Shown: positions 1 to 58,976 of the stretch, piece by piece
Numbering within the stretch: position 1 is the first letter of the stretch
Layout: every line of letters begins with the position of its first letter
Assembly: GCA_964567185.1 (NCBI GenBank)
Contig: CAZMKZ010000005.1
Coordinates: 1 to 58,976 of the forward strand
Length of the DNA stretch: 58,976 nucleotides
Direction of reading: 5' to 3'
From: an uncultured Thermodesulfobacteriota bacterium
Lineage (GTDB): Bacteria > Desulfobacterota > GWC2-55-46 > JADFVP01
The notes under the pieces: model-generated
Told to the model about the DNA's origin: nothing
Databases searched by the model: none
The model's input: only the letters and a program-made list of their open reading frames with translations
Translations under genes and position numbers: made by a program

Positions 1-35
1 TGAGGCTTTGTCCTCTCAAATTTGGCCTTGCTCAT
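1..35 (-). CDS. tuf: Elongation factor Tu, N-terminus (runs off window)
   Basis: Reverse strand from ATG at 35 reads MSKAKFERTKP. GGAGGT RBS upstream. Follows the Thr-Tyr-Gly-Thr tRNA cluster. Confidence 0.95.
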   Translation of the reverse strand, partial: MSKAKFERTKP

Positions 36-81
36 CTCTATACCTCCCGAAAAATTCTGTGTGCCGTCATTTTATATTAAC

Positions 82-157
<76 letters not shown>

Positions 158-177
158 TTATCTTACAAGCCATGTGC

Positions 178-250
178 TGAAGCAGGTGATGGTAATAACC
201 TTCCTCTGCGAACCTGTCATGCTTGCGCCTGCCAACTGAGATACATGGGC
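178..250 (-). pseudogene. Degenerate chimeric tRNA-like relic (5' end of tRNA-Thr + 3' end of tRNA-Gly)
   Basis: 232-250 matches tRNA-Thr 139-157 at 18/19 nt. 178-200 resembles the tRNA-Gly 3' end (270-295). The acceptor stem cannot pair. Confidence 0.6.
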
Positions 251-269
251 TAATATTAAAACCCTGTAC

Positions 270-343
270 TGGAGCGGGTGATGGGGATCGAACCCACATG
301 GCCAGCTTGGAAGGCTGGAGTTCTGCCATTGAACTACACCCGC
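270..343 (-). tRNA. tRNA-Gly(TCC)
   Basis: GCGGGTGTAGTTCAATGGCAGAAC...CCTTCCAAG...GGTTCGATCCCCATCACCCGCTCCA. Confidence 0.97.
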
Positions 344-560
344 CTGATAAAGCTCGCAAAAAACCCTGAAAAATCAGCCCATTGCAAAAACAGAAGCCCG
401 CCGTCCCCAATCAAGCCCCTAACGGCGATAACCCCGGGCGTCCTTTTATTATTAATGAAGCCCTTATGCCCTTAATGTTAATGAGGCCATATTGTTAGTG
501 AAGCCCTAACCCCCGATGAAACCCCTACGCCTCCAACCAGCCCCTTGCACCTGCAAAATC

Positions 561-635
561 GCAACCCAATCACGCCCCCTGCGCCCCAATATCAATCAGC
601 CCTCTGCGACCCAATCACGCCCCCTACGCCCTAAT
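561..635. repeat. Imperfect 30-bp direct repeat, 45-bp period, in tRNA spacer
   Basis: GCAACCCAATCACGCCCCCTGCGCCCCAAT (561) vs GCGACCCAATCACGCCCCCTACGCCCTAAT (606). Confidence 0.85.
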
Positions 636-659
636 CATGCCCTAATCAAGCCCCTTGAA

Positions 660-744
660 TGGTGGAGAGGGGAGGATTCGAACCTCCGTAGGCTGAGCCA
701 GCAGATTTACAGTCTGCCCCCTTTGGCCACTCGGGTACCCCTCC
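660..744 (-). tRNA. tRNA-Tyr(GTA)
   Basis: GGAGGGGTACCCGAGTGGCCAAAGGGGGCAGACTGTAAATCTGC... long variable arm, CCA end. Confidence 0.97.
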
Positions 745-954
745 ATGACATTACATATATTAAACGGCTTTACCGTGATTGCGCAGGGCCGGTAGTTTTA
801 CTCTTAAACATCCAATTTCCTGAGGTTTTTCGGTGATGAGGTCTTAAAAAACCACGAAGACATATGAACCGCCTGATTAGAATGCCTTGCACCTTAAGAT
901 TCAACTTAGAGGGGTAAAAGCGCCCTTAAAAGTCATAAAAGAACTTAAATGTAC

Positions 955-1029
955 TGGAGCTGGCGATGGGATTCGAACCCGCAACCTGCTGATTACAAAT
1001 CAGCTGCTCTACCGTTGAGCTACGCCAGC
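955..1029 (-). tRNA. tRNA-Thr(TGT)
   Basis: GCTGGCGTAGCTCAACGGTAGAGCAGCTGATTTGTAATCAG...GGTTCGAATCCCATCGCCAGCTCCA. Confidence 0.97.
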
Positions 1030-1106
1030 GTAGCGCTGTATGGCCTCTGGCCCCGGGCCGTAATAAAGACATACCGCTCCCTTTTAAGCTGGAAACAGAA
1101 ACTTTA

Positions 1107-1136
1107 TTTATAGACCAGAGAAGCGGCTTCTGTCAA
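1107..1136 (-). promoter_or_regulatory. sigma70 promoter of tRNA-tuf operon
   Basis: TTGACA-18 nt-TATAAA. Confidence 0.6.
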
Positions 1137-1254
1137 GATTTATTTTATTTTATCTTGATAATATCCCGCTTAAAGGGAGGGGGCCGCCGCGGCGCGGGGC
1201 CTTTTACGGCATTAATATCTCCGTGAGGCCCGAAGATGGGGGGGGGGAGCAGGC

Positions 1255-2368
1255 TCAGACGCCCTCCTTATGCGCGGCGCTCTGGAGAAGAAATCCCTCT
1301 ATAAAGCAGTCGATGTCCCCATCGAGGACCCTGTCCACGTTGCCCACGTCGATGCCTGTTCTGTGGTCTTTTACAAGCTGGTATGGCTGGAGCACATAGG
1401 AGCGTATCTGGCTTCCCCAGGCGATATCGCGTTTTTCCTTCTGGAAGGACTCCATTTTCGCCTCGTCTTCGGCGCGTTTTTTCTCATAGAGGCGCGCTTT
1501 CAGGACCTTAAGGGCCGTTGCCTTGTTCTTGTGCTGGCTACGCTGGCTCTGGCACTGGGTGACTATGCCTGTGGGAAGATGGGTTATCCTTATGGCCGAG
1601 TCGGTCTTGTTGACGTGCTGGCCTCCGGCGCCGCTGGCGCGAAAGGTGTCTATACGGAGTTCCGAGTCCAGTATCTCTATATCGATGTCCTCTTCTATGT
1701 CGGGGTATACGAGGACAGAGGCAAAGGACGTATGGCGGCGTTTTCCGGCGTCAAAGGGAGAGATACGCACAAGGCGGTGCACGCCGGACTCGGCCTTCAT
1801 ATAGCCGTAGGCAAACATACCGGAGAGCTCGAAGGTTACGCTCTTTACGCCGGCCTCCTCGCCGGGCTGATAATCGATGACCTCCAGATTAAAGCCCCTG
1901 GACTCGGCCCAGCGCTGGTACATGCGAAAGAGTATGCTCGCCCAGTCCATGGCCTCGGTGCCCCCGGCCCCGGGATGTATGGAGACTATGGCGTCGAGGG
2001 TATCGTTCTCGCCGCTGAGCATGCGCTTTATCTCTTCGGCCCTAAGGGCCCTGCGGGCCTCTTTGAGTTTCTGGTCGGCCTCAATGGCCGAGTCCTCATC
2101 GCCGGCCTCCTCGGCGAGCTCAAGGAGCACATCAGAGTCCTCAAGGAGCGTGGAGATTGCGTTAATGGTATCAAGCCTCGAAGTGATGGCCGATTTTTTC
2201 TTCATAAGCCCGTTGGTCACCGCGCGGTCTTCCCATGAATCAGGCTCTGCCAGGGCCTTCTCTATTTCGGCAAGCTCCTCTTTCATTCCAGCGAGGTCAA
2301 AGATACCCCCGTAGTTCTTCAAACTTGCCGGTGGTCTCTTTCAGCCCTGCCCTTATATCGTCGTACAT
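1255..2368 (-). CDS. prfB: Peptide chain release factor 2 (programmed +1 frameshift at CTT TGA C, 2296-2302)
   Basis: ATG at 2368 with GGAGG RBS gives MYDDIRAG...RGYL, then CTT-TGA-C preceded by an internal SD-like CGGGGG. The downstream frame has SPF and GGQ motifs. Confidence 0.97.
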
Positions 2369-2402
2369 GGATGTTCCTCCCTGTGAATCTCGCCAGATTA
2401 TT

Positions 2403-3929
2403 TTATTTTCTTACCTTCCGGGCCGCGACAAGGACAAAAACCCCGGAAAAGAATAGGCAGATGTAGGCGAATACATCGCCGTAGGCCGTGTAGAAGGTCT
2501 CAAGGCCGGACTTCAGAGCCACATCAAGGACGACGAGGTCCTCTGTAAAAAGCTCTGTCTGTTTCTTTATTCTGCCCACGGGGTCTATGACGGCGCTTAT
2601 GCCCGTATTGGCGGAGCGCAGAAGATAGACCCTGTTCTCCACGGCCCGCAGGAGCGCCATGTCAAGGTGCTGGTACGGCGCGGCGGTCTTGCCGAACCAG
2701 GCGTCATTGGTGATATTTACGAGGAGCACTGCCCCGGCCCTTACAGAGGCGCGCGCAAGGGCCGGGAATATGGCCTCATAGCATATGAGGACCCCCGCCT
2801 TGTAGCCGTTTATGTCAAGGGGCGCGGGACCCTTGCCCGAGGCAAAATCGCCCACACCAACGGTGAGTTTTTTTATAAAAGGCATGAAACGCTTGAGGGG
2901 AACGTACTCGCCGTAGGGCACAAGATGAACCTTGTCGTACCTGCCGGTTATCCGGCCCTTGCCGGAGATGACATAAGCGCTGTTATAAAGGCTCACTCCT
3001 TTGTTTTTCTTATTATAATCATAGGCGGGACTCCCGGTCAAGAGCCTCACCTTATTTTGCCTCGCAATGTCCGTCACAATCTTTTTGCCCGCCCTGTTCT
3101 TCTCAAGATAAAAGGGCACCGCCGTCTCTGGCCATACCACGAGCCCTGCCCCGGCGGCAGATGCCCGCTCTGTAAGGCGCCTGTATATACGCAGCGTCTC
3201 GGCCTGATATCTTTTGTCCCACTTTACGGACTGATCGATATTACCCTGAGCCAGGGCGGCCCGCACCGTGGTCCAGCCTTTAACGGCGCTCTCTACCTGC
3301 CTTATCCTGAAGGCTCCGTAACCCCCTGCCACCGTCAAAAGCAATACAGCGGCTACCACGGGGCCCACCGACCCCGGACTGCCCTTCATGCCGGAGACTA
3401 TAAAGAGACAGAGGGCTACGTTCACAAAAATGACGAGAAAACAGAGGCCCCAGACGCCCGTAATATCGGCAACTTGAATAAGGACGATATTATGGACCAG
3501 CGAGTACCCCGAGAGCGCCCATGGGAAACCCGTAAAGAGATGTCCCCGCAGGTACTCCATGCTCACCCATAGAGAGGGCAAAAAGATAAGCGCCCCAAAA
3601 CCCGAGGCGGGTGAGAGGCGTGAAAGCAAGGCAAAAAAACCGAAGAATAGAGCAAGATATGAAGATAGCAATAGCAGGACGGGAAGGCTCTGGCCAAAAC
3701 CGAGGCCCCCGTAGTAATGCATTGAGTAGACCACCCAGTATACGGCGCCCATAAAAAAGACAAACCCCGTAATATAACCAAGGAGAAATGAGCGTCCTTT
3801 TCGTTGGCCCTCAAGGGATATGAGAAGCGGGACAAAGGCCGCAAAGGCAAGGGGCCAGAGCCCGAAAGGGGCGATGGAGAGGACAAGCAGGCCCCCTGAA
3901 GATATGGCGGCGAGGACCCTCTTTATCAT
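2403..3929 (-). CDS. lnt: Apolipoprotein N-acyltransferase
   Basis: Multiple TM helices, GFPW, QGNI, WPETA, YDKVHLVPYGEY, ICYEAIF. Confidence 0.96.
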   Translation of the reverse strand: MIKRVLAAISSGGLLVLSIAPFGLWPLAFAAFVPLLISLEGQRKGRSFLLGYITGFVFFMGAVYWVVYSMHYYGGLGFGQSLPVLLLLSSYLALFFGFFALLSRLSPASGFGALIFLPSLWVSMEYLRGHLFTGFPWALSGYSLVHNIVLIQVADITGVWGLCFLVIFVNVALCLFIVSGMKGSPGSVGPVVAAVLLLTVAGGYGAFRIRQVESAVKGWTTVRAALAQGNIDQSVKWDKRYQAETLRIYRRLTERASAAGAGLVVWPETAVPFYLEKNRAGKKIVTDIARQNKVRLLTGSPAYDYNKKNKGVSLYNSAYVISGKGRITGRYDKVHLVPYGEYVPLKRFMPFIKKLTVGVGDFASGKGPAPLDINGYKAGVLICYEAIFPALARASVRAGAVLLVNITNDAWFGKTAAPYQHLDMALLRAVENRVYLLRSANTGISAVIDPVGRIKKQTELFTEDLVVLDVALKSGLETFYTAYGDVFAYICLFFSGVFVLVAARKVRK

Positions 3930-4660
3930 GGCCCTGTATAGAGAAAAATCCTGTAGATGATAAGGGTAAGGCCCGTACCGAGCAGTGCGCCGAGAATTAC
4001 CTCAAGCCTCGTGTGTATGCCTCCGAGGAGCCTTGAGTGGCTCACCATAATGGCCATGACAAAGGCCAGGACGGCGACTATCGGCGAGCCCGTAAGCAGG
4101 GTTATGGAAGTAAAAAGAGAGAATGCCACAGCGGCGTGTCCGCTTGGAAGCCCTCCGTGAAGGGGGCGGCCGCTATGGCCCATGGATTTACAAACCACCA
4201 CGGCGATAAGGACCAGCAGAAGGGATATAACTGCAACATGGCCTGAAAAATCGTGCACACCCCGGAGACCCAGGGCCGCGGGTTCGGCCATGTACTTTGT
4301 AAAGAGCATATAGACCATTATGGCAACGCCGATAGCGGCTATGAGGACGGCTCCGGCAGAGACATCCTTGGCGTTCTTTGCCATTACGTGATGTTTATCT
4401 TCGATGAGATTAACGGTCTCTTCTATGGCGGTATTCAGCATCTCGGCGAAGAGCAGGATAATGATGGATATGGCAAAGAGGACAAATTCCAGGACAGGGA
4501 GCCTCAGCACGAGGCTCAGGATAAGGGCGGCCACGGCGATGAGGTAATGGAGCTTTATGTGTTTTTGCGTCTTAAAGGCGTATATAACGCCCTCTATGGC
4601 GCAGTTCAGGCTACCGAGCCATCCCTTTGGTTTAATAACCTTCTGTTGTTGCCTTTCCAT
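3926..4660 (-). CDS. dgkA: Diacylglycerol/undecaprenol kinase fused to PAP2 phosphatase domain
   Basis: EMLNTAIEETVN..AKDVSAGAVL (DgkA) plus PSGH and SRLLGGIH (PAP2). Confidence 0.9.
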   Translation of the reverse strand: MERQQQKVIKPKGWLGSLNCAIEGVIYAFKTQKHIKLHYLIAVAALILSLVLRLPVLEFVLFAISIIILLFAEMLNTAIEETVNLIEDKHHVMAKNAKDVSAGAVLIAAIGVAIMVYMLFTKYMAEPAALGLRGVHDFSGHVAVISLLLVLIAVVVCKSMGHSGRPLHGGLPSGHAAVAFSLFTSITLLTGSPIVAVLAFVMAIMVSHSRLLGGIHTRLEVILGALLGTGLTLIIYRIFLYTGP

Positions 4661-4687
4661 CCCAACCCCTTGACCAGGCCCGGCCTC

Positions 4688-5137
4688 TCAGGCCCCATCA
4701 ATCTTATGAAAGAACCCCTTTGCCTCCAGCGCCGAGAAGAGTTCCTCCTCCCTGCGCCTCATCTTGCCGGCCTGTCTGCCGCCGTGAATATGCTCGTATC
4801 CAAGAAGATGAAGAAGCCCGTGAATGCAGAGCCTCGCGAGCTCCATATCGTCCGTAATGCCCGCGTCAACGGCCTGTCTGTGAACCCTGTCCATGGAGAT
4901 GGCGATATCGCCGAGAAGAAGCTCGTCGTCCATGGGAAAACTCAGCACGTCGGTGCTCTTGTCCTTACCGCGAAACCTCCGGTTGAGCTCCCTTATCTCT
5001 TCATCGCCGGTAAGGAGAAGGCTCAATTCCCTGCCTTCAACGCCAAGCACCGTCATGGCCGACTTTAATATGGCCCTTGCAATCATTACCCTGGCGCAAC
5101 AGACCCTGTCCGTCACAAGGACCTTCGAAGAGGCCAT
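4688..5137 (-). CDS. ybeY: rRNA maturation endoribonuclease YbeY
   Basis: LNRRFRGKDKSTDVLSF, HGLLHLLGYEH. Confidence 0.95.
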   Translation of the reverse strand: MASSKVLVTDRVCCARVMIARAILKSAMTVLGVEGRELSLLLTGDEEIRELNRRFRGKDKSTDVLSFPMDDELLLGDIAISMDRVHRQAVDAGITDDMELARLCIHGLLHLLGYEHIHGGRQAGKMRRREEELFSALEAKGFFHKIDGA

Positions 5138-5149
5138 GCCTATCCTCCC

Positions 5150-6181
5150 CTACTCTGATTTTTCTTCTTGCGAGGCCCCGGTCCTCACAGACCTCTTCGC
5201 TTCCATCTCATCAAAGGCGCGTATCACATCCTGCACGAGCGGATGACGCACCACGTCCACATCCGAGAAGGTTACGAACTCTATGCCCTCGACGTCTTTG
5301 AGTATGGCGCGCGTCTCGATAAGGCCGGAGGCCCTGGCCGAGGGAAGGTCTATCTGAGTAATATCGCCCGTTATGACGGCCTTTGAATCAAAACCAAGCC
5401 TTGTAAGAAACATCTTCATCTGCCGGGTGGTGGCGTTCTGCCCCTCATCGAGGATGATAAAGGAGTCGTTCAATGTCCTCCCCCTCATGAAGGCAAGGGG
5501 GGCCACCTCTATGATGCCCTTCTCCATGAGCTTTTCCGCCCTCTCGTACTCCAGAAAATCGTAAAGCGCGTCGTAGAGGGGCCGGAGATAAGGGTCCACC
5601 TTGGCCGCGAGATCGCCGGGAAGAAAACCAAGCCTCTCGCCTGCCTCAACGGCGGGTCTCGTAAGTATAATCCGCTCGACTTCCTTATTGACAAGGGCGC
5701 TGACGGCCATGGCCATGGCAAGGTATGTCTTTCCCGTCCCCGCAGGACCGATGGCAAAGACCATGTCAGCCCTTCTTATGGCGTCGATATATATCTTTTG
5801 CGCAACGCTCTTGGCGGCTATGACCTTTTTTTTGAAAGTGATGCAGGCCGTATTGAGGAATACGTCGGCCAGAGGCACGGGACTCTCCGTCATGGCCATG
5901 CGGATAGCGTAATCAATATCATGGGGGCCAAGCCTGTAACCCTTTTTGAGAAGGTCATACAGGTCAAGAAGAAGCCTCTTGACGCTCCCCACGCCGCTCA
6001 CGCTCCCCCTTATGGTAACAAGCCCGCCGCGTGTGCTTATCGTAACGCCCGTCGTCTTTTGAATGGCCTTGAGATTAGACGCCGCCTCGCCGAAGAGGGC
6101 CATGGCGAGAGCATTGTCCTCAAGGGTTATCTGCTCTCTGCTCTCATCTCTCTTTATGCCGGAGGCAATAATCGTATTCAT
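5150..6181 (-). CDS. phoH: PhoH/YbeZ-family ATPase
   Basis: GPAGTGKT, RPAVEAGERLGFLPGD, MRGRTL, DEGQN. Confidence 0.95.
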   Translation of the reverse strand: MNTIIASGIKRDESREQITLEDNALAMALFGEAASNLKAIQKTTGVTISTRGGLVTIRGSVSGVGSVKRLLLDLYDLLKKGYRLGPHDIDYAIRMAMTESPVPLADVFLNTACITFKKKVIAAKSVAQKIYIDAIRRADMVFAIGPAGTGKTYLAMAMAVSALVNKEVERIILTRPAVEAGERLGFLPGDLAAKVDPYLRPLYDALYDFLEYERAEKLMEKGIIEVAPLAFMRGRTLNDSFIILDEGQNATTRQMKMFLTRLGFDSKAVITGDITQIDLPSARASGLIETRAILKDVEGIEFVTFSDVDVVRHPLVQDVIRAFDEMEAKRSVRTGASQEEKSE

Positions 6182-6252
6182 CTATCCCGTAATCTTATTC
6201 AACTTGCCCTGAGGTAGGAAAACCACCGAAAAACGACGTTATCTTAATAATA

Positions 6253-6281
6253 ATTCTATCATAGCGGTATTTTTTTTACAA
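6253..6281 (-). promoter_or_regulatory. sigma70 promoter of phoH operon
   Basis: TTGTAA-17 nt-TAGAAT. Confidence 0.55.
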
Positions 6282-6331
6282 TCAACGGGAAGGCGGAGAT
6301 AAAGGGAGAGGAAAAAACCCGGGCTTGAGAC

Positions 6332-6361
6332 AAAAAAAAAGCGGGTTAAATAACCCGGCTT
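6332..6361 (-). terminator. Intrinsic terminator after lpxC
   Basis: AGCCGGGTTA-TT-TAACCCGCT hairpin followed by a U9 run. Confidence 0.7.
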
Positions 6362-6435
6362 CAAGCGGCCTAACGATAGATTATAAAATACCGGACCCCC
6401 CGAAGAACCGGGCGCCCATAGATGACAAAACAGGC

Positions 6436-7359
6436 TCAGAGGGCCACTGCCTCACGCCGGTAATTGTAGGCGCCTCTCGTCATTGCGCCCTGGTTCACCA
6501 CGGCGCCCTGTCTGAGCTCCCACCTTGAGCGGAGCCTGACTATCTTCTGCAAAAGCCTGTGGTTAAGGGCATGACCGGACCTGTGGGCTATGAGCAGACC
6601 CCTTACGGGCGCTCCTACAAGCGCAAGGTCTCCGATAAGGTCAAGGGCCTTGTGCCTTACGAACTCGTCAGGATACCTGAGGCCGTCCTCATTAAGTATG
6701 TCACTCTCGCCGACGACTACGGCGTTGCTCAAGGACCCGCCCATGGCAAGGCCGTTGGCGCGAAGCATCTCTATGTCACTCAAAAAGCCGAAGGTCCTGG
6801 CGTTTCCTATCTCATTGATGAAGACCTCTTTTGTACAGCGCCTTGAGAATGTCTGCTTGGCGAGAAGGGTATGATTAAAATCAATGGAATAATCTATCCT
6901 TAAACCGGGCTCATCGGAGGGAAGCAGCATGAGATACTTATCTCCCGCCGATACCTTTATGGGCCTCTTGACTACAAGATACTTACGCGGCGCCATAAGG
7001 CTTTTGAACCCCGCGGCCTCTATCTTCCTTATGAACTCACCGGCGCTCCCATCAAGGATGGGTATCTCACTGCCATGCACCTCTACATCCACGTTGTCCA
7101 CACCAAGCCCGTAGAGGGCCGCGAGGATGTGCTCCACCGTGGAGACGGTAACACCGCCCACCCCGAGGGTAGTAGCGTAGTTGGTATTTACGACGTTGGC
7201 CCCATCGGCCTTTATGGAAGGAAAACCAGGCAGATCTTTTCTGATAAACCTTACGCCGCTATCCTCTCCGGCCGGAACCAGCCGCACCATGACGTTGCGC
7301 CCTGTATGCAGGCCTACGCCGGAAAAAGATATCTCTTTTTTAATGGTCTTCTGCATCAT
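6436..7359 (-). CDS. lpxC: UDP-3-O-acyl-GlcNAc deacetylase
   Basis: MQKTIK..GVGLHTG, TVEHILAAL, RHKALDLIGDL. Start most likely ATG 7359 (alternatives 7356, 7365). Confidence 0.96.
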   Translation of the reverse strand: MMQKTIKKEISFSGVGLHTGRNVMVRLVPAGEDSGVRFIRKDLPGFPSIKADGANVVNTNYATTLGVGGVTVSTVEHILAALYGLGVDNVDVEVHGSEIPILDGSAGEFIRKIEAAGFKSLMAPRKYLVVKRPIKVSAGDKYLMLLPSDEPGLRIDYSIDFNHTLLAKQTFSRRCTKEVFINEIGNARTFGFLSDIEMLRANGLAMGGSLSNAVVVGESDILNEDGLRYPDEFVRHKALDLIGDLALVGAPVRGLLIAHRSGHALNHRLLQKIVRLRSRWELRQGAVVNQGAMTRGAYNYRREAVAL

Positions 7360-7373
7360 TAACATATACAATA

Positions 7374-7389
7374 TACAAAAAGCGTGCCA
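7374..7389 (-). promoter_or_regulatory. Putative sigma54 (-24/-12) promoter of lpxC
   Basis: TGGCACGCTTTTTGTA vs consensus TGGCACG-N4-TTGCW. IHF-like AATCCAATAGTTA at 7408-7420. Confidence 0.6.
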
Positions 7390-7490
7390 AGAATAAAAGT
7401 TCTTACAAATCCAATAGTTACCCATTAGAAGTTAAGTTTCTACTGTGTTAAAAAAACCACAGCTCACCATGGATTCTCTTTTTTGCAACA

Positions 7491-7700
7491 TCATCGCCTT
7501 CCAAATAGATATATGAGAAGGGAGATAAGGGCGCTTATGATTATCGAGGTGGTAAGAGGAAAATAAAAGGAAAAATTGTCTTTCCTGAAGTAGAGGTCTC
7601 CGGGAAGCCTGCCGAGAAGGGGTATCTTTGGCGCCATGCCGAGGACGACGCCCGCGATTATGAAGATGACCCCGATGATAATAAACGTCCTTGCGTTCAT
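7491..7700 (-). CDS. DUF2905-like small membrane protein
   Basis: Two TM segments flanking LGRLPGDL...FYFPLTTSIIIS. Confidence 0.85.
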   Translation of the reverse strand: MNARTFIIIGVIFIIAGVVLGMAPKIPLLGRLPGDLYFRKDNFSFYFPLTTSIIISALISLLIYLFGRR

Positions 7701-7705
7701 TCCAT

Positions 7706-7735
7706 ATTATAACTTTTATCACCGGGGTATGTCAA
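7706..7735 (-). promoter_or_regulatory. sigma70 promoter, probably giving a leaderless mRNA
   Basis: TTGACA-18 nt-TATAAT with the ATG 6 nt downstream and no RBS. Confidence 0.7.
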
Positions 7736-7766
7736 CGGCCCTGCCGCGTAAAAGCGGTGAAGAGAA

Positions 7767-8189
7767 TCAGCCGGCCTTTATCATGGCTATGGATTTCTCC
7801 ACGCTCCGGCCGCCGAAGTAGAAGATGATTACCGTCTGCATAATGGATTTATGCACCTCGGTAAGGGGTATCTGCGGATATCCCAGATACGGGGCGAGTA
7901 TGGTCCAGCTGAATATGGCCAGCATGATAAAAGACCACAATGGGCGATGGGTCACCTTCAGGACGTTGGCCCATGGGGGCGCGCCCTCGCCCTCTCTGGC
8001 GGCAAGGGCACGGGCGTTCTGGGTGTCGGCAGTTGCGGCCTTGCTCTCTTCAATAGCCAGTTCCTCAGCCTTGAGCCTGAACTCGGCCTTCTCCTGCTCG
8101 CTCATGGAGGCGGGCAGATACCTGTCCGCGAGTTTACCCACAACCTTGCCAACCGTTGATTCTATGAGGTCTCCTATTAGAGGTGTCAT
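7767..8189 (-). CDS. Holin-like protein (3TM holin/DUF3154-like)
   Basis: MTPLIGDLI..KLADRYLP..EKAEF..RP(L)W..TM..FYFGGRSVEK. GGAGG RBS before ATG 8189. Confidence 0.75.
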   Translation of the reverse strand: MTPLIGDLIESTVGKVVGKLADRYLPASMSEQEKAEFRLKAEELAIEESKAATADTQNARALAAREGEGAPPWANVLKVTHRPLWSFIMLAIFSWTILAPYLGYPQIPLTEVHKSIMQTVIIFYFGGRSVEKSIAMIKAG

Positions 8190-8190
8190 A

Positions 8191-8334
8191 TCATTCTCCT
8201 CCTGATTCTCCTTTATGGTCTTTGAATGCAGGGCTTGGCTTACCCCCGCACGGGGTGCATTTTTCACAGAGGCAGGTCTTTAGATATATCCATGCCAGCC
8301 TGCCGCACTCAATACAGAGACCTCTCTTTTTCAC
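8191..8334 (-). CDS. 47-aa Cys-rich putative zinc-finger protein
   Basis: GTG at 8334 after GGAGGAG, overlapping the upstream stop (GTGA). MKKRGLCIECGRLAWIYLKTCLCEKC... Confidence 0.55.
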   Translation of the reverse strand: MKKRGLCIECGRLAWIYLKTCLCEKCTPCGGKPSPAFKDHKGESGGE

Positions 8335-8465
8335 AGCTCCTCCCTTAACTTCTTCGCCCACTGCGAGAACCTCCTGTAATACACTACCGTACCCACGAGG
8401 GAAAAAACTCCACCAAGTACAAGGGCCTCTATTACGTGAGCTCCTGTGTAACACTCCATGTTCAT
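8331..8465 (-). CDS. 44-aa single-TM peptide (not in ORF track)
   Basis: AGGAGG RBS and ATGA overlap with the endolysin stop. MNMECYTGAHVIEALVLGGVFSLVGTVVYYRRFSQWAKKLREEL. Confidence 0.6.
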   Translation of the reverse strand: MNMECYTGAHVIEALVLGGVFSLVGTVVYYRRFSQWAKKLREEL

Positions 8466-8908
8466 TTACCTCCTTCTTCGTATGATGAGAGCGGATGCCC
8501 GTCTCCAGCCGTCCGGTAGAGGGCAACGGACCTGTTTATCCATCCCCTGAGATATGATTTTCGTCCTAGGACGCGTGCGTAATAATCAATCCGCTCGATT
8601 ATGTAATCCTGCCAGTAATGCGTACGGGAGAGAAACTCCTTTGCCCTGCCCACGCCCATGTTGACGGCCGTATCAAAGACCACCATATTAAGAGGCCAGA
8701 GCAGGTCGCCGCACCCGGCCCGGTCCCAGTAATTGTTCCTGTATATATCCATTGCCTCTCCCTTTGTAAGGTCCTTTATGTCAAGCATGGGGTAGGCCCG
8801 CCGGGAAATGCCCCAGTGGGTCTCGCCTCCGGGGTCTTTAGGGTCAAAAACATACCCGCCCTCCCAGCGGAATACAAACTCCATGGCGCGGTCAAAGTCC
8901 TTCATCAA
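8462..8908 (-). CDS. Endolysin, glycosyl hydrolase family 108
   Basis: EGGYVFDPKDPGGETHWGIS motif, YW, FDTAVNMG, RGWINR. Confidence 0.92.
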   Translation of the reverse strand: MMKDFDRAMEFVFRWEGGYVFDPKDPGGETHWGISRRAYPMLDIKDLTKGEAMDIYRNNYWDRAGCGDLLWPLNMVVFDTAVNMGVGRAKEFLSRTHYWQDYIIERIDYYARVLGRKSYLRGWINRSVALYRTAGDGHPLSSYEEGGK

Positions 8909-9179
8909 GGGCCTCCATCTTAGTGGCTATCCTTGTGATGGTATTGTTCATCTGCCGGATATCCCGGCTGTTTTCCGAGAGGGTCTGCTTTATCTCGCTT
9001 AAGATGCCTGTGTTGTTATTACGGAATATGGCGCACTCCGGCTTCGGCACGCCATGGCACTCAAGCCTTTCCATCCTCTGCCCGAATGCCCGCAGAACAT
9101 AAGAGAGCATGGCGGACCAGAGCGCCAGGAGTCCCCCGCTCACGGCCATCCATAAATTCACGTCTTTCTCCGGGCTCAT
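8892..9179 (-). CDS. Single-TM coiled-coil protein (holin/antiholin-like)
   Basis: N-terminal TM helix, C-terminal heptads, directly upstream of the endolysin. Confidence 0.6.
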   Translation of the reverse strand: MSPEKDVNLWMAVSGGLLALWSAMLSYVLRAFGQRMERLECHGVPKPECAIFRNNNTGILSEIKQTLSENSRDIRQMNNTITRIATKMEALDEGL

Positions 9180-9194
9180 AGCGCCCTCCTTTAA

Positions 9195-9785
9195 TTAGTC
9201 CAGGTTGACAACGGACTGAAAATTATAGTCGGCGTATGCCCTGAAGTTCTTTACATAGACCTTGTCATCCGTGCCGTTGCATACATAATAGAGCTGAATA
9301 AGGTCGCCGGGCGCGAGCCCGCCCAGTGTCTCGGTATAGGTCTGGTACAGGGCTGTAAAGCTCCGCACCGTTCCATAGGGTATGGAGTTCTTGTATATCC
9401 TCGCACCCACCGAGGTTGGGGCCCCGGCGAAGATGGAGACCATGCCGTCAAAACTTATCTTCAGGGTTCCGCCTCGGCCAATCTTGAACTCCTTTACCTT
9501 TGTCCATGTCCCGTTGACGTCACCGGACTTCCACTGTTCCGTATCGGCGGCAAGGACCAGGTCCGTTGCCCCTCCGGTGGTGGTATATGACCCCGTGGCG
9601 CCGGGAAGGGCGCTGTTTATGCCATCGTGGTTATGGTCCTGAGCGGCAGTATAGTTGAGCCCCAGCCATTCTCTGAGGTGAACAAGATCGTCCCTTATCT
9701 CCGTAAGGAGCGTAGTATCGAGGGGACTGTCCGCGTCGATAGCCGAGTCCGGGATATCCGTCCAGTTCTTGGTTGGCGTTGTCAT
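9195..9785 (-). CDS. Tail fibre/receptor-binding protein
   Basis: N-terminal anchor-like DSPL..L..IRDDL, HNHDG motif, beta-rich C-terminus; position after tail tip genes. Confidence 0.6.
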   Translation of the reverse strand: MTTPTKNWTDIPDSAIDADSPLDTTLLTEIRDDLVHLREWLGLNYTAAQDHNHDGINSALPGATGSYTTTGGATDLVLAADTEQWKSGDVNGTWTKVKEFKIGRGGTLKISFDGMVSIFAGAPTSVGARIYKNSIPYGTVRSFTALYQTYTETLGGLAPGDLIQLYYVCNGTDDKVYVKNFRAYADYNFQSVVNLD

Positions 9786-9797
9786 TCAGAAACCTCC

Positions 9798-11522
9798 TTA
9801 CCAGATTATGTATCCGTCTTCTGTGCCGCCATTGACCTTGTTGGCGCTGTCTCCTATGTATGCCCGCTCTCTCTGCGATGGAGTGGCCGCGGGATAATCG
9901 GGCTGGCCCGGGGGAGCCACAAAGCCATAGCGGCGGTATAGCTTCGTCTCTACGGCCTCAACCCTTACTCTGTGGCTACTCATGTCGGGCCTTACCCTCG
10001 TTATCATCACCCGCTCCCCATTCCATGTGGGGCTACCGTGCTCAAAGGCCTCATCCGTTGTAATGTCCTTGAAATCAGCGGGTTTTATGAAACTCGAGTT
10101 ATAGACCATATTATTGATGTCCATCTCAAAACTTATAGTGGAAACAGGGTCGCGGTAGCGGTTCAATATCTTCTGCGCCAGCTGAGTTGCCATGCTGAGA
10201 CCGTTAAGGGTGGCTATCGTTATCGTATCGCTTTTGCCCTGGGTGGGCAGACTCCCGTAATCCACCACAAGCTTTACCCACTTGCTCCCGTTAGAGGAAT
10301 AAAGCGTGTATCTGCCGGAAGAGGAGAGACTCACCGCCCCTCCCGCCGCCTCGCCGGGAGGGGCCCACTGCAACGTATGACTGCCGTTGGCTGAAGGGGT
10401 AAAGGTGAGCGCCCCGGCGCCGGGGCCGTTGTTCTTAGAAAGGTGATATAGAGTAGCCCCTGTTATGTTCACGGGCTGAGTGTGCGTTAAGGACCTTATC
10501 CATTTACTCTTTATCGTCTTCGTGGATATCTCGTTCCACTGTGACGGGTCCTGTGACGCGGCGTCCGCCGCGATGACGGCGCTCTCGAAGTTATCCGTGC
10601 TCTCGCCGGAGCCCTTATAGTCGAAATAAACTACCACGCGGTTGAAAAACTTGTCCCTGTACCCCGAGTCCTGGGCAAGTGTATTTTCTATAATATGCGT
10701 GCCCTCGGACCACTGCTCAACCACTGTGCCCGGCGGGGGCGGAGAAAAGACCTTGAAGTTTACACGGAGCCCGTCATGCACGATAAATGAGTTCGTCTCT
10801 ATCTGAAGCTCGTTGAGTATCTTGTTGGCCTCCACGGGCTCCGTAAGTACCCGGCTGAAAGACCACCCGTTAAGCCATAGAGATGACTCACTGTCGAAAC
10901 TGAGAGTATCGATAGTGGACATATCCATGCCCAGTTTATTTATAAGGAGGTCTTTCATTATCTCCACGGGATTTCGGTTCGTGTAATCAAGCCACTGTGT
11001 GCCGTCCGGGTTGCTCACCGGTATCTGAAGACTCCCAACATCGGCAAGGGTATCGGCTATGGTCAGGGTAAGCTCATCGCCCTTTCTGCTCCAGTCTGAG
11101 ATTACACCTGAAAAAGTAGGGGCATAATCGCCGTATGTAAAGTCAGGGGCGATAAAGCCGTCTTTTCTTATCACCGGCGTGTTCTTGAGGAACTCGTCGC
11201 TTATGATGGACCTGAAGTTCTCCCTCCCCGATATTACGGCCTTGAGCTCGCCCCTTGTGGCAAAACCCTTCGAGGGGTCTATCCTGTTCTGAAGGGACGA
11301 TACGGATTTAAGTACCGGATCGATAAAATGCAGGGTATCCGAGCCCACGGCAAATATATCCGCGTCGGCGCGATATGAGGCATCGGCGCGGTAATGGACA
11401 ACATTCGGCCTGTTGCCGTGGAGGCCCAGATAACGGGTCCCTCCTTTAAGCCCCAACTCGAGTACAATGTCAGGCCTGTTCTCGCTCTTATTAAGTTCAT
11501 CAAGGAATCTTTGTCTTACCAT
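9798..11522 (-). CDS. Tail tip/hub protein
   Basis: 574 aa, beta-rich, NPVEIMKDLL, position downstream of tape measure/Dit. Confidence 0.6.
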   Translation of the reverse strand: MVRQRFLDELNKSENRPDIVLELGLKGGTRYLGLHGNRPNVVHYRADASYRADADIFAVGSDTLHFIDPVLKSVSSLQNRIDPSKGFATRGELKAVISGRENFRSIISDEFLKNTPVIRKDGFIAPDFTYGDYAPTFSGVISDWSRKGDELTLTIADTLADVGSLQIPVSNPDGTQWLDYTNRNPVEIMKDLLINKLGMDMSTIDTLSFDSESSLWLNGWSFSRVLTEPVEANKILNELQIETNSFIVHDGLRVNFKVFSPPPPGTVVEQWSEGTHIIENTLAQDSGYRDKFFNRVVVYFDYKGSGESTDNFESAVIAADAASQDPSQWNEISTKTIKSKWIRSLTHTQPVNITGATLYHLSKNNGPGAGALTFTPSANGSHTLQWAPPGEAAGGAVSLSSSGRYTLYSSNGSKWVKLVVDYGSLPTQGKSDTITIATLNGLSMATQLAQKILNRYRDPVSTISFEMDINNMVYNSSFIKPADFKDITTDEAFEHGSPTWNGERVMITRVRPDMSSHRVRVEAVETKLYRRYGFVAPPGQPDYPAATPSQRERAYIGDSANKVNGGTEDGYIIW

Positions 11523-11541
11523 CTTCGCCCCCGGCTACTTA

Positions 11542-13215
11542 TCAAACGCTCCCAACTATACAGGCCCATTGAGTGCCCTGAAATACACAGTCCAGAAAAT
11601 CGCCTGCCTTTCCCGTAAAGTTAACGCCGCCGTTGCCCTTCAGGGCGCTCCCGGCAAACTGGATGGTAGTGTTTGTATCGGCGAACCTTATGTGTATCCG
11701 CTGACCGATGTAACCATCGTTAAACATGGTAATGGTGGTGGGCTGTGTGTTGGCCGACTGAAAAAACTCGCCGCCAAGCACAGAGGGGGTGGCGCCCGCA
11801 GGCAGCGTCCTGAAAAGGTTTTTTTCTATATTGTCCTTAACGCGAAGGTTTGTGATGTTGGGCGCGTTAACAATGTATATGGATTCCGTTGTCACCTTCT
11901 CAAGGTCATTGCCCCTTATTTCTATATTGCTCATGGCCACGTTGGTTGCGTTCAGATAAACGCCGTATCTTGTCTTGAGCCCCTCGTCAAAGACCGTATT
12001 ATTGAGGACCCGGAGCCTGGACCATGTGGCCGATGGGGTTCCGCCCGGACCGATATATATACCGGCGCCGGCATTACTGTTACTCTGATTGGGGTTATAT
12101 ATTATGTTGTTGGCTATAATGGTATCCTTCCTGTTGGCGCCAAGGTCCCCGGCTATGACAATGCCGTGCGTGGCGGCCCTGGATACAAAATTGCCGGTAA
12201 CTATGCACTGGCTCGTGGCGTCTATGCCGAACCCCCCGGCAAGGGTAACCACGTTGTTGCTGATGATAATGGACTGAAAGAACGGGTCCGAGGGGATGCT
12301 CGCGCCCACGGCTATGCCGTCATCGCCGGCGCGGCTGTTGTCATGGCAGATATTGCCGTCTACAATAATGTATTGGCTTCCCCTGCCGAGTATAATCATC
12401 ATGTCTTTTTCCACCTGACCAGTTAGTATCGTGCTAGGCGCGATAGACCTGTTGATGATGTTTCCGGATATGAGCACCCCGCGGCTCGAATGGACGCCCA
12501 CAGTTGTACCCTCGACAAGGGCTATGCCCTGGCTTCCCGTAGAGAATATTTCATTGCCTGTTATAATCCCCGTATCACCATACTCAACCTGAATTCCCCT
12601 CCATCCTATATTTCTTAAAAAATTTCCGGTTATCCGAAGATTGGTGTGGGGCGCCGTAGTCGCCGTGAGCAGGATAGCGTTGAATGGAGTATTCCTTATG
12701 ACCACCCCCTGTATCGTAAGGTGGTCCGTGTTCACCCCTCCTATGCCGTTGTATGTAGAGGTTGTGTTATTATCGGCGTTACCATCAATCTGAAGGTCCC
12801 TGATGGTCAGGAAGGTTACAGTAGCGGCGATATTGAAGATGGAGCCATAACCGCCTGCCTGCAGGTCTCCCGTATTATCCTTGACCTTTATTACAGATAA
12901 TGACCCTTCACCCCGCACTACCATATTATGTTTATTGAGATTAATGGGGGCGGTGATAATATATGTGCCCGCCGGAAAATAAACAGTCCGTATGCCGCCT
13001 GAAGCGGGAACGGCGTCAAAGGCGGCCTGTACGGCAGCCGTGTCGTCCGTAACCCCGTCACCTGTGGCTCCAAAATCCGGGTGCGTCACATCCAGCCATT
13101 TATGGGCGCCGTTAATGCCATGTTCCGAAAGCATAAGCCTGTTAAGGGTGTCCGCCTTGGCGGGATGCCCGGCCCCAACCATCTCGTCCATATACTGAAT
13201 CCTGAGATCTGCCAT
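11542..13215 (-). CDS. Tailspike-like right-handed beta-helix (pectate-lyase superfamily) protein
   Basis: DFGATGDGVTDDTAAVQAAFD..VYFPAGTY and repeated I-x-G-N-x-I beta-helix turns. Confidence 0.85.
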   Translation of the reverse strand: MADLRIQYMDEMVGAGHPAKADTLNRLMLSEHGINGAHKWLDVTHPDFGATGDGVTDDTAAVQAAFDAVPASGGIRTVYFPAGTYIITAPINLNKHNMVVRGEGSLSVIKVKDNTGDLQAGGYGSIFNIAATVTFLTIRDLQIDGNADNNTTSTYNGIGGVNTDHLTIQGVVIRNTPFNAILLTATTAPHTNLRITGNFLRNIGWRGIQVEYGDTGIITGNEIFSTGSQGIALVEGTTVGVHSSRGVLISGNIINRSIAPSTILTGQVEKDMMIILGRGSQYIIVDGNICHDNSRAGDDGIAVGASIPSDPFFQSIIISNNVVTLAGGFGIDATSQCIVTGNFVSRAATHGIVIAGDLGANRKDTIIANNIIYNPNQSNSNAGAGIYIGPGGTPSATWSRLRVLNNTVFDEGLKTRYGVYLNATNVAMSNIEIRGNDLEKVTTESIYIVNAPNITNLRVKDNIEKNLFRTLPAGATPSVLGGEFFQSANTQPTTITMFNDGYIGQRIHIRFADTNTTIQFAGSALKGNGGVNFTGKAGDFLDCVFQGTQWACIVGSV

Positions 13216-13218
13216 TGT

Positions 13219-14922
13219 TTATTCCTTTCTCCCCTTGAGTTTTATGTTTATATCCCTGAAAAGGCCGCCCTTTTTAAGCGGATTGGAGAACCTCTTGTCA
13301 GGGAACATGAGAAAGATATCGTCGGGGTTATTGCCGCGCTCCCATGCCAAAAAAAAGTTTTTAAGTCCTGATGACTCCCACCAGCCCCGCACCTTTTCAT
13401 AAAGTGCGGTATCCGCCTCGCGAAAGGCAAGTGATATGGAGCGCTCAGTGTATTTTGTATGCACGCCCATGATATGACCGGAGTTGCTTATATTGACATT
13501 GGCCTGAACAGACTCGCCGTAGGGGTCAAAAGAGGTGGCAGCGTAATCGAGCACGGTCTTGGAGCCCCATATGCATATTTTCATGTAAGGCGCGCTGCTG
13601 TGACCGGTCATCTTCAGGCGCCAGTGCCTCTTACTTATTGCCCCGGGGGTGACGTAATCAGATAGCTCACCTGCCTGAACCGATGTTGAGACCCTCATTA
13701 CGGCCCCGTCAAGATAGACATTGGCCGCCGCTCCCGTTGATATGTAACACCTTAATTTCAAGGCCTTAAGTCCGCTCCGCAGGGGACGTGTCACGGTCAT
13801 GAACTGCCACGACCCGTCGCCGGGGTGCACGGCGCTCTCGGTAAACTGCACACCAGCGCCATCGTCATCGTAGATCCTCAGGGTTACCCTGCCCGGCGCG
13901 GAGGTATTCACATAACAGCCAAAGGAGATGGTCTTGCCGGATAGATTTGCAAGATCATAGGGGTTGCCCGTCTCTCCTGCCTCTACCCAGGCGTCCTCAT
14001 TGACAGCGCTACCGAGCCTCGCGCTGTAGACCCCCTTGAAGACCGTTACGGCCTCTCTGGCCATGGCCGCTGAGGGACCCCCTCCGATGGCCCAACCTGT
14101 GGGCGGGGCGGCAGGCCCATTGTCCCAGACCTCGAAATCAGGGTTTGCAAGGAGGCGCGCCTCGGCCACTACGGCGCGGTTCGAGAGCGGACGTATGGTT
14201 ACGAGGCCCCGAATATCTCCTGTAAAATCATCATCCGATGCCTCTAATGTAAGGGTCCCTCCTGAGCCGTGGTAATCATGACCCATAAAGGCAAGATAAT
14301 CGGCGCTCTTTCTCATGCCCCCGCTTGCCGCGTCAAAGAGAACCGTGCCGTCGGCGCCAAGGACCTGCAGGCGGATGCTCAAATCCGTAGCCCCTTCTGA
14401 TACCAGATGAGATACACTCAGGAACTCCCAGCCCCCTGCGCCGCTATGGTATGGTGAATAGGACCACTTAATGCCGTCGAAGATGGCAAGCCTCGCCTGT
14501 GATACGTTTGCCGATGATACCCATGCCCCGAGGCTGAAGGTCTTACCTGTAAAATCCCTGAAAGAAAGGACACTCTGCATAAGATGGCAGTCAGTCCCGG
14601 CACGGGTGAGGCTCGCCGAGGTAAGCCCTTTTTTCATGGTAACGGTATCCGCTGTCACCGATGCGCCGGACCCGCCTGAAAGGGACCAGTAATCAGGCAA
14701 GCCATTGGTCCAGGACTCAAAATCGCTATTAAGGAGCAGATTCCCGCTCCAGGTAATATACTGAGGGTCCGCCGTATTACCGGACTCCCACCTGTTTACC
14801 TCAAGCATGTTGTATATATTCGCCACATCCGTACCGGTAAGCGTGCTGTCCGCGGTAAGTGCGGTGCCCGGTTCGCCGAGCATGGTATCGTAAAAAAATT
14901 TAATCTTTTCCCAGGTTGCCAT
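13219..14922 (-). CDS. Distal tail (Dit)-like protein with two carbohydrate-binding-like domains
   Basis: Immediately after tape measure. Repeated domains NLLLNSDFESW../LLANPDFEVW.., GKTFSLGAWV/GKTISFGCYV, HSGAGGWEFL/HPGDGSWQFM. Confidence 0.65.
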   Translation of the reverse strand: MATWEKIKFFYDTMLGEPGTALTADSTLTGTDVANIYNMLEVNRWESGNTADPQYITWSGNLLLNSDFESWTNGLPDYWSLSGGSGASVTADTVTMKKGLTSASLTRAGTDCHLMQSVLSFRDFTGKTFSLGAWVSSANVSQARLAIFDGIKWSYSPYHSGAGGWEFLSVSHLVSEGATDLSIRLQVLGADGTVLFDAASGGMRKSADYLAFMGHDYHGSGGTLTLEASDDDFTGDIRGLVTIRPLSNRAVVAEARLLANPDFEVWDNGPAAPPTGWAIGGGPSAAMAREAVTVFKGVYSARLGSAVNEDAWVEAGETGNPYDLANLSGKTISFGCYVNTSAPGRVTLRIYDDDGAGVQFTESAVHPGDGSWQFMTVTRPLRSGLKALKLRCYISTGAAANVYLDGAVMRVSTSVQAGELSDYVTPGAISKRHWRLKMTGHSSAPYMKICIWGSKTVLDYAATSFDPYGESVQANVNISNSGHIMGVHTKYTERSISLAFREADTALYEKVRGWWESSGLKNFFLAWERGNNPDDIFLMFPDKRFSNPLKKGGLFRDINIKLKGRKE

Positions 14923-14924
14923 TA

Positions 14925-15905
14925 TTACCCCGCTACTTTTATATTCAATACAACGTCCCTGTTGGAGAGGCCCTCAAGGGCCGGGGCTATGTTGTCCTCC
15001 ACTATCTTGTCCCAGTTATCGTCACTCAAGGGGTTGTAGACATTGACCGTAAGGGTCTGCGCCACATTATCCTGTCCCTGTTGAATGGGAAATGCCTGCG
15101 GTGAACCCCCGGTAAAGGGAGTGGTTATGGCCTCGCCTCCCGATGTAACGGCCGTGCCGCCGCCAAAGGGCGTGCTCCTTATCTGAGCCACTCGCGCGAG
15201 CCCCGCGGCTATGGCCGAGGCGGCGGCGGCTATTGCGAGCCCGGGGCCCACAACGGGTATGCCTGCAAGGGACTTGTATGCCGCCTGCGCCGACGAGTAG
15301 GTATCGATAACGGTCTGGGATATTGCCGCGGCCTTCATAATCTCGAACATGGAGCGGCTGTGCGAGCCAGTTGCCACAAAGAGATTCTCCATGAAGTTGG
15401 CCGCCGCGCCAAAGGCCTCGCCCGCGTACTGTATCTTCAGGTCGCGCGCCTTTTTGGATGACTGTATGGAAAGGTCCGAGTAGGCGGCCTCTATCTGCGC
15501 CTGCGTCTCATGGGCCCTTATCATCTCCGTGATGACACCGGTATTGTAGTCCTGCAGTGCCGTGAGCCGTGCCTCGTAATCCGCAAAGGAGTTGGCCACA
15601 TCGGAGTTTACGGAACCAGGGTCCGGGGCATTGTAGGGGCTCGAAGTGTCGAGCCTGGCGAGTTCCGCCTCGGCGGCGTGCCGCTCATTGATAAGCCCTA
15701 TCCTCTCTGCCTCAAGCCCGGCGACACGCTCAAGCCCCGTGGCGTAACTCTCCATGGTATCCACGTCCGAGGTGGAGATGAGCCCCTCGAAGTTGTCCTT
15801 GATAGCGGAGCTGGAATCAATTACAGACCGGAGTATCCTGTCTACCACGGAAGAGAGCTCTGCCGGGGCCTTTATAACAACCTCTACGTCTTTTTCATTC
15901 GCCAT
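14925..15905 (-). CDS. Short tape measure protein
   Basis: Follows the tail chaperones. Helical and Ala-rich, with typical C-terminal KAAAISQTVIDTY..IPVVGPGLAIAAAASAIAAGLARV. Confidence 0.8.
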   Translation of the reverse strand: MANEKDVEVVIKAPAELSSVVDRILRSVIDSSSAIKDNFEGLISTSDVDTMESYATGLERVAGLEAERIGLINERHAAEAELARLDTSSPYNAPDPGSVNSDVANSFADYEARLTALQDYNTGVITEMIRAHETQAQIEAAYSDLSIQSSKKARDLKIQYAGEAFGAAANFMENLFVATGSHSRSMFEIMKAAAISQTVIDTYSSAQAAYKSLAGIPVVGPGLAIAAAASAIAAGLARVAQIRSTPFGGGTAVTSGGEAITTPFTGGSPQAFPIQQGQDNVAQTLTVNVYNPLSDDNWDKIVEDNIAPALEGLSNRDVVLNIKVAG

Positions 15906-16311
15906 TTTTACGTCCCTTCAGGTATTCAAAACTTTCTCTCTTATATATCTCATAGGCCTCGACAAGCCAGTGCGGCTGGTCCGACCATCCTCCGTCAAAG
16001 AACAACCGCCCGGAGCTCTCAATGAGGTAAATCACCCTTATGAGGTCGAGCGTATCCGCGGTGATGGAGGTGAGAGGACACTCGTAAAAACGAATTTCAC
16101 CAAGGCTGAAGACCCTTACCGCGCCCCTTCTCTTTATCTCCTCCGAGACATCAGCCGTGAACTTTCTTACTATCCTTGACCCCTGCGAGAGACCCCGCGC
16201 ATTAGCGCAGTTACGCCCCTCTCTCAACCCGTGGCCGCACTCATCGCACTTAAAGGGGCTTCCGTCAGAGGTCACGAGAAAGGTCCAACGGAAACCCGCT
16301 ATCAGTTTTTT
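15895..16311 (-). CDS. Tail assembly chaperone, -1 frame extension (gpT-like)
   Basis: Frame is open from the slippery AAAAAAC (16305-16311): LIAGFRWTFLVTSDGSPFKCDEC...GGWSDQPHWLVEA. Confidence 0.8.
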   Translation of the reverse strand, partial: KKLIAGFRWTFLVTSDGSPFKCDECGHGLREGRNCANARGLSQGSRIVRKFTADVSEEIKRRGAVRVFSLGEIRFYECPLTSITADTLDLIRVIYLIESSGRLFFDGGWSDQPHWLVEAYEIYKRESFEYLKGRKNGE

Positions 16312-16679
16312 CTTTGGCCTTCGGAGAGTTTATGTATGTTCTCCATGGAGCGGATTATCTCGGTGACAAGCTCCGTATCAGCGGACTCGTAAAAATCTTC
16401 GGCCCCTGAGACCTCTCGCTCTCCGATGTAATAACCGGATACCGAGGCCACGTTTTCGACAAACTGTTTCTTCTGCACTGATTGCGAGAGGTTCACCGTC
16501 TTTACCGCGTCGCCCGCCGCCCCGCTTGCCCGCGCGGCGAGAAGACGCGAGTATTCCTGCACCCTGGAGTAGGGGACAAACTTCAGACGCACCACGCAGG
16601 GGTCTTCTGATTCCCTGTTGCCGCCATAGGCCGGGATATAGTCTATAAGCACATCCCTGTCAAAACTTATGATAGCCAT
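16302..16679 (-). CDS. Tail assembly chaperone (gpG-like)
   Basis: Between tail tube and tape measure; ends ..LSEGQRKN* on A AAA AAC. Confidence 0.8.
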   Translation of the reverse strand: MAIISFDRDVLIDYIPAYGGNRESEDPCVVRLKFVPYSRVQEYSRLLAARASGAAGDAVKTVNLSQSVQKKQFVENVASVSGYYIGEREVSGAEDFYESADTELVTEIIRSMENIHKLSEGQRKN

Positions 16680-16718
16680 GAGACCTCCTTGGAAAAATAG
16701 CTCAAAAAAATCATCCCC

Positions 16719-17810
16719 CTAAAGGGCCACCGATGTGTTCTTCAGTATGAGGCCCGCCATGTAATGCGTTACGGAACCATCAAAAACGCCTTCGTATTTC
16801 AGCGTTATCATGGGGTCTTTATCAAGGGAGTAATCGGGTGTTCCGCCCGTTCTCTCCATAATGGGCAGGTCTATATAAAGCCCGTGGTTGTCCCCTGTGC
16901 CGGCCTGAGCGCCTGTGTCCCAGTGAAGGGCGAAGTTGGTGGAACCCGCCGAGGCCATCCAGGAATTGAACTCCGTTACCGAAGAAAAACCGCTTGCCGG
17001 ATCTTCCCAGTCAATAGTCATCTCAAGGCTTACCTTGAACTGGCCCATGCGGGTCTTGTCGGGATAATCAAGGCCTGATAGCCGAAGCACGTCGCTCATC
17101 CCGTTCTCAAACTTCAGGCTTATCTTGTCGGGTTTTATCTGCGTGGCCGAGGCAAAGGTCATGTCCGTAAAATCAGGCGCGGCCCCTATACGAGTCACCG
17201 GACCTGTGTAGACCATGAGGTTGTTATAATCGCAACGGAGGTTTTCTGCGGCAAAGACGGCCCCGCCCGTCTCTGGCGTTACGGCATCCCTGAACTGGCC
17301 GAACATATCGGCCGTAAGTTTCAGGTTCTGTCCCGCCTCCTGGCTGAAGCCAAGGGAGCTTACGCGGCCTCCCACGAAGGGCCAGTTTTTCATTACCGCG
17401 CCCTCGTTTATATTCATGTTGAGCGTCAGGGCCCGCGTCCCGAGGGCGGACGTGCCAAAGGGGTCTGCCACAGGACTGAATGAGTGCGAGTACTGACCCG
17501 TAGTCCCGTTCTCCACGCTAACCGCGTGACCGAAAAAATGCTTTATTACGGTGCCCATCATGGAAGAGACTCCGCCTGCCTCGGTAAAAAATGGTATCTC
17601 CAGCGAGGCGCTCCATTTTTTGTCCATACGCCTGAAAGGCGCGCCGCCCTTTAGAGAATCCTCGCCCCTGAATTCATCTCTTCTCTTCTCGTTAATCTCC
17701 ATCTTTGGAATGCCCGATGATAGAAGAGGGATAAATCCAACGACTCCGGACTCCTTTACACCGCGTATGGCCTCTTCGCCGAGGGCCAGATATAACTTGT
17801 TCTCCGCCAT
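16719..17810 (-). CDS. Major tail tube protein (non-contractile)
   Basis: 363 aa, beta-rich, position before the chaperones; no sheath gene present. Confidence 0.75.
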   Translation of the reverse strand: MAENKLYLALGEEAIRGVKESGVVGFIPLLSSGIPKMEINEKRRDEFRGEDSLKGGAPFRRMDKKWSASLEIPFFTEAGGVSSMMGTVIKHFFGHAVSVENGTTGQYSHSFSPVADPFGTSALGTRALTLNMNINEGAVMKNWPFVGGRVSSLGFSQEAGQNLKLTADMFGQFRDAVTPETGGAVFAAENLRCDYNNLMVYTGPVTRIGAAPDFTDMTFASATQIKPDKISLKFENGMSDVLRLSGLDYPDKTRMGQFKVSLEMTIDWEDPASGFSSVTEFNSWMASAGSTNFALHWDTGAQAGTGDNHGLYIDLPIMERTGGTPDYSLDKDPMITLKYEGVFDGSVTHYMAGLILKNTSVAL

Positions 17811-17883
17811 GGTCTCAATCTCCTTTAGTCTTTATTGATATCCTTGAACCCAACGCGCCAAAAACGTGGCTCAGGGCCCCTGC

Positions 17884-18327
17884 CTACCGGTATCTTATTG
17901 CAAGGCTGTAAGTCAGCCTTGAGACATAACCTTTCTTATCCACCGTAACGGCCCTTGTGTTCACCCTGCTTACAGGGGCGGTGACCGAGAGCCTTCCGGA
18001 ATTCATGGCTTTTACAGTCAGGGCCCCTCTTATCTTATGCGCCCAGCTTTGCTCATCATCGGTTATGCCCTTCAGGTCCCTGTTCTTCAGGACCACCGTT
18101 ACCTTAAAATCAGCGTCGCTGTATCCCGGCCTCTGACCATGAGTGAACTCAAAGGTTTCTCCCTCGTAGGAGACAATCCCGTATGGAAAAAGGCTCGAGG
18201 GGACGTTCTTTTCGTCCTCAAGATTCTCCTGCGCAAGGTGCAGGCCCTCTGCGGTAAGCAGGGCGTTAAGATTTTCCGTAATGAAACGGATGGTCTCAAG
18301 ATTATTCACCATTGACCTCCCTGCCAT
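17884..18327 (-). CDS. Tail terminator/completion protein
   Basis: 147 aa, FPYGIVSYEGE, C-terminal LAIRYR, precedes tail tube. Confidence 0.6.
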   Translation of the reverse strand: MAGRSMVNNLETIRFITENLNALLTAEGLHLAQENLEDEKNVPSSLFPYGIVSYEGETFEFTHGQRPGYSDADFKVTVVLKNRDLKGITDDEQSWAHKIRGALTVKAMNSGRLSVTAPVSRVNTRAVTVDKKGYVSRLTYSLAIRYR

Positions 18328-18375
18328 AAGACCGGTTCATTTTTGATAAACCCCTGGTCCGTGCTTTAAGATTTT

Positions 18376-19263
18376 TCATCTTCTTGCCGTCCTTACTACG
18401 TTAAGCCGCCTGTCGGCCTCGGAGCCTGCTATATAGCCGTCGCCTGAAGAGTCGTACTTGAAGCGCAGGGCCTCAAAGGTTACCTCGCTACGACTCTCAT
18501 AGTCCTTCCAGATATCCCACCAGAAGGTCTCACGGTCCGTGACGAGCCCCTTGCAGACCTCTGCAACGGAGTAATATATATGGACCTCCCGCAAGTCCGC
18601 GGGGTCAAGGATAAGCTCCGGCCTCTTGCCGAGGCGGATTATCTTCTCCTCCATCTTCTCAAAGGCGCGTTGAATCTCACGGCCAAAGGAGCGGCGCAAA
18701 AAATATCTCTCTCCGCTCAAAATGGCAGATGAGAAGGCCGTGGTGGTAACAGTGCCAGTTGCCGAGACAAAAGAGATAATCTCGCGCGTCTCTCCTTTAT
18801 CAAGAGAAGTAGCAAGCCCGCCCGTAAAATATTCGTCAGAGTAGCGGGATAATTCCGTATCCGTTATTGAAGCGGTTGTGCCGCTCTTGGCCGAGCCGTT
18901 AACACGCCAGCCGTTGTCCTTTAACTGAGGGAGCTCGTTTATTATGTCCTCGTCTGTAATAACCTTGACGAGTTTGCTTCTGACGACATCGTAAAAGAGC
19001 GTGGCGTAGAATGTCTCCGCTCCGAGCTGATATGTTATATCCGCCTTATAATTAGAGCCTGCCTCCGAGTTCTGTGCGGCGCTGAGTGAATAGGATAGAA
19101 GGCCATCCGCGGAGACGGTCATGGGAACGGCGTCTACAAGTTTAACGCCTGAACCCGGCCGATAGATTGTAAGGAGCGCCGTTGCGGGCACGGCACGGCG
19201 ATTGTTCTCAAAAACATAGGTACGAAAGGTCTCTACCGTATTTACCTTGAACTGTTGTTTCAT
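18376..19263 (-). CDS. Head-tail adaptor with N-terminal Ig-like domain
   Basis: Beta-rich N-terminus, helical C-terminus; neck position. Confidence 0.5.
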   Translation of the reverse strand: MKQQFKVNTVETFRTYVFENNRRAVPATALLTIYRPGSGVKLVDAVPMTVSADGLLSYSLSAAQNSEAGSNYKADITYQLGAETFYATLFYDVVRSKLVKVITDEDIINELPQLKDNGWRVNGSAKSGTTASITDTELSRYSDEYFTGGLATSLDKGETREIISFVSATGTVTTTAFSSAILSGERYFLRRSFGREIQRAFEKMEEKIIRLGKRPELILDPADLREVHIYYSVAEVCKGLVTDRETFWWDIWKDYESRSEVTFEALRFKYDSSGDGYIAGSEADRRLNVVRTARR

Positions 19264-20936
19264 CTTGTCACCCTGGGGTTGTTGTTGTCCTGCGTTACCG
19301 TAGCCTTCTCTGAATCAGCCTGCACTATTGGAGCTCCCCCTCCGCCGTATCTTGACACATCAAACCTTGGCGACCCTGCCAGAGAAGCGGGAGAAAGCTT
19401 ACCAATAAGCACGGGGGCTCCGGTCATGGAAAAGACACCGGAAAATGAACCGCCGCAGGAGATAGTTTCATGAATATCGCCGCCTGAGAGCAAGACGGAT
19501 AAAGACGAGCCGTGGAGACCGTACCCCATGGCAACCCCTCCGGCAAAGGTGGATAACACGTCCACCTGCCCGGAGATATAATTCGCAGGTCTGCCAGTTA
19601 TAGCGGCCGTTAAAAAAGAGACTCCGCTGACGGCTCCTTGCAGGCTCCTAAAAACTCCGGAGCTCGCAGAAAGAATTGAGACACCAGCTATGGGGCCGCT
19701 CACGAGGCGAATAAGACCGGCCTTGCCGTTAAATGCGGAGATGGCCTTTATGCTGCCTGCAAGGGCGGTAAGCGCGGTGGTGGTAACAGCGCCGGAAAAG
19801 AGGGATACCCCATTTAGAGTCCCGCTTAGAGTCCTCTGCATAAGGGCGCTTGCAGATTGAAAGGAGACCCCGGCTATCGTTCCCGCGGCGCTTGAACCAA
19901 GTCCCGCAAGTCCTGCAACGCTTGAGACGGAGGCCGCGGTGCCGCCCACAACAAGATCACGAATGAGTGCACCGTAGTACGCAGAGCTTCCTATCGTATT
20001 ACCGGACACAGGTATACTGCCGCCGCCTGCCACATACTCATCGGCCCCGATGTCCCAGGGGGCAGTGCGAAGTTGCCCTTCTATGTCATCAGTGAACGTA
20101 GCGGAAAGGTCTGCGCCAAAGTCCCTTGCTCCCGTATCCGTAGCGGCAAGGTGCAGGTCACGGTTGACTGCGTCTACGAAGGTGAAGGTCTGGCTGACTC
20201 TGTCATTGGCCCCGCCTGTGGATGTGGCGTCATCCGAGGCGTTGTAACCGCTTGTGGCAGCGGGAGTACCTGTAAAATTTGTCCTGTTATTGGTCGCACC
20301 CAGATTATTCTTTAATTCAAAATTTGTAGTGCTTATCTTGAAACCATACTGGCAGTCGTAAACAGTATTGTTATAGGCGTAACTACCCGCACCGGAACTT
20401 GGTATCTCAATTCCGCCGTTCCACCCCCTGTGAAACCCGTAGATAATATTGTTCCAGGCCTTTATTAGGGCCGAGGTGGCACTGGTACCAGTGGATATGC
20501 CTGAAGTTGTAAGGGTGTTCAGCTGGCCGTCAAGTATATTGTCGGCAAGATGAAATTCTGAGATACCGGGGAATGAAATGTATATGGCATTCCTGCCATA
20601 TACGGTAGATGAGACCCTTATCTGAAGACCTATTACACGCACATGGTCGTCAGACAACACAAGAGCATCTGCATCCACAACTGTAAGATTATACTTTGCG
20701 GCATCCCACTTGCCGTTGTGCCTCTCGGAAAGTGGTGTGCGTATCTCAACATAGTGTGCGGCGTCCGTGGTAAAGCCGTTGATCGTTACAGCCGTGGTGT
20801 CCTGCATGGAGTAGCACTCGGCAACGGCTATCTCGTTGAGGGTAACGAGGTCTCTCTGCTCTCCCGCTTCCCACGCTGAAAGCGACGTATAATCACCGCC
20901 GGAGGGCTTTATTGTCTTTATTACGATTGTCGCCAT
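19260..20936 (-). CDS. Head fibre/decoration protein with beta-helix domain and G/S/A/T-rich repeats
   Basis: GDYTSLSAWE, NNIIY/NNTVY turns, WDIGADE, then ~20-aa GxIxGVS repeats. Confidence 0.6.
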   Translation of the reverse strand: MATIVIKTIKPSGGDYTSLSAWEAGEQRDLVTLNEIAVAECYSMQDTTAVTINGFTTDAAHYVEIRTPLSERHNGKWDAAKYNLTVVDADALVLSDDHVRVIGLQIRVSSTVYGRNAIYISFPGISEFHLADNILDGQLNTLTTSGISTGTSATSALIKAWNNIIYGFHRGWNGGIEIPSSGAGSYAYNNTVYDCQYGFKISTTNFELKNNLGATNNRTNFTGTPAATSGYNASDDATSTGGANDRVSQTFTFVDAVNRDLHLAATDTGARDFGADLSATFTDDIEGQLRTAPWDIGADEYVAGGGSIPVSGNTIGSSAYYGALIRDLVVGGTAASVSSVAGLAGLGSSAAGTIAGVSFQSASALMQRTLSGTLNGVSLFSGAVTTTALTALAGSIKAISAFNGKAGLIRLVSGPIAGVSILSASSGVFRSLQGAVSGVSFLTAAITGRPANYISGQVDVLSTFAGGVAMGYGLHGSSLSVLLSGGDIHETISCGGSFSGVFSMTGAPVLIGKLSPASLAGSPRFDVSRYGGGGAPIVQADSEKATVTQDNNNPRVTR

Positions 20937-21457
20937 CAGGCCTTGACTCCTGTTATCTTATCTTTCAGGGCTATGCGAAGTTGAGTGAACGGGATGACGG
21001 CCCTGCCGTTGCCCGTTAACGCAGTAAATTTAGCAGATGGAAGCATACCGAGAACCACGCCCCACCGCCGCCTTGTGTGAGAACGCATGACATGCCCGGT
21101 AAGGGTTATTGTGGGCACGTCTTTTTTCTTTTCACGGTCATACCGCTTGCCACGTTTGCCCTCCGAGGGCAAGTCAATAAAATCCCCGTGGTCGCCTTTT
21201 GCCTTTCTTTCGCGCCACTCAACCGCGTCAATCTCACGTGTCTCCACCTCAGGGACTTCGTGGACCACAAGAAACTGCTCCATCCGCGCTACAGCCCTGT
21301 CCGTGCGTATCACGGCAAAGTCCGGCAAAGCCTCTGAGATACCCCACGGATGACCGTCTGGCATGACCACCACAATGTCGCCCCGCTTATACATCATCCT
21401 GTCTTTTGCGGGGTAGGCGTGAGTATTGTTCTTGAGACGTATCAGTAGCTCCGCCAT
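20936..21457 (-). CDS. Phage hypothetical protein
   Basis: MAELLI..YKRGDIVVVMPDGHPWG..E; TGATG-coupled to the next gene. Confidence 0.7.
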   Translation of the reverse strand: MAELLIRLKNNTHAYPAKDRMMYKRGDIVVVMPDGHPWGISEALPDFAVIRTDRAVARMEQFLVVHEVPEVETREIDAVEWRERKAKGDHGDFIDLPSEGKRGKRYDREKKKDVPTITLTGHVMRSHTRRRWGVVLGMLPSAKFTALTGNGRAVIPFTQLRIALKDKITGVKA

Positions 21458-21460
21458 GGC

Positions 21461-21853
21461 TTAATCCAGGGTAGCCGAGAGCTGGCCTATGTCAAACTTC
21501 ACGGTGTCTCCGTTGCCAACGGCCTTTGAGACAGTGAGTATCCCGGAGGCCAGCAAATTGCCCGCCGTTGCCGCGTCAAAGACAGCAAAGTGAGTAACCG
21601 TGCCCCATGAGGCCGTTGCCTGAGGAAAAGTCAGGGCATTGGCGTTGCTGATAGCACCGGCCGCCGCCGCGTTCCAGTCAACCGCGGTTGTGGCCACCCT
21701 TGCGTATGCCCCGCCTGCGGGCTCGGCAAGCCCCGCGCCGGTATCAAGGGGGTCTGCAGTGGACAAGCCAACATAGGCCGTTGGCATGGTATAAGCCGCC
21801 TTTCCGAATACATGGTCAAGCACTTTAAGCTCAAGATAATCTGAAAAAGACAT
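21461..21853 (-). CDS. Phage structural protein (putative fibre base/decoration)
   Basis: MSFSDYLELKVLDH..YVGLSTADP..GGAYAR..WGTVTH..DAATAGNLL, resembling a widespread virion protein family. Confidence 0.7.
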   Translation of the reverse strand: MSFSDYLELKVLDHVFGKAAYTMPTAYVGLSTADPLDTGAGLAEPAGGAYARVATTAVDWNAAAAGAISNANALTFPQATASWGTVTHFAVFDAATAGNLLASGILTVSKAVGNGDTVKFDIGQLSATLD

Positions 21854-22151
21854 GTCTTATTCTCCTCTCTGTAATCTGTTATGCAAGGCAACCTGTACCC
21901 GCCTTGCGAAGGTATGCCGTAAGGACCTCCCATAAAAGGGTCTCGCCTTTTTTCCGCTCCTATGCCAGGTCCGTCTTTCTCTTATCCGCTCTCATGGCCC
22001 CCTGAATCACCCTTTTTTCAATCTCCCTGAGGGCCTTTCCTTCAGGGGCCCTGCCTGTATTTTTTTCAACATGACTGCACATGCGGGCTATTACCCTTTC
22101 TACCGCCTTTTTTTGCTTCAATATCCAACCCCCCTCTTTTTACTAAACCCC

Positions 22152-22343
22152 TTACAGCCGCTTCTCACTTTTTTTCGGCCTTGCCGGACGGGCCGGTTTT
22201 ATCGAGGTCCTTTTCTTCTTCTTGTCGTCAAGGGGTTTCAGCCCCCTTCGGATGCACTCCTCGACCTCAAAGGCGCTTCGCGCCGCTATGGTAATGGCCG
22301 TGCCGTCCTTCATGTAAGTGCCGCTATGGAACCACGTTTCCAT
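22152..22343 (-). CDS. Small basic hypothetical protein
   Basis: GAGGTGG RBS; overlaps the upstream stop; Lys-rich tail. Confidence 0.55.
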   Translation of the reverse strand: METWFHSGTYMKDGTAITIAARSAFEVEECIRRGLKPLDDKKKKRTSIKPARPARPKKSEKRL

Positions 22344-22818
22344 TTACCACCTCTTTTGATTTTTTGTAGGCCTCGATTACCTTTTTATTGAGCCTCGCCT
22401 CCGGGACAAGCCCCTTTGCCTTTACCTTTCCAAGGCCGAGGTGCTCTCTTACCTCTGCCCCCATAAGCTCTTCGGAAATGGGTTCCGCGGGGTCAAGAAA
22501 AGCCCCTCCCGGAAAGTTTATCCCGGCGTCCCTGAGTCCCTGATGAGCCCTCAGGCTAACTTCCATACGCCGCAGAAGCTCCGTGGAAACGGGTTTCAAG
22601 GGGACCCATTTATCCCGCCAGTATCTAAGGGCGGCCTCCTTTAAATCCGTTACCCTTACGGTCTGAATAAGGCGAACGCCGCCGTTATATTCCGTAAACT
22701 GTCTGTTCCACATCCAGAAATCTCGCAGTAGCTCGCCCTGCCACGCTATGCCTCCCCTTACATCCGAGGCGAGAGAATAAAAACCCTTTTTCATTGGTCT
22801 TGCGCTATTAGCGGCCAT
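22324..22818 (-). CDS. Phage hypothetical protein
   Basis: ATG 22818 after the capsid hairpin; 164 aa. Confidence 0.6.
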   Translation of the reverse strand: MAANSARPMKKGFYSLASDVRGGIAWQGELLRDFWMWNRQFTEYNGGVRLIQTVRVTDLKEAALRYWRDKWVPLKPVSTELLRRMEVSLRAHQGLRDAGINFPGGAFLDPAEPISEELMGAEVREHLGLGKVKAKGLVPEARLNKKVIEAYKKSKEVVNGNVVP

Positions 22819-22838
22819 CTCTTTATCCCCCGTAAATG

Positions 22839-22869
22839 TGTGGGAGGGGCTTTTGGCCCCTCGCCACAT
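22839..22869 (-). terminator. Stem-loop downstream of capsid gene
   Basis: TGTGGCGAGGGGC-CAAAA-GCCCCTCCCACA. Confidence 0.55.
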
Positions 22870-22888
22870 GACCAGAGCAAGGATCTTC

Positions 22889-23752
22889 TTACTCGTGGGC
22901 AGTTATTATCTTTACTCCGCCACCGGCGTCAGGGTTTACACAGCCATGACCATACACGGCGGTTACGACTACCTCTGTAGCCCGGAGCGATGCGTCCCTC
23001 TGCAGCTCGGTCTTGGCCCCGGTCTTAAGGACAAAGGCAAGCCCGGACTGGTTGCCCATGGGCATCATCACGCCCTGCCTGTCAACATTGACGTTGACAG
23101 AGGCGCAGTTTGTGGACTGGAAGATATCCACGCCGTAAAGGCTTGCCATGGCGCCTATATCGCCGGCAGGAGCCGAGGCGCCTCCCCAGACAGCGCCTGT
23201 GGTGGCCGCCAGGCCAAGCCTCAGGTCATGCACCTGCTTGGGGTGGAGAACCGCCACAAAGGGACCGCTCGCGTTGCCCAACTCCAGGGTATAAAGGGCC
23301 TCAAGGAAGTTGGTCTCCGTGATGGGGACACCTGTGGTGCCCACCGTATTGGTGAAACTCGATACGGCAAAGAGCAGGTCGCCGTCTATCTTGCCGGCAA
23401 GGGATTTGCCAAGCTCCGCCGCGTATGGCTCAAGACCGCCGAGTACGGAACTGTTGAGGAGCATATCCGTCACCGTTATCATGATGCCCGCCTCATCTGC
23501 GGTAATACTCGTAGATGTGGTATTGACGGCGGTGTTGCTCATGTCCGTGGCCTCTGTAAGGTCAGCGGCGGCAAGCATGGGCCACTTCGGAAAATCCACG
23601 GTAAGAGTGCTGTCTCCGCTTATATCCGCCAGCCTTACAAGGGGCGGCATCACGGAGTCTGCATATGCCGCGTCTATTACAAGCCTTGAGACTATCTCGG
23701 CGGCTATGAGTTCGCCGGCGCTAAGCGCGGCGGAAGTTACTTCGTTTGCCAT
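22889..23752 (-). CDS. Major capsid protein (compact HK97-fold, no delta domain)
   Basis: 287 aa after the scaffold; TVDFPKW, AVLHPKQVHDL, YGVDIFQS, ELQRDA..AVYG; AGGAGG RBS. Confidence 0.85.
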   Translation of the reverse strand: MANEVTSAALSAGELIAAEIVSRLVIDAAYADSVMPPLVRLADISGDSTLTVDFPKWPMLAAADLTEATDMSNTAVNTTSTSITADEAGIMITVTDMLLNSSVLGGLEPYAAELGKSLAGKIDGDLLFAVSSFTNTVGTTGVPITETNFLEALYTLELGNASGPFVAVLHPKQVHDLRLGLAATTGAVWGGASAPAGDIGAMASLYGVDIFQSTNCASVNVNVDRQGVMMPMGNQSGLAFVLKTGAKTELQRDASLRATEVVVTAVYGHGCVNPDAGGGVKIITAHE

Positions 23753-23821
23753 AGGAAAACCTCCTTAAAAAAACAAAGACAAAAAATCTGAATTACGTGA
23801 TCCCGGCAACCCGCCGTGTGG

Positions 23822-24499
23822 TTACCTCCCGGTGGAGCCAAAACGCCTCTTCCTCGCATCGAGGAATGGGTTCTTGACATCCCTGAACCTGTAAACCTGC
23901 CCGGCGGAGCCATGTACGTTGATACCCTCGCGGAGATACCTGTCCAGGTCTTCACGTGGCATGGACTTCCATGAGGAGGGGTCGCCGAGACTGCGGGTAC
24001 GGCCATTGCCATGGTCGAATCCGGCACCATGGGAGCCAGCGCCGCTGCCGCCGGCGGACCTCAGGTGATGTGGCCTGTCGCTTAGCCACTGGGAGAGAAA
24101 GTCGTCCATTCCAACAGGATATCCCGCGTCATTTATCTTCGCGGAACCCGATGAATTGACAACGATGACATGGCCCTCGTCGTCCATTCTTACCCTGTCC
24201 TCAAGGAGCTTGACAATCTCCTCGCCGTCTACGACGTTGTACTTTGAGACGGCCTTGAGGAGGGCCAGCTTCTTCTTCTCCTCCTTCAGTCCCTCTATCT
24301 CACGGCGGAGCCCCTCAACATCCTCACCCGATGAACGTGTCCTCTGGGCCTTGGCAAAGGCCTTTCTGTAGGAATCGTCTATGAGCTCCTGAACCCTTGC
24401 CTGCTGCTCGCTGTTAAAGACGACCCTGCCTGAAGCGTTCTCCGAACCGTTGTCATAGCTCTCACCTTTTTCCGGCGTCTTTATCTCACTGCTCTGCAT
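23822..24499 (-). CDS. Capsid scaffolding protein
   Basis: AGGAGG RBS before ATG 24499; coiled coil, RPHHL..GGSGAGS linker; sits between portal and capsid. Confidence 0.75.
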   Translation of the reverse strand: MQSSEIKTPEKGESYDNGSENASGRVVFNSEQQARVQELIDDSYRKAFAKAQRTRSSGEDVEGLRREIEGLKEEKKKLALLKAVSKYNVVDGEEIVKLLEDRVRMDDEGHVIVVNSSGSAKINDAGYPVGMDDFLSQWLSDRPHHLRSAGGSGAGSHGAGFDHGNGRTRSLGDPSSWKSMPREDLDRYLREGINVHGSAGQVYRFRDVKNPFLDARKRRFGSTGR

Positions 24500-24619
24500 A
24501 CTGAATCCTCCTGTGATTTGTCCCCCGTTACAGCGCCCCTTGCAATTGATAAGGGATAACCCTCTTCTGAAAAAGGACGCCTGCCGCGCCACGGGGTATG
24601 AAACACGGCACCTGCCAAC

Positions 24620-24892
24620 TCACAGCAACGTCTTCGTTGCCCCGCTCAAAAAATCAAGCGTCTTTTTCTTGTCCATTAACGCCCTGACGACGCGCTGGCA
24701 AACATGGGACTTATCGGTAAAAGATAGTTTTCGCCAGTCCTCTTTGTCAACGGACGCCAGTATGGCCCTTCGGGCCTCTTCCCAGATACTCCTGGTAATT
24801 CCGTATGCCTGCGGGAGTTCAATCCCGTAGCAACCTGAAAGCCTCTTTGCCGTGCTCAAGGCATCTATATCAGGGTAGCTGTCTTTTTTCAT
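24620..24892 (-). CDS. Hypothetical protein
   Basis: GGAGG RBS before ATG 24892; 90 aa. Confidence 0.55.
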   Translation of the reverse strand: MKKDSYPDIDALSTAKRLSGCYGIELPQAYGITRSIWEEARRAILASVDKEDWRKLSFTDKSHVCQRVVRALMDKKKTLDFLSGATKTLL

Positions 24893-24941
24893 ACCACTTC
24901 CTCCCGTCTCAACGAGGCTCTCCCGGTTCTTCATGGACCCC

Positions 24942-26294
24942 TTACACCCCCCCATCTATCTCTCCCATTATCCTGCTCTTGAGGGCCTCATCCGCCTTGG
25001 GCAGGATTGTAGAGGCTATCTTTTTCTGCAATTCTTTTTTGAAGGTAACTGAATCCACTACCGCGGACTGCGCCTTAATGGCGTTGTCAAGGTCCCTTGC
25101 CATGTCTTTAACCGAAAAGTCATCGGGGTAGTCGATAAGCCCCTCGAAGCGGCCCCCCGACCATCTTGCCCAGAGGTCAAGCACAGAGGACTCGGCCTGC
25201 TCGATGTTATCGGCCTTCTCGCTCAAGGTTGCGTATAACTGCTGATACTCAAGCTCAATGGCCACACCGGACCTCATACGCGAAAAGTCCTCCGCTGTCT
25301 TCACGCCCCCGAGCTTGGCTATCCTGTGTATCTCGCCGATGTCTTGCCTTACCCACTCGCGTATCTCCGTAAGAGATGAGTGCGGGGGTTCAAGCCAGTA
25401 TGGTTTGGCGTTGGGTTCGGTTGGGTCGTACTGAAGTATGTTCCTCGGGCCTATCTCCCTATCTTCCTCACCGCCGGCCTTGCCGTATGGCATGGCCAGC
25501 ATGGGAAAGGCCGTGTTCTCTATAATCTCCTTGGCGTCGCTGCAGAGGTAATATATGTTCTTGTTGATATCGGCTATGTCCTGAAGGTCTGAGCTTCCAA
25601 CCATCCTTATGCCGGACCTCTTGTTGTAGAGATTCACCACGGGCACCACGCCGAGGTTGTGCTCGCCAAACCCCCGCAGGCGGACGTCTCCGCTCTCTTT
25701 TTCAACCTCCCAGAGTTCCCAGAGTTCTCTTGTCCAGATGCGGTACCTCCCTTCCCCCTCCTTTATCTTTACCCTCTCCAGCACGGGTTTACCCGAAGGG
25801 AGCCTCGTAAAGGACCAGTCAAGCATATTCTCCGGGGTTATAAGGGTCACATAGGGGCGAATGTCATCGCCTATGGCCTCGGCCCGTGTCATGGCGTAGT
25901 TTTCCGGGCTATCCACCACAATGGATACCCTGCCGTAAACCGAGGCAAACCTCTGGGCGTCGCGCATGAACTGGGCGAAGTTGGAGCCCTCGTGGTCCGC
26001 GTCGCGCAAAAAAGAATTAAAGAGCGGGTCAGTGGCAAGGCTACCGTAGTCCCTTCTCGCGCTCCTTCTGAACAGATGGGATACGAATATATCCACGATG
26101 GGGCCGCAGTAATTGTAATAATAGGCAATCTCCTTGCGGCGCCTGTAATTTGCGGCGCTCTCAAAGGGATGCTGAAGGAGATAATCGGCCTTCTTGTAGA
26201 GGATGCCTCCAAGATAAGACCTTATGTAGAATATCCATTCATTTACCCAGGCGTCGTAATGCGGATGTGTTTTCTCAAGCTCTTCTAAAGTCAT
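24942..26294 (-). CDS. Portal protein (SPP1/DUF4055-like)
   Basis: 450 aa; HPHY..W..YLGG..YL.HP.ES..YRRR..AYYYN, HNLGVVPVV, SGVA, YPDDF; follows terminase. Confidence 0.88.
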   Translation of the reverse strand: MTLEELEKTHPHYDAWVNEWIFYIRSYLGGILYKKADYLLQHPFESAANYRRRKEIAYYYNYCGPIVDIFVSHLFRRSARRDYGSLATDPLFNSFLRDADHEGSNFAQFMRDAQRFASVYGRVSIVVDSPENYAMTRAEAIGDDIRPYVTLITPENMLDWSFTRLPSGKPVLERVKIKEGEGRYRIWTRELWELWEVEKESGDVRLRGFGEHNLGVVPVVNLYNKRSGIRMVGSSDLQDIADINKNIYYLCSDAKEIIENTAFPMLAMPYGKAGGEEDREIGPRNILQYDPTEPNAKPYWLEPPHSSLTEIREWVRQDIGEIHRIAKLGGVKTAEDFSRMRSGVAIELEYQQLYATLSEKADNIEQAESSVLDLWARWSGGRFEGLIDYPDDFSVKDMARDLDNAIKAQSAVVDSVTFKKELQKKIASTILPKADEALKSRIMGEIDGGV

Positions 26295-26344
26295 GTGACC
26301 TCTTTTTTTGTTTGTTTGCCTTCACCTGTTTTATGGTCGTGGTC

Positions 26345-27640
26345 TTACTTGTAAAACCTTCTCAAAGGGTCGAACCTCTTGCTTTGAAGAGGAAATTCAT
26401 ACTCGATAAAATACCCGAGGGCGTCTGTGGCATGAGTCCTCTCAGGGTTTGTCTTGTCTATATCCACACCGGAGCCGCTCCATACCACGCTCTCAAAATC
26501 TTTTTTCAGGTGCATGCACCGGGGATGATGAAAAAGACGGCACTCGTCCCTGGTATTTTCAAGCATGCTGTTTACGGCGTTCACCCTGTCTCTTACCGGC
26601 GGATTCCTGCGTTTAATCCTCTGCCTCGCAAGGCCAAGCTCGGAAAGAAGCACATAGTCCGTCTTACCCGTAGTACTGCGCGCCGAGCCCGCGGAGTCTC
26701 CATAGACAACTACCCCGGCCTCATGACGACCGTATCTTTTTAAAAACTCACGGCCCATCTCAACTGTATTGGTATTATGAAGGACTATCTCATCAAAGAC
26801 CCAAACCCTTCTGCCGTCCGTCTGCGCGAGGACCCATACGCAGGGGTCTACGTTAAAGTCACAGCAGACGATGATGGGCAGGTTTTCATCGCGCCTTATA
26901 CCGCTGTCCACGTGCCTCTGGGCGCGATATGCGTAATAGACCCGTTCCGTAGCGCCCTCGAAACTCGCCTCATACTCCTGACGGAAGGTCTTCGGGTCCA
27001 GTATCCTTCTTGCGGACTCTATCTCACCGGTGGGCAGGATATCGCTGGAATTCCACCTGTAAAACCCCCAGTCCGGGTCCTGTCCGGAGCGCGCGTAATC
27101 GGCAAGGTCCTTAAAGTGATTAAACCCCTCCGGAACCCCTATGAACCAGCACCACCCCTGCCTGTCCGATAGCGCCGGCCTTACGTTTTCCGTCCATGCC
27201 GTTGCCTTCATATCGGCGTACTCATCAAGGACTCCACCGTCCCAGGCAATGCCCTCTATCCTCTGGGGCCTGTCAAGTCCAACGACCCAGAGCTCGCTTG
27301 AAAATCGCGTCTTAATGCACATATCGCTCTCGTAAACCTTGCCCACCCACTTCGACGGCACAAGGGCCTTGAGGTCCGCCCAGAATATCCTCTTTGCCTG
27401 GTCCCTTGTGGGGGCCGCGGCAAAGTACCGGGGCGGGCTCCATGTTTTTTTATCGGCAAGGGTCATGACAAGCCTTCTCTTGGCGAGTTCGGTTTTGCCG
27501 GAGCGTCTTCCGGCGGTGACCACGCAAAAGCGTTTATTCTCATTCCATAGCCGTATCTGTTCGCGATGGCGCCGTAAGGGATGCCATCTCCTCGATAATC
27601 TCCTGAGTATCACCGGTGTTGAACCCACCTTCGATGGCAT
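26345..27640 (-). CDS. Terminase large subunit
   Basis: Walker A AGRRSGKT, Walker B VLDE, FRQEYEASF, nuclease DFN..YGDSAG..HATDALGY. Start uncertain (27640 or 27679). Confidence 0.95.
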   Translation of the reverse strand: MPSKVGSTPVILRRLSRRWHPLRRHREQIRLWNENKRFCVVTAGRRSGKTELAKRRLVMTLADKKTWSPPRYFAAAPTRDQAKRIFWADLKALVPSKWVGKVYESDMCIKTRFSSELWVVGLDRPQRIEGIAWDGGVLDEYADMKATAWTENVRPALSDRQGWCWFIGVPEGFNHFKDLADYARSGQDPDWGFYRWNSSDILPTGEIESARRILDPKTFRQEYEASFEGATERVYYAYRAQRHVDSGIRRDENLPIIVCCDFNVDPCVWVLAQTDGRRVWVFDEIVLHNTNTVEMGREFLKRYGRHEAGVVVYGDSAGSARSTTGKTDYVLLSELGLARQRIKRRNPPVRDRVNAVNSMLENTRDECRLFHHPRCMHLKKDFESVVWSGSGVDIDKTNPERTHATDALGYFIEYEFPLQSKRFDPLRRFYK

Positions 27641-28022
27641 CAAGACCCCAGGCCTGTCTTTGCCCCTTGACCACGACACTTAATATGTCTCCCGCAAGCT
27701 TTACCACCTTCAGACGTGCAAGGCCCTCTTCAGGTTTTTGTTTTTTAAGACCACACTCCAACCTTTTACTCACCAGCGCCCAGAGCCTGCGGTGTTGCCC
27801 GGCAATCTCCTCCGCGTCCTCAAGGGGCTTCGAATCCTTCGGCCCCGGGGCCTCTTTAAGACTTTGGGAGTGCTTTTTGTCTCCCACTTTCCCGCCGCCT
27901 GCCGCCCTTTGCTCCACGGCCTCATGCTCAAGATCGAGTAGCAATTTGCGAACATCACCGGCCGCCAGTTCGCCTTTGGAAGGTGCCGCAGGGGAAATAA
28001 CTTCGCTTGCCTCTATCATCAC
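27540..28022 (-). CDS. Probable terminase small subunit
   Basis: Directly upstream of terL; helical core HRRLW...GQRQAWGLD. Confidence 0.65.
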   Translation of the reverse strand: MMIEASEVISPAAPSKGELAAGDVRKLLLDLEHEAVEQRAAGGGKVGDKKHSQSLKEAPGPKDSKPLEDAEEIAGQHRRLWALVSKRLECGLKKQKPEEGLARLKVVKLAGDILSVVVKGQRQAWGLDAIEGGFNTGDTQEIIEEMASLTAPSRTDTAME

Positions 28023-28024
28023 GC

Positions 28025-28210
28025 CTAAATCTCCTCAAGGCCGTCGTGGTCTGTGCATCTTCCAAGCGGATAGAGACTGATAAAGACCCTGCCGCACTCA
28101 AGACACCTCTCGGGCTCTCTCAGGAGGACCCTTTTGCGTCCAAACTGACGGTGTTTGAACCAATCAAGCCCGCCGGAACAATCAGTATCAAGACCGGAAA
28201 CGTCGCTCAT
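28025..28210 (-). CDS. Small putative zinc-finger protein
   Basis: GGAGG RBS; CLECGR...CTDH. Confidence 0.6.
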   Translation of the reverse strand: MSDVSGLDTDCSGGLDWFKHRQFGRKRVLLREPERCLECGRVFISLYPLGRCTDHDGLEEI

Positions 28211-28339
28211 AGATGTAACCTCCCGATGTATTTTTTACCGCGCATACACTATGGTGTTTTTTTTCTACCCCTTCCGCCCTATGGCCTTGTTTTATCAGTA
28301 CAAAGAGGGCAAAATTATTCTACCCCCTGAGCCCGAGAC

Positions 28340-28375
28340 AAAAAAAAGGCCGCCCGGGTTGATACCCGCGCGGCC
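28340..28375 (-). terminator. Intrinsic terminator separating regulator from structural operon
   Basis: GGCCGCGCGGG-TATCAA-CCCGGGCGGCC followed by U8. Confidence 0.8.
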
Positions 28376-28470
28376 TCGATGCGCCGTTATTCCTGACTGA
28401 GTTTTTAAATAAAATCAGGTCTTGAATACATCATCCATAAGATTCCGTTCTCATCTTCAGAAGAAAAAAA

Positions 28471-28740
28471 TTATTTATCTCTGTCCGAGGTCAACCAATA
28501 ATGGCCGTTATCTCTCTCGAAGACCATGTTCTTCTCAAAGATATGCTCCATGCCCGCTGAAAAGCCGTATATCCTGAACTCGTCGAGTATGTCTCCAAGT
28601 GACTGGTACTGCCTTATGGTCTTGTACTCGCTCCAGCTCACCACGGGTTTTGCCTCAGGGGTTGAAATAGATATCTTCCTTCGCCTTTTCCTGTGCCCTT
28701 GCAGTTGCGACTTTTTCTTCAGCCCTGTAGAGTACTTCAT
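28471..28740 (-). CDS. Hypothetical basic protein
   Basis: GGAGG RBS before ATG 28740; overlaps the upstream regulator gene by 86 nt. Confidence 0.45.
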   Translation of the reverse strand: MKYSTGLKKKSQLQGHRKRRRKISISTPEAKPVVSWSEYKTIRQYQSLGDILDEFRIYGFSAGMEHIFEKNMVFERDNGHYWLTSDRDK

Positions 28741-28936
28741 ATGCCCTCCCAAGTGAAATTCTGTGACTCTTCGCGATGACTCTCATATGCGTGCTCCAGT
28801 AATGATACTCCACAAAAACAGCCCGCTCCCTCGGGCTTAGATCAGAGAGGGGCCATAAAAGGTCGCGCAGGCCCGGACCCTCTCCATTAAGTTTTCCGTA
28901 GAAAATATCCGTATCTATCTTTATCTTACCTGCCAA
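28655..28936 (-). CDS. Sigma70 region-4-like HTH transcription regulator
   Basis: LSDLSPRERAVFVEYHY..MRVIAKSHRISLGRAYEVLYRAEEKV; TTG start. Confidence 0.75.
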   Translation of the reverse strand: MAGKIKIDTDIFYGKLNGEGPGLRDLLWPLSDLSPRERAVFVEYHYWSTHMRVIAKSHRISLGRAYEVLYRAEEKVATARAQEKAKEDIYFNP

Positions 28937-29206
28937 CTTTTATCTCTCGAAATGTGAGTCCCGAGGGGGGACTGGAAAAATGGTCAACAATATCCTTAAT
29001 GTGCATTGCCGGGGCATATGCAAGAGAAAAATCTCTATTTAATAAATTGTTGAGACGAAAAAACCGGAATGGACAGCGCGAATCGAAAGGGACACCAGGT
29101 CAAATTGCGATAATAGACTTTATTAGGCCTATCAGGCAATCATCACGTGTTAAGATAACCCTTCAGTACCTCTCAGGCACGTTATCTTTAACCTATCATG
29201 ATAAAA

Positions 29207-29235
29207 AGTATACACTATATTTATATTATTGTCAA
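29207..29235 (-). promoter_or_regulatory. Near-consensus sigma70 promoter heading the phage-like cluster
   Basis: TTGACA-17 nt-TATACT with TG immediately 5' of the -10. Confidence 0.8.
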
Positions 29236-29368
29236 GAACTTATTTACAAAAAGGTGTGCTTCTAATGAACATACGAGGGGAACGTCTGCGCCGAGGGGGC
29301 TCTTTTGTGGATAAAACGCCAACAATATCAGTTTATTACAGGTACAGCGGAGATGGTCAGGGGAACCC

Positions 29369-30460
29369 TCAGACGGCAAACCTGAAGTGAAGTATATCGC
29401 CGTCTTTCAGAAGGTAGTCCTTGCCTTCAATCCTGACAAGGCCTTTTTCGCGGCATCGGGCCTCGCCCTGCCATTTTATGAAGTCTTCGTACTTTATTAC
29501 CTCGGCCTTGATAAAGCCGCGTTCAAAATCCGTATGTATGACACCGGCCGCTTCCGGGGCCTTTGCCCCGTCTCTCACGGTCCATGCCTTTACCTCCTGC
29601 TTGCCGGCGGTGAAAAAGGTTATAAGGCCGAGGAGACCGTAGGAGGCGCGCGCCAACCTGTCGAGCCCCGATTCCTTCAGCCCGAGGCCCTCGAGGAACT
29701 CGGCCCTCTCTTCTTCTGTCATCTCCGAGAGCTCCGACTCTATGGAGCCGCACATGGCCACATATGCGCCGCCGAGCCTCTTTGAGGCCTCGAGTACGCT
29801 CTTGGCGGCATCGCCGCGGCCATCAAGGTCATCCTCGCCTACGTTAGCTACATATACAACGGGTTTTGCCGTAATAAGGGAAAGGTCTTTAACAAGTTTG
29901 GCTGTTTCGCTATTGAGAACGCTTCTTGCGGGCCGTCCGTCCTCAAGGGCCTCCTTGAGTTTATCATAGATAGCAAGCATGCGTATGGCATCCTTATCGC
30001 CCGATTTTGCGAGCTTGGACGTGCGGTGATGCCTCCTTGTAACGGCGTCGAGGTCCGCGAGCATGAGCTCCGTCTCTACCACGTCTATATCATCCACAGG
30101 GGATATCTTACCCGCCACATGGACGACACCTGGGTCGTCAAAACACCTTACCACATGGGCTATCATATCCACCTCGCGGATATTTCCGAGAAAGCGGTTG
30201 CCAAGCCCCTCGCCACGGCTCGCGCCCTTTACAAGACCGGCTATATCCACGAACTCCACGGCCGTTGGCGTAATCTTATCGGGCTCTACAAGCTCGGCGA
30301 GTTTATCGAGCCTCTCGTCCCTCAATACCACCATGCCCACATTGGGGTCGATAGTGGTGAAGGGATAATTTGAAGAGGCGGCCCCGGCGCTTGTCATGGC
30401 GTTGAAGATGGTGGATTTACCCACGTTTGGGAGCCCTACTATGCCGCAGTTAAAACCCAT
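29369..30460 (-). CDS. ychF: Ribosome-binding ATPase YchF
   Basis: GIVGLPNVGKST, NYPFTTIDPN, DIAGLVKGAS, HTDFERGFI. Confidence 0.98.
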   Translation of the reverse strand: MGFNCGIVGLPNVGKSTIFNAMTSAGAASSNYPFTTIDPNVGMVVLRDERLDKLAELVEPDKITPTAVEFVDIAGLVKGASRGEGLGNRFLGNIREVDMIAHVVRCFDDPGVVHVAGKISPVDDIDVVETELMLADLDAVTRRHHRTSKLAKSGDKDAIRMLAIYDKLKEALEDGRPARSVLNSETAKLVKDLSLITAKPVVYVANVGEDDLDGRGDAAKSVLEASKRLGGAYVAMCGSIESELSEMTEEERAEFLEGLGLKESGLDRLARASYGLLGLITFFTAGKQEVKAWTVRDGAKAPEAAGVIHTDFERGFIKAEVIKYEDFIKWQGEARCREKGLVRIEGKDYLLKDGDILHFRFAV

Positions 30461-30528
30461 GAATATAAACCTTTTCAGTATTAAGGCCCATTATTCCGCC
30501 GCCCCCGCGGGCAAGGCCTCTGTGTCAT

Positions 30529-30567
30529 AAAAAGAGTCGGGGCGGTTCCATAAAACCGCCCCGACTC
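30529..30567 (-). terminator. Intrinsic terminator after hppA
   Basis: GAGTCGGGGCGGTT..AACCGCCCCGACTC perfect 14-bp stem followed by a U run. Confidence 0.8.
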
Positions 30568-30785
30568 GAGATATCTTATGGCCTGCCCACGGGAACCTCG
30601 GCCCCATGAGCCCAAAAGCGCCCGGCTCTTCAGCCTCAGGACGGTTTCTGTAGGGACAAAATCAGCTTACTCGTAAAAAACATCCCCACCGTCCTCTGCC
30701 CGCGGCTCATGAAAACGCCTGCCCCGGCAATCCGCTCCCCCGCCCCGCAAGGCCCCCCTGAATTACGCCCCGGCAACAGCCCCGT

Positions 30786-32807
30786 TCAGACAAGAAGTGG
30801 GGCTATGATGAGAGAGACAACGCTCATGAGCTTTATAAGGATGTTCATGGATGGCCCCGATGTATCTTTAAAGGGGTCTCCAACCGTGTCCCCAACCACG
30901 GCCGCCTTGTGCGCATCCGAGCCCTTGCCGCCGTGACTGCCCTGCTCGATAAACTTCTTGGCGTTATCCCATGCCCCGCCGGCGTTTGCCATGAATATGG
31001 CAAGGAGAACACCCGTCACCGTGGCACCGGCGAGCATGCCGCCAAGCGCGTAAGGGCCAAGTACGAAACCGACTATAATGGGCATGAAGAGGGCTATAAG
31101 GCCGGGAAGCACCATCTCCGTAAGCGCGGCCTTTGTGCTTATGTCTATGCATTTGGCAACATCAGGTTTTACCCCCTCCTTGCCCTCGAGGAGGCCTGGG
31201 ATTTCCCTGAACTGCCTTCTTATCTCGTTAACCATCTTAAAGGCGGCCTTACCCACGCTTGTCATGGTAAGGGCCCCGATGAGGAAGGGCAAGGTGCCTC
31301 CGATAAAGAGGCCTATTACGACCTTGGGGTCTGTAATAATAATCTCGAAGCTGTGCCCCATCTTCATGGTTATGGCCTGACTGTAGGCGGAGAACATGGC
31401 AAGGGCCGTCAAGGCCGCCGAACCAATGGCAAAGCCCTTGCCGATGGCCGCCGTCGTATTGCCAAGGGCGTCAAGGCTGTCCGTTATCTCTCTTACGTCC
31501 TCACCGAGACCGCTCATCTCCGAGATGCCGCCGGCGTTATCGGCTATTGGCCCGTAGGCGTCAACGCTCATGATTATGCCCGTTGTGGCCAGCATGCCCA
31601 CGGCCGCTATGCCTATGCCGTAAAGCCCGGCAAAATGGTTGGCTATGAATATGGCCACACAGATGGAGAGCAGCGGCAGGACCGTGCTCTCAAGTCCCAC
31701 GGCAAGACCGCTTATGATGTTCGTGGCCGCGCCGGTCTCACTTGCCTTCTCAATCCTGTGTACAGGACCGGCAGAGGTGTAATACTCCGTAATAAGCCCT
31801 ATGGCTATTCCGCAGACACATCCCGCGAAGACGGCCACGTATACGGACAGGGCTACGTGAGATGCGAATGTGCTGAAAAAGGCGAGGATGAGAAAAATGC
31901 CCGTGGCTATGAAGGTTGAGTAACGAAGGGCCGCCGCCGGGTTGAACTTCTCAAGATAATTCATCGCCGCTATGCCTATGACCGATGCGATAAGGCCAAC
32001 CATGGCGAGGATTAGCGGATATGACATAAGGGACATGCTTGTGCCGAGCTTTGCAGAGGTTGAGCCTGCTATTACCGTAGCTCCAAGGGCTATGGTGGCG
32101 ATGATAGAGCCAACATAAGACTCGAAGATATCGGCGCCGAGCCCGGCTACGTCGCCCACGTTGTCTCCCACATTATCGGCTATAACCCCGGGGTTACGCG
32201 GATCGTCCTCGGGAATACCGGCCTCTATCTTGCCCACAAGGTCGGCGCCCACATCGGCTGTCTTCGTATATATGCCCCCGCCCACCCTGGCGAAAAGGGC
32301 TATGGAAGAGGCCCCCATGGCAAAGCCGTTGATAACGGACGATGTCTCCGGGTACCCGTAAAAGTAGAAAAATAAACCTATGCCCACAAGTCCGAGGCTC
32401 GCAACGGAGAGCCCCATGACAGAGCCGCCGATAAAGGCCACGCTAAGGGCCTTGCCCGCGTTAGGCTTGTATCTCTTCGCCGCCTCCGCTGTCCTCACAT
32501 TTGCCTTTGTAGCGCCCTTCATGCCGAAGTACCCTGCGAGCATGGAGAAGAAGGCGCCGAAGAGGTAGGCCAACGCCGTGGAAAACCCGATAAAGATTGT
32601 GAGGGCTATGGCCGCGATTATTACGACGATAAAGAGTATCTTGTACTGCCTCTTCAGATAGACCATGGCCCCGTTGTGAATGAGCTCGGCGATTTCACGC
32701 ATCTTTGCGTCACCATCCGGCCGGCTGGTAACCATATAATACATGATACCGGCAAGAACAAGCCCGCCGAGTCCAAGCAGAGGCGCGAGAGTAGTAAGAA
32801 ATCCCAT
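30786..32807 (-). CDS. hppA: Membrane-bound cation-translocating pyrophosphatase (K+-dependent, probably Na+)
   Basis: [42 protein letters not shown]. Confidence 0.97.
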
Positions 32808-32885
32808 AATTTTTCTTTACTCCTTTCGTAAAAAATTTTAGATAAAAAAGGGGCTAATTCTTCGACGACATAGCCCGTTTAGCGG

Positions 32886-33440
32886 CTAATTGAACCTGTT
32901 CATCGCGCTTTCAATCCCCTCAGCGATAAAGACATCAATGGAAGATACTGCGCGTTCAAGCATTTGTTCAAGGGCCTCACGCTCGCCTGGCCTGAAGGCG
33001 CCAAGCACATGGGACGTAAGGTCTCCAAACTCCGGCCTGCCTATGCCGAGACGGAGCCTTGGAAAATCCGGACTGCCAAGGCACTCTATCACCGAGGCAA
33101 GCCCCCTGTGCCCGCCGCTCCCCCCCGATGGCTTTATCCTTACAGTACCAAGGGGCAGCTCACAGTCATCATAGACCACAAGCACAGAGTCAAGAGAGAG
33201 CTCAAATTTGCGAACAAAGGCCCCGACGGCCTTGCCGCTGAGGTTCATAAAGGACATGGGCTTTATGAGCGCCACGGCCAGCCCATCTATGGAGCCCCTT
33301 CCCCAGAGAGCCCCGTGCCCACGCATGGCGCACTTTATCCCGTAACGCCGCGCAAGCCTCTCAAGAAACATGAACCCCACGTTGTGACGGGTATTCGCAT
33401 ATTCACTGCCGGGATTTCCGAGGCCCGCTATAAGTAGCAA
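32886..33440 (-). CDS. pth: Peptidyl-tRNA hydrolase
   Basis: GLGNPG..TRHNVG, MNLSG, GGHRG, RLRLGIGRP. Confidence 0.96.
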   Translation of the reverse strand: MLLIAGLGNPGSEYANTRHNVGFMFLERLARRYGIKCAMRGHGALWGRGSIDGLAVALIKPMSFMNLSGKAVGAFVRKFELSLDSVLVVYDDCELPLGTVRIKPSGGSGGHRGLASVIECLGSPDFPRLRLGIGRPEFGDLTSHVLGAFRPGEREALEQMLERAVSSIDVFIAEGIESAMNRFN

Positions 33441-33566
33441 GTATCCTTTCCTGTATATAACATCTTAAAAGCGCCGCATACCGGGACGCTGCCCTGAATA
33501 TAGACCGCGCCCCGCCACAGGGCGGAAATAATCTTATGGGAACGGCCCGGCAAGTACCCCTGCGGG

Positions 33567-34229
33567 CTACTCCTTCTTCTCCTCCGAGCCCTCTTCTTCT
33601 TTTTCCTCGAAGCTCTTTGCCAGCTCCTCTGCGGCCTCTTCGCCGCTGACGACCTCTTCTTCTGCCGCCGGGGCTACAATGGAGAGCACCGTAAGCTCAT
33701 CGTCGTCCGTAATCCTCACGCCTTCAGGAAGGTTTATATCTTTAAGGTGGATGGCCTCGCCGAGACCAAGCTCCGTTATATCGACAGTGAGGCTGTCCGG
33801 TATGCTCCTTGGCATACACTCGACGGTCATCTTCCTGACGCCGTGCTGGACTATTCCGCCGAGGACCACTCCCCTGGCCTTGCCTGTTATGTGTATGGGC
33901 ACCTCAACGCTGATAAGCGTACCGTAGATAACGTGTATAAGGTCCACGTGCTCTATGAAGTTGGTTACAGGATGGCGGACGACCTCTTTGAACATGGCCG
34001 TCTTTTTTTCCTCTCCGGCGATATCAAGTGTGACTATTACGTTGGCCCCTGCAGAGAGATGCAGGACCCTCTCAAGCTCTTTCGCATTGATGCTGAGGGG
34101 CAGGGACTTTTCTATACCCGGCCCGTAGAGCACGCCGGGAGCCAAGCCCTCTCTTCTCATCTTTCGGGCCGTCGCCCTACCCGTGATGTCTCTTATGCCT
34201 GCCTGCAGGCTTATCTCTTGCAGTTCCAT
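33567..34229 (-). CDS. rplY: 50S ribosomal protein L25/Ctc
   Basis: RREGLAPGVLYG, HVD, acidic tail; prs-rplY-pth synteny. Confidence 0.95.
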   Translation of the reverse strand: MELQEISLQAGIRDITGRATARKMRREGLAPGVLYGPGIEKSLPLSINAKELERVLHLSAGANVIVTLDIAGEEKKTAMFKEVVRHPVTNFIEHVDLIHVIYGTLISVEVPIHITGKARGVVLGGIVQHGVRKMTVECMPRSIPDSLTVDITELGLGEAIHLKDINLPEGVRITDDDELTVLSIVAPAAEEEVVSGEEAAEELAKSFEEKEEEGSEEKKE

Positions 34230-34304
34230 TAAAAATTCCTCCGTGGATATTGTTTTCAGTTATGTTAAAATCGTCTTCCCTGAAGCAAAAAAAACTTGTA
34301 ACTA

Positions 34305-35243
34305 TCAGACAAAGAGGGAGCTTATGGAGCCCCCGCTATGTATTCTCTTTATGGCCTCGGCAAGAAGTGGGCCTATGGAGGCTACCTTTATCTTACCGCA
34401 TGCCTTGCCCCTCTCATCAAGGGGTATTGTATTTGTCACCACCACTTCCTTTATGGGCGAGGCATCAAGACGGCTTATGGCGGGACCGGATAATACGGGA
34501 TGGGTACAGCAGGCATAGACCTCTTTAGCGCCGAAGCCCTCAAGGGCGGATGCCGCCTGCGTAATAGTGCCGGCCGTATCTATCATATCGTCAAGCAGTA
34601 TGGCGGTCTTACCCTCTACATCACCAACAACATGCATGACCTCGGAGACATTCGGCGCTGAACGCCTCTTGTCTATGATGGCGATGCTCGCGCCAAGCCT
34701 TTTCGCAAAGGCGCGCGTCCTCTCCACGCCGCCGGCGTCAGGTGAGACTATGACAACGTTATCATGGAAACGCGACCTTATATGGTCCAGAAGCACAGGG
34801 GTGGCGAAGAGGTTATCAACGGGTATATCAAAAAAGCCCTGAATCTGTCCGGCGTGAAGGTCCATGCAGACAACACGCGTTGCCCCGGCAGTGGCTATGA
34901 GGTCTGCCACGAGCTTGGCCGAGATGGGCGACCTCGGGGCTACCTTCCTGTCCTGCCTGGCGTAGCCGTAATAAGGGATAACGGCGGTAATAGACTGGGC
35001 AGAGGCCCGCTTGAGGGCATCGAGCATGATAAGGAGTTCCATGAGGTTATGGTTTCCCGGATTGGAGGTAGACTGAACCACATATACCTCACTACACCTC
35101 ACACTATCCTGAATATCAACGCATATCTCACCGTCGCTGAAGGACTTAACCTCCACGTTTCCAAGCTCTACGCCAAGATGAGAGGAAATCTCCATGGAGA
35201 GGGGTTTATTGGAATTTCCTGAAAAAAGTTTTATGTTCTTCAT
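34305..35243 (-). CDS. prs: Ribose-phosphate pyrophosphokinase
   Basis: [42 protein letters not shown]. Confidence 0.98.
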
Positions 35244-35284
35244 CTAAATTCCGAGACAGGGACAATGGTTTGTGACAACAATAA

Positions 35285-35359
35285 TGGCTGGGGCGGGAGG
35301 ATTCGAACCTCCGATAACGGGGATCAAAACCCCGTGCCTTGCCGCTTGGCGACGCCCCA
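35285..35359 (-). tRNA. tRNA-Gln(TTG)
   Basis: TGGGGCGTCGCCAAGCGGCAAGGCACGGGGTTTTGATCCCCG...GGTTCGAATCCTCCCGCCCCAGCCA. Confidence 0.97.
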
Positions 35360-35598
35360 AGTCCTGTATACCGGTATGCCGCAAGCAAAAAGAACACCGT
35401 TATAATAACGGCGTGTTATCAATAAAAGATTCTTCTTTATAAGGCTCCGAAAAAGGGGCTTGCGCCATCAATTTCTTTCAATACATACACCTGATCAGGC
35501 ACTGATGTTCTGACAGGTCCGCCCATCTGCCCCGGCGTTCTCCGCCAACCTGACCCTACCGGCTCCGCTCACCTGCCCCGGCCCCGAATCAGGCCCCT

Positions 35599-36456
35599 TT
35601 ACAGGCCCCTTGCGAGAAAAATAGCGGCGTGGCTCCCGCCAAGACTCTCGTTCAAGAAATTGAAGGCCTCTTTTGCCTTTTCTTCTTCTGCAAAGAGACC
35701 AAATACAGTAGGTCCGCTACCTGACATGAGCGCCCCACTGGCCCCTGACTGCAAAACAAGCCTCTTCAGCCTCTCAATCTCAGGAAACTTCCTGATAGTG
35801 ACGGCCTCCAGGTCATTGGTGAGATTATCCGCAAGGGTTTTTGCGCTCTCAAAAAGCCTATCAGAATAAATTAAGATATTATCTTCAGGGTTATTTGTCA
35901 AGTCCAAATTCTCGTAAACCCATTTGGTAGAGACGGAAAACCCGGGATTTATCAGAACATAGTAGAGGGACGGCGTCTTGATTGCCCGTAAGACCTCTCC
36001 CCTTCCCGTGGCTATGGCCGGGGTCTTCATTATAAAAAAGGGCACGTCCGAGCCAATTTCGGCGGCCATCCCTTTAAGTTCATCATCGCTTAGCCCTGCA
36101 TTGAGCATCTTATTGAGAGAGCTGAGCACCGTAGCCGCGTTGGAGCTTCCGCCGCCGAGCCCGGCGCCAACGGGTATGAGCTTGTCTATTTTTATGCTTA
36201 CAGACCTTTTCAGGGCTGTTTTTTCCAAAAAAAGGCTCGCCGCCCTGAAGGCGAGGTTCGAGCTGTCCGCGGGGACCCCGGCATGATGGCACTCAATGGA
36301 TATGCCGTCACCGGGGGCCGTCTCTATTGATATTTCATCAAATAACGAGACTGGCTGCATAAGGGTGTAGAGGTCGTGGTAACCATCGGCTCTTTTTCCG
36401 AGGACCTTCAGCAGCAGGTTTATCTTGGCGGGAGATAAGGCGGAGATACTACTCAT
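35599..36456 (-). CDS. ispE: 4-diphosphocytidyl-2-C-methyl-D-erythritol kinase
   Basis: PAKINL..DGYH, IPVGAGLGGGSSNAA, GSDVPFF, MSGSGPT. True start is ATG 36456. Confidence 0.96.
   Translation of the reverse strand: MSSISALSPAKINLLLKVLGKRADGYHDLYTLMQPVSLFDEISIETAPGDGISIECHHAGVPADSSNLAFRAASLFLEKTALKRSVSIKIDKLIPVGAGLGGGSSNAATVLSSLNKMLNAGLSDDELKGMAAEIGSDVPFFIMKTPAIATGRGEVLRAIKTPSLYYVLINPGFSVSTKWVYENLDLTNNPEDNILIYSDRLFESAKTLADNLTNDLEAVTIRKFPEIERLKRLVLQSGASGALMSGSGPTVFGLFAEEEKAKEAFNFLNESLGGSHAAIFLARGL
35873..35901 (-). promoter_or_regulatory. Promoter inside ispE for tRNA-Gln-prs-rplY-pth
   Basis: TTGACA-17 nt-TATCTT in an AT-rich patch of the CDS. Confidence 0.6.
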
Positions 36457-36631
36457 CTTTAAGGGTAAAGTCCGTTCTCTTCTTAGGGGTGGCCCATCCC
36501 AATGCGCCCAAAAAAAGGCCAAAGAGCGAAAAATTGGTTGTGGTGTCAAAGGGGAGCTTCCACCAGCTCGGCCTCCTGGTCTGCAACTCCGTAAGGTCGG
36601 GGGTATCTTTTCGGGTATCACTCATGGTCAT
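36449..36631 (-). CDS. 60-aa hypothetical protein
   Basis: Starts 8 nt after the nuoN stop with GAGG RBS; overlaps the ispE start; short hydrophobic stretch. Confidence 0.5.
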   Translation of the reverse strand: MTMSDTRKDTPDLTELQTRRPSWWKLPFDTTTNFSLFGLFLGALGWATPKKRTDFTLKDE

Positions 36632-36638
36632 GCGCCTC

Positions 36639-38096
36639 TTACATGAAAAACGGTTTTGCCGCCTTTATGGCAAGGTTAAGGAAGGGCTGTGGATAAAGGC
36701 CCAGAAAGACCGTGCCTGCGGCGGTACAGAAAAGCACGATGTTATACCACACACATGTGCCCGGATGCTCAACGCCGTCCCCGGCCTCTTTTATGAACAT
36801 ATAGAAGATTACCCTTGCGTAGAAAAAGAGCGAGATGACGGTGCTCACAACCCCTATGGAGGCAAGCCAGTAATAGTGTCCTCTTACGGCGGCGGAGAGG
36901 ATAAAGAACTTCGCCGTAAAGCCGCCTGTGGGCGGTATGCCCGCAAGGGACAGCATAAAGAGGGCCATGAGGAAGGCAAGCACGGGCCGCGTTGAGATAA
37001 GGCCGCTGTAATCGCTTACATTCTCTCCCCGTTTGCGCCCCCCCGCATCGCTACGCAGGTGAGTAACGATGACAAAGGCGCCCATGTTCATGAAGAGGTA
37101 TACAAGGAAGTAGTACATGATGCCGGCAACGCCGATATCGTTGAATACGAGAAGACCTATAAGGATGATGCCGGCATGCGTTATGCTCGAATAGGCGAGC
37201 ATCCTTATGATGTTTTTCTGTGATATGGCCACAACGCTGCCGAATATCATCGTGGCCGCCGAGAGTATCCAGAGGACCTCGGCCCACTGTGGCTGTATGG
37301 ACGGGAAGGCCACCAGAAAAACCCGGAGGAAGGCGGCAAAGGCCGCGGCCTTCGAGCCGATGGAAAGGAGCGCCGTAACAGGCGTTGGCGCGCCCTCGTA
37401 TACGTCGGGGGCCCACAGGTGGAACGGGAAGGCCGCCACCTTGAAGCCGAAGCCCACCACTATGAAGATAAGACCAAAGGTCAGGTAAGAACCGCCCCGC
37501 CCGCTAACGAGCCCATTTGCTATCTCGTTAAGGTTGGTGGAACCGGCGGACCCGTAGGCAAAGGCGATGCCGTAGAGCAGTACGCCCGAAGAGAGCGCCC
37601 CGAGGACAAGGTACTTCAGCGCGCCCTCCACAGAGCGGCTGTCTCCGGTCCTGAAGGCCACGAGGATATAAAACGACATGGCCATGAGCTCAAGGCCCAC
37701 ATAGAGGCTGATAAGATCGTTGGCCGAGGCCATGACCATCATGCCAACAGTGGCGATGAGGATTATGTGGTAAAACTCTCCCCTTCCCATGCCGCTCTTT
37801 TTAAGATAATCCATGGATATGATTATGGTGAAGAGGGAGGCCAGGATGAATATGACATTAAAGTAGGCCGAAAATCCGTCGGCCAGGACCGTTCCGCCAA
37901 AAGACGGGGCTGTCTCGTTGGTCATTATCGCCACTGGCAGGATGGCCAGCAGTCCGATGATGCTGATATAACCGAGGACGGCCTTGTCCTTGCGCTTTAT
38001 AAAGAAGTCCACTACGAGGACGAGCAGCGCAAGCCCGGTGGTAAGTATCTCCGGCATTATGGAAGACAGGTTTATGTTCAGGTTCACTAAATCCAT
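36639..38096 (-). CDS. nuoN: NADH-quinone oxidoreductase subunit N
   Basis: FKVAAFPFHLWAPDVYEGAP, RMLAYSS, SLAGIPP. Confidence 0.97.
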   Translation of the reverse strand: MDLVNLNINLSSIMPEILTTGLALLVLVVDFFIKRKDKAVLGYISIIGLLAILPVAIMTNETAPSFGGTVLADGFSAYFNVIFILASLFTIIISMDYLKKSGMGRGEFYHIILIATVGMMVMASANDLISLYVGLELMAMSFYILVAFRTGDSRSVEGALKYLVLGALSSGVLLYGIAFAYGSAGSTNLNEIANGLVSGRGGSYLTFGLIFIVVGFGFKVAAFPFHLWAPDVYEGAPTPVTALLSIGSKAAAFAAFLRVFLVAFPSIQPQWAEVLWILSAATMIFGSVVAISQKNIIRMLAYSSITHAGIILIGLLVFNDIGVAGIMYYFLVYLFMNMGAFVIVTHLRSDAGGRKRGENVSDYSGLISTRPVLAFLMALFMLSLAGIPPTGGFTAKFFILSAAVRGHYYWLASIGVVSTVISLFFYARVIFYMFIKEAGDGVEHPGTCVWYNIVLFCTAAGTVFLGLYPQPFLNLAIKAAKPFFM

Positions 38097-38098
38097 AT

Positions 38099-39694
38099 CT
38101 ATCTCTTCCCCGCGTTAAGATGATCCGAGGGCATATTATCTATCATGGCCAGGGTCTTAGAGGCCCCCGGCATGCGGCCTGCCGCGTGATAGTTGCGCTC
38201 CACCTGGTCTACGAGCCTCGTAAGCGATGCGTCCATGGCGTGCAGGAAGGGCTTCGGAAAGAGCCCTATCCAGAAGATAAGGACCGTGAAGGAAAGCGCT
38301 ACTATTATCTCACGGCAGTTCAGGTCCTTAAGCGTATGGTTGCCCACATAAGAGTATTCGCCGAGAAAGACCCTCTGGAAGAGCCAGAGCAGGTACACGG
38401 TGCCAAGCAGTACCCCGACGGCCACGACAACGGCGTAAAACCAGCTGGCCTTGAATGCGCCTATAAGGACGTAGAGCTCGCCTATGAAACCGTTTGTAGA
38501 GGGCATGCCCATTGATGAGAGGACCACGACGAGGAAGAAGAACCCGAAGATGGGCATGCGCTTGAAGAGCCCCGTGTAGTCGCCTATCATCCTTGTATGC
38601 GTCCTCTCGTATATCATGCCCACAAGCAGGAATAGCGCGCCCGTGGAAATGCCGTGGTTTATCATCTGTATGAGTCCGCCCTTTATGCCCTCCACATTCA
38701 GCACAAAGACACCGAGCATGACAAAACCCATGTGGCTTACGCTGGAATAGGCAATAATCTTTTTTATGTCCTTCTGCGCTATGGTGACAAGGGCCCCGTA
38801 GATAATGGCAAAGAGTGATATGCCTATCATGAGAGGAGAGAAGTAAAAACTCGCGTTGGGAAGCAGAGGCAGGCTGAACCTTACAAAGGCGTAGGTCCCA
38901 AGCTTCAAGAGCACGGCCGCCAGTATGATACTTCCCGCCGTAGGCGCGTCGGTATGGGCGTCAGGCAGCCAGGTATGTAGCGGGAACATGGGCACCTTGA
39001 CGGCAAAACCCAGGGCAAAGGCGATAAATATCCAGAATTGAATGGCCGGCGCAAGTGGCGTAAGTGCGAGTATCGTAGAATCAAAGGTGTAAACACCGGT
39101 AATACTGCCGTGGTAATAGTACAGGGTTATCATCCCGAGAAGCATGAAGAGGCTTCCGAGGAAGGTAAAGAGAAAGAACTTTATGGCGGAATATAGTTTT
39201 CTCTGGCCGCCCCATATAGCTATGATAAAGACCATGGGCACGAGCACCGCCTCCCAGAAGACATAGAAGAGGAAGAGGTCCTGGGCCATGAAGACGCCGA
39301 GAGAGCAGGTCTCCGTAAATAGAAAGAGCGCCATGTAGCCCCTTAGCCTGATTTTAATATCCTTCCATGAGGCGAGGACGCAGACAACGGTGATAAAGGT
39401 GGTAAGGAGCACGAGGAGCAGGCTTATGCCGTCTACTCCCATGTAATAGGAAATGCCGAAAGACTTTATCCAGACATGCTTCTCAACCCACTGAAAACCC
39501 GGGTTGGAGGTGTCAAAGGTAAGGGGCAGGTAGAGCGAGAGGATAAAGACTATACTTGAGACGACCAGGGCCGTCCACCTGATGAGGACCTTGTCCTCTT
39601 TATTCATAAAGAGGATTACAAGGGCCCCCAGCGAAGGGAGAAAGGTCAGTACGGAAAGGATGGGCCAGGAAGCGGCTGCATCAATCGGTGTCAT
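38099..39694 (-). CDS. nuoM: NADH-quinone oxidoreductase subunit M (second copy)
   Basis: FYVFWE, KVPMFPLHTWLPDAH, LKLG, IAYSSVSH, GFIGE. Confidence 0.96.
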   Translation of the reverse strand: MTPIDAAASWPILSVLTFLPSLGALVILFMNKEDKVLIRWTALVVSSIVFILSLYLPLTFDTSNPGFQWVEKHVWIKSFGISYYMGVDGISLLLVLLTTFITVVCVLASWKDIKIRLRGYMALFLFTETCSLGVFMAQDLFLFYVFWEAVLVPMVFIIAIWGGQRKLYSAIKFFLFTFLGSLFMLLGMITLYYYHGSITGVYTFDSTILALTPLAPAIQFWIFIAFALGFAVKVPMFPLHTWLPDAHTDAPTAGSIILAAVLLKLGTYAFVRFSLPLLPNASFYFSPLMIGISLFAIIYGALVTIAQKDIKKIIAYSSVSHMGFVMLGVFVLNVEGIKGGLIQMINHGISTGALFLLVGMIYERTHTRMIGDYTGLFKRMPIFGFFFLVVVLSSMGMPSTNGFIGELYVLIGAFKASWFYAVVVAVGVLLGTVYLLWLFQRVFLGEYSYVGNHTLKDLNCREIIVALSFTVLIFWIGLFPKPFLHAMDASLTRLVDQVERNYHAAGRMPGASKTLAMIDNMPSDHLNAGKR

Positions 39695-41277
39695 CTCCGC
39701 CCTCCTTCCACTGTCTGCGCATCCATGGCGTCGCTCGTCTCATGGTTCAGGGCCAGCTCCATTGCCTCTGCTTTCTCGTGGTTTGTGGCTACCAGGGCGG
39801 CAAGGTGTGTGGTAGTGGCCTTTGTGTAGCCGAGTATGTGTTTCGGATAGATGCCTATCCAGAACACAAGGGCGACTATGGGCAGGAGGGTTATCACCTC
39901 ACGGGCGTTCAGGTCTTTTAACGCCTCGTTCTCAGGCCGTGTGACCTTGCCGAAGAGCACCCTCTGGGACATCCAGAGCATGTACGCCGCCCCAAGGATG
40001 ACACCTGTGGCCGCCAGCACGGCGGCTATGGGGCTGGACTTGAAGAGACCCAGTAGTATGAGAATCTCGCCCACAAAGCCGTTAGTCGCCGGAAGGCCTA
40101 CGGACGAGAAGACTATTATCATAAAGAGGGCCGAGAAGACCGGCATTACCTTTGCTATGCCGCCAAAATCGGCTATCTGCCTTGTATGCCTGCGCTCGTA
40201 TATCATGCCTATTATAAGGAAGAGGCCCCCTGTGGATATGCCGTGATTTATCATCTGAAGGACGCCGCCGTCTATCCCCTGCTGATTGAGGGCGAAGATA
40301 CCGGCCATTACGGCCCCGAGATGGGCCACGCTGGAATAGGCCACAAGTTTTTTCACATCAGACTGCGCCATGGCGAGCAAAGACCCGTATATTATGCCGA
40401 TAACGGCAAGGACTATGATGTATGGGGTAAAAACGCGCGTGGCGTCGGCCAGAAGAGGAAGATTGAACCTCAGAAAACCGTAGGTACCCATTTTCAGGAG
40501 CACACCGGCGAGTATGACACTGCCTGCCGTAGGCGCCTCAACATGGGCGTCGGGCAGCCATGTATGAAAAGGAAACACTGGCACCTTGATGGCAAAACCG
40601 AGGAAAAAGGTAAGGAATATCCACCACTGCAGGTTATAGGGGTAGACGACCTCATAGAGTTTCAGGAGGTTAAAGGTATATTCGCCCGTAATACTGCCGT
40701 GAGAGAAATAGAGGGCGAGTATGCCAACAAGCATGAAGACACTGCCAAATAGCGTATAGAGGAAGAACTTTATATTGGCGTAGAGCTTTCTCGGGCCACC
40801 CCATACGCCTATAAGGAAGTACATGGGTATGAGCCCTATCTCCCAGAAGAGGAAGAAGAGTATCATGTCCATTGAGACAAAGACGCCTATCATGCCTGTT
40901 TCAAGGATGAGCATATATATCATGTACTCCTTGACCCTCTCCGTAACAGCCGTCCACGAGCAGAGTATGGCTATGATGGAAAGGAAGGTGGTTAGGAGCA
41001 CAAGGGTAAGGCCGATGCCGTCCATTCCGAGGAAATAACTCACGCCTATGCCGGGTATCCACGAGGCCATTTCCACAAACTGCATCTTGTACGTAGTGGT
41101 ATCAAAGGCAAAGAGCGGCACAAGGGAGATGCAGAAATTAATAATGGCAAAACCGAGGGCCGCCATTCTCAGCACCTCTTTTTTCCGTGCGGGAAGAAGG
41201 GCAAGGACTACCGCGCCAATGGCCGGCACAAAAATCAAGACGCTCAATATGGGAAAATGCAGGACATTCTCTATCAT
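39691..41277 (-). CDS. nuoM: NADH-quinone oxidoreductase subunit M (first copy)
   Basis: FFLFWE, KVPVFPFHTWLPDAHVEAP, LKMG, GFVGE. Confidence 0.96.
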   Translation of the reverse strand: MIENVLHFPILSVLIFVPAIGAVVLALLPARKKEVLRMAALGFAIINFCISLVPLFAFDTTTYKMQFVEMASWIPGIGVSYFLGMDGIGLTLVLLTTFLSIIAILCSWTAVTERVKEYMIYMLILETGMIGVFVSMDMILFFLFWEIGLIPMYFLIGVWGGPRKLYANIKFFLYTLFGSVFMLVGILALYFSHGSITGEYTFNLLKLYEVVYPYNLQWWIFLTFFLGFAIKVPVFPFHTWLPDAHVEAPTAGSVILAGVLLKMGTYGFLRFNLPLLADATRVFTPYIIVLAVIGIIYGSLLAMAQSDVKKLVAYSSVAHLGAVMAGIFALNQQGIDGGVLQMINHGISTGGLFLIIGMIYERRHTRQIADFGGIAKVMPVFSALFMIIVFSSVGLPATNGFVGEILILLGLFKSSPIAAVLAATGVILGAAYMLWMSQRVLFGKVTRPENEALKDLNAREVITLLPIVALVFWIGIYPKHILGYTKATTTHLAALVATNHEKAEAMELALNHETSDAMDAQTVEGGRR

Positions 41278-41530
41278 AGTATATTTTCTCTTTTGCCTTC
41301 AGCCGTCTTTAACATCTTGAGTTAAATCCCTCTATGAAGGCCATACTTGCAGACCTTTTTGTCCCCGGCTTTTTTCCGCGGCCTTTTAACATTATCTCCG
41401 GGACCATCTTTTGCCCCATGGCAAAAAGGGTTTTCATATCCCCCCCCTCCACTCCCGGTCTTACTCCCCTTGCGCCCTGCCCGCGCGCCCCACTGCCCCG
41501 CGCCGCCCCCTCATGCCCAAAATCAAGGCC

Positions 41531-43621
41531 TCAGCCGATCATAGCCCGTACTATGAGAACGATTACGCCGAGGATTAATACGAGGGCGTAGTTCTGTAGA
41601 TAGCCGGTCTGAAGCCTGCGCCAGATACCGCTCTTAACGGTAACAATGGTGGACATGGAATTTATTAAGCCGTCGATGATGTATATATCGAACTTATGGG
41701 ATATCCACGAAGCAAGCCTCGTGCACCATGCCGCGCCGTTGACGATGCCGTCGATGACCCCGAGGTCAAAGGCCCAGCACCATGCGCAGAGCCTCTTTAT
41801 GGGGTTTATTATGAGGGCGTCGTATATCTCGTCTACGTAGTACTTGTTGTAAAGCAATTTATGAAGCCCCCTGAATTTCCCGGCAATGGCCTCGGGATTC
41901 ATGAACGACGGGGCCCCTGACTTCATGGGCGCGTAGTACATGAGCGCCGCGAGGAAGATTCCGAATACGCCCACAGCCACGGAGACGGCCATGAGGATAT
42001 ATTCTGTACTGCTATGGGCCGCCTCGTGCGCGGCTTCGGCCACATGGGCCCCTCCGACGGCCATGGCCGCCAGGGCCACATGGGCGCCGTTTGATACCGC
42101 CGCGGTCGCTTCTTCCGCGCCATGGCCGAAGACAGGGCTCAGGAAGTGATGCAGCCTTGAGCCTCCGGCGAAAAAGGGTATGCCCACTACCCCGCCCACA
42201 ATGGCCAGCACGGCAAGCACGATAAGCGGTACGGTCATGGCGGAAGGCGATTCGTGGAGATGCTCTTTTGTATGGGCATCGGCTCTGCATTTGCCGGAAA
42301 AGGTCATGAATACCTGACGGAACATATAGAAGGCCGTAAGGAATGCCGTAAAGAGCCCTACCGCCCATATGATGTAATGGCCGCCGCTGAAAGACTCCCA
42401 TAGTATCTCGTCTTTACTCCAGAAACCGCTTAGCGGCGGTATGCCGGAGATGGCCAGCGCCCCGATGATAAACGTAGTGGATGTTATCTTCATGTGCGAG
42501 TGAAGCCCGCCCATCTTTCTCATGTCCTGCTCGTCGGACATGGCGTGTATGACACTGCCGGAGCCGAGGAAGAGAAGACCCTTGAAGAAGGCGTGCGTCA
42601 TGAGATGGAAGACGCCTGCCGTGTAGGCCCCAAGGCCCACGGCGGCGAACATGTAGCCGAGCTGGCTCACGGTGGAGTAGGCGAGCACTTTTTTAATATC
42701 GTTCTGCACAAGCCCTATGGTAGCGGCGAAAAGGGCCGTAAATATTCCCACGATGGCAACGGCATGGCCCACGGAAGGAACCATTGAATAAATGGCGCTG
42801 TTACGCGCCACCATGTAGACTCCGGCCGTTACCATGGTTGCGGCGTGTATGAGGGCCGAGACCGGGGTGGGGCCCTCCATGGCGTCGGGAAGCCATACAT
42901 AGAGAGGGAATTGGGCGGATTTACCCACCGCGCCCACAAAGAGCAGAGCGGCCACAAGGGTGAGAGTGCCGTGGCTTAAGTGATGTATATTGGCGAAGAC
43001 CTCTTTATAGCTCAGCGAATGTATGCCGTGGGCAGAGAGGCTCCAGAAGAGGATAAAGAGGCCGAGGATAAAACCGAAGTCTCCTATCCTGTTTACCACA
43101 AAGGCCTTCTTGCCCGCGTCGCTGGCTGACTTTTTATGATACCAGAACCCGATAAGGAGGTAGGAGCAGAGCCCCACGCCCTCCCAACCGAGGAAGAGGA
43201 CCAGATAGTTGGAGCCCAGGACCAGCATGAGCATGAAAAAGACAAAGAGGTTGAGGTATGAAAAGTATCTGTTGGAGCTGGCGTCGTGGTGCATGTAGCC
43301 GATGGAGTAGACGTGGATAAAGAACCCCACGCCCGTTACCACAAGTATCATCAGCGTGGAGAGGGGGTCCACGAGGAAGCTTATGTCAATATGGAATGAG
43401 CCGCTCGTAATCCATTGAAAGGCCATCACCTCCACGGAACGCTCCCCAGGCTCCATGCCCATGAGGCGGGTAAAGATAGAGATGGCCACAAGCAGGGAGA
43501 GGCCTATGGAAAGGCAGGCTATAATCCCGGCGGTCTTTCTGGGCATACGGCCGCAGAAGAGGCCATTTATAATGGCGCCTATCAAGGGAAGCAGCGGTAC
43601 CAGCCACACATAATCAATCAT
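41531..43621 (-). CDS. nuoL: NADH-quinone oxidoreductase subunit L (extended amphipathic helix)
   Basis: GWEGVGLCSY, GKSAQFP..WLPDAMEGPTPVSALIHAATMV, HAFFK. Confidence 0.97.
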   Translation of the reverse strand: MIDYVWLVPLLPLIGAIINGLFCGRMPRKTAGIIACLSIGLSLLVAISIFTRLMGMEPGERSVEVMAFQWITSGSFHIDISFLVDPLSTLMILVVTGVGFFIHVYSIGYMHHDASSNRYFSYLNLFVFFMLMLVLGSNYLVLFLGWEGVGLCSYLLIGFWYHKKSASDAGKKAFVVNRIGDFGFILGLFILFWSLSAHGIHSLSYKEVFANIHHLSHGTLTLVAALLFVGAVGKSAQFPLYVWLPDAMEGPTPVSALIHAATMVTAGVYMVARNSAIYSMVPSVGHAVAIVGIFTALFAATIGLVQNDIKKVLAYSTVSQLGYMFAAVGLGAYTAGVFHLMTHAFFKGLLFLGSGSVIHAMSDEQDMRKMGGLHSHMKITSTTFIIGALAISGIPPLSGFWSKDEILWESFSGGHYIIWAVGLFTAFLTAFYMFRQVFMTFSGKCRADAHTKEHLHESPSAMTVPLIVLAVLAIVGGVVGIPFFAGGSRLHHFLSPVFGHGAEEATAAVSNGAHVALAAMAVGGAHVAEAAHEAAHSSTEYILMAVSVAVGVFGIFLAALMYYAPMKSGAPSFMNPEAIAGKFRGLHKLLYNKYYVDEIYDALIINPIKRLCAWCWAFDLGVIDGIVNGAAWCTRLASWISHKFDIYIIDGLINSMSTIVTVKSGIWRRLQTGYLQNYALVLILGVIVLIVRAMIG

Positions 43622-43628
43622 AGAACAA

Positions 43629-43934
43629 CTAACCCTTCATCTCGTCAAGTTCGTCGACGTAGACCGTTTGTCTTCGCCTGTATACGCAGACGAGGATGGC
43701 AAGCCCGATGGCCACCTCGGCGGCGGCCACGGTAATATTAAAGACCACGAATACGGTGCCGTTAAGATTGCCCGTAAAATATGAGAAGGCCGCGAGCGCG
43801 ATATTTACGGCGTTGAATACAAGCTCAAGCGACATTAGCACTATGAGAATATTACGTCTTATGAGTACCCCGGCCACACCTGTGAGAAAGAGCAGGAAAC
43901 TCAGGACGAGAAAATGTGTAAGTGTAAGCGTCAT
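43629..43934 (-). CDS. nuoK: NADH-quinone oxidoreductase subunit K
   Basis: RRNILIVLMSLEL, AAAEVAIGLA. Confidence 0.96.
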   Translation of the reverse strand: MTLTLTHFLVLSFLLFLTGVAGVLIRRNILIVLMSLELVFNAVNIALAAFSYFTGNLNGTVFVVFNITVAAAEVAIGLAILVCVYRRRQTVYVDELDEMKG

Positions 43935-44449
43935 TATTTAAGAGCCTTTGTCTTTTCCTTCATTACGAGCACCACCGTGCCGACGAGCGCTATAAGGAGC
44001 AGCAGAGAGACCACCTCGAATGGGAAAATGTACTTCGTATAAAGCGCTCGGCCTATTACCTCGGTGTTTTTAGCTATGGCCGCCTCTTTAAAGGGGGCGC
44101 CGGGCACGGCGACCCTGCTCGAGAACATAAGGAGCCCGGAGACCACGAAGAGCGCGCCAAGGGCTATGAAGGCCGGAATGCTCTGGCCGTGAAACTTGTC
44201 GCCAAAGGTCTCATTACCCACTCCAAGCACCAGAACGGCGAACAAAAACAGCACCATCACCGCGCCAACGTAGACAAATACCTGTACGGCCGCGAGAAAT
44301 GGCGAGCGCAGAAGGACAAAGAGCGCGGCAACCTGCAGCAGGCATACGATGAGAAATAGGGTGCTGTGTATGGGGTTACGCGCCAGAACCACCGAGACGG
44401 CAGCGATGACGGCTATAATGGCGAATATATAGAAAAATATCTGTTCCAT
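43934..44449 (-). CDS. nuoJ: NADH-quinone oxidoreductase subunit J
   Basis: NPIHS, QVFVYVGAVMVLFLF, FPFEVVS. Confidence 0.95.
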   Translation of the reverse strand: MEQIFFYIFAIIAVIAAVSVVLARNPIHSTLFLIVCLLQVAALFVLLRSPFLAAVQVFVYVGAVMVLFLFAVLVLGVGNETFGDKFHGQSIPAFIALGALFVVSGLLMFSSRVAVPGAPFKEAAIAKNTEVIGRALYTKYIFPFEVVSLLLLIALVGTVVLVMKEKTKALK

Positions 44450-44676
44450 GACGTTATTTTGTCTTATCCTCTTTAGTACGGCAGGCCCTCTTTAACAACC
44501 GGCCGCTCAGTATCCAAAACCTTTCAATCCTACCCGTTAGCTATCCGGCCCATGCTATCCGGGCCCCTTCAGTGCCAGTCCTGCTTGATACCCCGCTCCC
44601 CTTCAGTAATAGGCCGGTTTTACACCCTGCCCCTTGCTACCCCCCCTTGATATCCGGCCCCTTGGAACCAGGCCCC

Positions 44677-45258
44677 TTACCAGCGCATCTTTTTCAGTCT
44701 TCCAAGGTCGGCGATGACCTTTATGCCCTCTTTATTCCTTATGAACTTTGCCTTTGCTATTCCCCCGCCCTTTATGTGCTCAGGAATGGACTGCGGAACA
44801 AGAAGCTCTTCTCTCTCATAGGTGGTCTTTGTGAGATCCGTGCATGAGAGTTCATAATCCCTTCCGAGGCGCAGGGCGCGCGTGGGGCAGGCGTCCTCGC
44901 AGTAACCGCAGAAGAGGCACCTTACAAGGTTTATCCTCCAGACCTTGGCCACCCTGTCGGTTATGCCCCTGCCCGTGTCATCCTCCATGGGTATGACTGT
45001 GATGCAGTTCGTGGGGCATGACTTTGAGCAAAGCTCGCAGGCCACACAGAGTTCTTTACCGTCAGAGGTGCGGTTAAGGGTATGACGGCCCCTGAAGCGC
45101 TGGTATGGTATCCATTTTTCCTCGTCAGGATACCTGATGGTAATAGATTTTGAAAAGAGGTAGCCAAGGGTTACGTGAAGCCCCTTTATAAAATCAATAA
45201 AGAGGGCGCTCCTGGCAAAATCTTTTATCCTCTTTCCGGCGCCGCATTTACAACTCAT
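44677..45258 (-). CDS. nuoI: NADH-quinone oxidoreductase subunit I
   Basis: CVACELCSKSCP and CLFCGYCEDACP; GAGGTG RBS before ATG 45258. Confidence 0.96.
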   Translation of the reverse strand: MSCKCGAGKRIKDFARSALFIDFIKGLHVTLGYLFSKSITIRYPDEEKWIPYQRFRGRHTLNRTSDGKELCVACELCSKSCPTNCITVIPMEDDTGRGITDRVAKVWRINLVRCLFCGYCEDACPTRALRLGRDYELSCTDLTKTTYEREELLVPQSIPEHIKGGGIAKAKFIRNKEGIKVIADLGRLKKMRW

Positions 45259-45293
45259 AAAAACACACCTCAAAAAAAACGCTCTAAAGAGCC

Positions 45294-46337
45294 CTATATC
45301 CTCATGAACCCTGTTATAAGGATGTTCACAAGGGAAATTGGTATCAATATCTTCCAGCCTATGTTCATGAGCTGGTCATATCTGTATCTTGGCAGTGTAA
45401 ACCTTACCCACATGAAGATATATATGAAGACGGCGGTCTTCGCGACGAACCAGAATATCCAAATAAAGGCATCCGGCACGAAGGGAAGCGTGTAATCAAT
45501 GGGCGGGTTCCACCCGCCGAAGAAGAGCACCACCGAGAGCACGGAGATGCTTACAAGGGCTATGTACTCGGCGAGCATGAAGAAAGAGAACCTCATGCCG
45601 CTGTATTCGGTATGGAAGCCCGCCGCAAGTGTGCCCTCATCCTCTGCAAGGTCAAAGGGTATGCGGTTTATCTCCGCCGTGCCCGCGATAATGAATATAA
45701 AGAACCAGACCGGCCCTACGGGCAGATAGAAGAAGTTCCAGTTCCAGAAACCTCCGCCCTGTGTCTTCACGATATCGACGAGGCTAAGGGAGTTCGACAT
45801 CATCACGACGCCCACGGCGGCAAAACTGAGGCCCAGCTCATAGCTTATCATCTGAGCCGCGCTCCGCAGCCCGCCGAGAAGGGCGTACTTGCTGTTGGAC
45901 GCCCACCCGCCGTATATCAGTCCGTATATGCCAAGCCCGCCGATGGCAAGTATGTAGAGGAGCCCCACGTTCATATCGGTGACGTAGAGTTTCATCTCCC
46001 AGCCGACAACAGGCAGGGTCCATGTATCCCCGATGGGTATGGCCACAAATACTGCGAAGGCCGGGACCATGGCGATAAGGGGCGCGAGTTTGAAGATGAA
46101 TTTATCGGCCTTGTCAGGGACGATATCCTCTTTCAGGAAGAGTTTTATGGTATCGGCGACAGGCTGCAGAATGCCGTGAGGCCCGACCCTGAAAGGGCCG
46201 AGGCGGGCGTGAATATGTCCTGCCACCTTTCTCTCTATCCACGTAAGCGGCATGGGCAGGGAAAAGAGTATCATGGTGAGGATTCCAACCTTTACCACCA
46301 GGACTATGACTGTCAATATAAGGTCTGTATTTATCAT
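45294..46337 (-). CDS. nuoH: NADH-quinone oxidoreductase subunit H
   Basis: ERK..RLGPFRVGP.G..Q..AD..K, SYE, NRIPFD, R.TLPRYRYDQLM. Confidence 0.97.
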   Translation of the reverse strand: MINTDLILTVIVLVVKVGILTMILFSLPMPLTWIERKVAGHIHARLGPFRVGPHGILQPVADTIKLFLKEDIVPDKADKFIFKLAPLIAMVPAFAVFVAIPIGDTWTLPVVGWEMKLYVTDMNVGLLYILAIGGLGIYGLIYGGWASNSKYALLGGLRSAAQMISYELGLSFAAVGVVMMSNSLSLVDIVKTQGGGFWNWNFFYLPVGPVWFFIFIIAGTAEINRIPFDLAEDEGTLAAGFHTEYSGMRFSFFMLAEYIALVSISVLSVVLFFGGWNPPIDYTLPFVPDAFIWIFWFVAKTAVFIYIFMWVRFTLPRYRYDQLMNIGWKILIPISLVNILITGFMRI

Positions 46338-46380
46338 ATCCTATCGTCCGAAAACATCATTACAAGGCCCGTTACCCGGC

Positions 46381-46857
46381 CTAACTGAACCTCTTTCTGC
46401 CCCACATGTAGTTTATCATCTCCATATACCGCGAGTTCATGCCCCGCACAATGGCGTGTATGGTAAAGACTATGTTTTTCATCAGCTTGTAGACTATCCA
46501 CGGATGGCCTTCGATGATGGTCTCAAAGTCTTTTCTGTTTATGACATAGACCTTAAGGTCCGAGATGGCCACGATGGTAGATGTATGGGGCCTGCCGTCC
46601 AGAAAGCTCATCTCGCCGAATATTTCGCCTTCCCTCATGATGGTCAGCGTAAAGAGCTCTCCGTCAGGAGCGGTCTTGCAGGCCTTTACCTCGCCTTTCT
46701 TGATGATATATATGCATTGACCGTCCTCTGATTCCTTGAATACAGTGTCGCCGAGATTATAACTCGCCTTCCGGGTCACGCCGGCAACCACCTTGACCTC
46801 GTCATCGGTGAGGTCGGCAAAAAACTGTTGCTCTCTTAAGAGTTCCGGATCTATCAT
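46381..46857 (-). CDS. Stand-alone cyclic-nucleotide-binding domain protein
   Basis: VFKESEDG..YIIKKGEV..GEIFGEMSFLDGRPH; no C-terminal HTH evident. Confidence 0.9.
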   Translation of the reverse strand: MIDPELLREQQFFADLTDDEVKVVAGVTRKASYNLGDTVFKESEDGQCIYIIKKGEVKACKTAPDGELFTLTIMREGEIFGEMSFLDGRPHTSTIVAISDLKVYVINRKDFETIIEGHPWIVYKLMKNIVFTIHAIVRGMNSRYMEMINYMWGRKRFS

Positions 46858-46981
46858 GGCACACCCCCGGCCCCGGTAAAAGGGGCCTCTTTTAGAAGTT
46901 GCACTCTGAAAAACACTCTATCGACATATCCCCGTCATTACCACACCACCCCACCATACCATACCCCCGGAGACAACGGGG

Positions 46982-49531
46982 TCAGACTTTTTTTATCTTC
47001 ACCACAGGGACTGAGACCCCTGCGGTAAAAAACCGGCCCACAGGCACATCGGGAAAAAACTCCGGTATAAAGGCCACGCCCTCTTTCATGCCCTTTCTGA
47101 GCTTGACGGGCAGTATAACCTCGTATCTGTTGCCACTGACCGAGACTTCCTCGCCGTTGGCAACACCGAGCGCAGATGCCTCGGCCTCGCTTATCTCTAC
47201 GTAGGCGCCCTTCTGAAGCCCCGTAAGGGTGGGTGATAGATGTGAGAGAGCGCCTGAATGAAAGAGGCTATTTCCAGTTATGAGGAAAAACTCTCCCTTC
47301 TCTGCACCCTTTACGGCGGGCCAGTCAGAAGGCAGAGGCCCGGGCGTAAAGCCGCCCTCCTTGCCGCCTACGAGGGCCTTCCTGTTGTCGAGTTTATTGA
47401 GTTTATTCTTTTTGTTGTTAAACTCAAGGCTTACCCCCGCGTATATGGGAGCTTCATCCCTGATTTCCGTAAATACCTGTTGCGAAGAGGTATCTTTCAC
47501 GTCCACGCTACCCCCTGAGAGGGCCTCTATCGCCGAGGCTATTATCTTAAGGTCCGCCTTGGCCGCCCCGGGCGGGCGTTGCAGACGCCTTATGGCCTGA
47601 ACACGGCCTTCCTGATTCGTAAAGGTCCCTTCCTTCTCCGCCGGAAAGGCACCGGGCAGGACGCAGTCCGCAAGGGCCGCCGTCTCTGTCATAAAGGTAT
47701 CCTGCACTACAAGAAACTTCAGCTTTGTGAGGGCGCTACCCGCGTCCACACCCCTTGGATGGTGGTCCCTCACAAGGTCCATACCGATTATATACATTGC
47801 CTCAAGGACGCCGTCATTGGCCGCCTTGAGCATTTTGCTTGTGCCAAGCCCGGGGTTGGCGGCCCTGGCGTACCCCGGCCCAAGCCCTGGCAATACGCCC
47901 ATCTCCCAGGCCCCTCTCTGGTTGGCCCTGTCAAGCACTGGCAGGATGCGGACCTCTTTGCCAAGCGCCCTGAGGAGATCAGACAAAAGCCCGAGGGCGG
48001 ATAAACCATCGCTCTGCCTCAGCAGATCCGTTCCGGCCGTTATACCCACGCTCTCGGAGCGGCAGAGCCTTTTGGCAAGGGCATCCAACTCTTCGGCGGT
48101 AATACCCGCTTCATCCAGAAGGGCGGTAACGCGGAGGCCGCCCAGTTCATGGGCCCGTGAAAACCCCTGCAATTTTTCTTTGCAAGACTCATATACGGAT
48201 AGGGCCGTTGCCTTCATGAGGGCGCCGAGTCCTCCGGGTATATGCCTTATGCTAAGGCCGGCCGAGGCGTCGAGCTTCATATCCCTCGGCGAGACCACTA
48301 CTACGGAAGAGCCGCGCTCCGTGGAAATACGGCGCGCCGTGTAATCCACCACAGGGTTCTCTTCAGAGAGCTGGGTGCCTGCCACAAGAAGGGTATCGGA
48401 CTCCATAACGTCAAAGACGCTTACGCCGCCCTCCGCAAGCCCTGCCGCGGCGATATAGTTCTCAACCGCAAGGGGGTCCCATCTTGTGGTTGAATCCACG
48501 TTGGGGCTCCCAAGGGCGGAGCGCATGAGTTTGCCAAAGAGATAGAGCTCCTCGTTGGTCAATATGGGCGAGGCGATGCCGCCTATTTTCGCGCCCCGCA
48601 TACCGGAGAGTCCCTTTGCCATATAATCAAAGGCCTCGTCCCATGTGGCGGGCTCCAGTTTGCCGAATTTTCTGATAAGCGGCGTGGTAAGCCGCCGGTC
48701 GGAGTTTATAAAGTCGAAACCAAACCTGCCGCGCGCGCAGAGTGTCTCGCTATTGATGCCCACGCCAAGCTGCGCCCTGGCCCTTATGACCTCGCCGTCG
48801 CGCTCCTCTACTACCATCCTGCAGCCCGTGGCGCAGTAGGGGCAGACCGTGTCCGCGCCCTTCAGGTCCCATGGCCTCGCCTTATACCTGTAGGGGAGCC
48901 GCATGAAACAACCCACGGGGCATACCTCAATGCAGTTGCCGTCGTGGTCGCAGTTCAGATAGCTCCGTAAAAAGCTCGTCTCTTCCTGATGATGGCCTCT
49001 GCCAAGAGAGGCGAGGACGCTCTGGCCAACTACCTCGTCGCAGACCCTCACGCATCTCAGGCACTGGACGCACCGGTTGGAGTTTTTCACTATTACGGGG
49101 CTGAGTATGTAATCTTTCTCATGAAACCTGTACTTGGTCTCGGCGAACCTGCCCGTTTCCGGGCCGTGCTTGTAGACCATGTCCTGCAACTCGCACTCGC
49201 CGCCCTTATCGCAGACAGGGCAATCAAGGGCGTGGTTAGAGAGGAAGAACTCGAGCACCCCCTGCCTTGCCTTGAGTATCTGCGGGGTCTCGGTCTGTAT
49301 GCTCATGCCTTCAATAACCGGGGTAATGCACGAGGGCTGGAGCTTTTTCTGACCCTCAACCTCCACAAGGCACATCCTGCACGAGCCCACGCCCATGAGG
49401 TCCGCCTGATAGCAAAAGGTGGGTATATCAAAACCCGCGTCCCTTGCGGCCTCAAGTATTAGCGTGCCTGCCTTTACGCGCAGTTCTTTGCCGTTTACGG
49501 TTACTGTTATCATAGTCGATTTATCGTTCAC
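46982..49531 (-). CDS. nuoG: NADH-quinone oxidoreductase subunit G (long form)
   Basis: N1b CY..CRMC..SC, N5 HALDCPVC..C, N4 CVQCLRC..CP, N7 CPYCATGC..C, EKEGTFTNQEGR. Confidence 0.95.
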   Translation of the reverse strand: MNDKSTMITVTVNGKELRVKAGTLILEAARDAGFDIPTFCYQADLMGVGSCRMCLVEVEGQKKLQPSCITPVIEGMSIQTETPQILKARQGVLEFFLSNHALDCPVCDKGGECELQDMVYKHGPETGRFAETKYRFHEKDYILSPVIVKNSNRCVQCLRCVRVCDEVVGQSVLASLGRGHHQEETSFLRSYLNCDHDGNCIEVCPVGCFMRLPYRYKARPWDLKGADTVCPYCATGCRMVVEERDGEVIRARAQLGVGINSETLCARGRFGFDFINSDRRLTTPLIRKFGKLEPATWDEAFDYMAKGLSGMRGAKIGGIASPILTNEELYLFGKLMRSALGSPNVDSTTRWDPLAVENYIAAAGLAEGGVSVFDVMESDTLLVAGTQLSEENPVVDYTARRISTERGSSVVVVSPRDMKLDASAGLSIRHIPGGLGALMKATALSVYESCKEKLQGFSRAHELGGLRVTALLDEAGITAEELDALAKRLCRSESVGITAGTDLLRQSDGLSALGLLSDLLRALGKEVRILPVLDRANQRGAWEMGVLPGLGPGYARAANPGLGTSKMLKAANDGVLEAMYIIGMDLVRDHHPRGVDAGSALTKLKFLVVQDTFMTETAALADCVLPGAFPAEKEGTFTNQEGRVQAIRRLQRPPGAAKADLKIIASAIEALSGGSVDVKDTSSQQVFTEIRDEAPIYAGVSLEFNNKKNKLNKLDNRKALVGGKEGGFTPGPLPSDWPAVKGAEKGEFFLITGNSLFHSGALSHLSPTLTGLQKGAYVEISEAEASALGVANGEEVSVSGNRYEVILPVKLRKGMKEGVAFIPEFFPDVPVGRFFTAGVSVPVVKIKKV

Positions 49532-49576
49532 GCTCTATCTTATATTATCCCGAACCTGTCTCGTATCCGTGGCGGC

Positions 49577-50833
49577 TCAGCCCATGCAGCTTTTATGGGC
49601 CACGTGATAAAGAAACTCGTCTCTGAAGTTATTAAGGGCTCCGCGCAGGGCCATGACCGCTCCGTCGCCAAGGGGGCAGAAGGTCCGGCCGAAGATGTTC
49701 TCGCAGAGCTCATCGAGAAGATCAATGTCTCCGGGCCTTCCCTCGCCATGCTCAAGACGCTTAAGTATCTTCGTAAGCCATATAGTACCCTCGCGGCAGG
49801 GTGTGCATTTGCCGCAGGACTCGTGGCTGAAAAAGCGGTTTGTTATATAGGCGACCTTCACCATGCAGGTGCCCTCTTCCATTACTATTACCGCACCCGA
49901 GCCGAGCATGGTGCCCTTTGCGCCCATTGACTCAAAGTCCATGGGGGTGTCAAGGTCCGCGGGCAATAGCATGGGCGCGCTCACGCCTCCGGGTATTACG
50001 GCCTTCAGGGGTTTATCGCCCCTCATGCCGCCGCAGGGCCCGTAGATAAGCTCACGGAGGGTAGTGCCCATGGGAAGCTCATACAACCCGGGCTTTTTCA
50101 CATGGCCGCTTACGCAGAATATTTTCGGCCCCGGGCTCTTTTCCGTGCCCATGGATTTAAACCACTCAACGCCCTTCTCTATGATGGCCGGCACGCACGA
50201 AAGGGTCTCTACGTTATTGATGACCGTAGGCTTGCCGTAAAGCCCGGCAAGGGCCGGGAAAGGGGGCTTTTTGCGGGGCTGGCCCCGGCCGCCCTCAAGG
50301 GATTCGAGAAGGGCCGTCTCCTCGCCGCATATATAGGCCCCGGCGCCGCGGTGCACATACATATCAAGAGAAAAATCAGAACCGAATATATTTTTACCAA
50401 GAAAACCCTCTCGATAGGCCTCGTCAATGGCAACCTCAAGGCGTCTTGCGCCAAACTCGAACTCGCCCCTGATATAGATGTAGCCCGTGGCCGCGCCTAT
50501 GGCGTAACTCGTTATCATCATGCCCTCAAGGAGCAGATGGGGGTCGTTGTCCATAATACCCCTGTCCTTGAAGGTCCCGGGCTCGCCCTCGTCGGCGTTG
50601 CAGCAGAGGTATTTGTCAAGGTCGGGGTCTTTTGGGATAAAGCTCCACTTAAGGCCCGTTGGGAAACCCGCTCCTCCGCGGCCCCGGAGCCCCGAGTCTT
50701 TTATCCGCTGTATGATATCATCACGGCCAAGCTTCAGGGCCTCCCGCACAGCCCTGTACCCGCCGTTCCGGATATAAGACTCAATCTTATGGGACTCGGG
50801 CTTATTTATGTTTTTAAGTAAGACCTGCTCCAA
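49577..50833 (-). CDS. nuoF: NADH-quinone oxidoreductase subunit F
   Basis: GRGGAGF, NADEGEPGTFKD, YICGEETA, SCGKCTPCREG. Confidence 0.98.
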   Translation of the reverse strand: MEQVLLKNINKPESHKIESYIRNGGYRAVREALKLGRDDIIQRIKDSGLRGRGGAGFPTGLKWSFIPKDPDLDKYLCCNADEGEPGTFKDRGIMDNDPHLLLEGMMITSYAIGAATGYIYIRGEFEFGARRLEVAIDEAYREGFLGKNIFGSDFSLDMYVHRGAGAYICGEETALLESLEGGRGQPRKKPPFPALAGLYGKPTVINNVETLSCVPAIIEKGVEWFKSMGTEKSPGPKIFCVSGHVKKPGLYELPMGTTLRELIYGPCGGMRGDKPLKAVIPGGVSAPMLLPADLDTPMDFESMGAKGTMLGSGAVIVMEEGTCMVKVAYITNRFFSHESCGKCTPCREGTIWLTKILKRLEHGEGRPGDIDLLDELCENIFGRTFCPLGDGAVMALRGALNNFRDEFLYHVAHKSCMG

Positions 50834-50846
50834 AACGTCTTGTCCT

Positions 50847-51317
50847 TTATTCGAGACTATTTAATATGTCGTCTACCTTCTCGGGCGTAAGGTCCTCGTA
50901 AAAATCATCGTTTATCTGCATCATGGGCGCCGTGCCGCAGGAGCCGAGACACTCGGCCGTGGAGAGGGTAAATTTATCATCAGAAGTCGTCCCTCCCGTC
51001 TTTATGCCGAGGACCTCCTCTATATGGGCTATGATGCGCTCGGCCTCAAGGAGGGCGCAGGAGATATTCCTGCATACCTGTATATGGTACCTGCCCACGG
51101 GTTTCTTGAAATTATACATCGTGTAAAAAGAGGCCACGGCATTGACCTCGTTGGTCCTTATTCCGAGAATAGCGGCTATCTCTTCCATGTCGCCTCTCGT
51201 AAGATTGCCTTCGCAGTCCTTCTGCACAAGCATAAGGGCGTCCATGACGGCGCTCCTCTTGTTGTAATACTTGGCCGTCCTCTTGAGTATCTCTTCTCTG
51301 ACCTTATCTCTAATCAT
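50847..51317 (-). CDS. nuoE: NADH-quinone oxidoreductase subunit E
   Basis: SFYTMY, CRNISC, CLGSC. Confidence 0.96.
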   Translation of the reverse strand: MIRDKVREEILKRTAKYYNKRSAVMDALMLVQKDCEGNLTRGDMEEIAAILGIRTNEVNAVASFYTMYNFKKPVGRYHIQVCRNISCALLEAERIIAHIEEVLGIKTGGTTSDDKFTLSTAECLGSCGTAPMMQINDDFYEDLTPEKVDDILNSLE

Positions 51318-51362
51318 GCTCTGTAATCCCTTGCCGCAATACTCTATAAGACAATAAAAACC

Positions 51363-52553
51363 CTATTTATCGCATTCACCGAATACGGGGTCAAGGCTTG
51401 AGAGGGTGGCGATAACATCGGCCATATAGCCGCCTGTGCAGAGGTGGTCCATGGTCTGCAGGTTCATGAATGTAGGCACCCGTATCTTGAGCCTGTATGG
51501 TTTTTCCGTGCCGTCGCTGACTATATACACTCCCAGCTCGCCCTTGGGGGCCTCGATGGCGGAGTATATCTCTCCGCGCGGCACGCTGAACCCCTGTGAG
51601 ACGTACTTGAAGTGGTGTATGAGATTTTCCATATTCTTGTAGACGCCCGGTTTGGGAGGGGGCACTATATGAGGGTCGTCAACGACAAAGGGACCGGAGG
51701 GCATCTTCTCAACGGCCTGCTCTATTATCCGCAGAGACTGCTTTATCTCCTCCATCCTCACGAGATACCTGTCCATGCAGTCGCCGTTATCGCCGGTGAC
51801 CACATCAAAGTGAAGTCTGTCATAGACAAGATAGGGTTCGTCTTTTCTGATATCCCAGTCAACGCCGCTGGCGCGAAGCGCCGGGCCGCTGAGCCCGAGG
51901 TCGAGGGCGTCTCCGGCGGAGATTACGCCTACCCCCCTGTTCCTGTCTAACCATACCCTGTTCTTGTTAAGTATCCTCTCGTACTCGCCGAGCCTCTCGG
52001 GCATCAGCTTAATAATGTCTCTGCAGGCAACGGCGCACTCGTCGGTAAAATCATAGCGCACTCCTCCGACACGAAGGTATGTGAGCGTCATCCTCGCCCC
52101 GCAGAGCCTCTCGAAGATATCAAGGACCATCTCCCGCTCTCTTATGGCGTAAAGGAGTATGCTCATGGCCCCCAGATCAACGGCCCAGGCCCCTATGCCC
52201 ATGAGATGACCGGCTATCCTTGAGAGTTCGGCAGCTACAACCCTTATATATTGGGCCCTTTCCGGAACCTCCATATCAAGGAGCTTCTCAACCGCCATGA
52301 CATAGGCAAGGTTATTGCTCATGGCGCACATGTAGTCAAGCCTGTCGGTATAGGGGACGAACTGATGGTAGAGAAGGTTCTCGGCTATCTTCTCCGTGCC
52401 CCTGTGCAGATACCCTATATCAGGCTCGGCGCTCACTATTTTTTCGCCCTCCACCCTGAGTATAAGGTGCAGGACACCATGGGTAGACGGATGCTGAGGC
52501 CCCATGTGGACCATGAGGTCTTTAGTCTTTATAAGATTATCAGGAGTTGTCAT
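51363..52553 (-). CDS. nuoD: NADH-quinone oxidoreductase subunit D
   Basis: MGPQHPSTHGVL, GYLHRGTEK, DRLDY, EAPKGE, DPVFGECDK. Confidence 0.98.
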   Translation of the reverse strand: MTTPDNLIKTKDLMVHMGPQHPSTHGVLHLILRVEGEKIVSAEPDIGYLHRGTEKIAENLLYHQFVPYTDRLDYMCAMSNNLAYVMAVEKLLDMEVPERAQYIRVVAAELSRIAGHLMGIGAWAVDLGAMSILLYAIREREMVLDIFERLCGARMTLTYLRVGGVRYDFTDECAVACRDIIKLMPERLGEYERILNKNRVWLDRNRGVGVISAGDALDLGLSGPALRASGVDWDIRKDEPYLVYDRLHFDVVTGDNGDCMDRYLVRMEEIKQSLRIIEQAVEKMPSGPFVVDDPHIVPPPKPGVYKNMENLIHHFKYVSQGFSVPRGEIYSAIEAPKGELGVYIVSDGTEKPYRLKIRVPTFMNLQTMDHLCTGGYMADVIATLSSLDPVFGECDK

Positions 52554-52668
52554 GACTAAGCCTTACCCGCTAAAAACCTGTTTTAAGAAACTCTGCTAAA
52601 ATCCACGAAAAGAACTCGCCCCTAACTGCCACACACGAACCTGCCGCTGACATCGGCCCAAGGGTTCG

Positions 52669-53172
52669 CTACTCGGGCTCTTCGCCGTAGGGATTGTACT
52701 CGTCCTTGTATCCCCTCAAGGGGTAGTCCTTTCTCATGGGAAAACCCTCCCAGTCTTCGGCGAGATATATGCGCCGCAGATCCGGATGCCCCGTAAAGAC
52801 AATGCCGAACATATCATAGGCCTCGCGCTCGGGAAAGTTGGCCGAACGCCAGATATCGGTGACTGAGGGAATCTCCTCACCGTCATTGAGCCTTACCTTG
52901 AGCCTTATTCTCAGCTTTGTGCTCGTGGAATAGAGGTGATATACCACCTCGAAACGTGGAAGGCGGTCGAGATAGTCCACTCCCGCGACATCGACAAGAT
53001 AGTTCATCTTAATGTCCCTGGCCATCTTCAGGTAACCGCAGAGGCCCTTTATGGCCCTCTTTTTCACAAGGTGCGTTACCTCGCCGCGAAAGACCGTGGT
53101 CTCGATTACATCGTCCCTGAAGGTAGAGGCGATTTGGTCTACGAGTATGCTCTTTTTCTCATCGCTAAGCAT
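52669..53172 (-). CDS. nuoC: NADH-quinone oxidoreductase subunit C
   Basis: EREAYDMFGI.F.GHPDLRRI..PMRKDYP. Confidence 0.97.
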   Translation of the reverse strand: MLSDEKKSILVDQIASTFRDDVIETTVFRGEVTHLVKKRAIKGLCGYLKMARDIKMNYLVDVAGVDYLDRLPRFEVVYHLYSTSTKLRIRLKVRLNDGEEIPSVTDIWRSANFPEREAYDMFGIVFTGHPDLRRIYLAEDWEGFPMRKDYPLRGYKDEYNPYGEEPE

Positions 53173-53739
53173 CTAAAACGTTTTTATACCTCTCTCCTGC
53201 AGGACAAAGGGGTGCTCTTTCTTTATCTTTTCCATAAGCTCCAGAAATCCGTAAAGAAGGGCGTCGGGACGGGGCGGACATCCGGGCACATATACATCAA
53301 CGGGTATGACAAGGTCCGAGCCCTGCACCACGGCGTAGGTGTTGTATGGGCCGCCGGCAGAGGCGCAGCCGCCCATGGCCACCACCCATCTCGGTTCGGA
53401 CATCTGGTCGTAAAGGGTCCTCACCATGGGGGCTATCTTCTTTGTCATGGTTCCGGCCACGATCATAACGTCGGATTGCCTCGGCGACGGCCTGAAGACC
53501 ATGCCCATCCTGTCCGTATCATAACGGGAGCAGGCGGCGCATATCATCTCAATGGCGCAGCAGGCAAGGCCGAAGGTCATGGGCCAGAGAGAAGAAGTAC
53601 GGCCCCAGTTGACAACGGTCTTTGTAACGACGTTATCCTTCACCGTCTTCATAAGCGGATTATCCCTCAAGATATCCGTAATGGTTTCAAGGCTCGTAAA
53701 AAGCGCCACATCTTCCATGGGGTTTTTCTTCAAAGTCAT
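53173..53739 (-). CDS. nuoB: NADH-quinone oxidoreductase subunit B
   Basis: [23 protein letters not shown]; start probably ATG 53739. Confidence 0.97.
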
Positions 53740-53764
53740 ATAAGAACCTCGGCAACGGTAGATA

Positions 53765-54130
53765 TCAGACCCATTCAAGCGCTCCTTTCACCCAGGCGTA
53801 GATAAGCCCCAGGGCGAGTATGGCGATAAAGATGACCATCTCTATAAAGATAAAGCCGGAGATGCCTTTATCCGTAAGGAGCGTGGCCCATGGGAAGAGA
53901 AATAGCGTCTCAACGTCAAAGACGATAAAAAGTATGGCTATTATGAAGTAATGGACATGGAAGTGCCCGGCGTTGGCATCGCCTGTAGGCTCAACGCCGC
54001 ATTCCCATGGAGAGAGTTTTTCTTTGTAGGGATTTTTGGGGCGAAGCAGAGAACTCATAAACAGGACGCCGCAGGCCATGGCGGAGGCGATTGCCAGCAT
54101 AATGAGTATCGGCAGATATGCGATAAGCAT
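53765..54130 (-). CDS. nuoA: NADH-quinone oxidoreductase subunit A
   Basis: PWECG, FIVFDVE..FLFPW, KGALEW. Confidence 0.97.
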
Positions 54131-54251
54131 TACTCTCTCCCCTGATACCTGAAAGGTTTAGCCCCTGCAACAGGCTTTTTGCCGGAACGACGCGTCTGGC
54201 CCGCTTCCTGATTACATTTGTTACACTTTAAAGTCTTTTAAGGGTTCTGGT

Positions 54252-54302
54252 AAGATAAAACAAGTCAGTCTCTTTGTCAAGATTAAAAAGTATACTGTAT
54301 AC
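54252..54302 (-). promoter_or_regulatory. nuo promoter with upstream dyad operator
   Basis: TTGACA(54275-80)-17 nt-TATCTT(54252-57); GTATAC-T-GTATAC at 54290-54302. Confidence 0.65.
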
Positions 54303-54374
54303 AAAAACCTGAAGGGGCTAATATACGTCCCCGGCAATGCCCGCCTTGCCGGGGTAAGGCAGGGGGCCCGGATT

Positions 54375-55178
54375 TCAGAGCCTGAATAGGTCCTTTCTCC
54401 TGTCCTTGAAGATGTCATTAAGGCGAGTTGCGGCCTTTACTCTGGCCCTCGAAGGCTCGATAAGCACGGCCGCGGCATCGGTGCCCGATGAGGGGGCCCT
54501 GTATAGCACCTCTCCATCGGGGGAGACTATCTGGCTCTGCCCGATGAACCTCAGGGGTTCGCCCTTTCGCCTCTGCTCCACCCCGGCCCTGTTGGCGGTA
54601 ATGGCGTAGACTTTGTTCTCAAGGCACCTCGTAATCATGGCGGCGGGGCAATGGGGAAGGACAAGGTTCGACGGATGGCATATGATATCGGCGCCCCTGA
54701 GGCTCAAGGTCCGGGCCACCTCTGGAAAGTACCAGTCAAAGCATATCATCATGGCCAGCCTTACCCCCTTCACCTCAAATACATCGAAGGGCGTGTCGCC
54801 GGGGGTAAAGATGTTTTTTTCGCGCCAGAACAGATGGGCCTTCCTGTAAACCGCCACAAAACCCTGCGGTGAAATAAGGACGGAGGAGTTAAAGAGCTTT
54901 TTGCCGCACCGCTCAAGGATACCTGCGACGATAATTGCGCCCGAAGATGAGGCCGCCTCAATAAGGGCCTTTGTGGTGGCCCCATGCGGGACCTCTTCGG
55001 CAAGGCCCATGGCCTCGGCCTTTGAACGGAACTGATACCCCGTAGAAAATAGCTCCGGCAGGACTACAAGCTCGGCCCCAAGGGCCTTTATCTCCTTAAT
55101 TGCGGCAACGGCGTTATCCTCCACCTGGCCGAAGGCCGGGTCTGTCTGTATAAATCCAACCCTCATGGTCTTTTTCAT
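54375..55178 (-). CDS. Carbon-nitrogen hydrolase (nitrilase superfamily)
   Basis: Catalytic E-K-C triad: LPELF, YRKAHLF, ICFDWYFPE. Confidence 0.93.
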   Translation of the reverse strand: MKKTMRVGFIQTDPAFGQVEDNAVAAIKEIKALGAELVVLPELFSTGYQFRSKAEAMGLAEEVPHGATTKALIEAASSSGAIIVAGILERCGKKLFNSSVLISPQGFVAVYRKAHLFWREKNIFTPGDTPFDVFEVKGVRLAMMICFDWYFPEVARTLSLRGADIICHPSNLVLPHCPAAMITRCLENKVYAITANRAGVEQRRKGEPLRFIGQSQIVSPDGEVLYRAPSSGTDAAAVLIEPSRARVKAATRLNDIFKDRRKDLFRL

Positions 55179-55399
55179 GCCACACGCCTTAACTTCTTTT
55201 ATTAACCATATCAGAGACTTCTAACAACAAAAGACCGGCCTGTCAAGCCCTTTGGCCACGGCCTTTACCGGGCTTATCAGCATCTGTCATGGCCCGGCAA
55301 AGTCAATGACCCGCGGGTCTTAAAAGTCAAGAGCGTACTTGAAAGAGGTCCCTGCCTGTGGTAGATTGCTTTTTTAACAAATACAAGAGGGACAGGGTT

Positions 55400-55687
55400 A
55401 TGGATATAGATAAAAAAGACGTTCTTCATGTGGCCGACCTCGCGAGGCTCGCCCTCACGGATAATGAGATTACGCTATACACGGAGCAGATGCGCAATAT
55501 TCTAAGCTATGTGGCAAAGCTCTCTGACCTTGATACCGCCTCGCTAAAGCCCTCGGCAGATAAGGACCCGGCAAGTGAGGGGACAAGAGAAGACGTAGTA
55601 GCCCCGTCGCTGACATCAGGGCAAGCCCTTCAGAACGCCCCGGAAAAAGCGCGGAGCTGTTTCAAGGTGCCGAGGATTATAGAATAG
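55400..55687 (+). CDS. gatC: Asp/Glu-tRNA amidotransferase subunit C
   Basis: [25 protein letters not shown]. Confidence 0.95.
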
Positions 55688-55689
55688 GT

Positions 55690-57150
55690 ATGAGTATAAC
55701 CTCAAAGACAATAGCAACACTCTCGGGCCTGCTAAAAAAAGGGGAGATATCCTCGACGGAGGCAACAAAGGCATATCTTGAGAGGATAGCCGAGCTTGAC
55801 CCATCCCTTAACAGCTACATTACCGTTACCACGGAACGCGCCCTTGAGGACGCCGAAAGGGCCGACAAACAGCTTGCCTCGGGCAGGGGCCTTACGCGCC
55901 TTACAGGGGTGCCCATCTCCGTTAAGGACATCTTCTGCACCGCGGGGCTCAAAACCACCTGCGCATCGAAGATGCTCGCAGATTTTATACCGCCATACGA
56001 CGCCACGGTAGTAAAAAAGCTCAAATCCGCCGGGGCAGTTATCCTCGGCAAGACCAATATGGACGAGTTTGCCATGGGTTCATCCACGGAAAACTCGGCA
56101 TTCGGCCCCACGCTGAACCCATGGGCAAAAGACAGGGTTCCGGGGGGAAGTTCGGGCGGCTCCGCCGCTTCGGTTGCGGCGGACCTCTGCGCGGCCTCCA
56201 TTGGCACGGACACGGGCGGCTCCATACGCCAGCCGGCCTCGTGCTGCGGCGTTGTCGGGCTGAAACCCACTTACGGACGAATATCAAGGTACGGCATGAT
56301 AGCCTTTGCCTCTTCACTTGACCAGGCCGGCCCCCTTACAAAAGACGTATTGGACACCGCCATAATGCTCGGACTAATGGCGGGCAAAGACCCGGCAGAC
56401 TCCACATCCCTCCCGGCTTCCGTGCCGGACTACGCAGGGGCGCTCACCGCGGATGTAAAGGGGCTGAGGATAGGCATACCCTGCGAGTACTTCATAGAGG
56501 GCATGGACAGCGAGACTGAAGCCCTTGTTCGAGAGGCCATCAAGGTCCTCAAGGACGCGGGCGCCGCCATAGTGGATATATCGCTACCCCATACGGAGTA
56601 CGCCGTCAGCGTATATTACATCGTAGCCACGGCCGAGGCATCAAGCAACCTTGCCCGTTACGACGGCGTAAAATACGGCATGAGGGTTGATAAAGGCTCC
56701 GGGCTGATTGATATGTACAAGACCACCCGGGACGCGGGTTTCGGCGCCGAGGTAAAACGCCGGATAATGCTCGGCACATACGCATTGAGCTCCGGATACT
56801 ATGACGCCTACTACAAAAAGGCCACGGATGTGAGGGCAATGATAAAAAGTGACTTTACCGAGGCCTTCAAGTCCTGCGATGTTATCGCCACGCCCACGGC
56901 GCCGGCGCCGGCCTTCAAAATCAACGAGAGGACAAGCGAGCCCCTTACCATGTATCTCTCCGATATATTCACCATCTCATGCAACCTGGCGGGGCTGCCG
57001 GGAATATCCCTGCCCTGCGGCCTTACTTCAGCGGGCCTGCCCACGGGGCTTCAGTTAATAGGAAGGCCGCTCGAAGAGCAGAGCATCCTCAATACGGCCT
57101 ATGCCTACGAGCAGGCGGCAGGGCCGATTACTAAAAAACCGGAGTTATGA
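55690..57150 (+). CDS. gatA: Asp/Glu-tRNA amidotransferase subunit A
   Basis: [42 protein letters not shown]. Confidence 0.98.
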
Positions 57151-57262
57151 AAACATTCCCGCTTTCTATTGAAAAAAAAGGCAGGATAACGACAACCCAC
57201 GAGAAAACAGGCGTAGCGCCATTAAAGACGCATCACGCGCTCCGCTCGCTTACATCTTGAAA

Positions 57263-57290
57263 GGATGGGCTTTGTTCGACGCAACCCATC
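57263..57290 (+). repeat. Degenerate REP-like palindrome
   Basis: GGATGGGC-TTTGTTCGACGCA-ACCCATC. Confidence 0.5.
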
Positions 57291-57309
57291 ACATATAAGA
57301 GGAAGGCCA

Positions 57310-58749
57310 TTGAAGTACGAAGCCGTAATAGGGCTTGAAGTTCACAGTCAGCTCCTTACAAAGACAAAAATATTCTGCGGTTGCTCCACGCTTTTCGGGA
57401 GTGAACCCAACACGCAGGTCTGTCCCGTATGTCTCGGTCTGCCGGGGGCCCTGCCCGTGCTTAACCACAGGGCCGTAGAGTTTGCCGTGGAGATGGCCCT
57501 TGCCGTAGAGTGCCGGATTAACCGCCGAAGCATCTTCGCGCGGAAAAACTATTTTTATCCCGACCTGCCAAAGGGGTATCAGATATCACAGTACGATGAA
57601 CCTCTTGCGGAACACGGCAACCTGCTAATAGAAACAAACGATAGCAAACGCAAGATAGGCATCACAAGGATACACATGGAGGAAGACGCAGGAAAACTCC
57701 TTCACGGAGAGGGCACAGAAGACGGGAGCCACAGCTTCGTGGACCTCAACCGCGCCTGCACGCCCCTTATCGAGATAGTGAGCGAGCCTGATATGCGCAC
57801 ACCTGAAGAGGCCGTGGCCTACTTGAAGGGCCTGCGGGACATCATACTGTATCTGGGCATAAGCGACGGCAATATGGAAGAGGGGAGTTTTCGCTGTGAC
57901 GCCAATATCTCCATTCGGCCTGTGGGGCAAACCACCCTTGGGACAAAGGCCGAGCTCAAGAACATGAACTCCTTCAAGTTCATAAAAGACGGCCTTGCCT
58001 ACGAGATAGAGCGTCAGATAGACCTCATCGAGAGCGGCGGCCACGTTGTGCAGGAGACGCGCCTCTTCGACTCGGCTCGCGGCATCACCCTTGCCATGCG
58101 CGGAAAAGAAGAGGCCCACGATTACCGGTACTTCCCTGAGCCGGATCTTCCGCCCCTTATCGTAGCCGAGGCGCTTGTAGAAAAGGCCCGCAAGGGCCTG
58201 CCAGAGTTGCCCGTGGCAAAAAAAGAACGCTTTATAAAGGAATACAAGATACCCGCCTATGACGCCGGGGTCCTCACCTCAGAAAGAGCGCTTGCCGGAT
58301 ATTACGAGGCCGTAGTAAAGGCCACCGACGAGGCAAAGCTCGCCTCCAACTGGGTCATGGGTGAACTTCTGCGGGCCCTGAAAGAAGAGGGGCAGGCCAT
58401 AGCGGATTGCCCCATAACCTCCGGGAACCTCGCCGAGCTTATTTTGATGGTAAAAAAAGGGACCATAAGCAACAAGATGGCAAAAGAGGTCTTTGCCGGT
58501 ATGTACAAGACAGGCAGTAAGGCCGAGGCCATAGTCAAGAAAAAGGGCCTTAGCCAGATATCCGACGAAACGGCCCTTGCAGCCATAATCGATGAGGTCC
58601 TCGGCAATAATAGTGAGAGCGTTGAGAGATACAAGAATGGAGAGCAAAAACTTCTGGGCTTTTTCGTGGGGCAGGTAATGAAGGCCACCAGAGGACAGGC
58701 CAACCCCGGGCTTGTGAATAAACTGCTGAAGGAAAAACTCAAGGGGTGA
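57310..58749 (+). CDS. gatB: Asp/Glu-tRNA amidotransferase subunit B
   Basis: TTG start after GAGG; [33 protein letters not shown]. Confidence 0.98.
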
Positions 58750-58761
58750 AAAATACTGTTT

Positions 58762-58792
58762 GATGGGTTCCGTTTTACTCCACCCATCCTAC
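58762..58792 (-). repeat. GTAG-type REP-like palindrome
   Basis: GTAG-GATGGGT-GGAGTAAAACGGA-ACCCATC on the minus strand, between convergent genes. Confidence 0.65.
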
Positions 58793-58831
58793 GAAGCTTT
58801 GATAATTCCCCCGGGAACATCCAGCCCCCCC

Positions 58832-58976
58832 TCAAACATCAAAAACCCCAAACCCCTCTTTCTTCCAACGGAAGTAATCCCGCATTACAGAACGATGGTC
58901 AAAAGCCATGTCTCCGGGCAGGGTGTCTTCCAGAAATACCGCCGCCTCGGCGGCGTCGTCTCCGGCGGTTGGCCTG
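58832..58976 (-). CDS. NUDIX hydrolase, C-terminal part (starts outside window)
   Basis: Manual translation RPTAGDDAAEAAVFLEDTLPGDMAFDHRSVMRDYF..*. Confidence 0.8.
   Translation of the reverse strand, partial: RPTAGDDAAEAAVFLEDTLPGDMAFDHRSVMRDYFRWKKEGFGVFDV

Follow-up and report, generated by a model that had tools for sequence, protein, structure and literature searches.

The window analysed here is the whole stretch of 58,976 nt of source DNA (contig CAZMKZ010000005.1, assembly GCA_964567185.1) from an uncultured Thermodesulfobacteriota bacterium (GTDB Desulfobacterota; GWC2-55-46; JADFVP01). On its minus strand, positions 7767-28936 carry 26 co-oriented ORFs, from a holin (7767-8267) to the first regulator (28655-28936), which together comprise a sigma-region-4-like regulator, terS/terL, portal, scaffold, capsid, connectors, tube, tape measure, fibres/spike, endolysin and holin. 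Phage-family matches in HMM scans support the portal, terminase, capsid, scaffold, tube, tape measure, spike and lysis genes. A sequence-only reading made earlier had claimed an intact virion cluster of about 28 co-oriented ORFs at 7767-29235, with unbroken frames, strong ribosome-binding sites, tight packing, and housekeeping genes (DUF2905-like/lpxC and ychF) abutting both ends. The intact cluster held, with the count and extent as given above, and so did the flanks (PF11146, PF03331 and PF06071), the frames and the packing: all 26 genes are intact and the intergenic gaps are mostly -17 to +73 nt, with two bigger ones of 260 and 470 nt. As for the ribosome-binding sites, a Shine-Dalgarno core is present at 16 of the 26 starts. 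An end at 29235 takes in, besides the cluster, the intergenic stretch with a promoter candidate and an ORF on the plus strand (28954-29265), for which an HMM scan gave no family match. The features, from upstream to downstream, are the following.

29369..30460, minus: ychF, upstream host flank (PF06071, 6.1e-39)
29207..29235, minus: sigma-70-like promoter candidate upstream of g26 (TTGACA-17-TATACT), solely an 11/12 consensus match
28655..28936, minus: g26, 93 aa, stand-alone sigma-70 region-4-like HTH protein, first gene of the cluster, candidate activator
28471..28740, minus: g25, about 89 aa, conserved basic protein, no assigned role
28025..28210, minus: g24, 61 aa, small conserved Cys-rich protein, no assigned role
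27540..28022, minus: g23, 160 aa, small terminase, N-terminal HTH lost in the window's genus
26345..27679, minus: g22, large terminase (phrog_2, 1e-37), true start probably near 27640
24942..26294, minus: g21, portal (phrog_145, 2.7e-74)
24620..24955, minus: g20, 111 aa, no assigned role, fast evolving
23822..24592, minus: g19, scaffolding protein (phrog_206, 1.3e-8)
22889..23752, minus: g18, major capsid protein, 287 aa (phrog_267, 3.6e-13)
22324..22869, minus: g17, 181 aa, head or connector protein of unassigned family, colinear orthologues 45-80% identical
19260..21853, minus: g16, g15 and g14, lineage-variable island; g16 is a Gp80-type fibre/head protein, g14 has 558 aa
17884..19263, minus: g13 (295 aa) and g12 (147 aa), head-tail connector candidates, each colinear in 20 loci
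16719..17810, minus: g11, tail tube protein (PF18906, 9.5e-11; phrog_290, 7.6e-16)
15895..16679, minus: g10 and g09, in the tail assembly chaperone position between tube and tape measure
14925..15905, minus: g08, short tape measure protein, 326 aa (phrog_9483, 1.5e-16; phrog_3336, 1.9e-16)
9195..14922, minus: g07 distal tail, g06 beta-helix depolymerase-like spike, g05 hub/fibre-like, g04 fibre
7767..9179, minus: lysis module g03-g01, namely g03 (95 aa, no assigned role), endolysin and holin
8462-8908, minus: GH108 endolysin (PF05838, 7.5e-27; phrog_315, 3e-37)
7767-8267, minus: holin (phrog_3427, 2.5e-6), probable start 8189
7491-7700, minus: DUF2905 gene, downstream host flank (PF11146, 5.8e-22)
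6436-7425, minus: lpxC, downstream host flank (PF03331, 8.3e-104)

The leading gene, g26, matches the sigma factor family phrog_1190 at 5.9e-4, and its alignment has 28 invariant columns. A profile of 24 orthologues, run against 1.84 billion proteins, found only 37 representative clusters; among the proteins so found, P0146 (36.7 bits) and P0157 (53.3 bits) pass Pfam Sigma70_r4_2 over the same stretch, as does an ECF sigma factor, P0155 (47.1 bits), which passes the same family. A fold search with g26 gave nothing significant. About 86 nt are shared, in different frames, by the end of g26 and the start of g25. Orthologues of g25 occur at 33 of 40 loci (39-92% identical) and have an invariant G-H-R-x-R-R motif; family and atlas searches returned no match for the protein. 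Orthologues of g24 are colinear across loci, and HMM scans assigned it to no family. The region upstream of g26 holds 4 promoter-like sites, as against 2.4 +/- 1.7 in shuffles.

The small terminase (TerS) was identified through its orthologues. Namely, four of these (L019, L033, L048 and L024) match the small-subunit family phrog_1206 via their first ~50 residues (3.4e-15 to 9.2e-9), and the window's g23 and the orthologue L014 give no match to it at E<=1. The C-terminal core of g23, a gene that overlaps the start of terL, is conserved among orthologues, and an HTH-like N-terminus, judged by motif and by eye, is kept in 31 of 43. Loss of this HTH is a published mark of the terminases of gene transfer agents (GTAs) (PMC6854486, PMC11841831). 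What is new here is that the TerS of the window's genus has shed the N-terminal DNA-binding part kept by most orthologues; by sequence, it fits the GTA-type small terminase criterion of Sherlock et al. 2019 (PMC6854486), in this genus only and with helical content outside the basis of the assignment. It follows that packaging initiation in this genus would be predicted to be unspecific, and that most of the order, retaining the HTH-like part, may still begin packaging at a specific site. The large terminase reaches Terminase_6C exactly at the cut-off (22.6 bits) and falls below it for Terminase_6N (19.7 vs 22); it is 63-86% identical in 39 loci, and dN/dS is 0.06-0.13 for terL and 0.05-0.10 for the portal. 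The capsid protein, which scores 25.1 bits against PF25209, under the cut-off of 27, is 69-97% identical and thus conserved above YchF, with dN/dS of 0.022-0.056. For g20, some of the loci have a colinear orthologue, 28-83% identical (dN/dS 0.13-0.36). The g16-g14 island, missing between g17 and g13 in distant genomes, likely encodes head fibres (g16: PF23140, 1.6e-44; phrog_240, 1.1e-30). The atlas neighbours of g13 are viral hypothetical proteins (0.98), and an SU10 adaptor comes up as a weak lead (0.84).

No tail sheath gene was found in the cluster by HMM scans, which also gave no family match for g10 and g09, whose orthologues are 54-80% and 40-71% identical, respectively. The g07-g04 block matches PF12708 (3e-16, beta-helix spike), PF13229 (1.2e-12), phrog_11439 (1.3e-15, in g05) and phrog_15641 (1.2e-8). 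It is a variable block: g06 identity is 63% within the genus, conservation of g04 is confined to the N-terminus, and in distant genomes g07, g06 and g04 are conserved only in parts. In other families of the order, the endolysin belongs to Peptidase_M15_4 instead of GH108, and we infer from these sequences that lysis function has been retained through non-orthologous replacement, by GH108 or M15.

Beyond ychF lie genes for H+-PPase, pth, L25 and prs, and the order prs-L25-pth-PPase-ychF-[cluster]-DUF2905-lpxC-phoH is identical in six long contigs (G000, G007, G021, G028, G038 and G053), with G028, a closed genome of 2.75 Mb, having the same ychF-[cluster]-lpxC locus. Among the 27 loci whose upstream sequence reaches 1.5 kb or more, ychF adjoins the cluster in 17, and the other 10 have different upstream neighbours. 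Among 9 genomes read on the downstream side, 8 retain the holin-lpxC junction (the six above, G483 and G487; not G484); in one lineage both flanks differ. G000 has homologues of every neighbour met in the alternative contexts. The two large neighbours that were scanned proved to be host proteins of ordinary kinds, one a GGDEF/EAL signalling protein and the other a TPR protein, rather than mobility genes. Loci with a different upstream side can still retain the holin-lpxC junction, and this is more in line with host rearrangement than with re-integration. The earlier claim that integrase, repressor, helicase/primase, tRNA target and att repeat are all absent also held. Namely, HMM scans matched no cluster ORF to integrase, repressor, helicase or primase families; the 3 PF00589 matches in the source genome are all on other contigs, with none on that of the cluster; there is no tRNA target at the cluster, the nearest tRNA being ~6 kb off (35285-35359); and a search for flanking direct repeats as att candidates returned only short imperfect matches. 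Two other identities were considered and rejected: a functional temperate prophage, there being no integrase, repressor or replication genes among the scanned ORFs and no flanking repeats, and an R- or F-type tailocin, whose tail-only gene set does not allow for the intact, conserved capsid, scaffold, portal and two terminase subunits seen here.

Of 77 genomes in the host's order, 57 carry the capsid gene (among those of high quality, about 39 of 50 by a count from a rounded table), and of 19 from sister orders of the class none does; no stops lie inside the listed capsid matches. The portal is found in 34 of 41 related genomes, with one match per genome, split into two pieces in G024. Portal identity falls from 80-92% inside the genus to 67-76% in the family and 63-71% in the order; among 390 genomes of the phylum from outside the order, only 4 gave a match (25-33% identical). 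All related public records are MAGs labelled uncultured Thermodesulfobacteriota or 'Deltaproteobacteria', bearing out the earlier claim of a probable deltaproteobacterial lineage. The lineage is uncultured, and the evidence base is sequence, without functional data. Cluster size across relatives is 14.5-23 kb. Some lineages carry relocated copies, and in some complete genomes the cluster is missing or broken: G022, G029 and G012 gave no cluster match, and G010 retains a deletion remnant with 2 stops in terL. IMG/VR lists several cluster copies as viral contigs. In addition, four of its contigs (L086-L089, portal 54-59%) take a basal position in the clade and one of these, L088, has ordinary phage packaging genes, so that a free phage relative may still exist.

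For 22 taxa, we compared a host tree (YchF, PPase and Prs) with a cluster tree (TerL, portal and capsid). The two have 13 of 19 splits in common, no conflict pits two splits of >=95 against each other, and their Mantel correlation of 0.81 was reached by 0 of 2000 permutations; one strong host split is absent from the cluster tree and is not rejected (AU p = 0.2). It should be noted that the host markers are linked to the cluster, the independent check being the taxonomy-graded portal identities. In the closest pair (G028/L041), dS is 0.13-0.29 for 11 cluster genes vs 0.26 for ychF, and across five pairs dN/dS is 0.02-0.28 for nearly all genes, with g23 and g20 higher. The frames are still intact where YchF identity is down to 64-70% across the order. 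The cluster matches the genome's genes in GC (0.545 vs 0.546) and GC3 (0.635 vs 0.653), and its synonymous codon usage distance of 1.67 compares with 1.64 +/- 0.46 for 175 host gene blocks; this is amelioration, and the host-like codon habits claimed earlier are thereby confirmed. Of the checks proposed with the sequence-only reading, the search of relatives recovered the same colinear cluster at ychF-lpxC, a locus that is not universal (10 of 27 without ychF), the tree comparison gave congruence, and dN/dS gave purifying selection. No split-off integrase or replication module turned up, given that the window, like five other long contigs (the closed genome among them), has housekeeping genes directly against the cluster on both sides.

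We interpret the cluster as a domesticated particle system and a candidate gene transfer agent of independent origin, with a probability of about 0.6, where particle production, packaged DNA and delivery are inferred. The parts of this reading are not equally firm. That the host maintains a functional particle cluster is very likely, although production of particles is itself an inference; that the cluster transfers host DNA is inferred from sequence and, in our judgement, only modestly favoured. The earlier claim of a domesticated DNA-packaging particle is in this sense supported, for domestication by distribution, trees and selection, and for DNA packaging by inference. As to origin, the late-gene half of a siphovirus-like phage (regulators, packaging, head, tail, fibres and lysis) would have become a fixed part of the chromosome in the ancestor of one uncultured Thermodesulfobacteriota order and been kept by vertical descent and purifying selection. 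A host signal would turn on the leading regulators, with g26 as the sigma-region-4-like HTH protein and g25 and g24 as further candidates; portal, scaffold and capsid would build procapsids, which TerS and TerL would fill headful-wise with chromosomal DNA. A short non-contractile tail would then be added, carrying a polysaccharide-degrading spike and variable fibres. As tails measure ~0.15 nm per tape-measure residue, its predicted length is ~50 nm. Finally, holin and endolysin would lyse the producer cell, and the particles would adsorb to related cells and deliver host DNA. If true, this would be a gene transfer agent of independent origin that a whole uncultured order of sulfate-reducer-like bacteria has inherited.

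The label 'gene transfer agent' refers to function and is defined by six criteria (Kogay et al. 2022, PMC9662315), three of which need experiments; what is shown here is shown from sequence alone. The criterion of full endogenisation is met, given the housekeeping flanks in six long contigs, no integrase on the contig, no att repeat and host-like composition, and so is that of vertical inheritance with co-diversification, given the graded identities, shared splits, Mantel and AU results and a dS equal to that of ychF. Origin of the particles from tailed-phage-derived proteins is met by gene families, an inference, as the particles are unseen. The criteria also include packaging of mostly random host DNA and delivery of the packaged DNA to other cells (PMC9662315); for random packaging, the TerS HTH loss in the genus is only indirect evidence that leaves it a possibility, the packaged DNA being unobserved. 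A further criterion is a head too small for the full cluster (PMC9662315). The nearest phages with like-sized capsid and scaffold have genomes of 29.8-32.5 kb, and therefore the head may hold more than the 14.5-23 kb cluster; such a head, inferred from phage genome sizes, would possibly go against this criterion.

A possible alternative is a PBSX-like killer particle, i.e. a defective prophage kept by the host, which packages host DNA without delivering it and acts as a bacteriocin against competing strains. PBSX of Bacillus subtilis is a chromosomal, species-wide, non-replicating head-tail-lysis cluster kept by its host; it uses a sigma-like positive regulator, has a contractile tail, packages 13 kb without delivering it, and also keeps its packaging genes. 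Such a killer would be expected to show the same gene content (heads, tails and lysis without integration or replication), its spike and fibre parts vary fast between lineages, as expected of weapons against changing surfaces, and a sigma-like regulator heads the cluster, as in PBSX. That said, strong purifying selection on terL and portal needs a reason, an argument tempered by the retention of packaging genes in PBSX, and a non-contractile tail with tape measure is the form that normally delivers DNA. The present data do not discriminate between killing and transfer.

Two further rivals appear very unlikely. An ordinary decaying prophage remnant without host function would explain the absence of integrase and replication genes, as well as the decay in some lineages, such as the G010 deletion with its terL stops. 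However, the 26 genes are intact here and the frames intact across the order despite the YchF divergence, the capsid is better conserved than YchF, dN/dS stays well under 1, and dS is the same as in the host. An active temperate phage family targeting the ychF-lpxC site, with integrase and replication encoded elsewhere or supplied by a helper, could account by movement for the 10 of 27 loci with other upstream neighbours and for the lineage with both flanks different, and would fit the copies listed in IMG/VR and the related phage-like contigs. Against it stand the single copy, identities graded by host taxonomy, congruent trees, a host-equal dS, host-like codon usage, the lack of att repeats, alternative neighbours with G000 homologues (the two large ones scanned not being mobility genes), and the holin-lpxC junction kept where the upstream side differs.

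The domesticated GTA candidate can be set beside known systems. With RcGTA (Rhodogtaviriformidae), it shares a head-tail(-lysis) cluster without integration or replication genes, vertical inheritance over a large clade with host co-divergence, a short non-contractile tail, and a sigma-like DNA-binding regulator leading expression (GafA in RcGTA, PMC9638019; putatively g26 here). It differs in having a scaffold in place of the prohead protease, lysis genes and fibres inside the cluster, a size of 21 kb, and a head that is probably not reduced; the RcGTA cluster spans about 15 kb. Scans of 10 core proteins of the cluster against NCBIfam gave no match at cut-off, only N4-gp56 capsid appearing at 22.6 vs 60 bits, and PF11351 (GTA_holin_3TM) scored 17.7 bits, below its cut-off of 24.8. 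An RcGTA-like cluster was thus rejected, core-gene homology being undetected by NCBIfam and Pfam profiles, and the earlier claim of a gene content unrelated to RcGTA is consistent with these results. The likeness to PBSX lies in a host-kept head-tail-lysis cluster with a sigma-like regulator, and the differences in tube and tape-measure genes without a sheath and in conservation that is order-wide rather than confined to a species group. The nearest isolated phages are Pelagibacter phages HTVC026P/111P/112P/202P and phage DSL-LC06 (portal 34-37% and capsid 34-36% identical over 93-99% of length), all with free genomes of 29.8-32.5 kb and with capsid and scaffold lengths about equal to those here. 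These phages share the late-gene order terL-portal-scaffold-capsid-...-tape measure-tail-fibres-endolysin, and the HTVC026P late region, at ~21 kb, equals the cluster in size; they differ in a ~9 kb early region (HTH regulator, DnaD and HNH) missing here, and the HTVC026P tape measure has 649 aa vs 326 aa. Finally, Dd1 is a GTA reported from the 'deltaproteobacterial' sulfate reducer Desulfovibrio desulfuricans (PMC9662315, PMC6854486, PMC11841831), which is its point of likeness to the present candidate.

On balance, we believe that the cluster is a host-maintained, particle-forming element of independent origin and most likely a gene transfer agent (GTA), a reading to which we would assign a probability of approximately 0.6, with the packaging and delivery of DNA being inferred. 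What the sequence-only reading had observed, namely a phage particle cluster between housekeeping flanks and without mobility or replication genes, held when the ORFs and flanks were scanned.

Layout of the cluster and its flanks
28936 to 7767, minus strand: the cluster, 26 co-oriented ORFs, from the putative regulator gene g26 to the holin gene
Upstream flank, housekeeping: ychF, H+-pyrophosphatase (PPase), pth, L25, prs
Downstream flank, housekeeping: DUF2905 gene, lpxC, phoH, ybeY

Profile searches identified among the cluster products a holin, a GH108 endolysin, portal, scaffold, major capsid protein, large terminase, tail tube protein, a tape measure of 326 aa and a Gp80-type fibre/head protein, as well as a spike with a right-handed beta-helix and a depolymerase C-terminal domain, and a fibre-like protein of 574 aa. 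Since tube and tape measure genes are present and a sheath gene is absent, the tail would be non-contractile. Intergenic gaps are mostly between -17 and +73 nt, and a Shine-Dalgarno core precedes 16 of the 26 starts. Integrase, repressor, helicase and primase families found no match among the ORFs in profile searches, and the three tyrosine-recombinase matches of the genome (G000; 2.1 Mb in 121 contigs, rated 100% complete) sit elsewhere, on contigs C38, C2 and C3, the window being the whole of contig C5. The claim that there is no tRNA target or att repeat held as well: the closest tRNA is 6 kb off, and no direct repeat bracketing the cluster was found. An Rfam scan returned five tRNAs only and no match inside the cluster; the tRNA-Thr/Gly/Tyr/Thr group at the contig start (82-1029) is ordinary and unrelated to the cluster. 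Two long non-coding stretches interrupt the otherwise tight layout, one at 28211-28470, between the genes of the small conserved proteins g25 and g24, and the other a 470-nt gap at 21854-22323, from the head/connector candidate g17 to g16, whose sole ORF (63 aa, 22152-22343) has no family match. It is conceivable that a late promoter or other control element sits in either of them.

In composition, the cluster is that of its host, as the claim of host-like codon habits had it: GC is 0.545 vs 0.546, GC3 0.635 vs 0.653, and the synonymous codon distance 1.67 vs 1.64 +/- 0.46 over 175 host gene blocks, 40% of which equal or exceed the cluster's value. An apparently unusual codon usage (L1 of 0.215 vs 0.123 +/- 0.026, amino-acid make-up included) disappears when synonymous choice alone is considered, and is therefore ascribed to protein composition. 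As for the assembly, Logan contigs from three DNA runs in two studies leave none of the 30 bins of 10000-29999 uncovered and run across the junction between cluster and ychF, keeping in mind that neither depth nor excision can be read from such contigs. The small joints seen in them have short sides of 18-38 letters and are likely strain variants or noise. At 18485-18489, inside the connector candidate gene g13, one base is inserted and one missing, four bases apart, in all three DNA runs; this amounts to a one-codon local frame change and could be due either to strain variation or to a minor error of assembly. No RNA run was listed as containing the window. In a metatranscriptome run (X5), small contigs of 140 and 211 letters match the distal tail gene g07 exactly (14352-14648), and a single 32-letter piece matches elsewhere on the window (21822-21853); the g07 matches might be transcript or carried-over DNA.

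The element is widespread within one order. A single strong portal match was found in 34 of 41 related genomes, in 22 of 25 genera and in all eight families sampled (the portal being split into two pieces in G024), with identities following kinship: 80-92% within the genus, 67-76% within the family and 63-71% within the order. The capsid was matched in 57 of 77 genomes of the order, at 69-97% identity and without an internal stop in any of them, in about 39 of the 50 high-quality ones (as counted from rounded quality figures), and in 0/19 genomes of other orders of the class. When the portal was sought in a phylum sample of 401 genomes, 9 of the 11 belonging to the order matched, as did 4 of the 390 outside it at 25-33% identity, leaving a gap between at least 63% within the order and at most 33% beyond. 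The 40 related loci found in the public genome set are without exception from MAGs of uncultured bacteria, under the titles Thermodesulfobacteriota, Deltaproteobacteria or 'bacterium', and samples that yielded the lineage come from groundwater, hydrothermal vents and microbial mats. In a large protein database, 388 clusters match the capsid at E<=1e-10; of the best 120, nearly all are 286-288 residues long, and the names given among them are 'hypothetical protein', 'phage major capsid protein' and once 'N4-gp56 family major capsid protein'; no description of the gene cluster was found in the literature searched in full text.

Gene order is colinear in 40/40 related loci, at cluster lengths from 14.5 to 23 kb. 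Comparing six long contigs end to end (from G000, G007, G021, the closed 2.75 Mb genome G028, G038 and G053), we found in all six the position between ychF and lpxC that the sequence-only reading had proposed to look for in relatives, the order being nuo genes, prs-L25-pth-PPase-ychF, the cluster, DUF2905-lpxC-phoH-ybeY, and beyond. That said, this locus is not universal: where the sequence reaches 1.5 kb or more beyond g26 (27 loci), ychF lies upstream of it in 17 and is absent there in 10. The latter represent at least three other neighbourhoods, in which all matched ORFs are homologous to genes on other contigs of G000; two large ORFs scanned there encode a GGDEF/EAL signalling protein and a TPR protein, and no mobility gene was found among the scanned ORFs. 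The holin-lpxC junction is retained in G483 and G487 despite a different upstream side, and in G484 both flanks are different, with lpxC-phoH on a separate contig. We read these altered neighbourhoods as host rearrangement at the cluster edges, plus one possible relocation. A remnant in G010 (L075, G010:C14, 7900-12200), still between ychF and lpxC, is a deletion which retains g26, g25, g24, the small terminase subunit (TerS) gene g23, a fragment of terL (g22) interrupted by two TAG stops, and the holin gene. In G022, ychF adjoins rpsR-rplI-dnaB-priA and the cluster is absent; terL found no match in G029 and G012, and in G026 it lies at a contig end. A further locus, L059 (G034:C1), carries a DEAD-box RNA helicase gene between g25 and g24 (13750-17070), and in the same interval a minus-strand ORF resembling phage-tail lysozyme (PF18013, 4.2e-10); its contig stops just past the portal, and a capsid gene was not found in G034.

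Trees of 22 genomes, built from YchF, PPase and Prs for the host and from TerL, portal and capsid for the cluster, are largely congruent. Namely, they have 13 of 19 splits in common, none of their disagreements pits two splits of support >=95 against each other, and their patristic distances correlate at r = 0.81 (0/2000 permutations as high). One strong host split is missing from the cluster tree, and the cluster data do not reject it (AU p = 0.2). A caveat for this comparison is that the three host markers lie next to the cluster and so lack full independence from it; the taxonomy-graded identities provide an independent check on co-divergence. In the closest pair (G028 and L041), dS is 0.13-0.29 for 11 cluster genes vs 0.26 for ychF, and cluster and host have therefore diverged over equal time. 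The dN/dS ratios, the other check that had been proposed together with the trees, are 0.02-0.28 for nearly all cluster genes across five pairs (0.022-0.056 for the capsid), values like those of the host genes on either side (0.03-0.20); higher ratios are confined to g23 (0.41-0.46) and g20, a gene of unknown function (0.13-0.36), and saturation of dS makes the ratios approximate for pairs further apart. In terms of median identity, the capsid is even more conserved than YchF (77% vs 70%).

Other parts of the particle vary. Spike and fibre parts differ between lineages, and the g14-g16 island (19260-21853), encoding proteins of 558 aa and 173 aa and the Gp80-type fibre protein, occurs only in the window's near relatives; in distant genomes g17 and g13 have no such island between them, and it is possibly a module for head fibres that was acquired or exchanged at a late stage. 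As endolysin, the window and some families have GH108 and others Peptidase_M15_4 (G028, G038, G484), the latter partnered by a 77-aa membrane protein in G028 and G038 and by a homologue of the window's holin in G484; the lysis function was thus maintained through replacement.

Lysis cassettes of other families
L054, 14523-15123
L057, 11949-12553
L112, 9094-10132

The packaging genes are of particular relevance to how such a particle would be filled. The g23 gene lies immediately upstream of terL and overlaps it, and its product has no family match of its own; all four orthologues tested match the phrog_1206 terminase small subunit over their first ~50 residues (3.4e-15 to 9.2e-9), and the window's g23 and its genus-mate L014 gave no match at E<=1. 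An N-terminal HTH-like part is carried by 31 of 43 TerS orthologues, degenerate in one (L018) and missing in 11, where the count of 31 is partly manual (24 by motif and 7 by eye) and HMM support for the HTH state extends to 4 HTH-bearing and 2 HTH-less proteins only. Those without it are the window's genus (5), L036/L039/L044, L032, L045 and L049. On the portal tree, the window's genus is one well-supported clade and L036/L039/L044 another, L032 groups with L045 in a different part, and L049 is on its own; this scatter suggests at least three losses, without a formal test. The C-terminal core is conserved in all, and the two halves of g23 are 32-45% (N-terminal) vs 65-92% (C-terminal) identical; with dS of the N-terminal half saturated in two of three genus pairs, we do not claim neutrality. 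According to a review, no known GTA has a putative TerS with the N-terminal DNA-binding part (PMC11841831).

Among isolated phages, the closest are DSL-LC06 (29.8 kb) and four phages of Pelagibacter (31.6-32.5 kb), whose portal and capsid are 34-37% and 34-36% identical to the window's. In one of the latter, HTVC026P, an early region of ~9 kb (HTH regulator, DnaD, HNH) is followed by a late region of ~21 kb with the same gene order as the cluster; its capsid and scaffold genes (858 and 705 nt) are close in length to the cluster's; the tape measure has twice the length. Judging from gene order and lengths, the cluster probably corresponds to a phage of this type minus its early third. Free phage relatives probably still exist, as phage-type features indicate: among 14 related IMG/VR contigs, eight are the same element as the cluster, L086-L089 (portal 54-59%) form a basal polytomy with L050, the most divergent MAG copy, and L090 and L092 fall outside, L090 with an ordinary TerS (phrog_309, 2.5e-38) and L088 with an HTH-type small-subunit candidate (by eye, not scanned) and a possibly fused terminase ORF. 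The latter (L088, portal 54% identical to the window's; 907-3279, 790 aa) resembles the nuclease part of the cluster's terL in its C-terminal third and another large-terminase type at its N-terminus, and could be a fused or chimeric terminase.

How does the GTA reading stand against its rivals? Of the six points of a published GTA definition (PMC9662315), three are met on sequence evidence: phage-derived proteins, an endogenised genome and vertical co-diversification. The point that the head be smaller than the cluster is perhaps not met. Namely, capsid and scaffold lengths near those of ~30 kb phages mean that the head may hold ~30 kb and so exceed the cluster, which, if so, would run against this criterion (PMC9662315); we infer that a cluster without packaging signal, excision or replication would gain no advantage even from a large head. 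Packaging of random host DNA and its delivery are likewise inferred, there being no particle data, and a PBSX-like killer particle remains possible as the main rival. By its gene content the cluster is neither a tailocin nor a working prophage, and NCBIfam and Pfam scans show no kinship with RcGTA, in keeping with the statement that the cluster is unrelated to it.

Beyond the GTA reading itself, a bolder and rather unlikely one is possible, in which one order preserves the steps from prophage to GTA. An ancestor would have lost integration and replication and retained a phage-type TerS with its HTH. In most lineages, packaging would thereafter begin at one fixed site of the chromosome, inside the cluster or close to it, and proceed in successive headfuls into the chromosome on the lpxC side, as a hard-wired lateral-transduction device. 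At least three lineages, the window's genus included, would later have lost the HTH independently and changed to packaging without specificity from the whole genome, as classical GTAs do.

Few GTAs of independent origin are known, and most were chance discoveries in cultured strains (PMC11841831). If true, our reading would add another, from sequence alone and in an uncultured lineage. The clade offers a comparison of TerS with and without the DNA-binding domain and of full clusters, relocated clusters and deletion remnants, making the question of how a phage becomes a host-owned transfer device directly testable. It also shows what to look for when such elements are sought in MAGs: an order-level, syntenic, host-like block of phage late genes without mobility genes.

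Finally, the regulatory end of the cluster deserves attention. The g26 product has 28 invariant columns in an alignment of 24 sequences, and its profile, run against 1.84 billion proteins, matched no more than 37 representative clusters; several of these exceed the Pfam Sigma70_r4_2 threshold over the matched stretch, one being an ECF sigma factor with region 2. By this transitive profile result, g26 is likely a stand-alone HTH of the sigma region-4 type. The inference rests on that result because the structural and PDB searches were not significant: for the AlphaFold model (mean pLDDT 73), Foldseek found nothing in the PDB at E<=0.001, the top rows being sigma region 4 chains at E 1.5-2.7, and profile comparison with PDB sequences reached WhiG region 4 at E 0.078. 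Sigma-factor-like DNA-binding domains are reported for GafA, the RcGTA activator (PMC9638019), a functional parallel by analogy, homology not being shown. Upstream of g26 there is a near-consensus sigma-70 promoter, as a sequence match only, and no repressor to restrain production is visible in the cluster. In the ESM Atlas, g25 returned nothing usable (best 0.83), and g13 returned viral hypothetical clusters only, plus a weak adaptor lead. At 28655-28740, the 3' end of g26 and the 5' end of g25 share the same DNA in two frames over ~28 codons each, both readings being conserved order-wide, and in 3 of 5 pairs the dS of the two genes is below that of their neighbours (e.g. 0.13-0.20 vs 0.26), as is expected for double coding.
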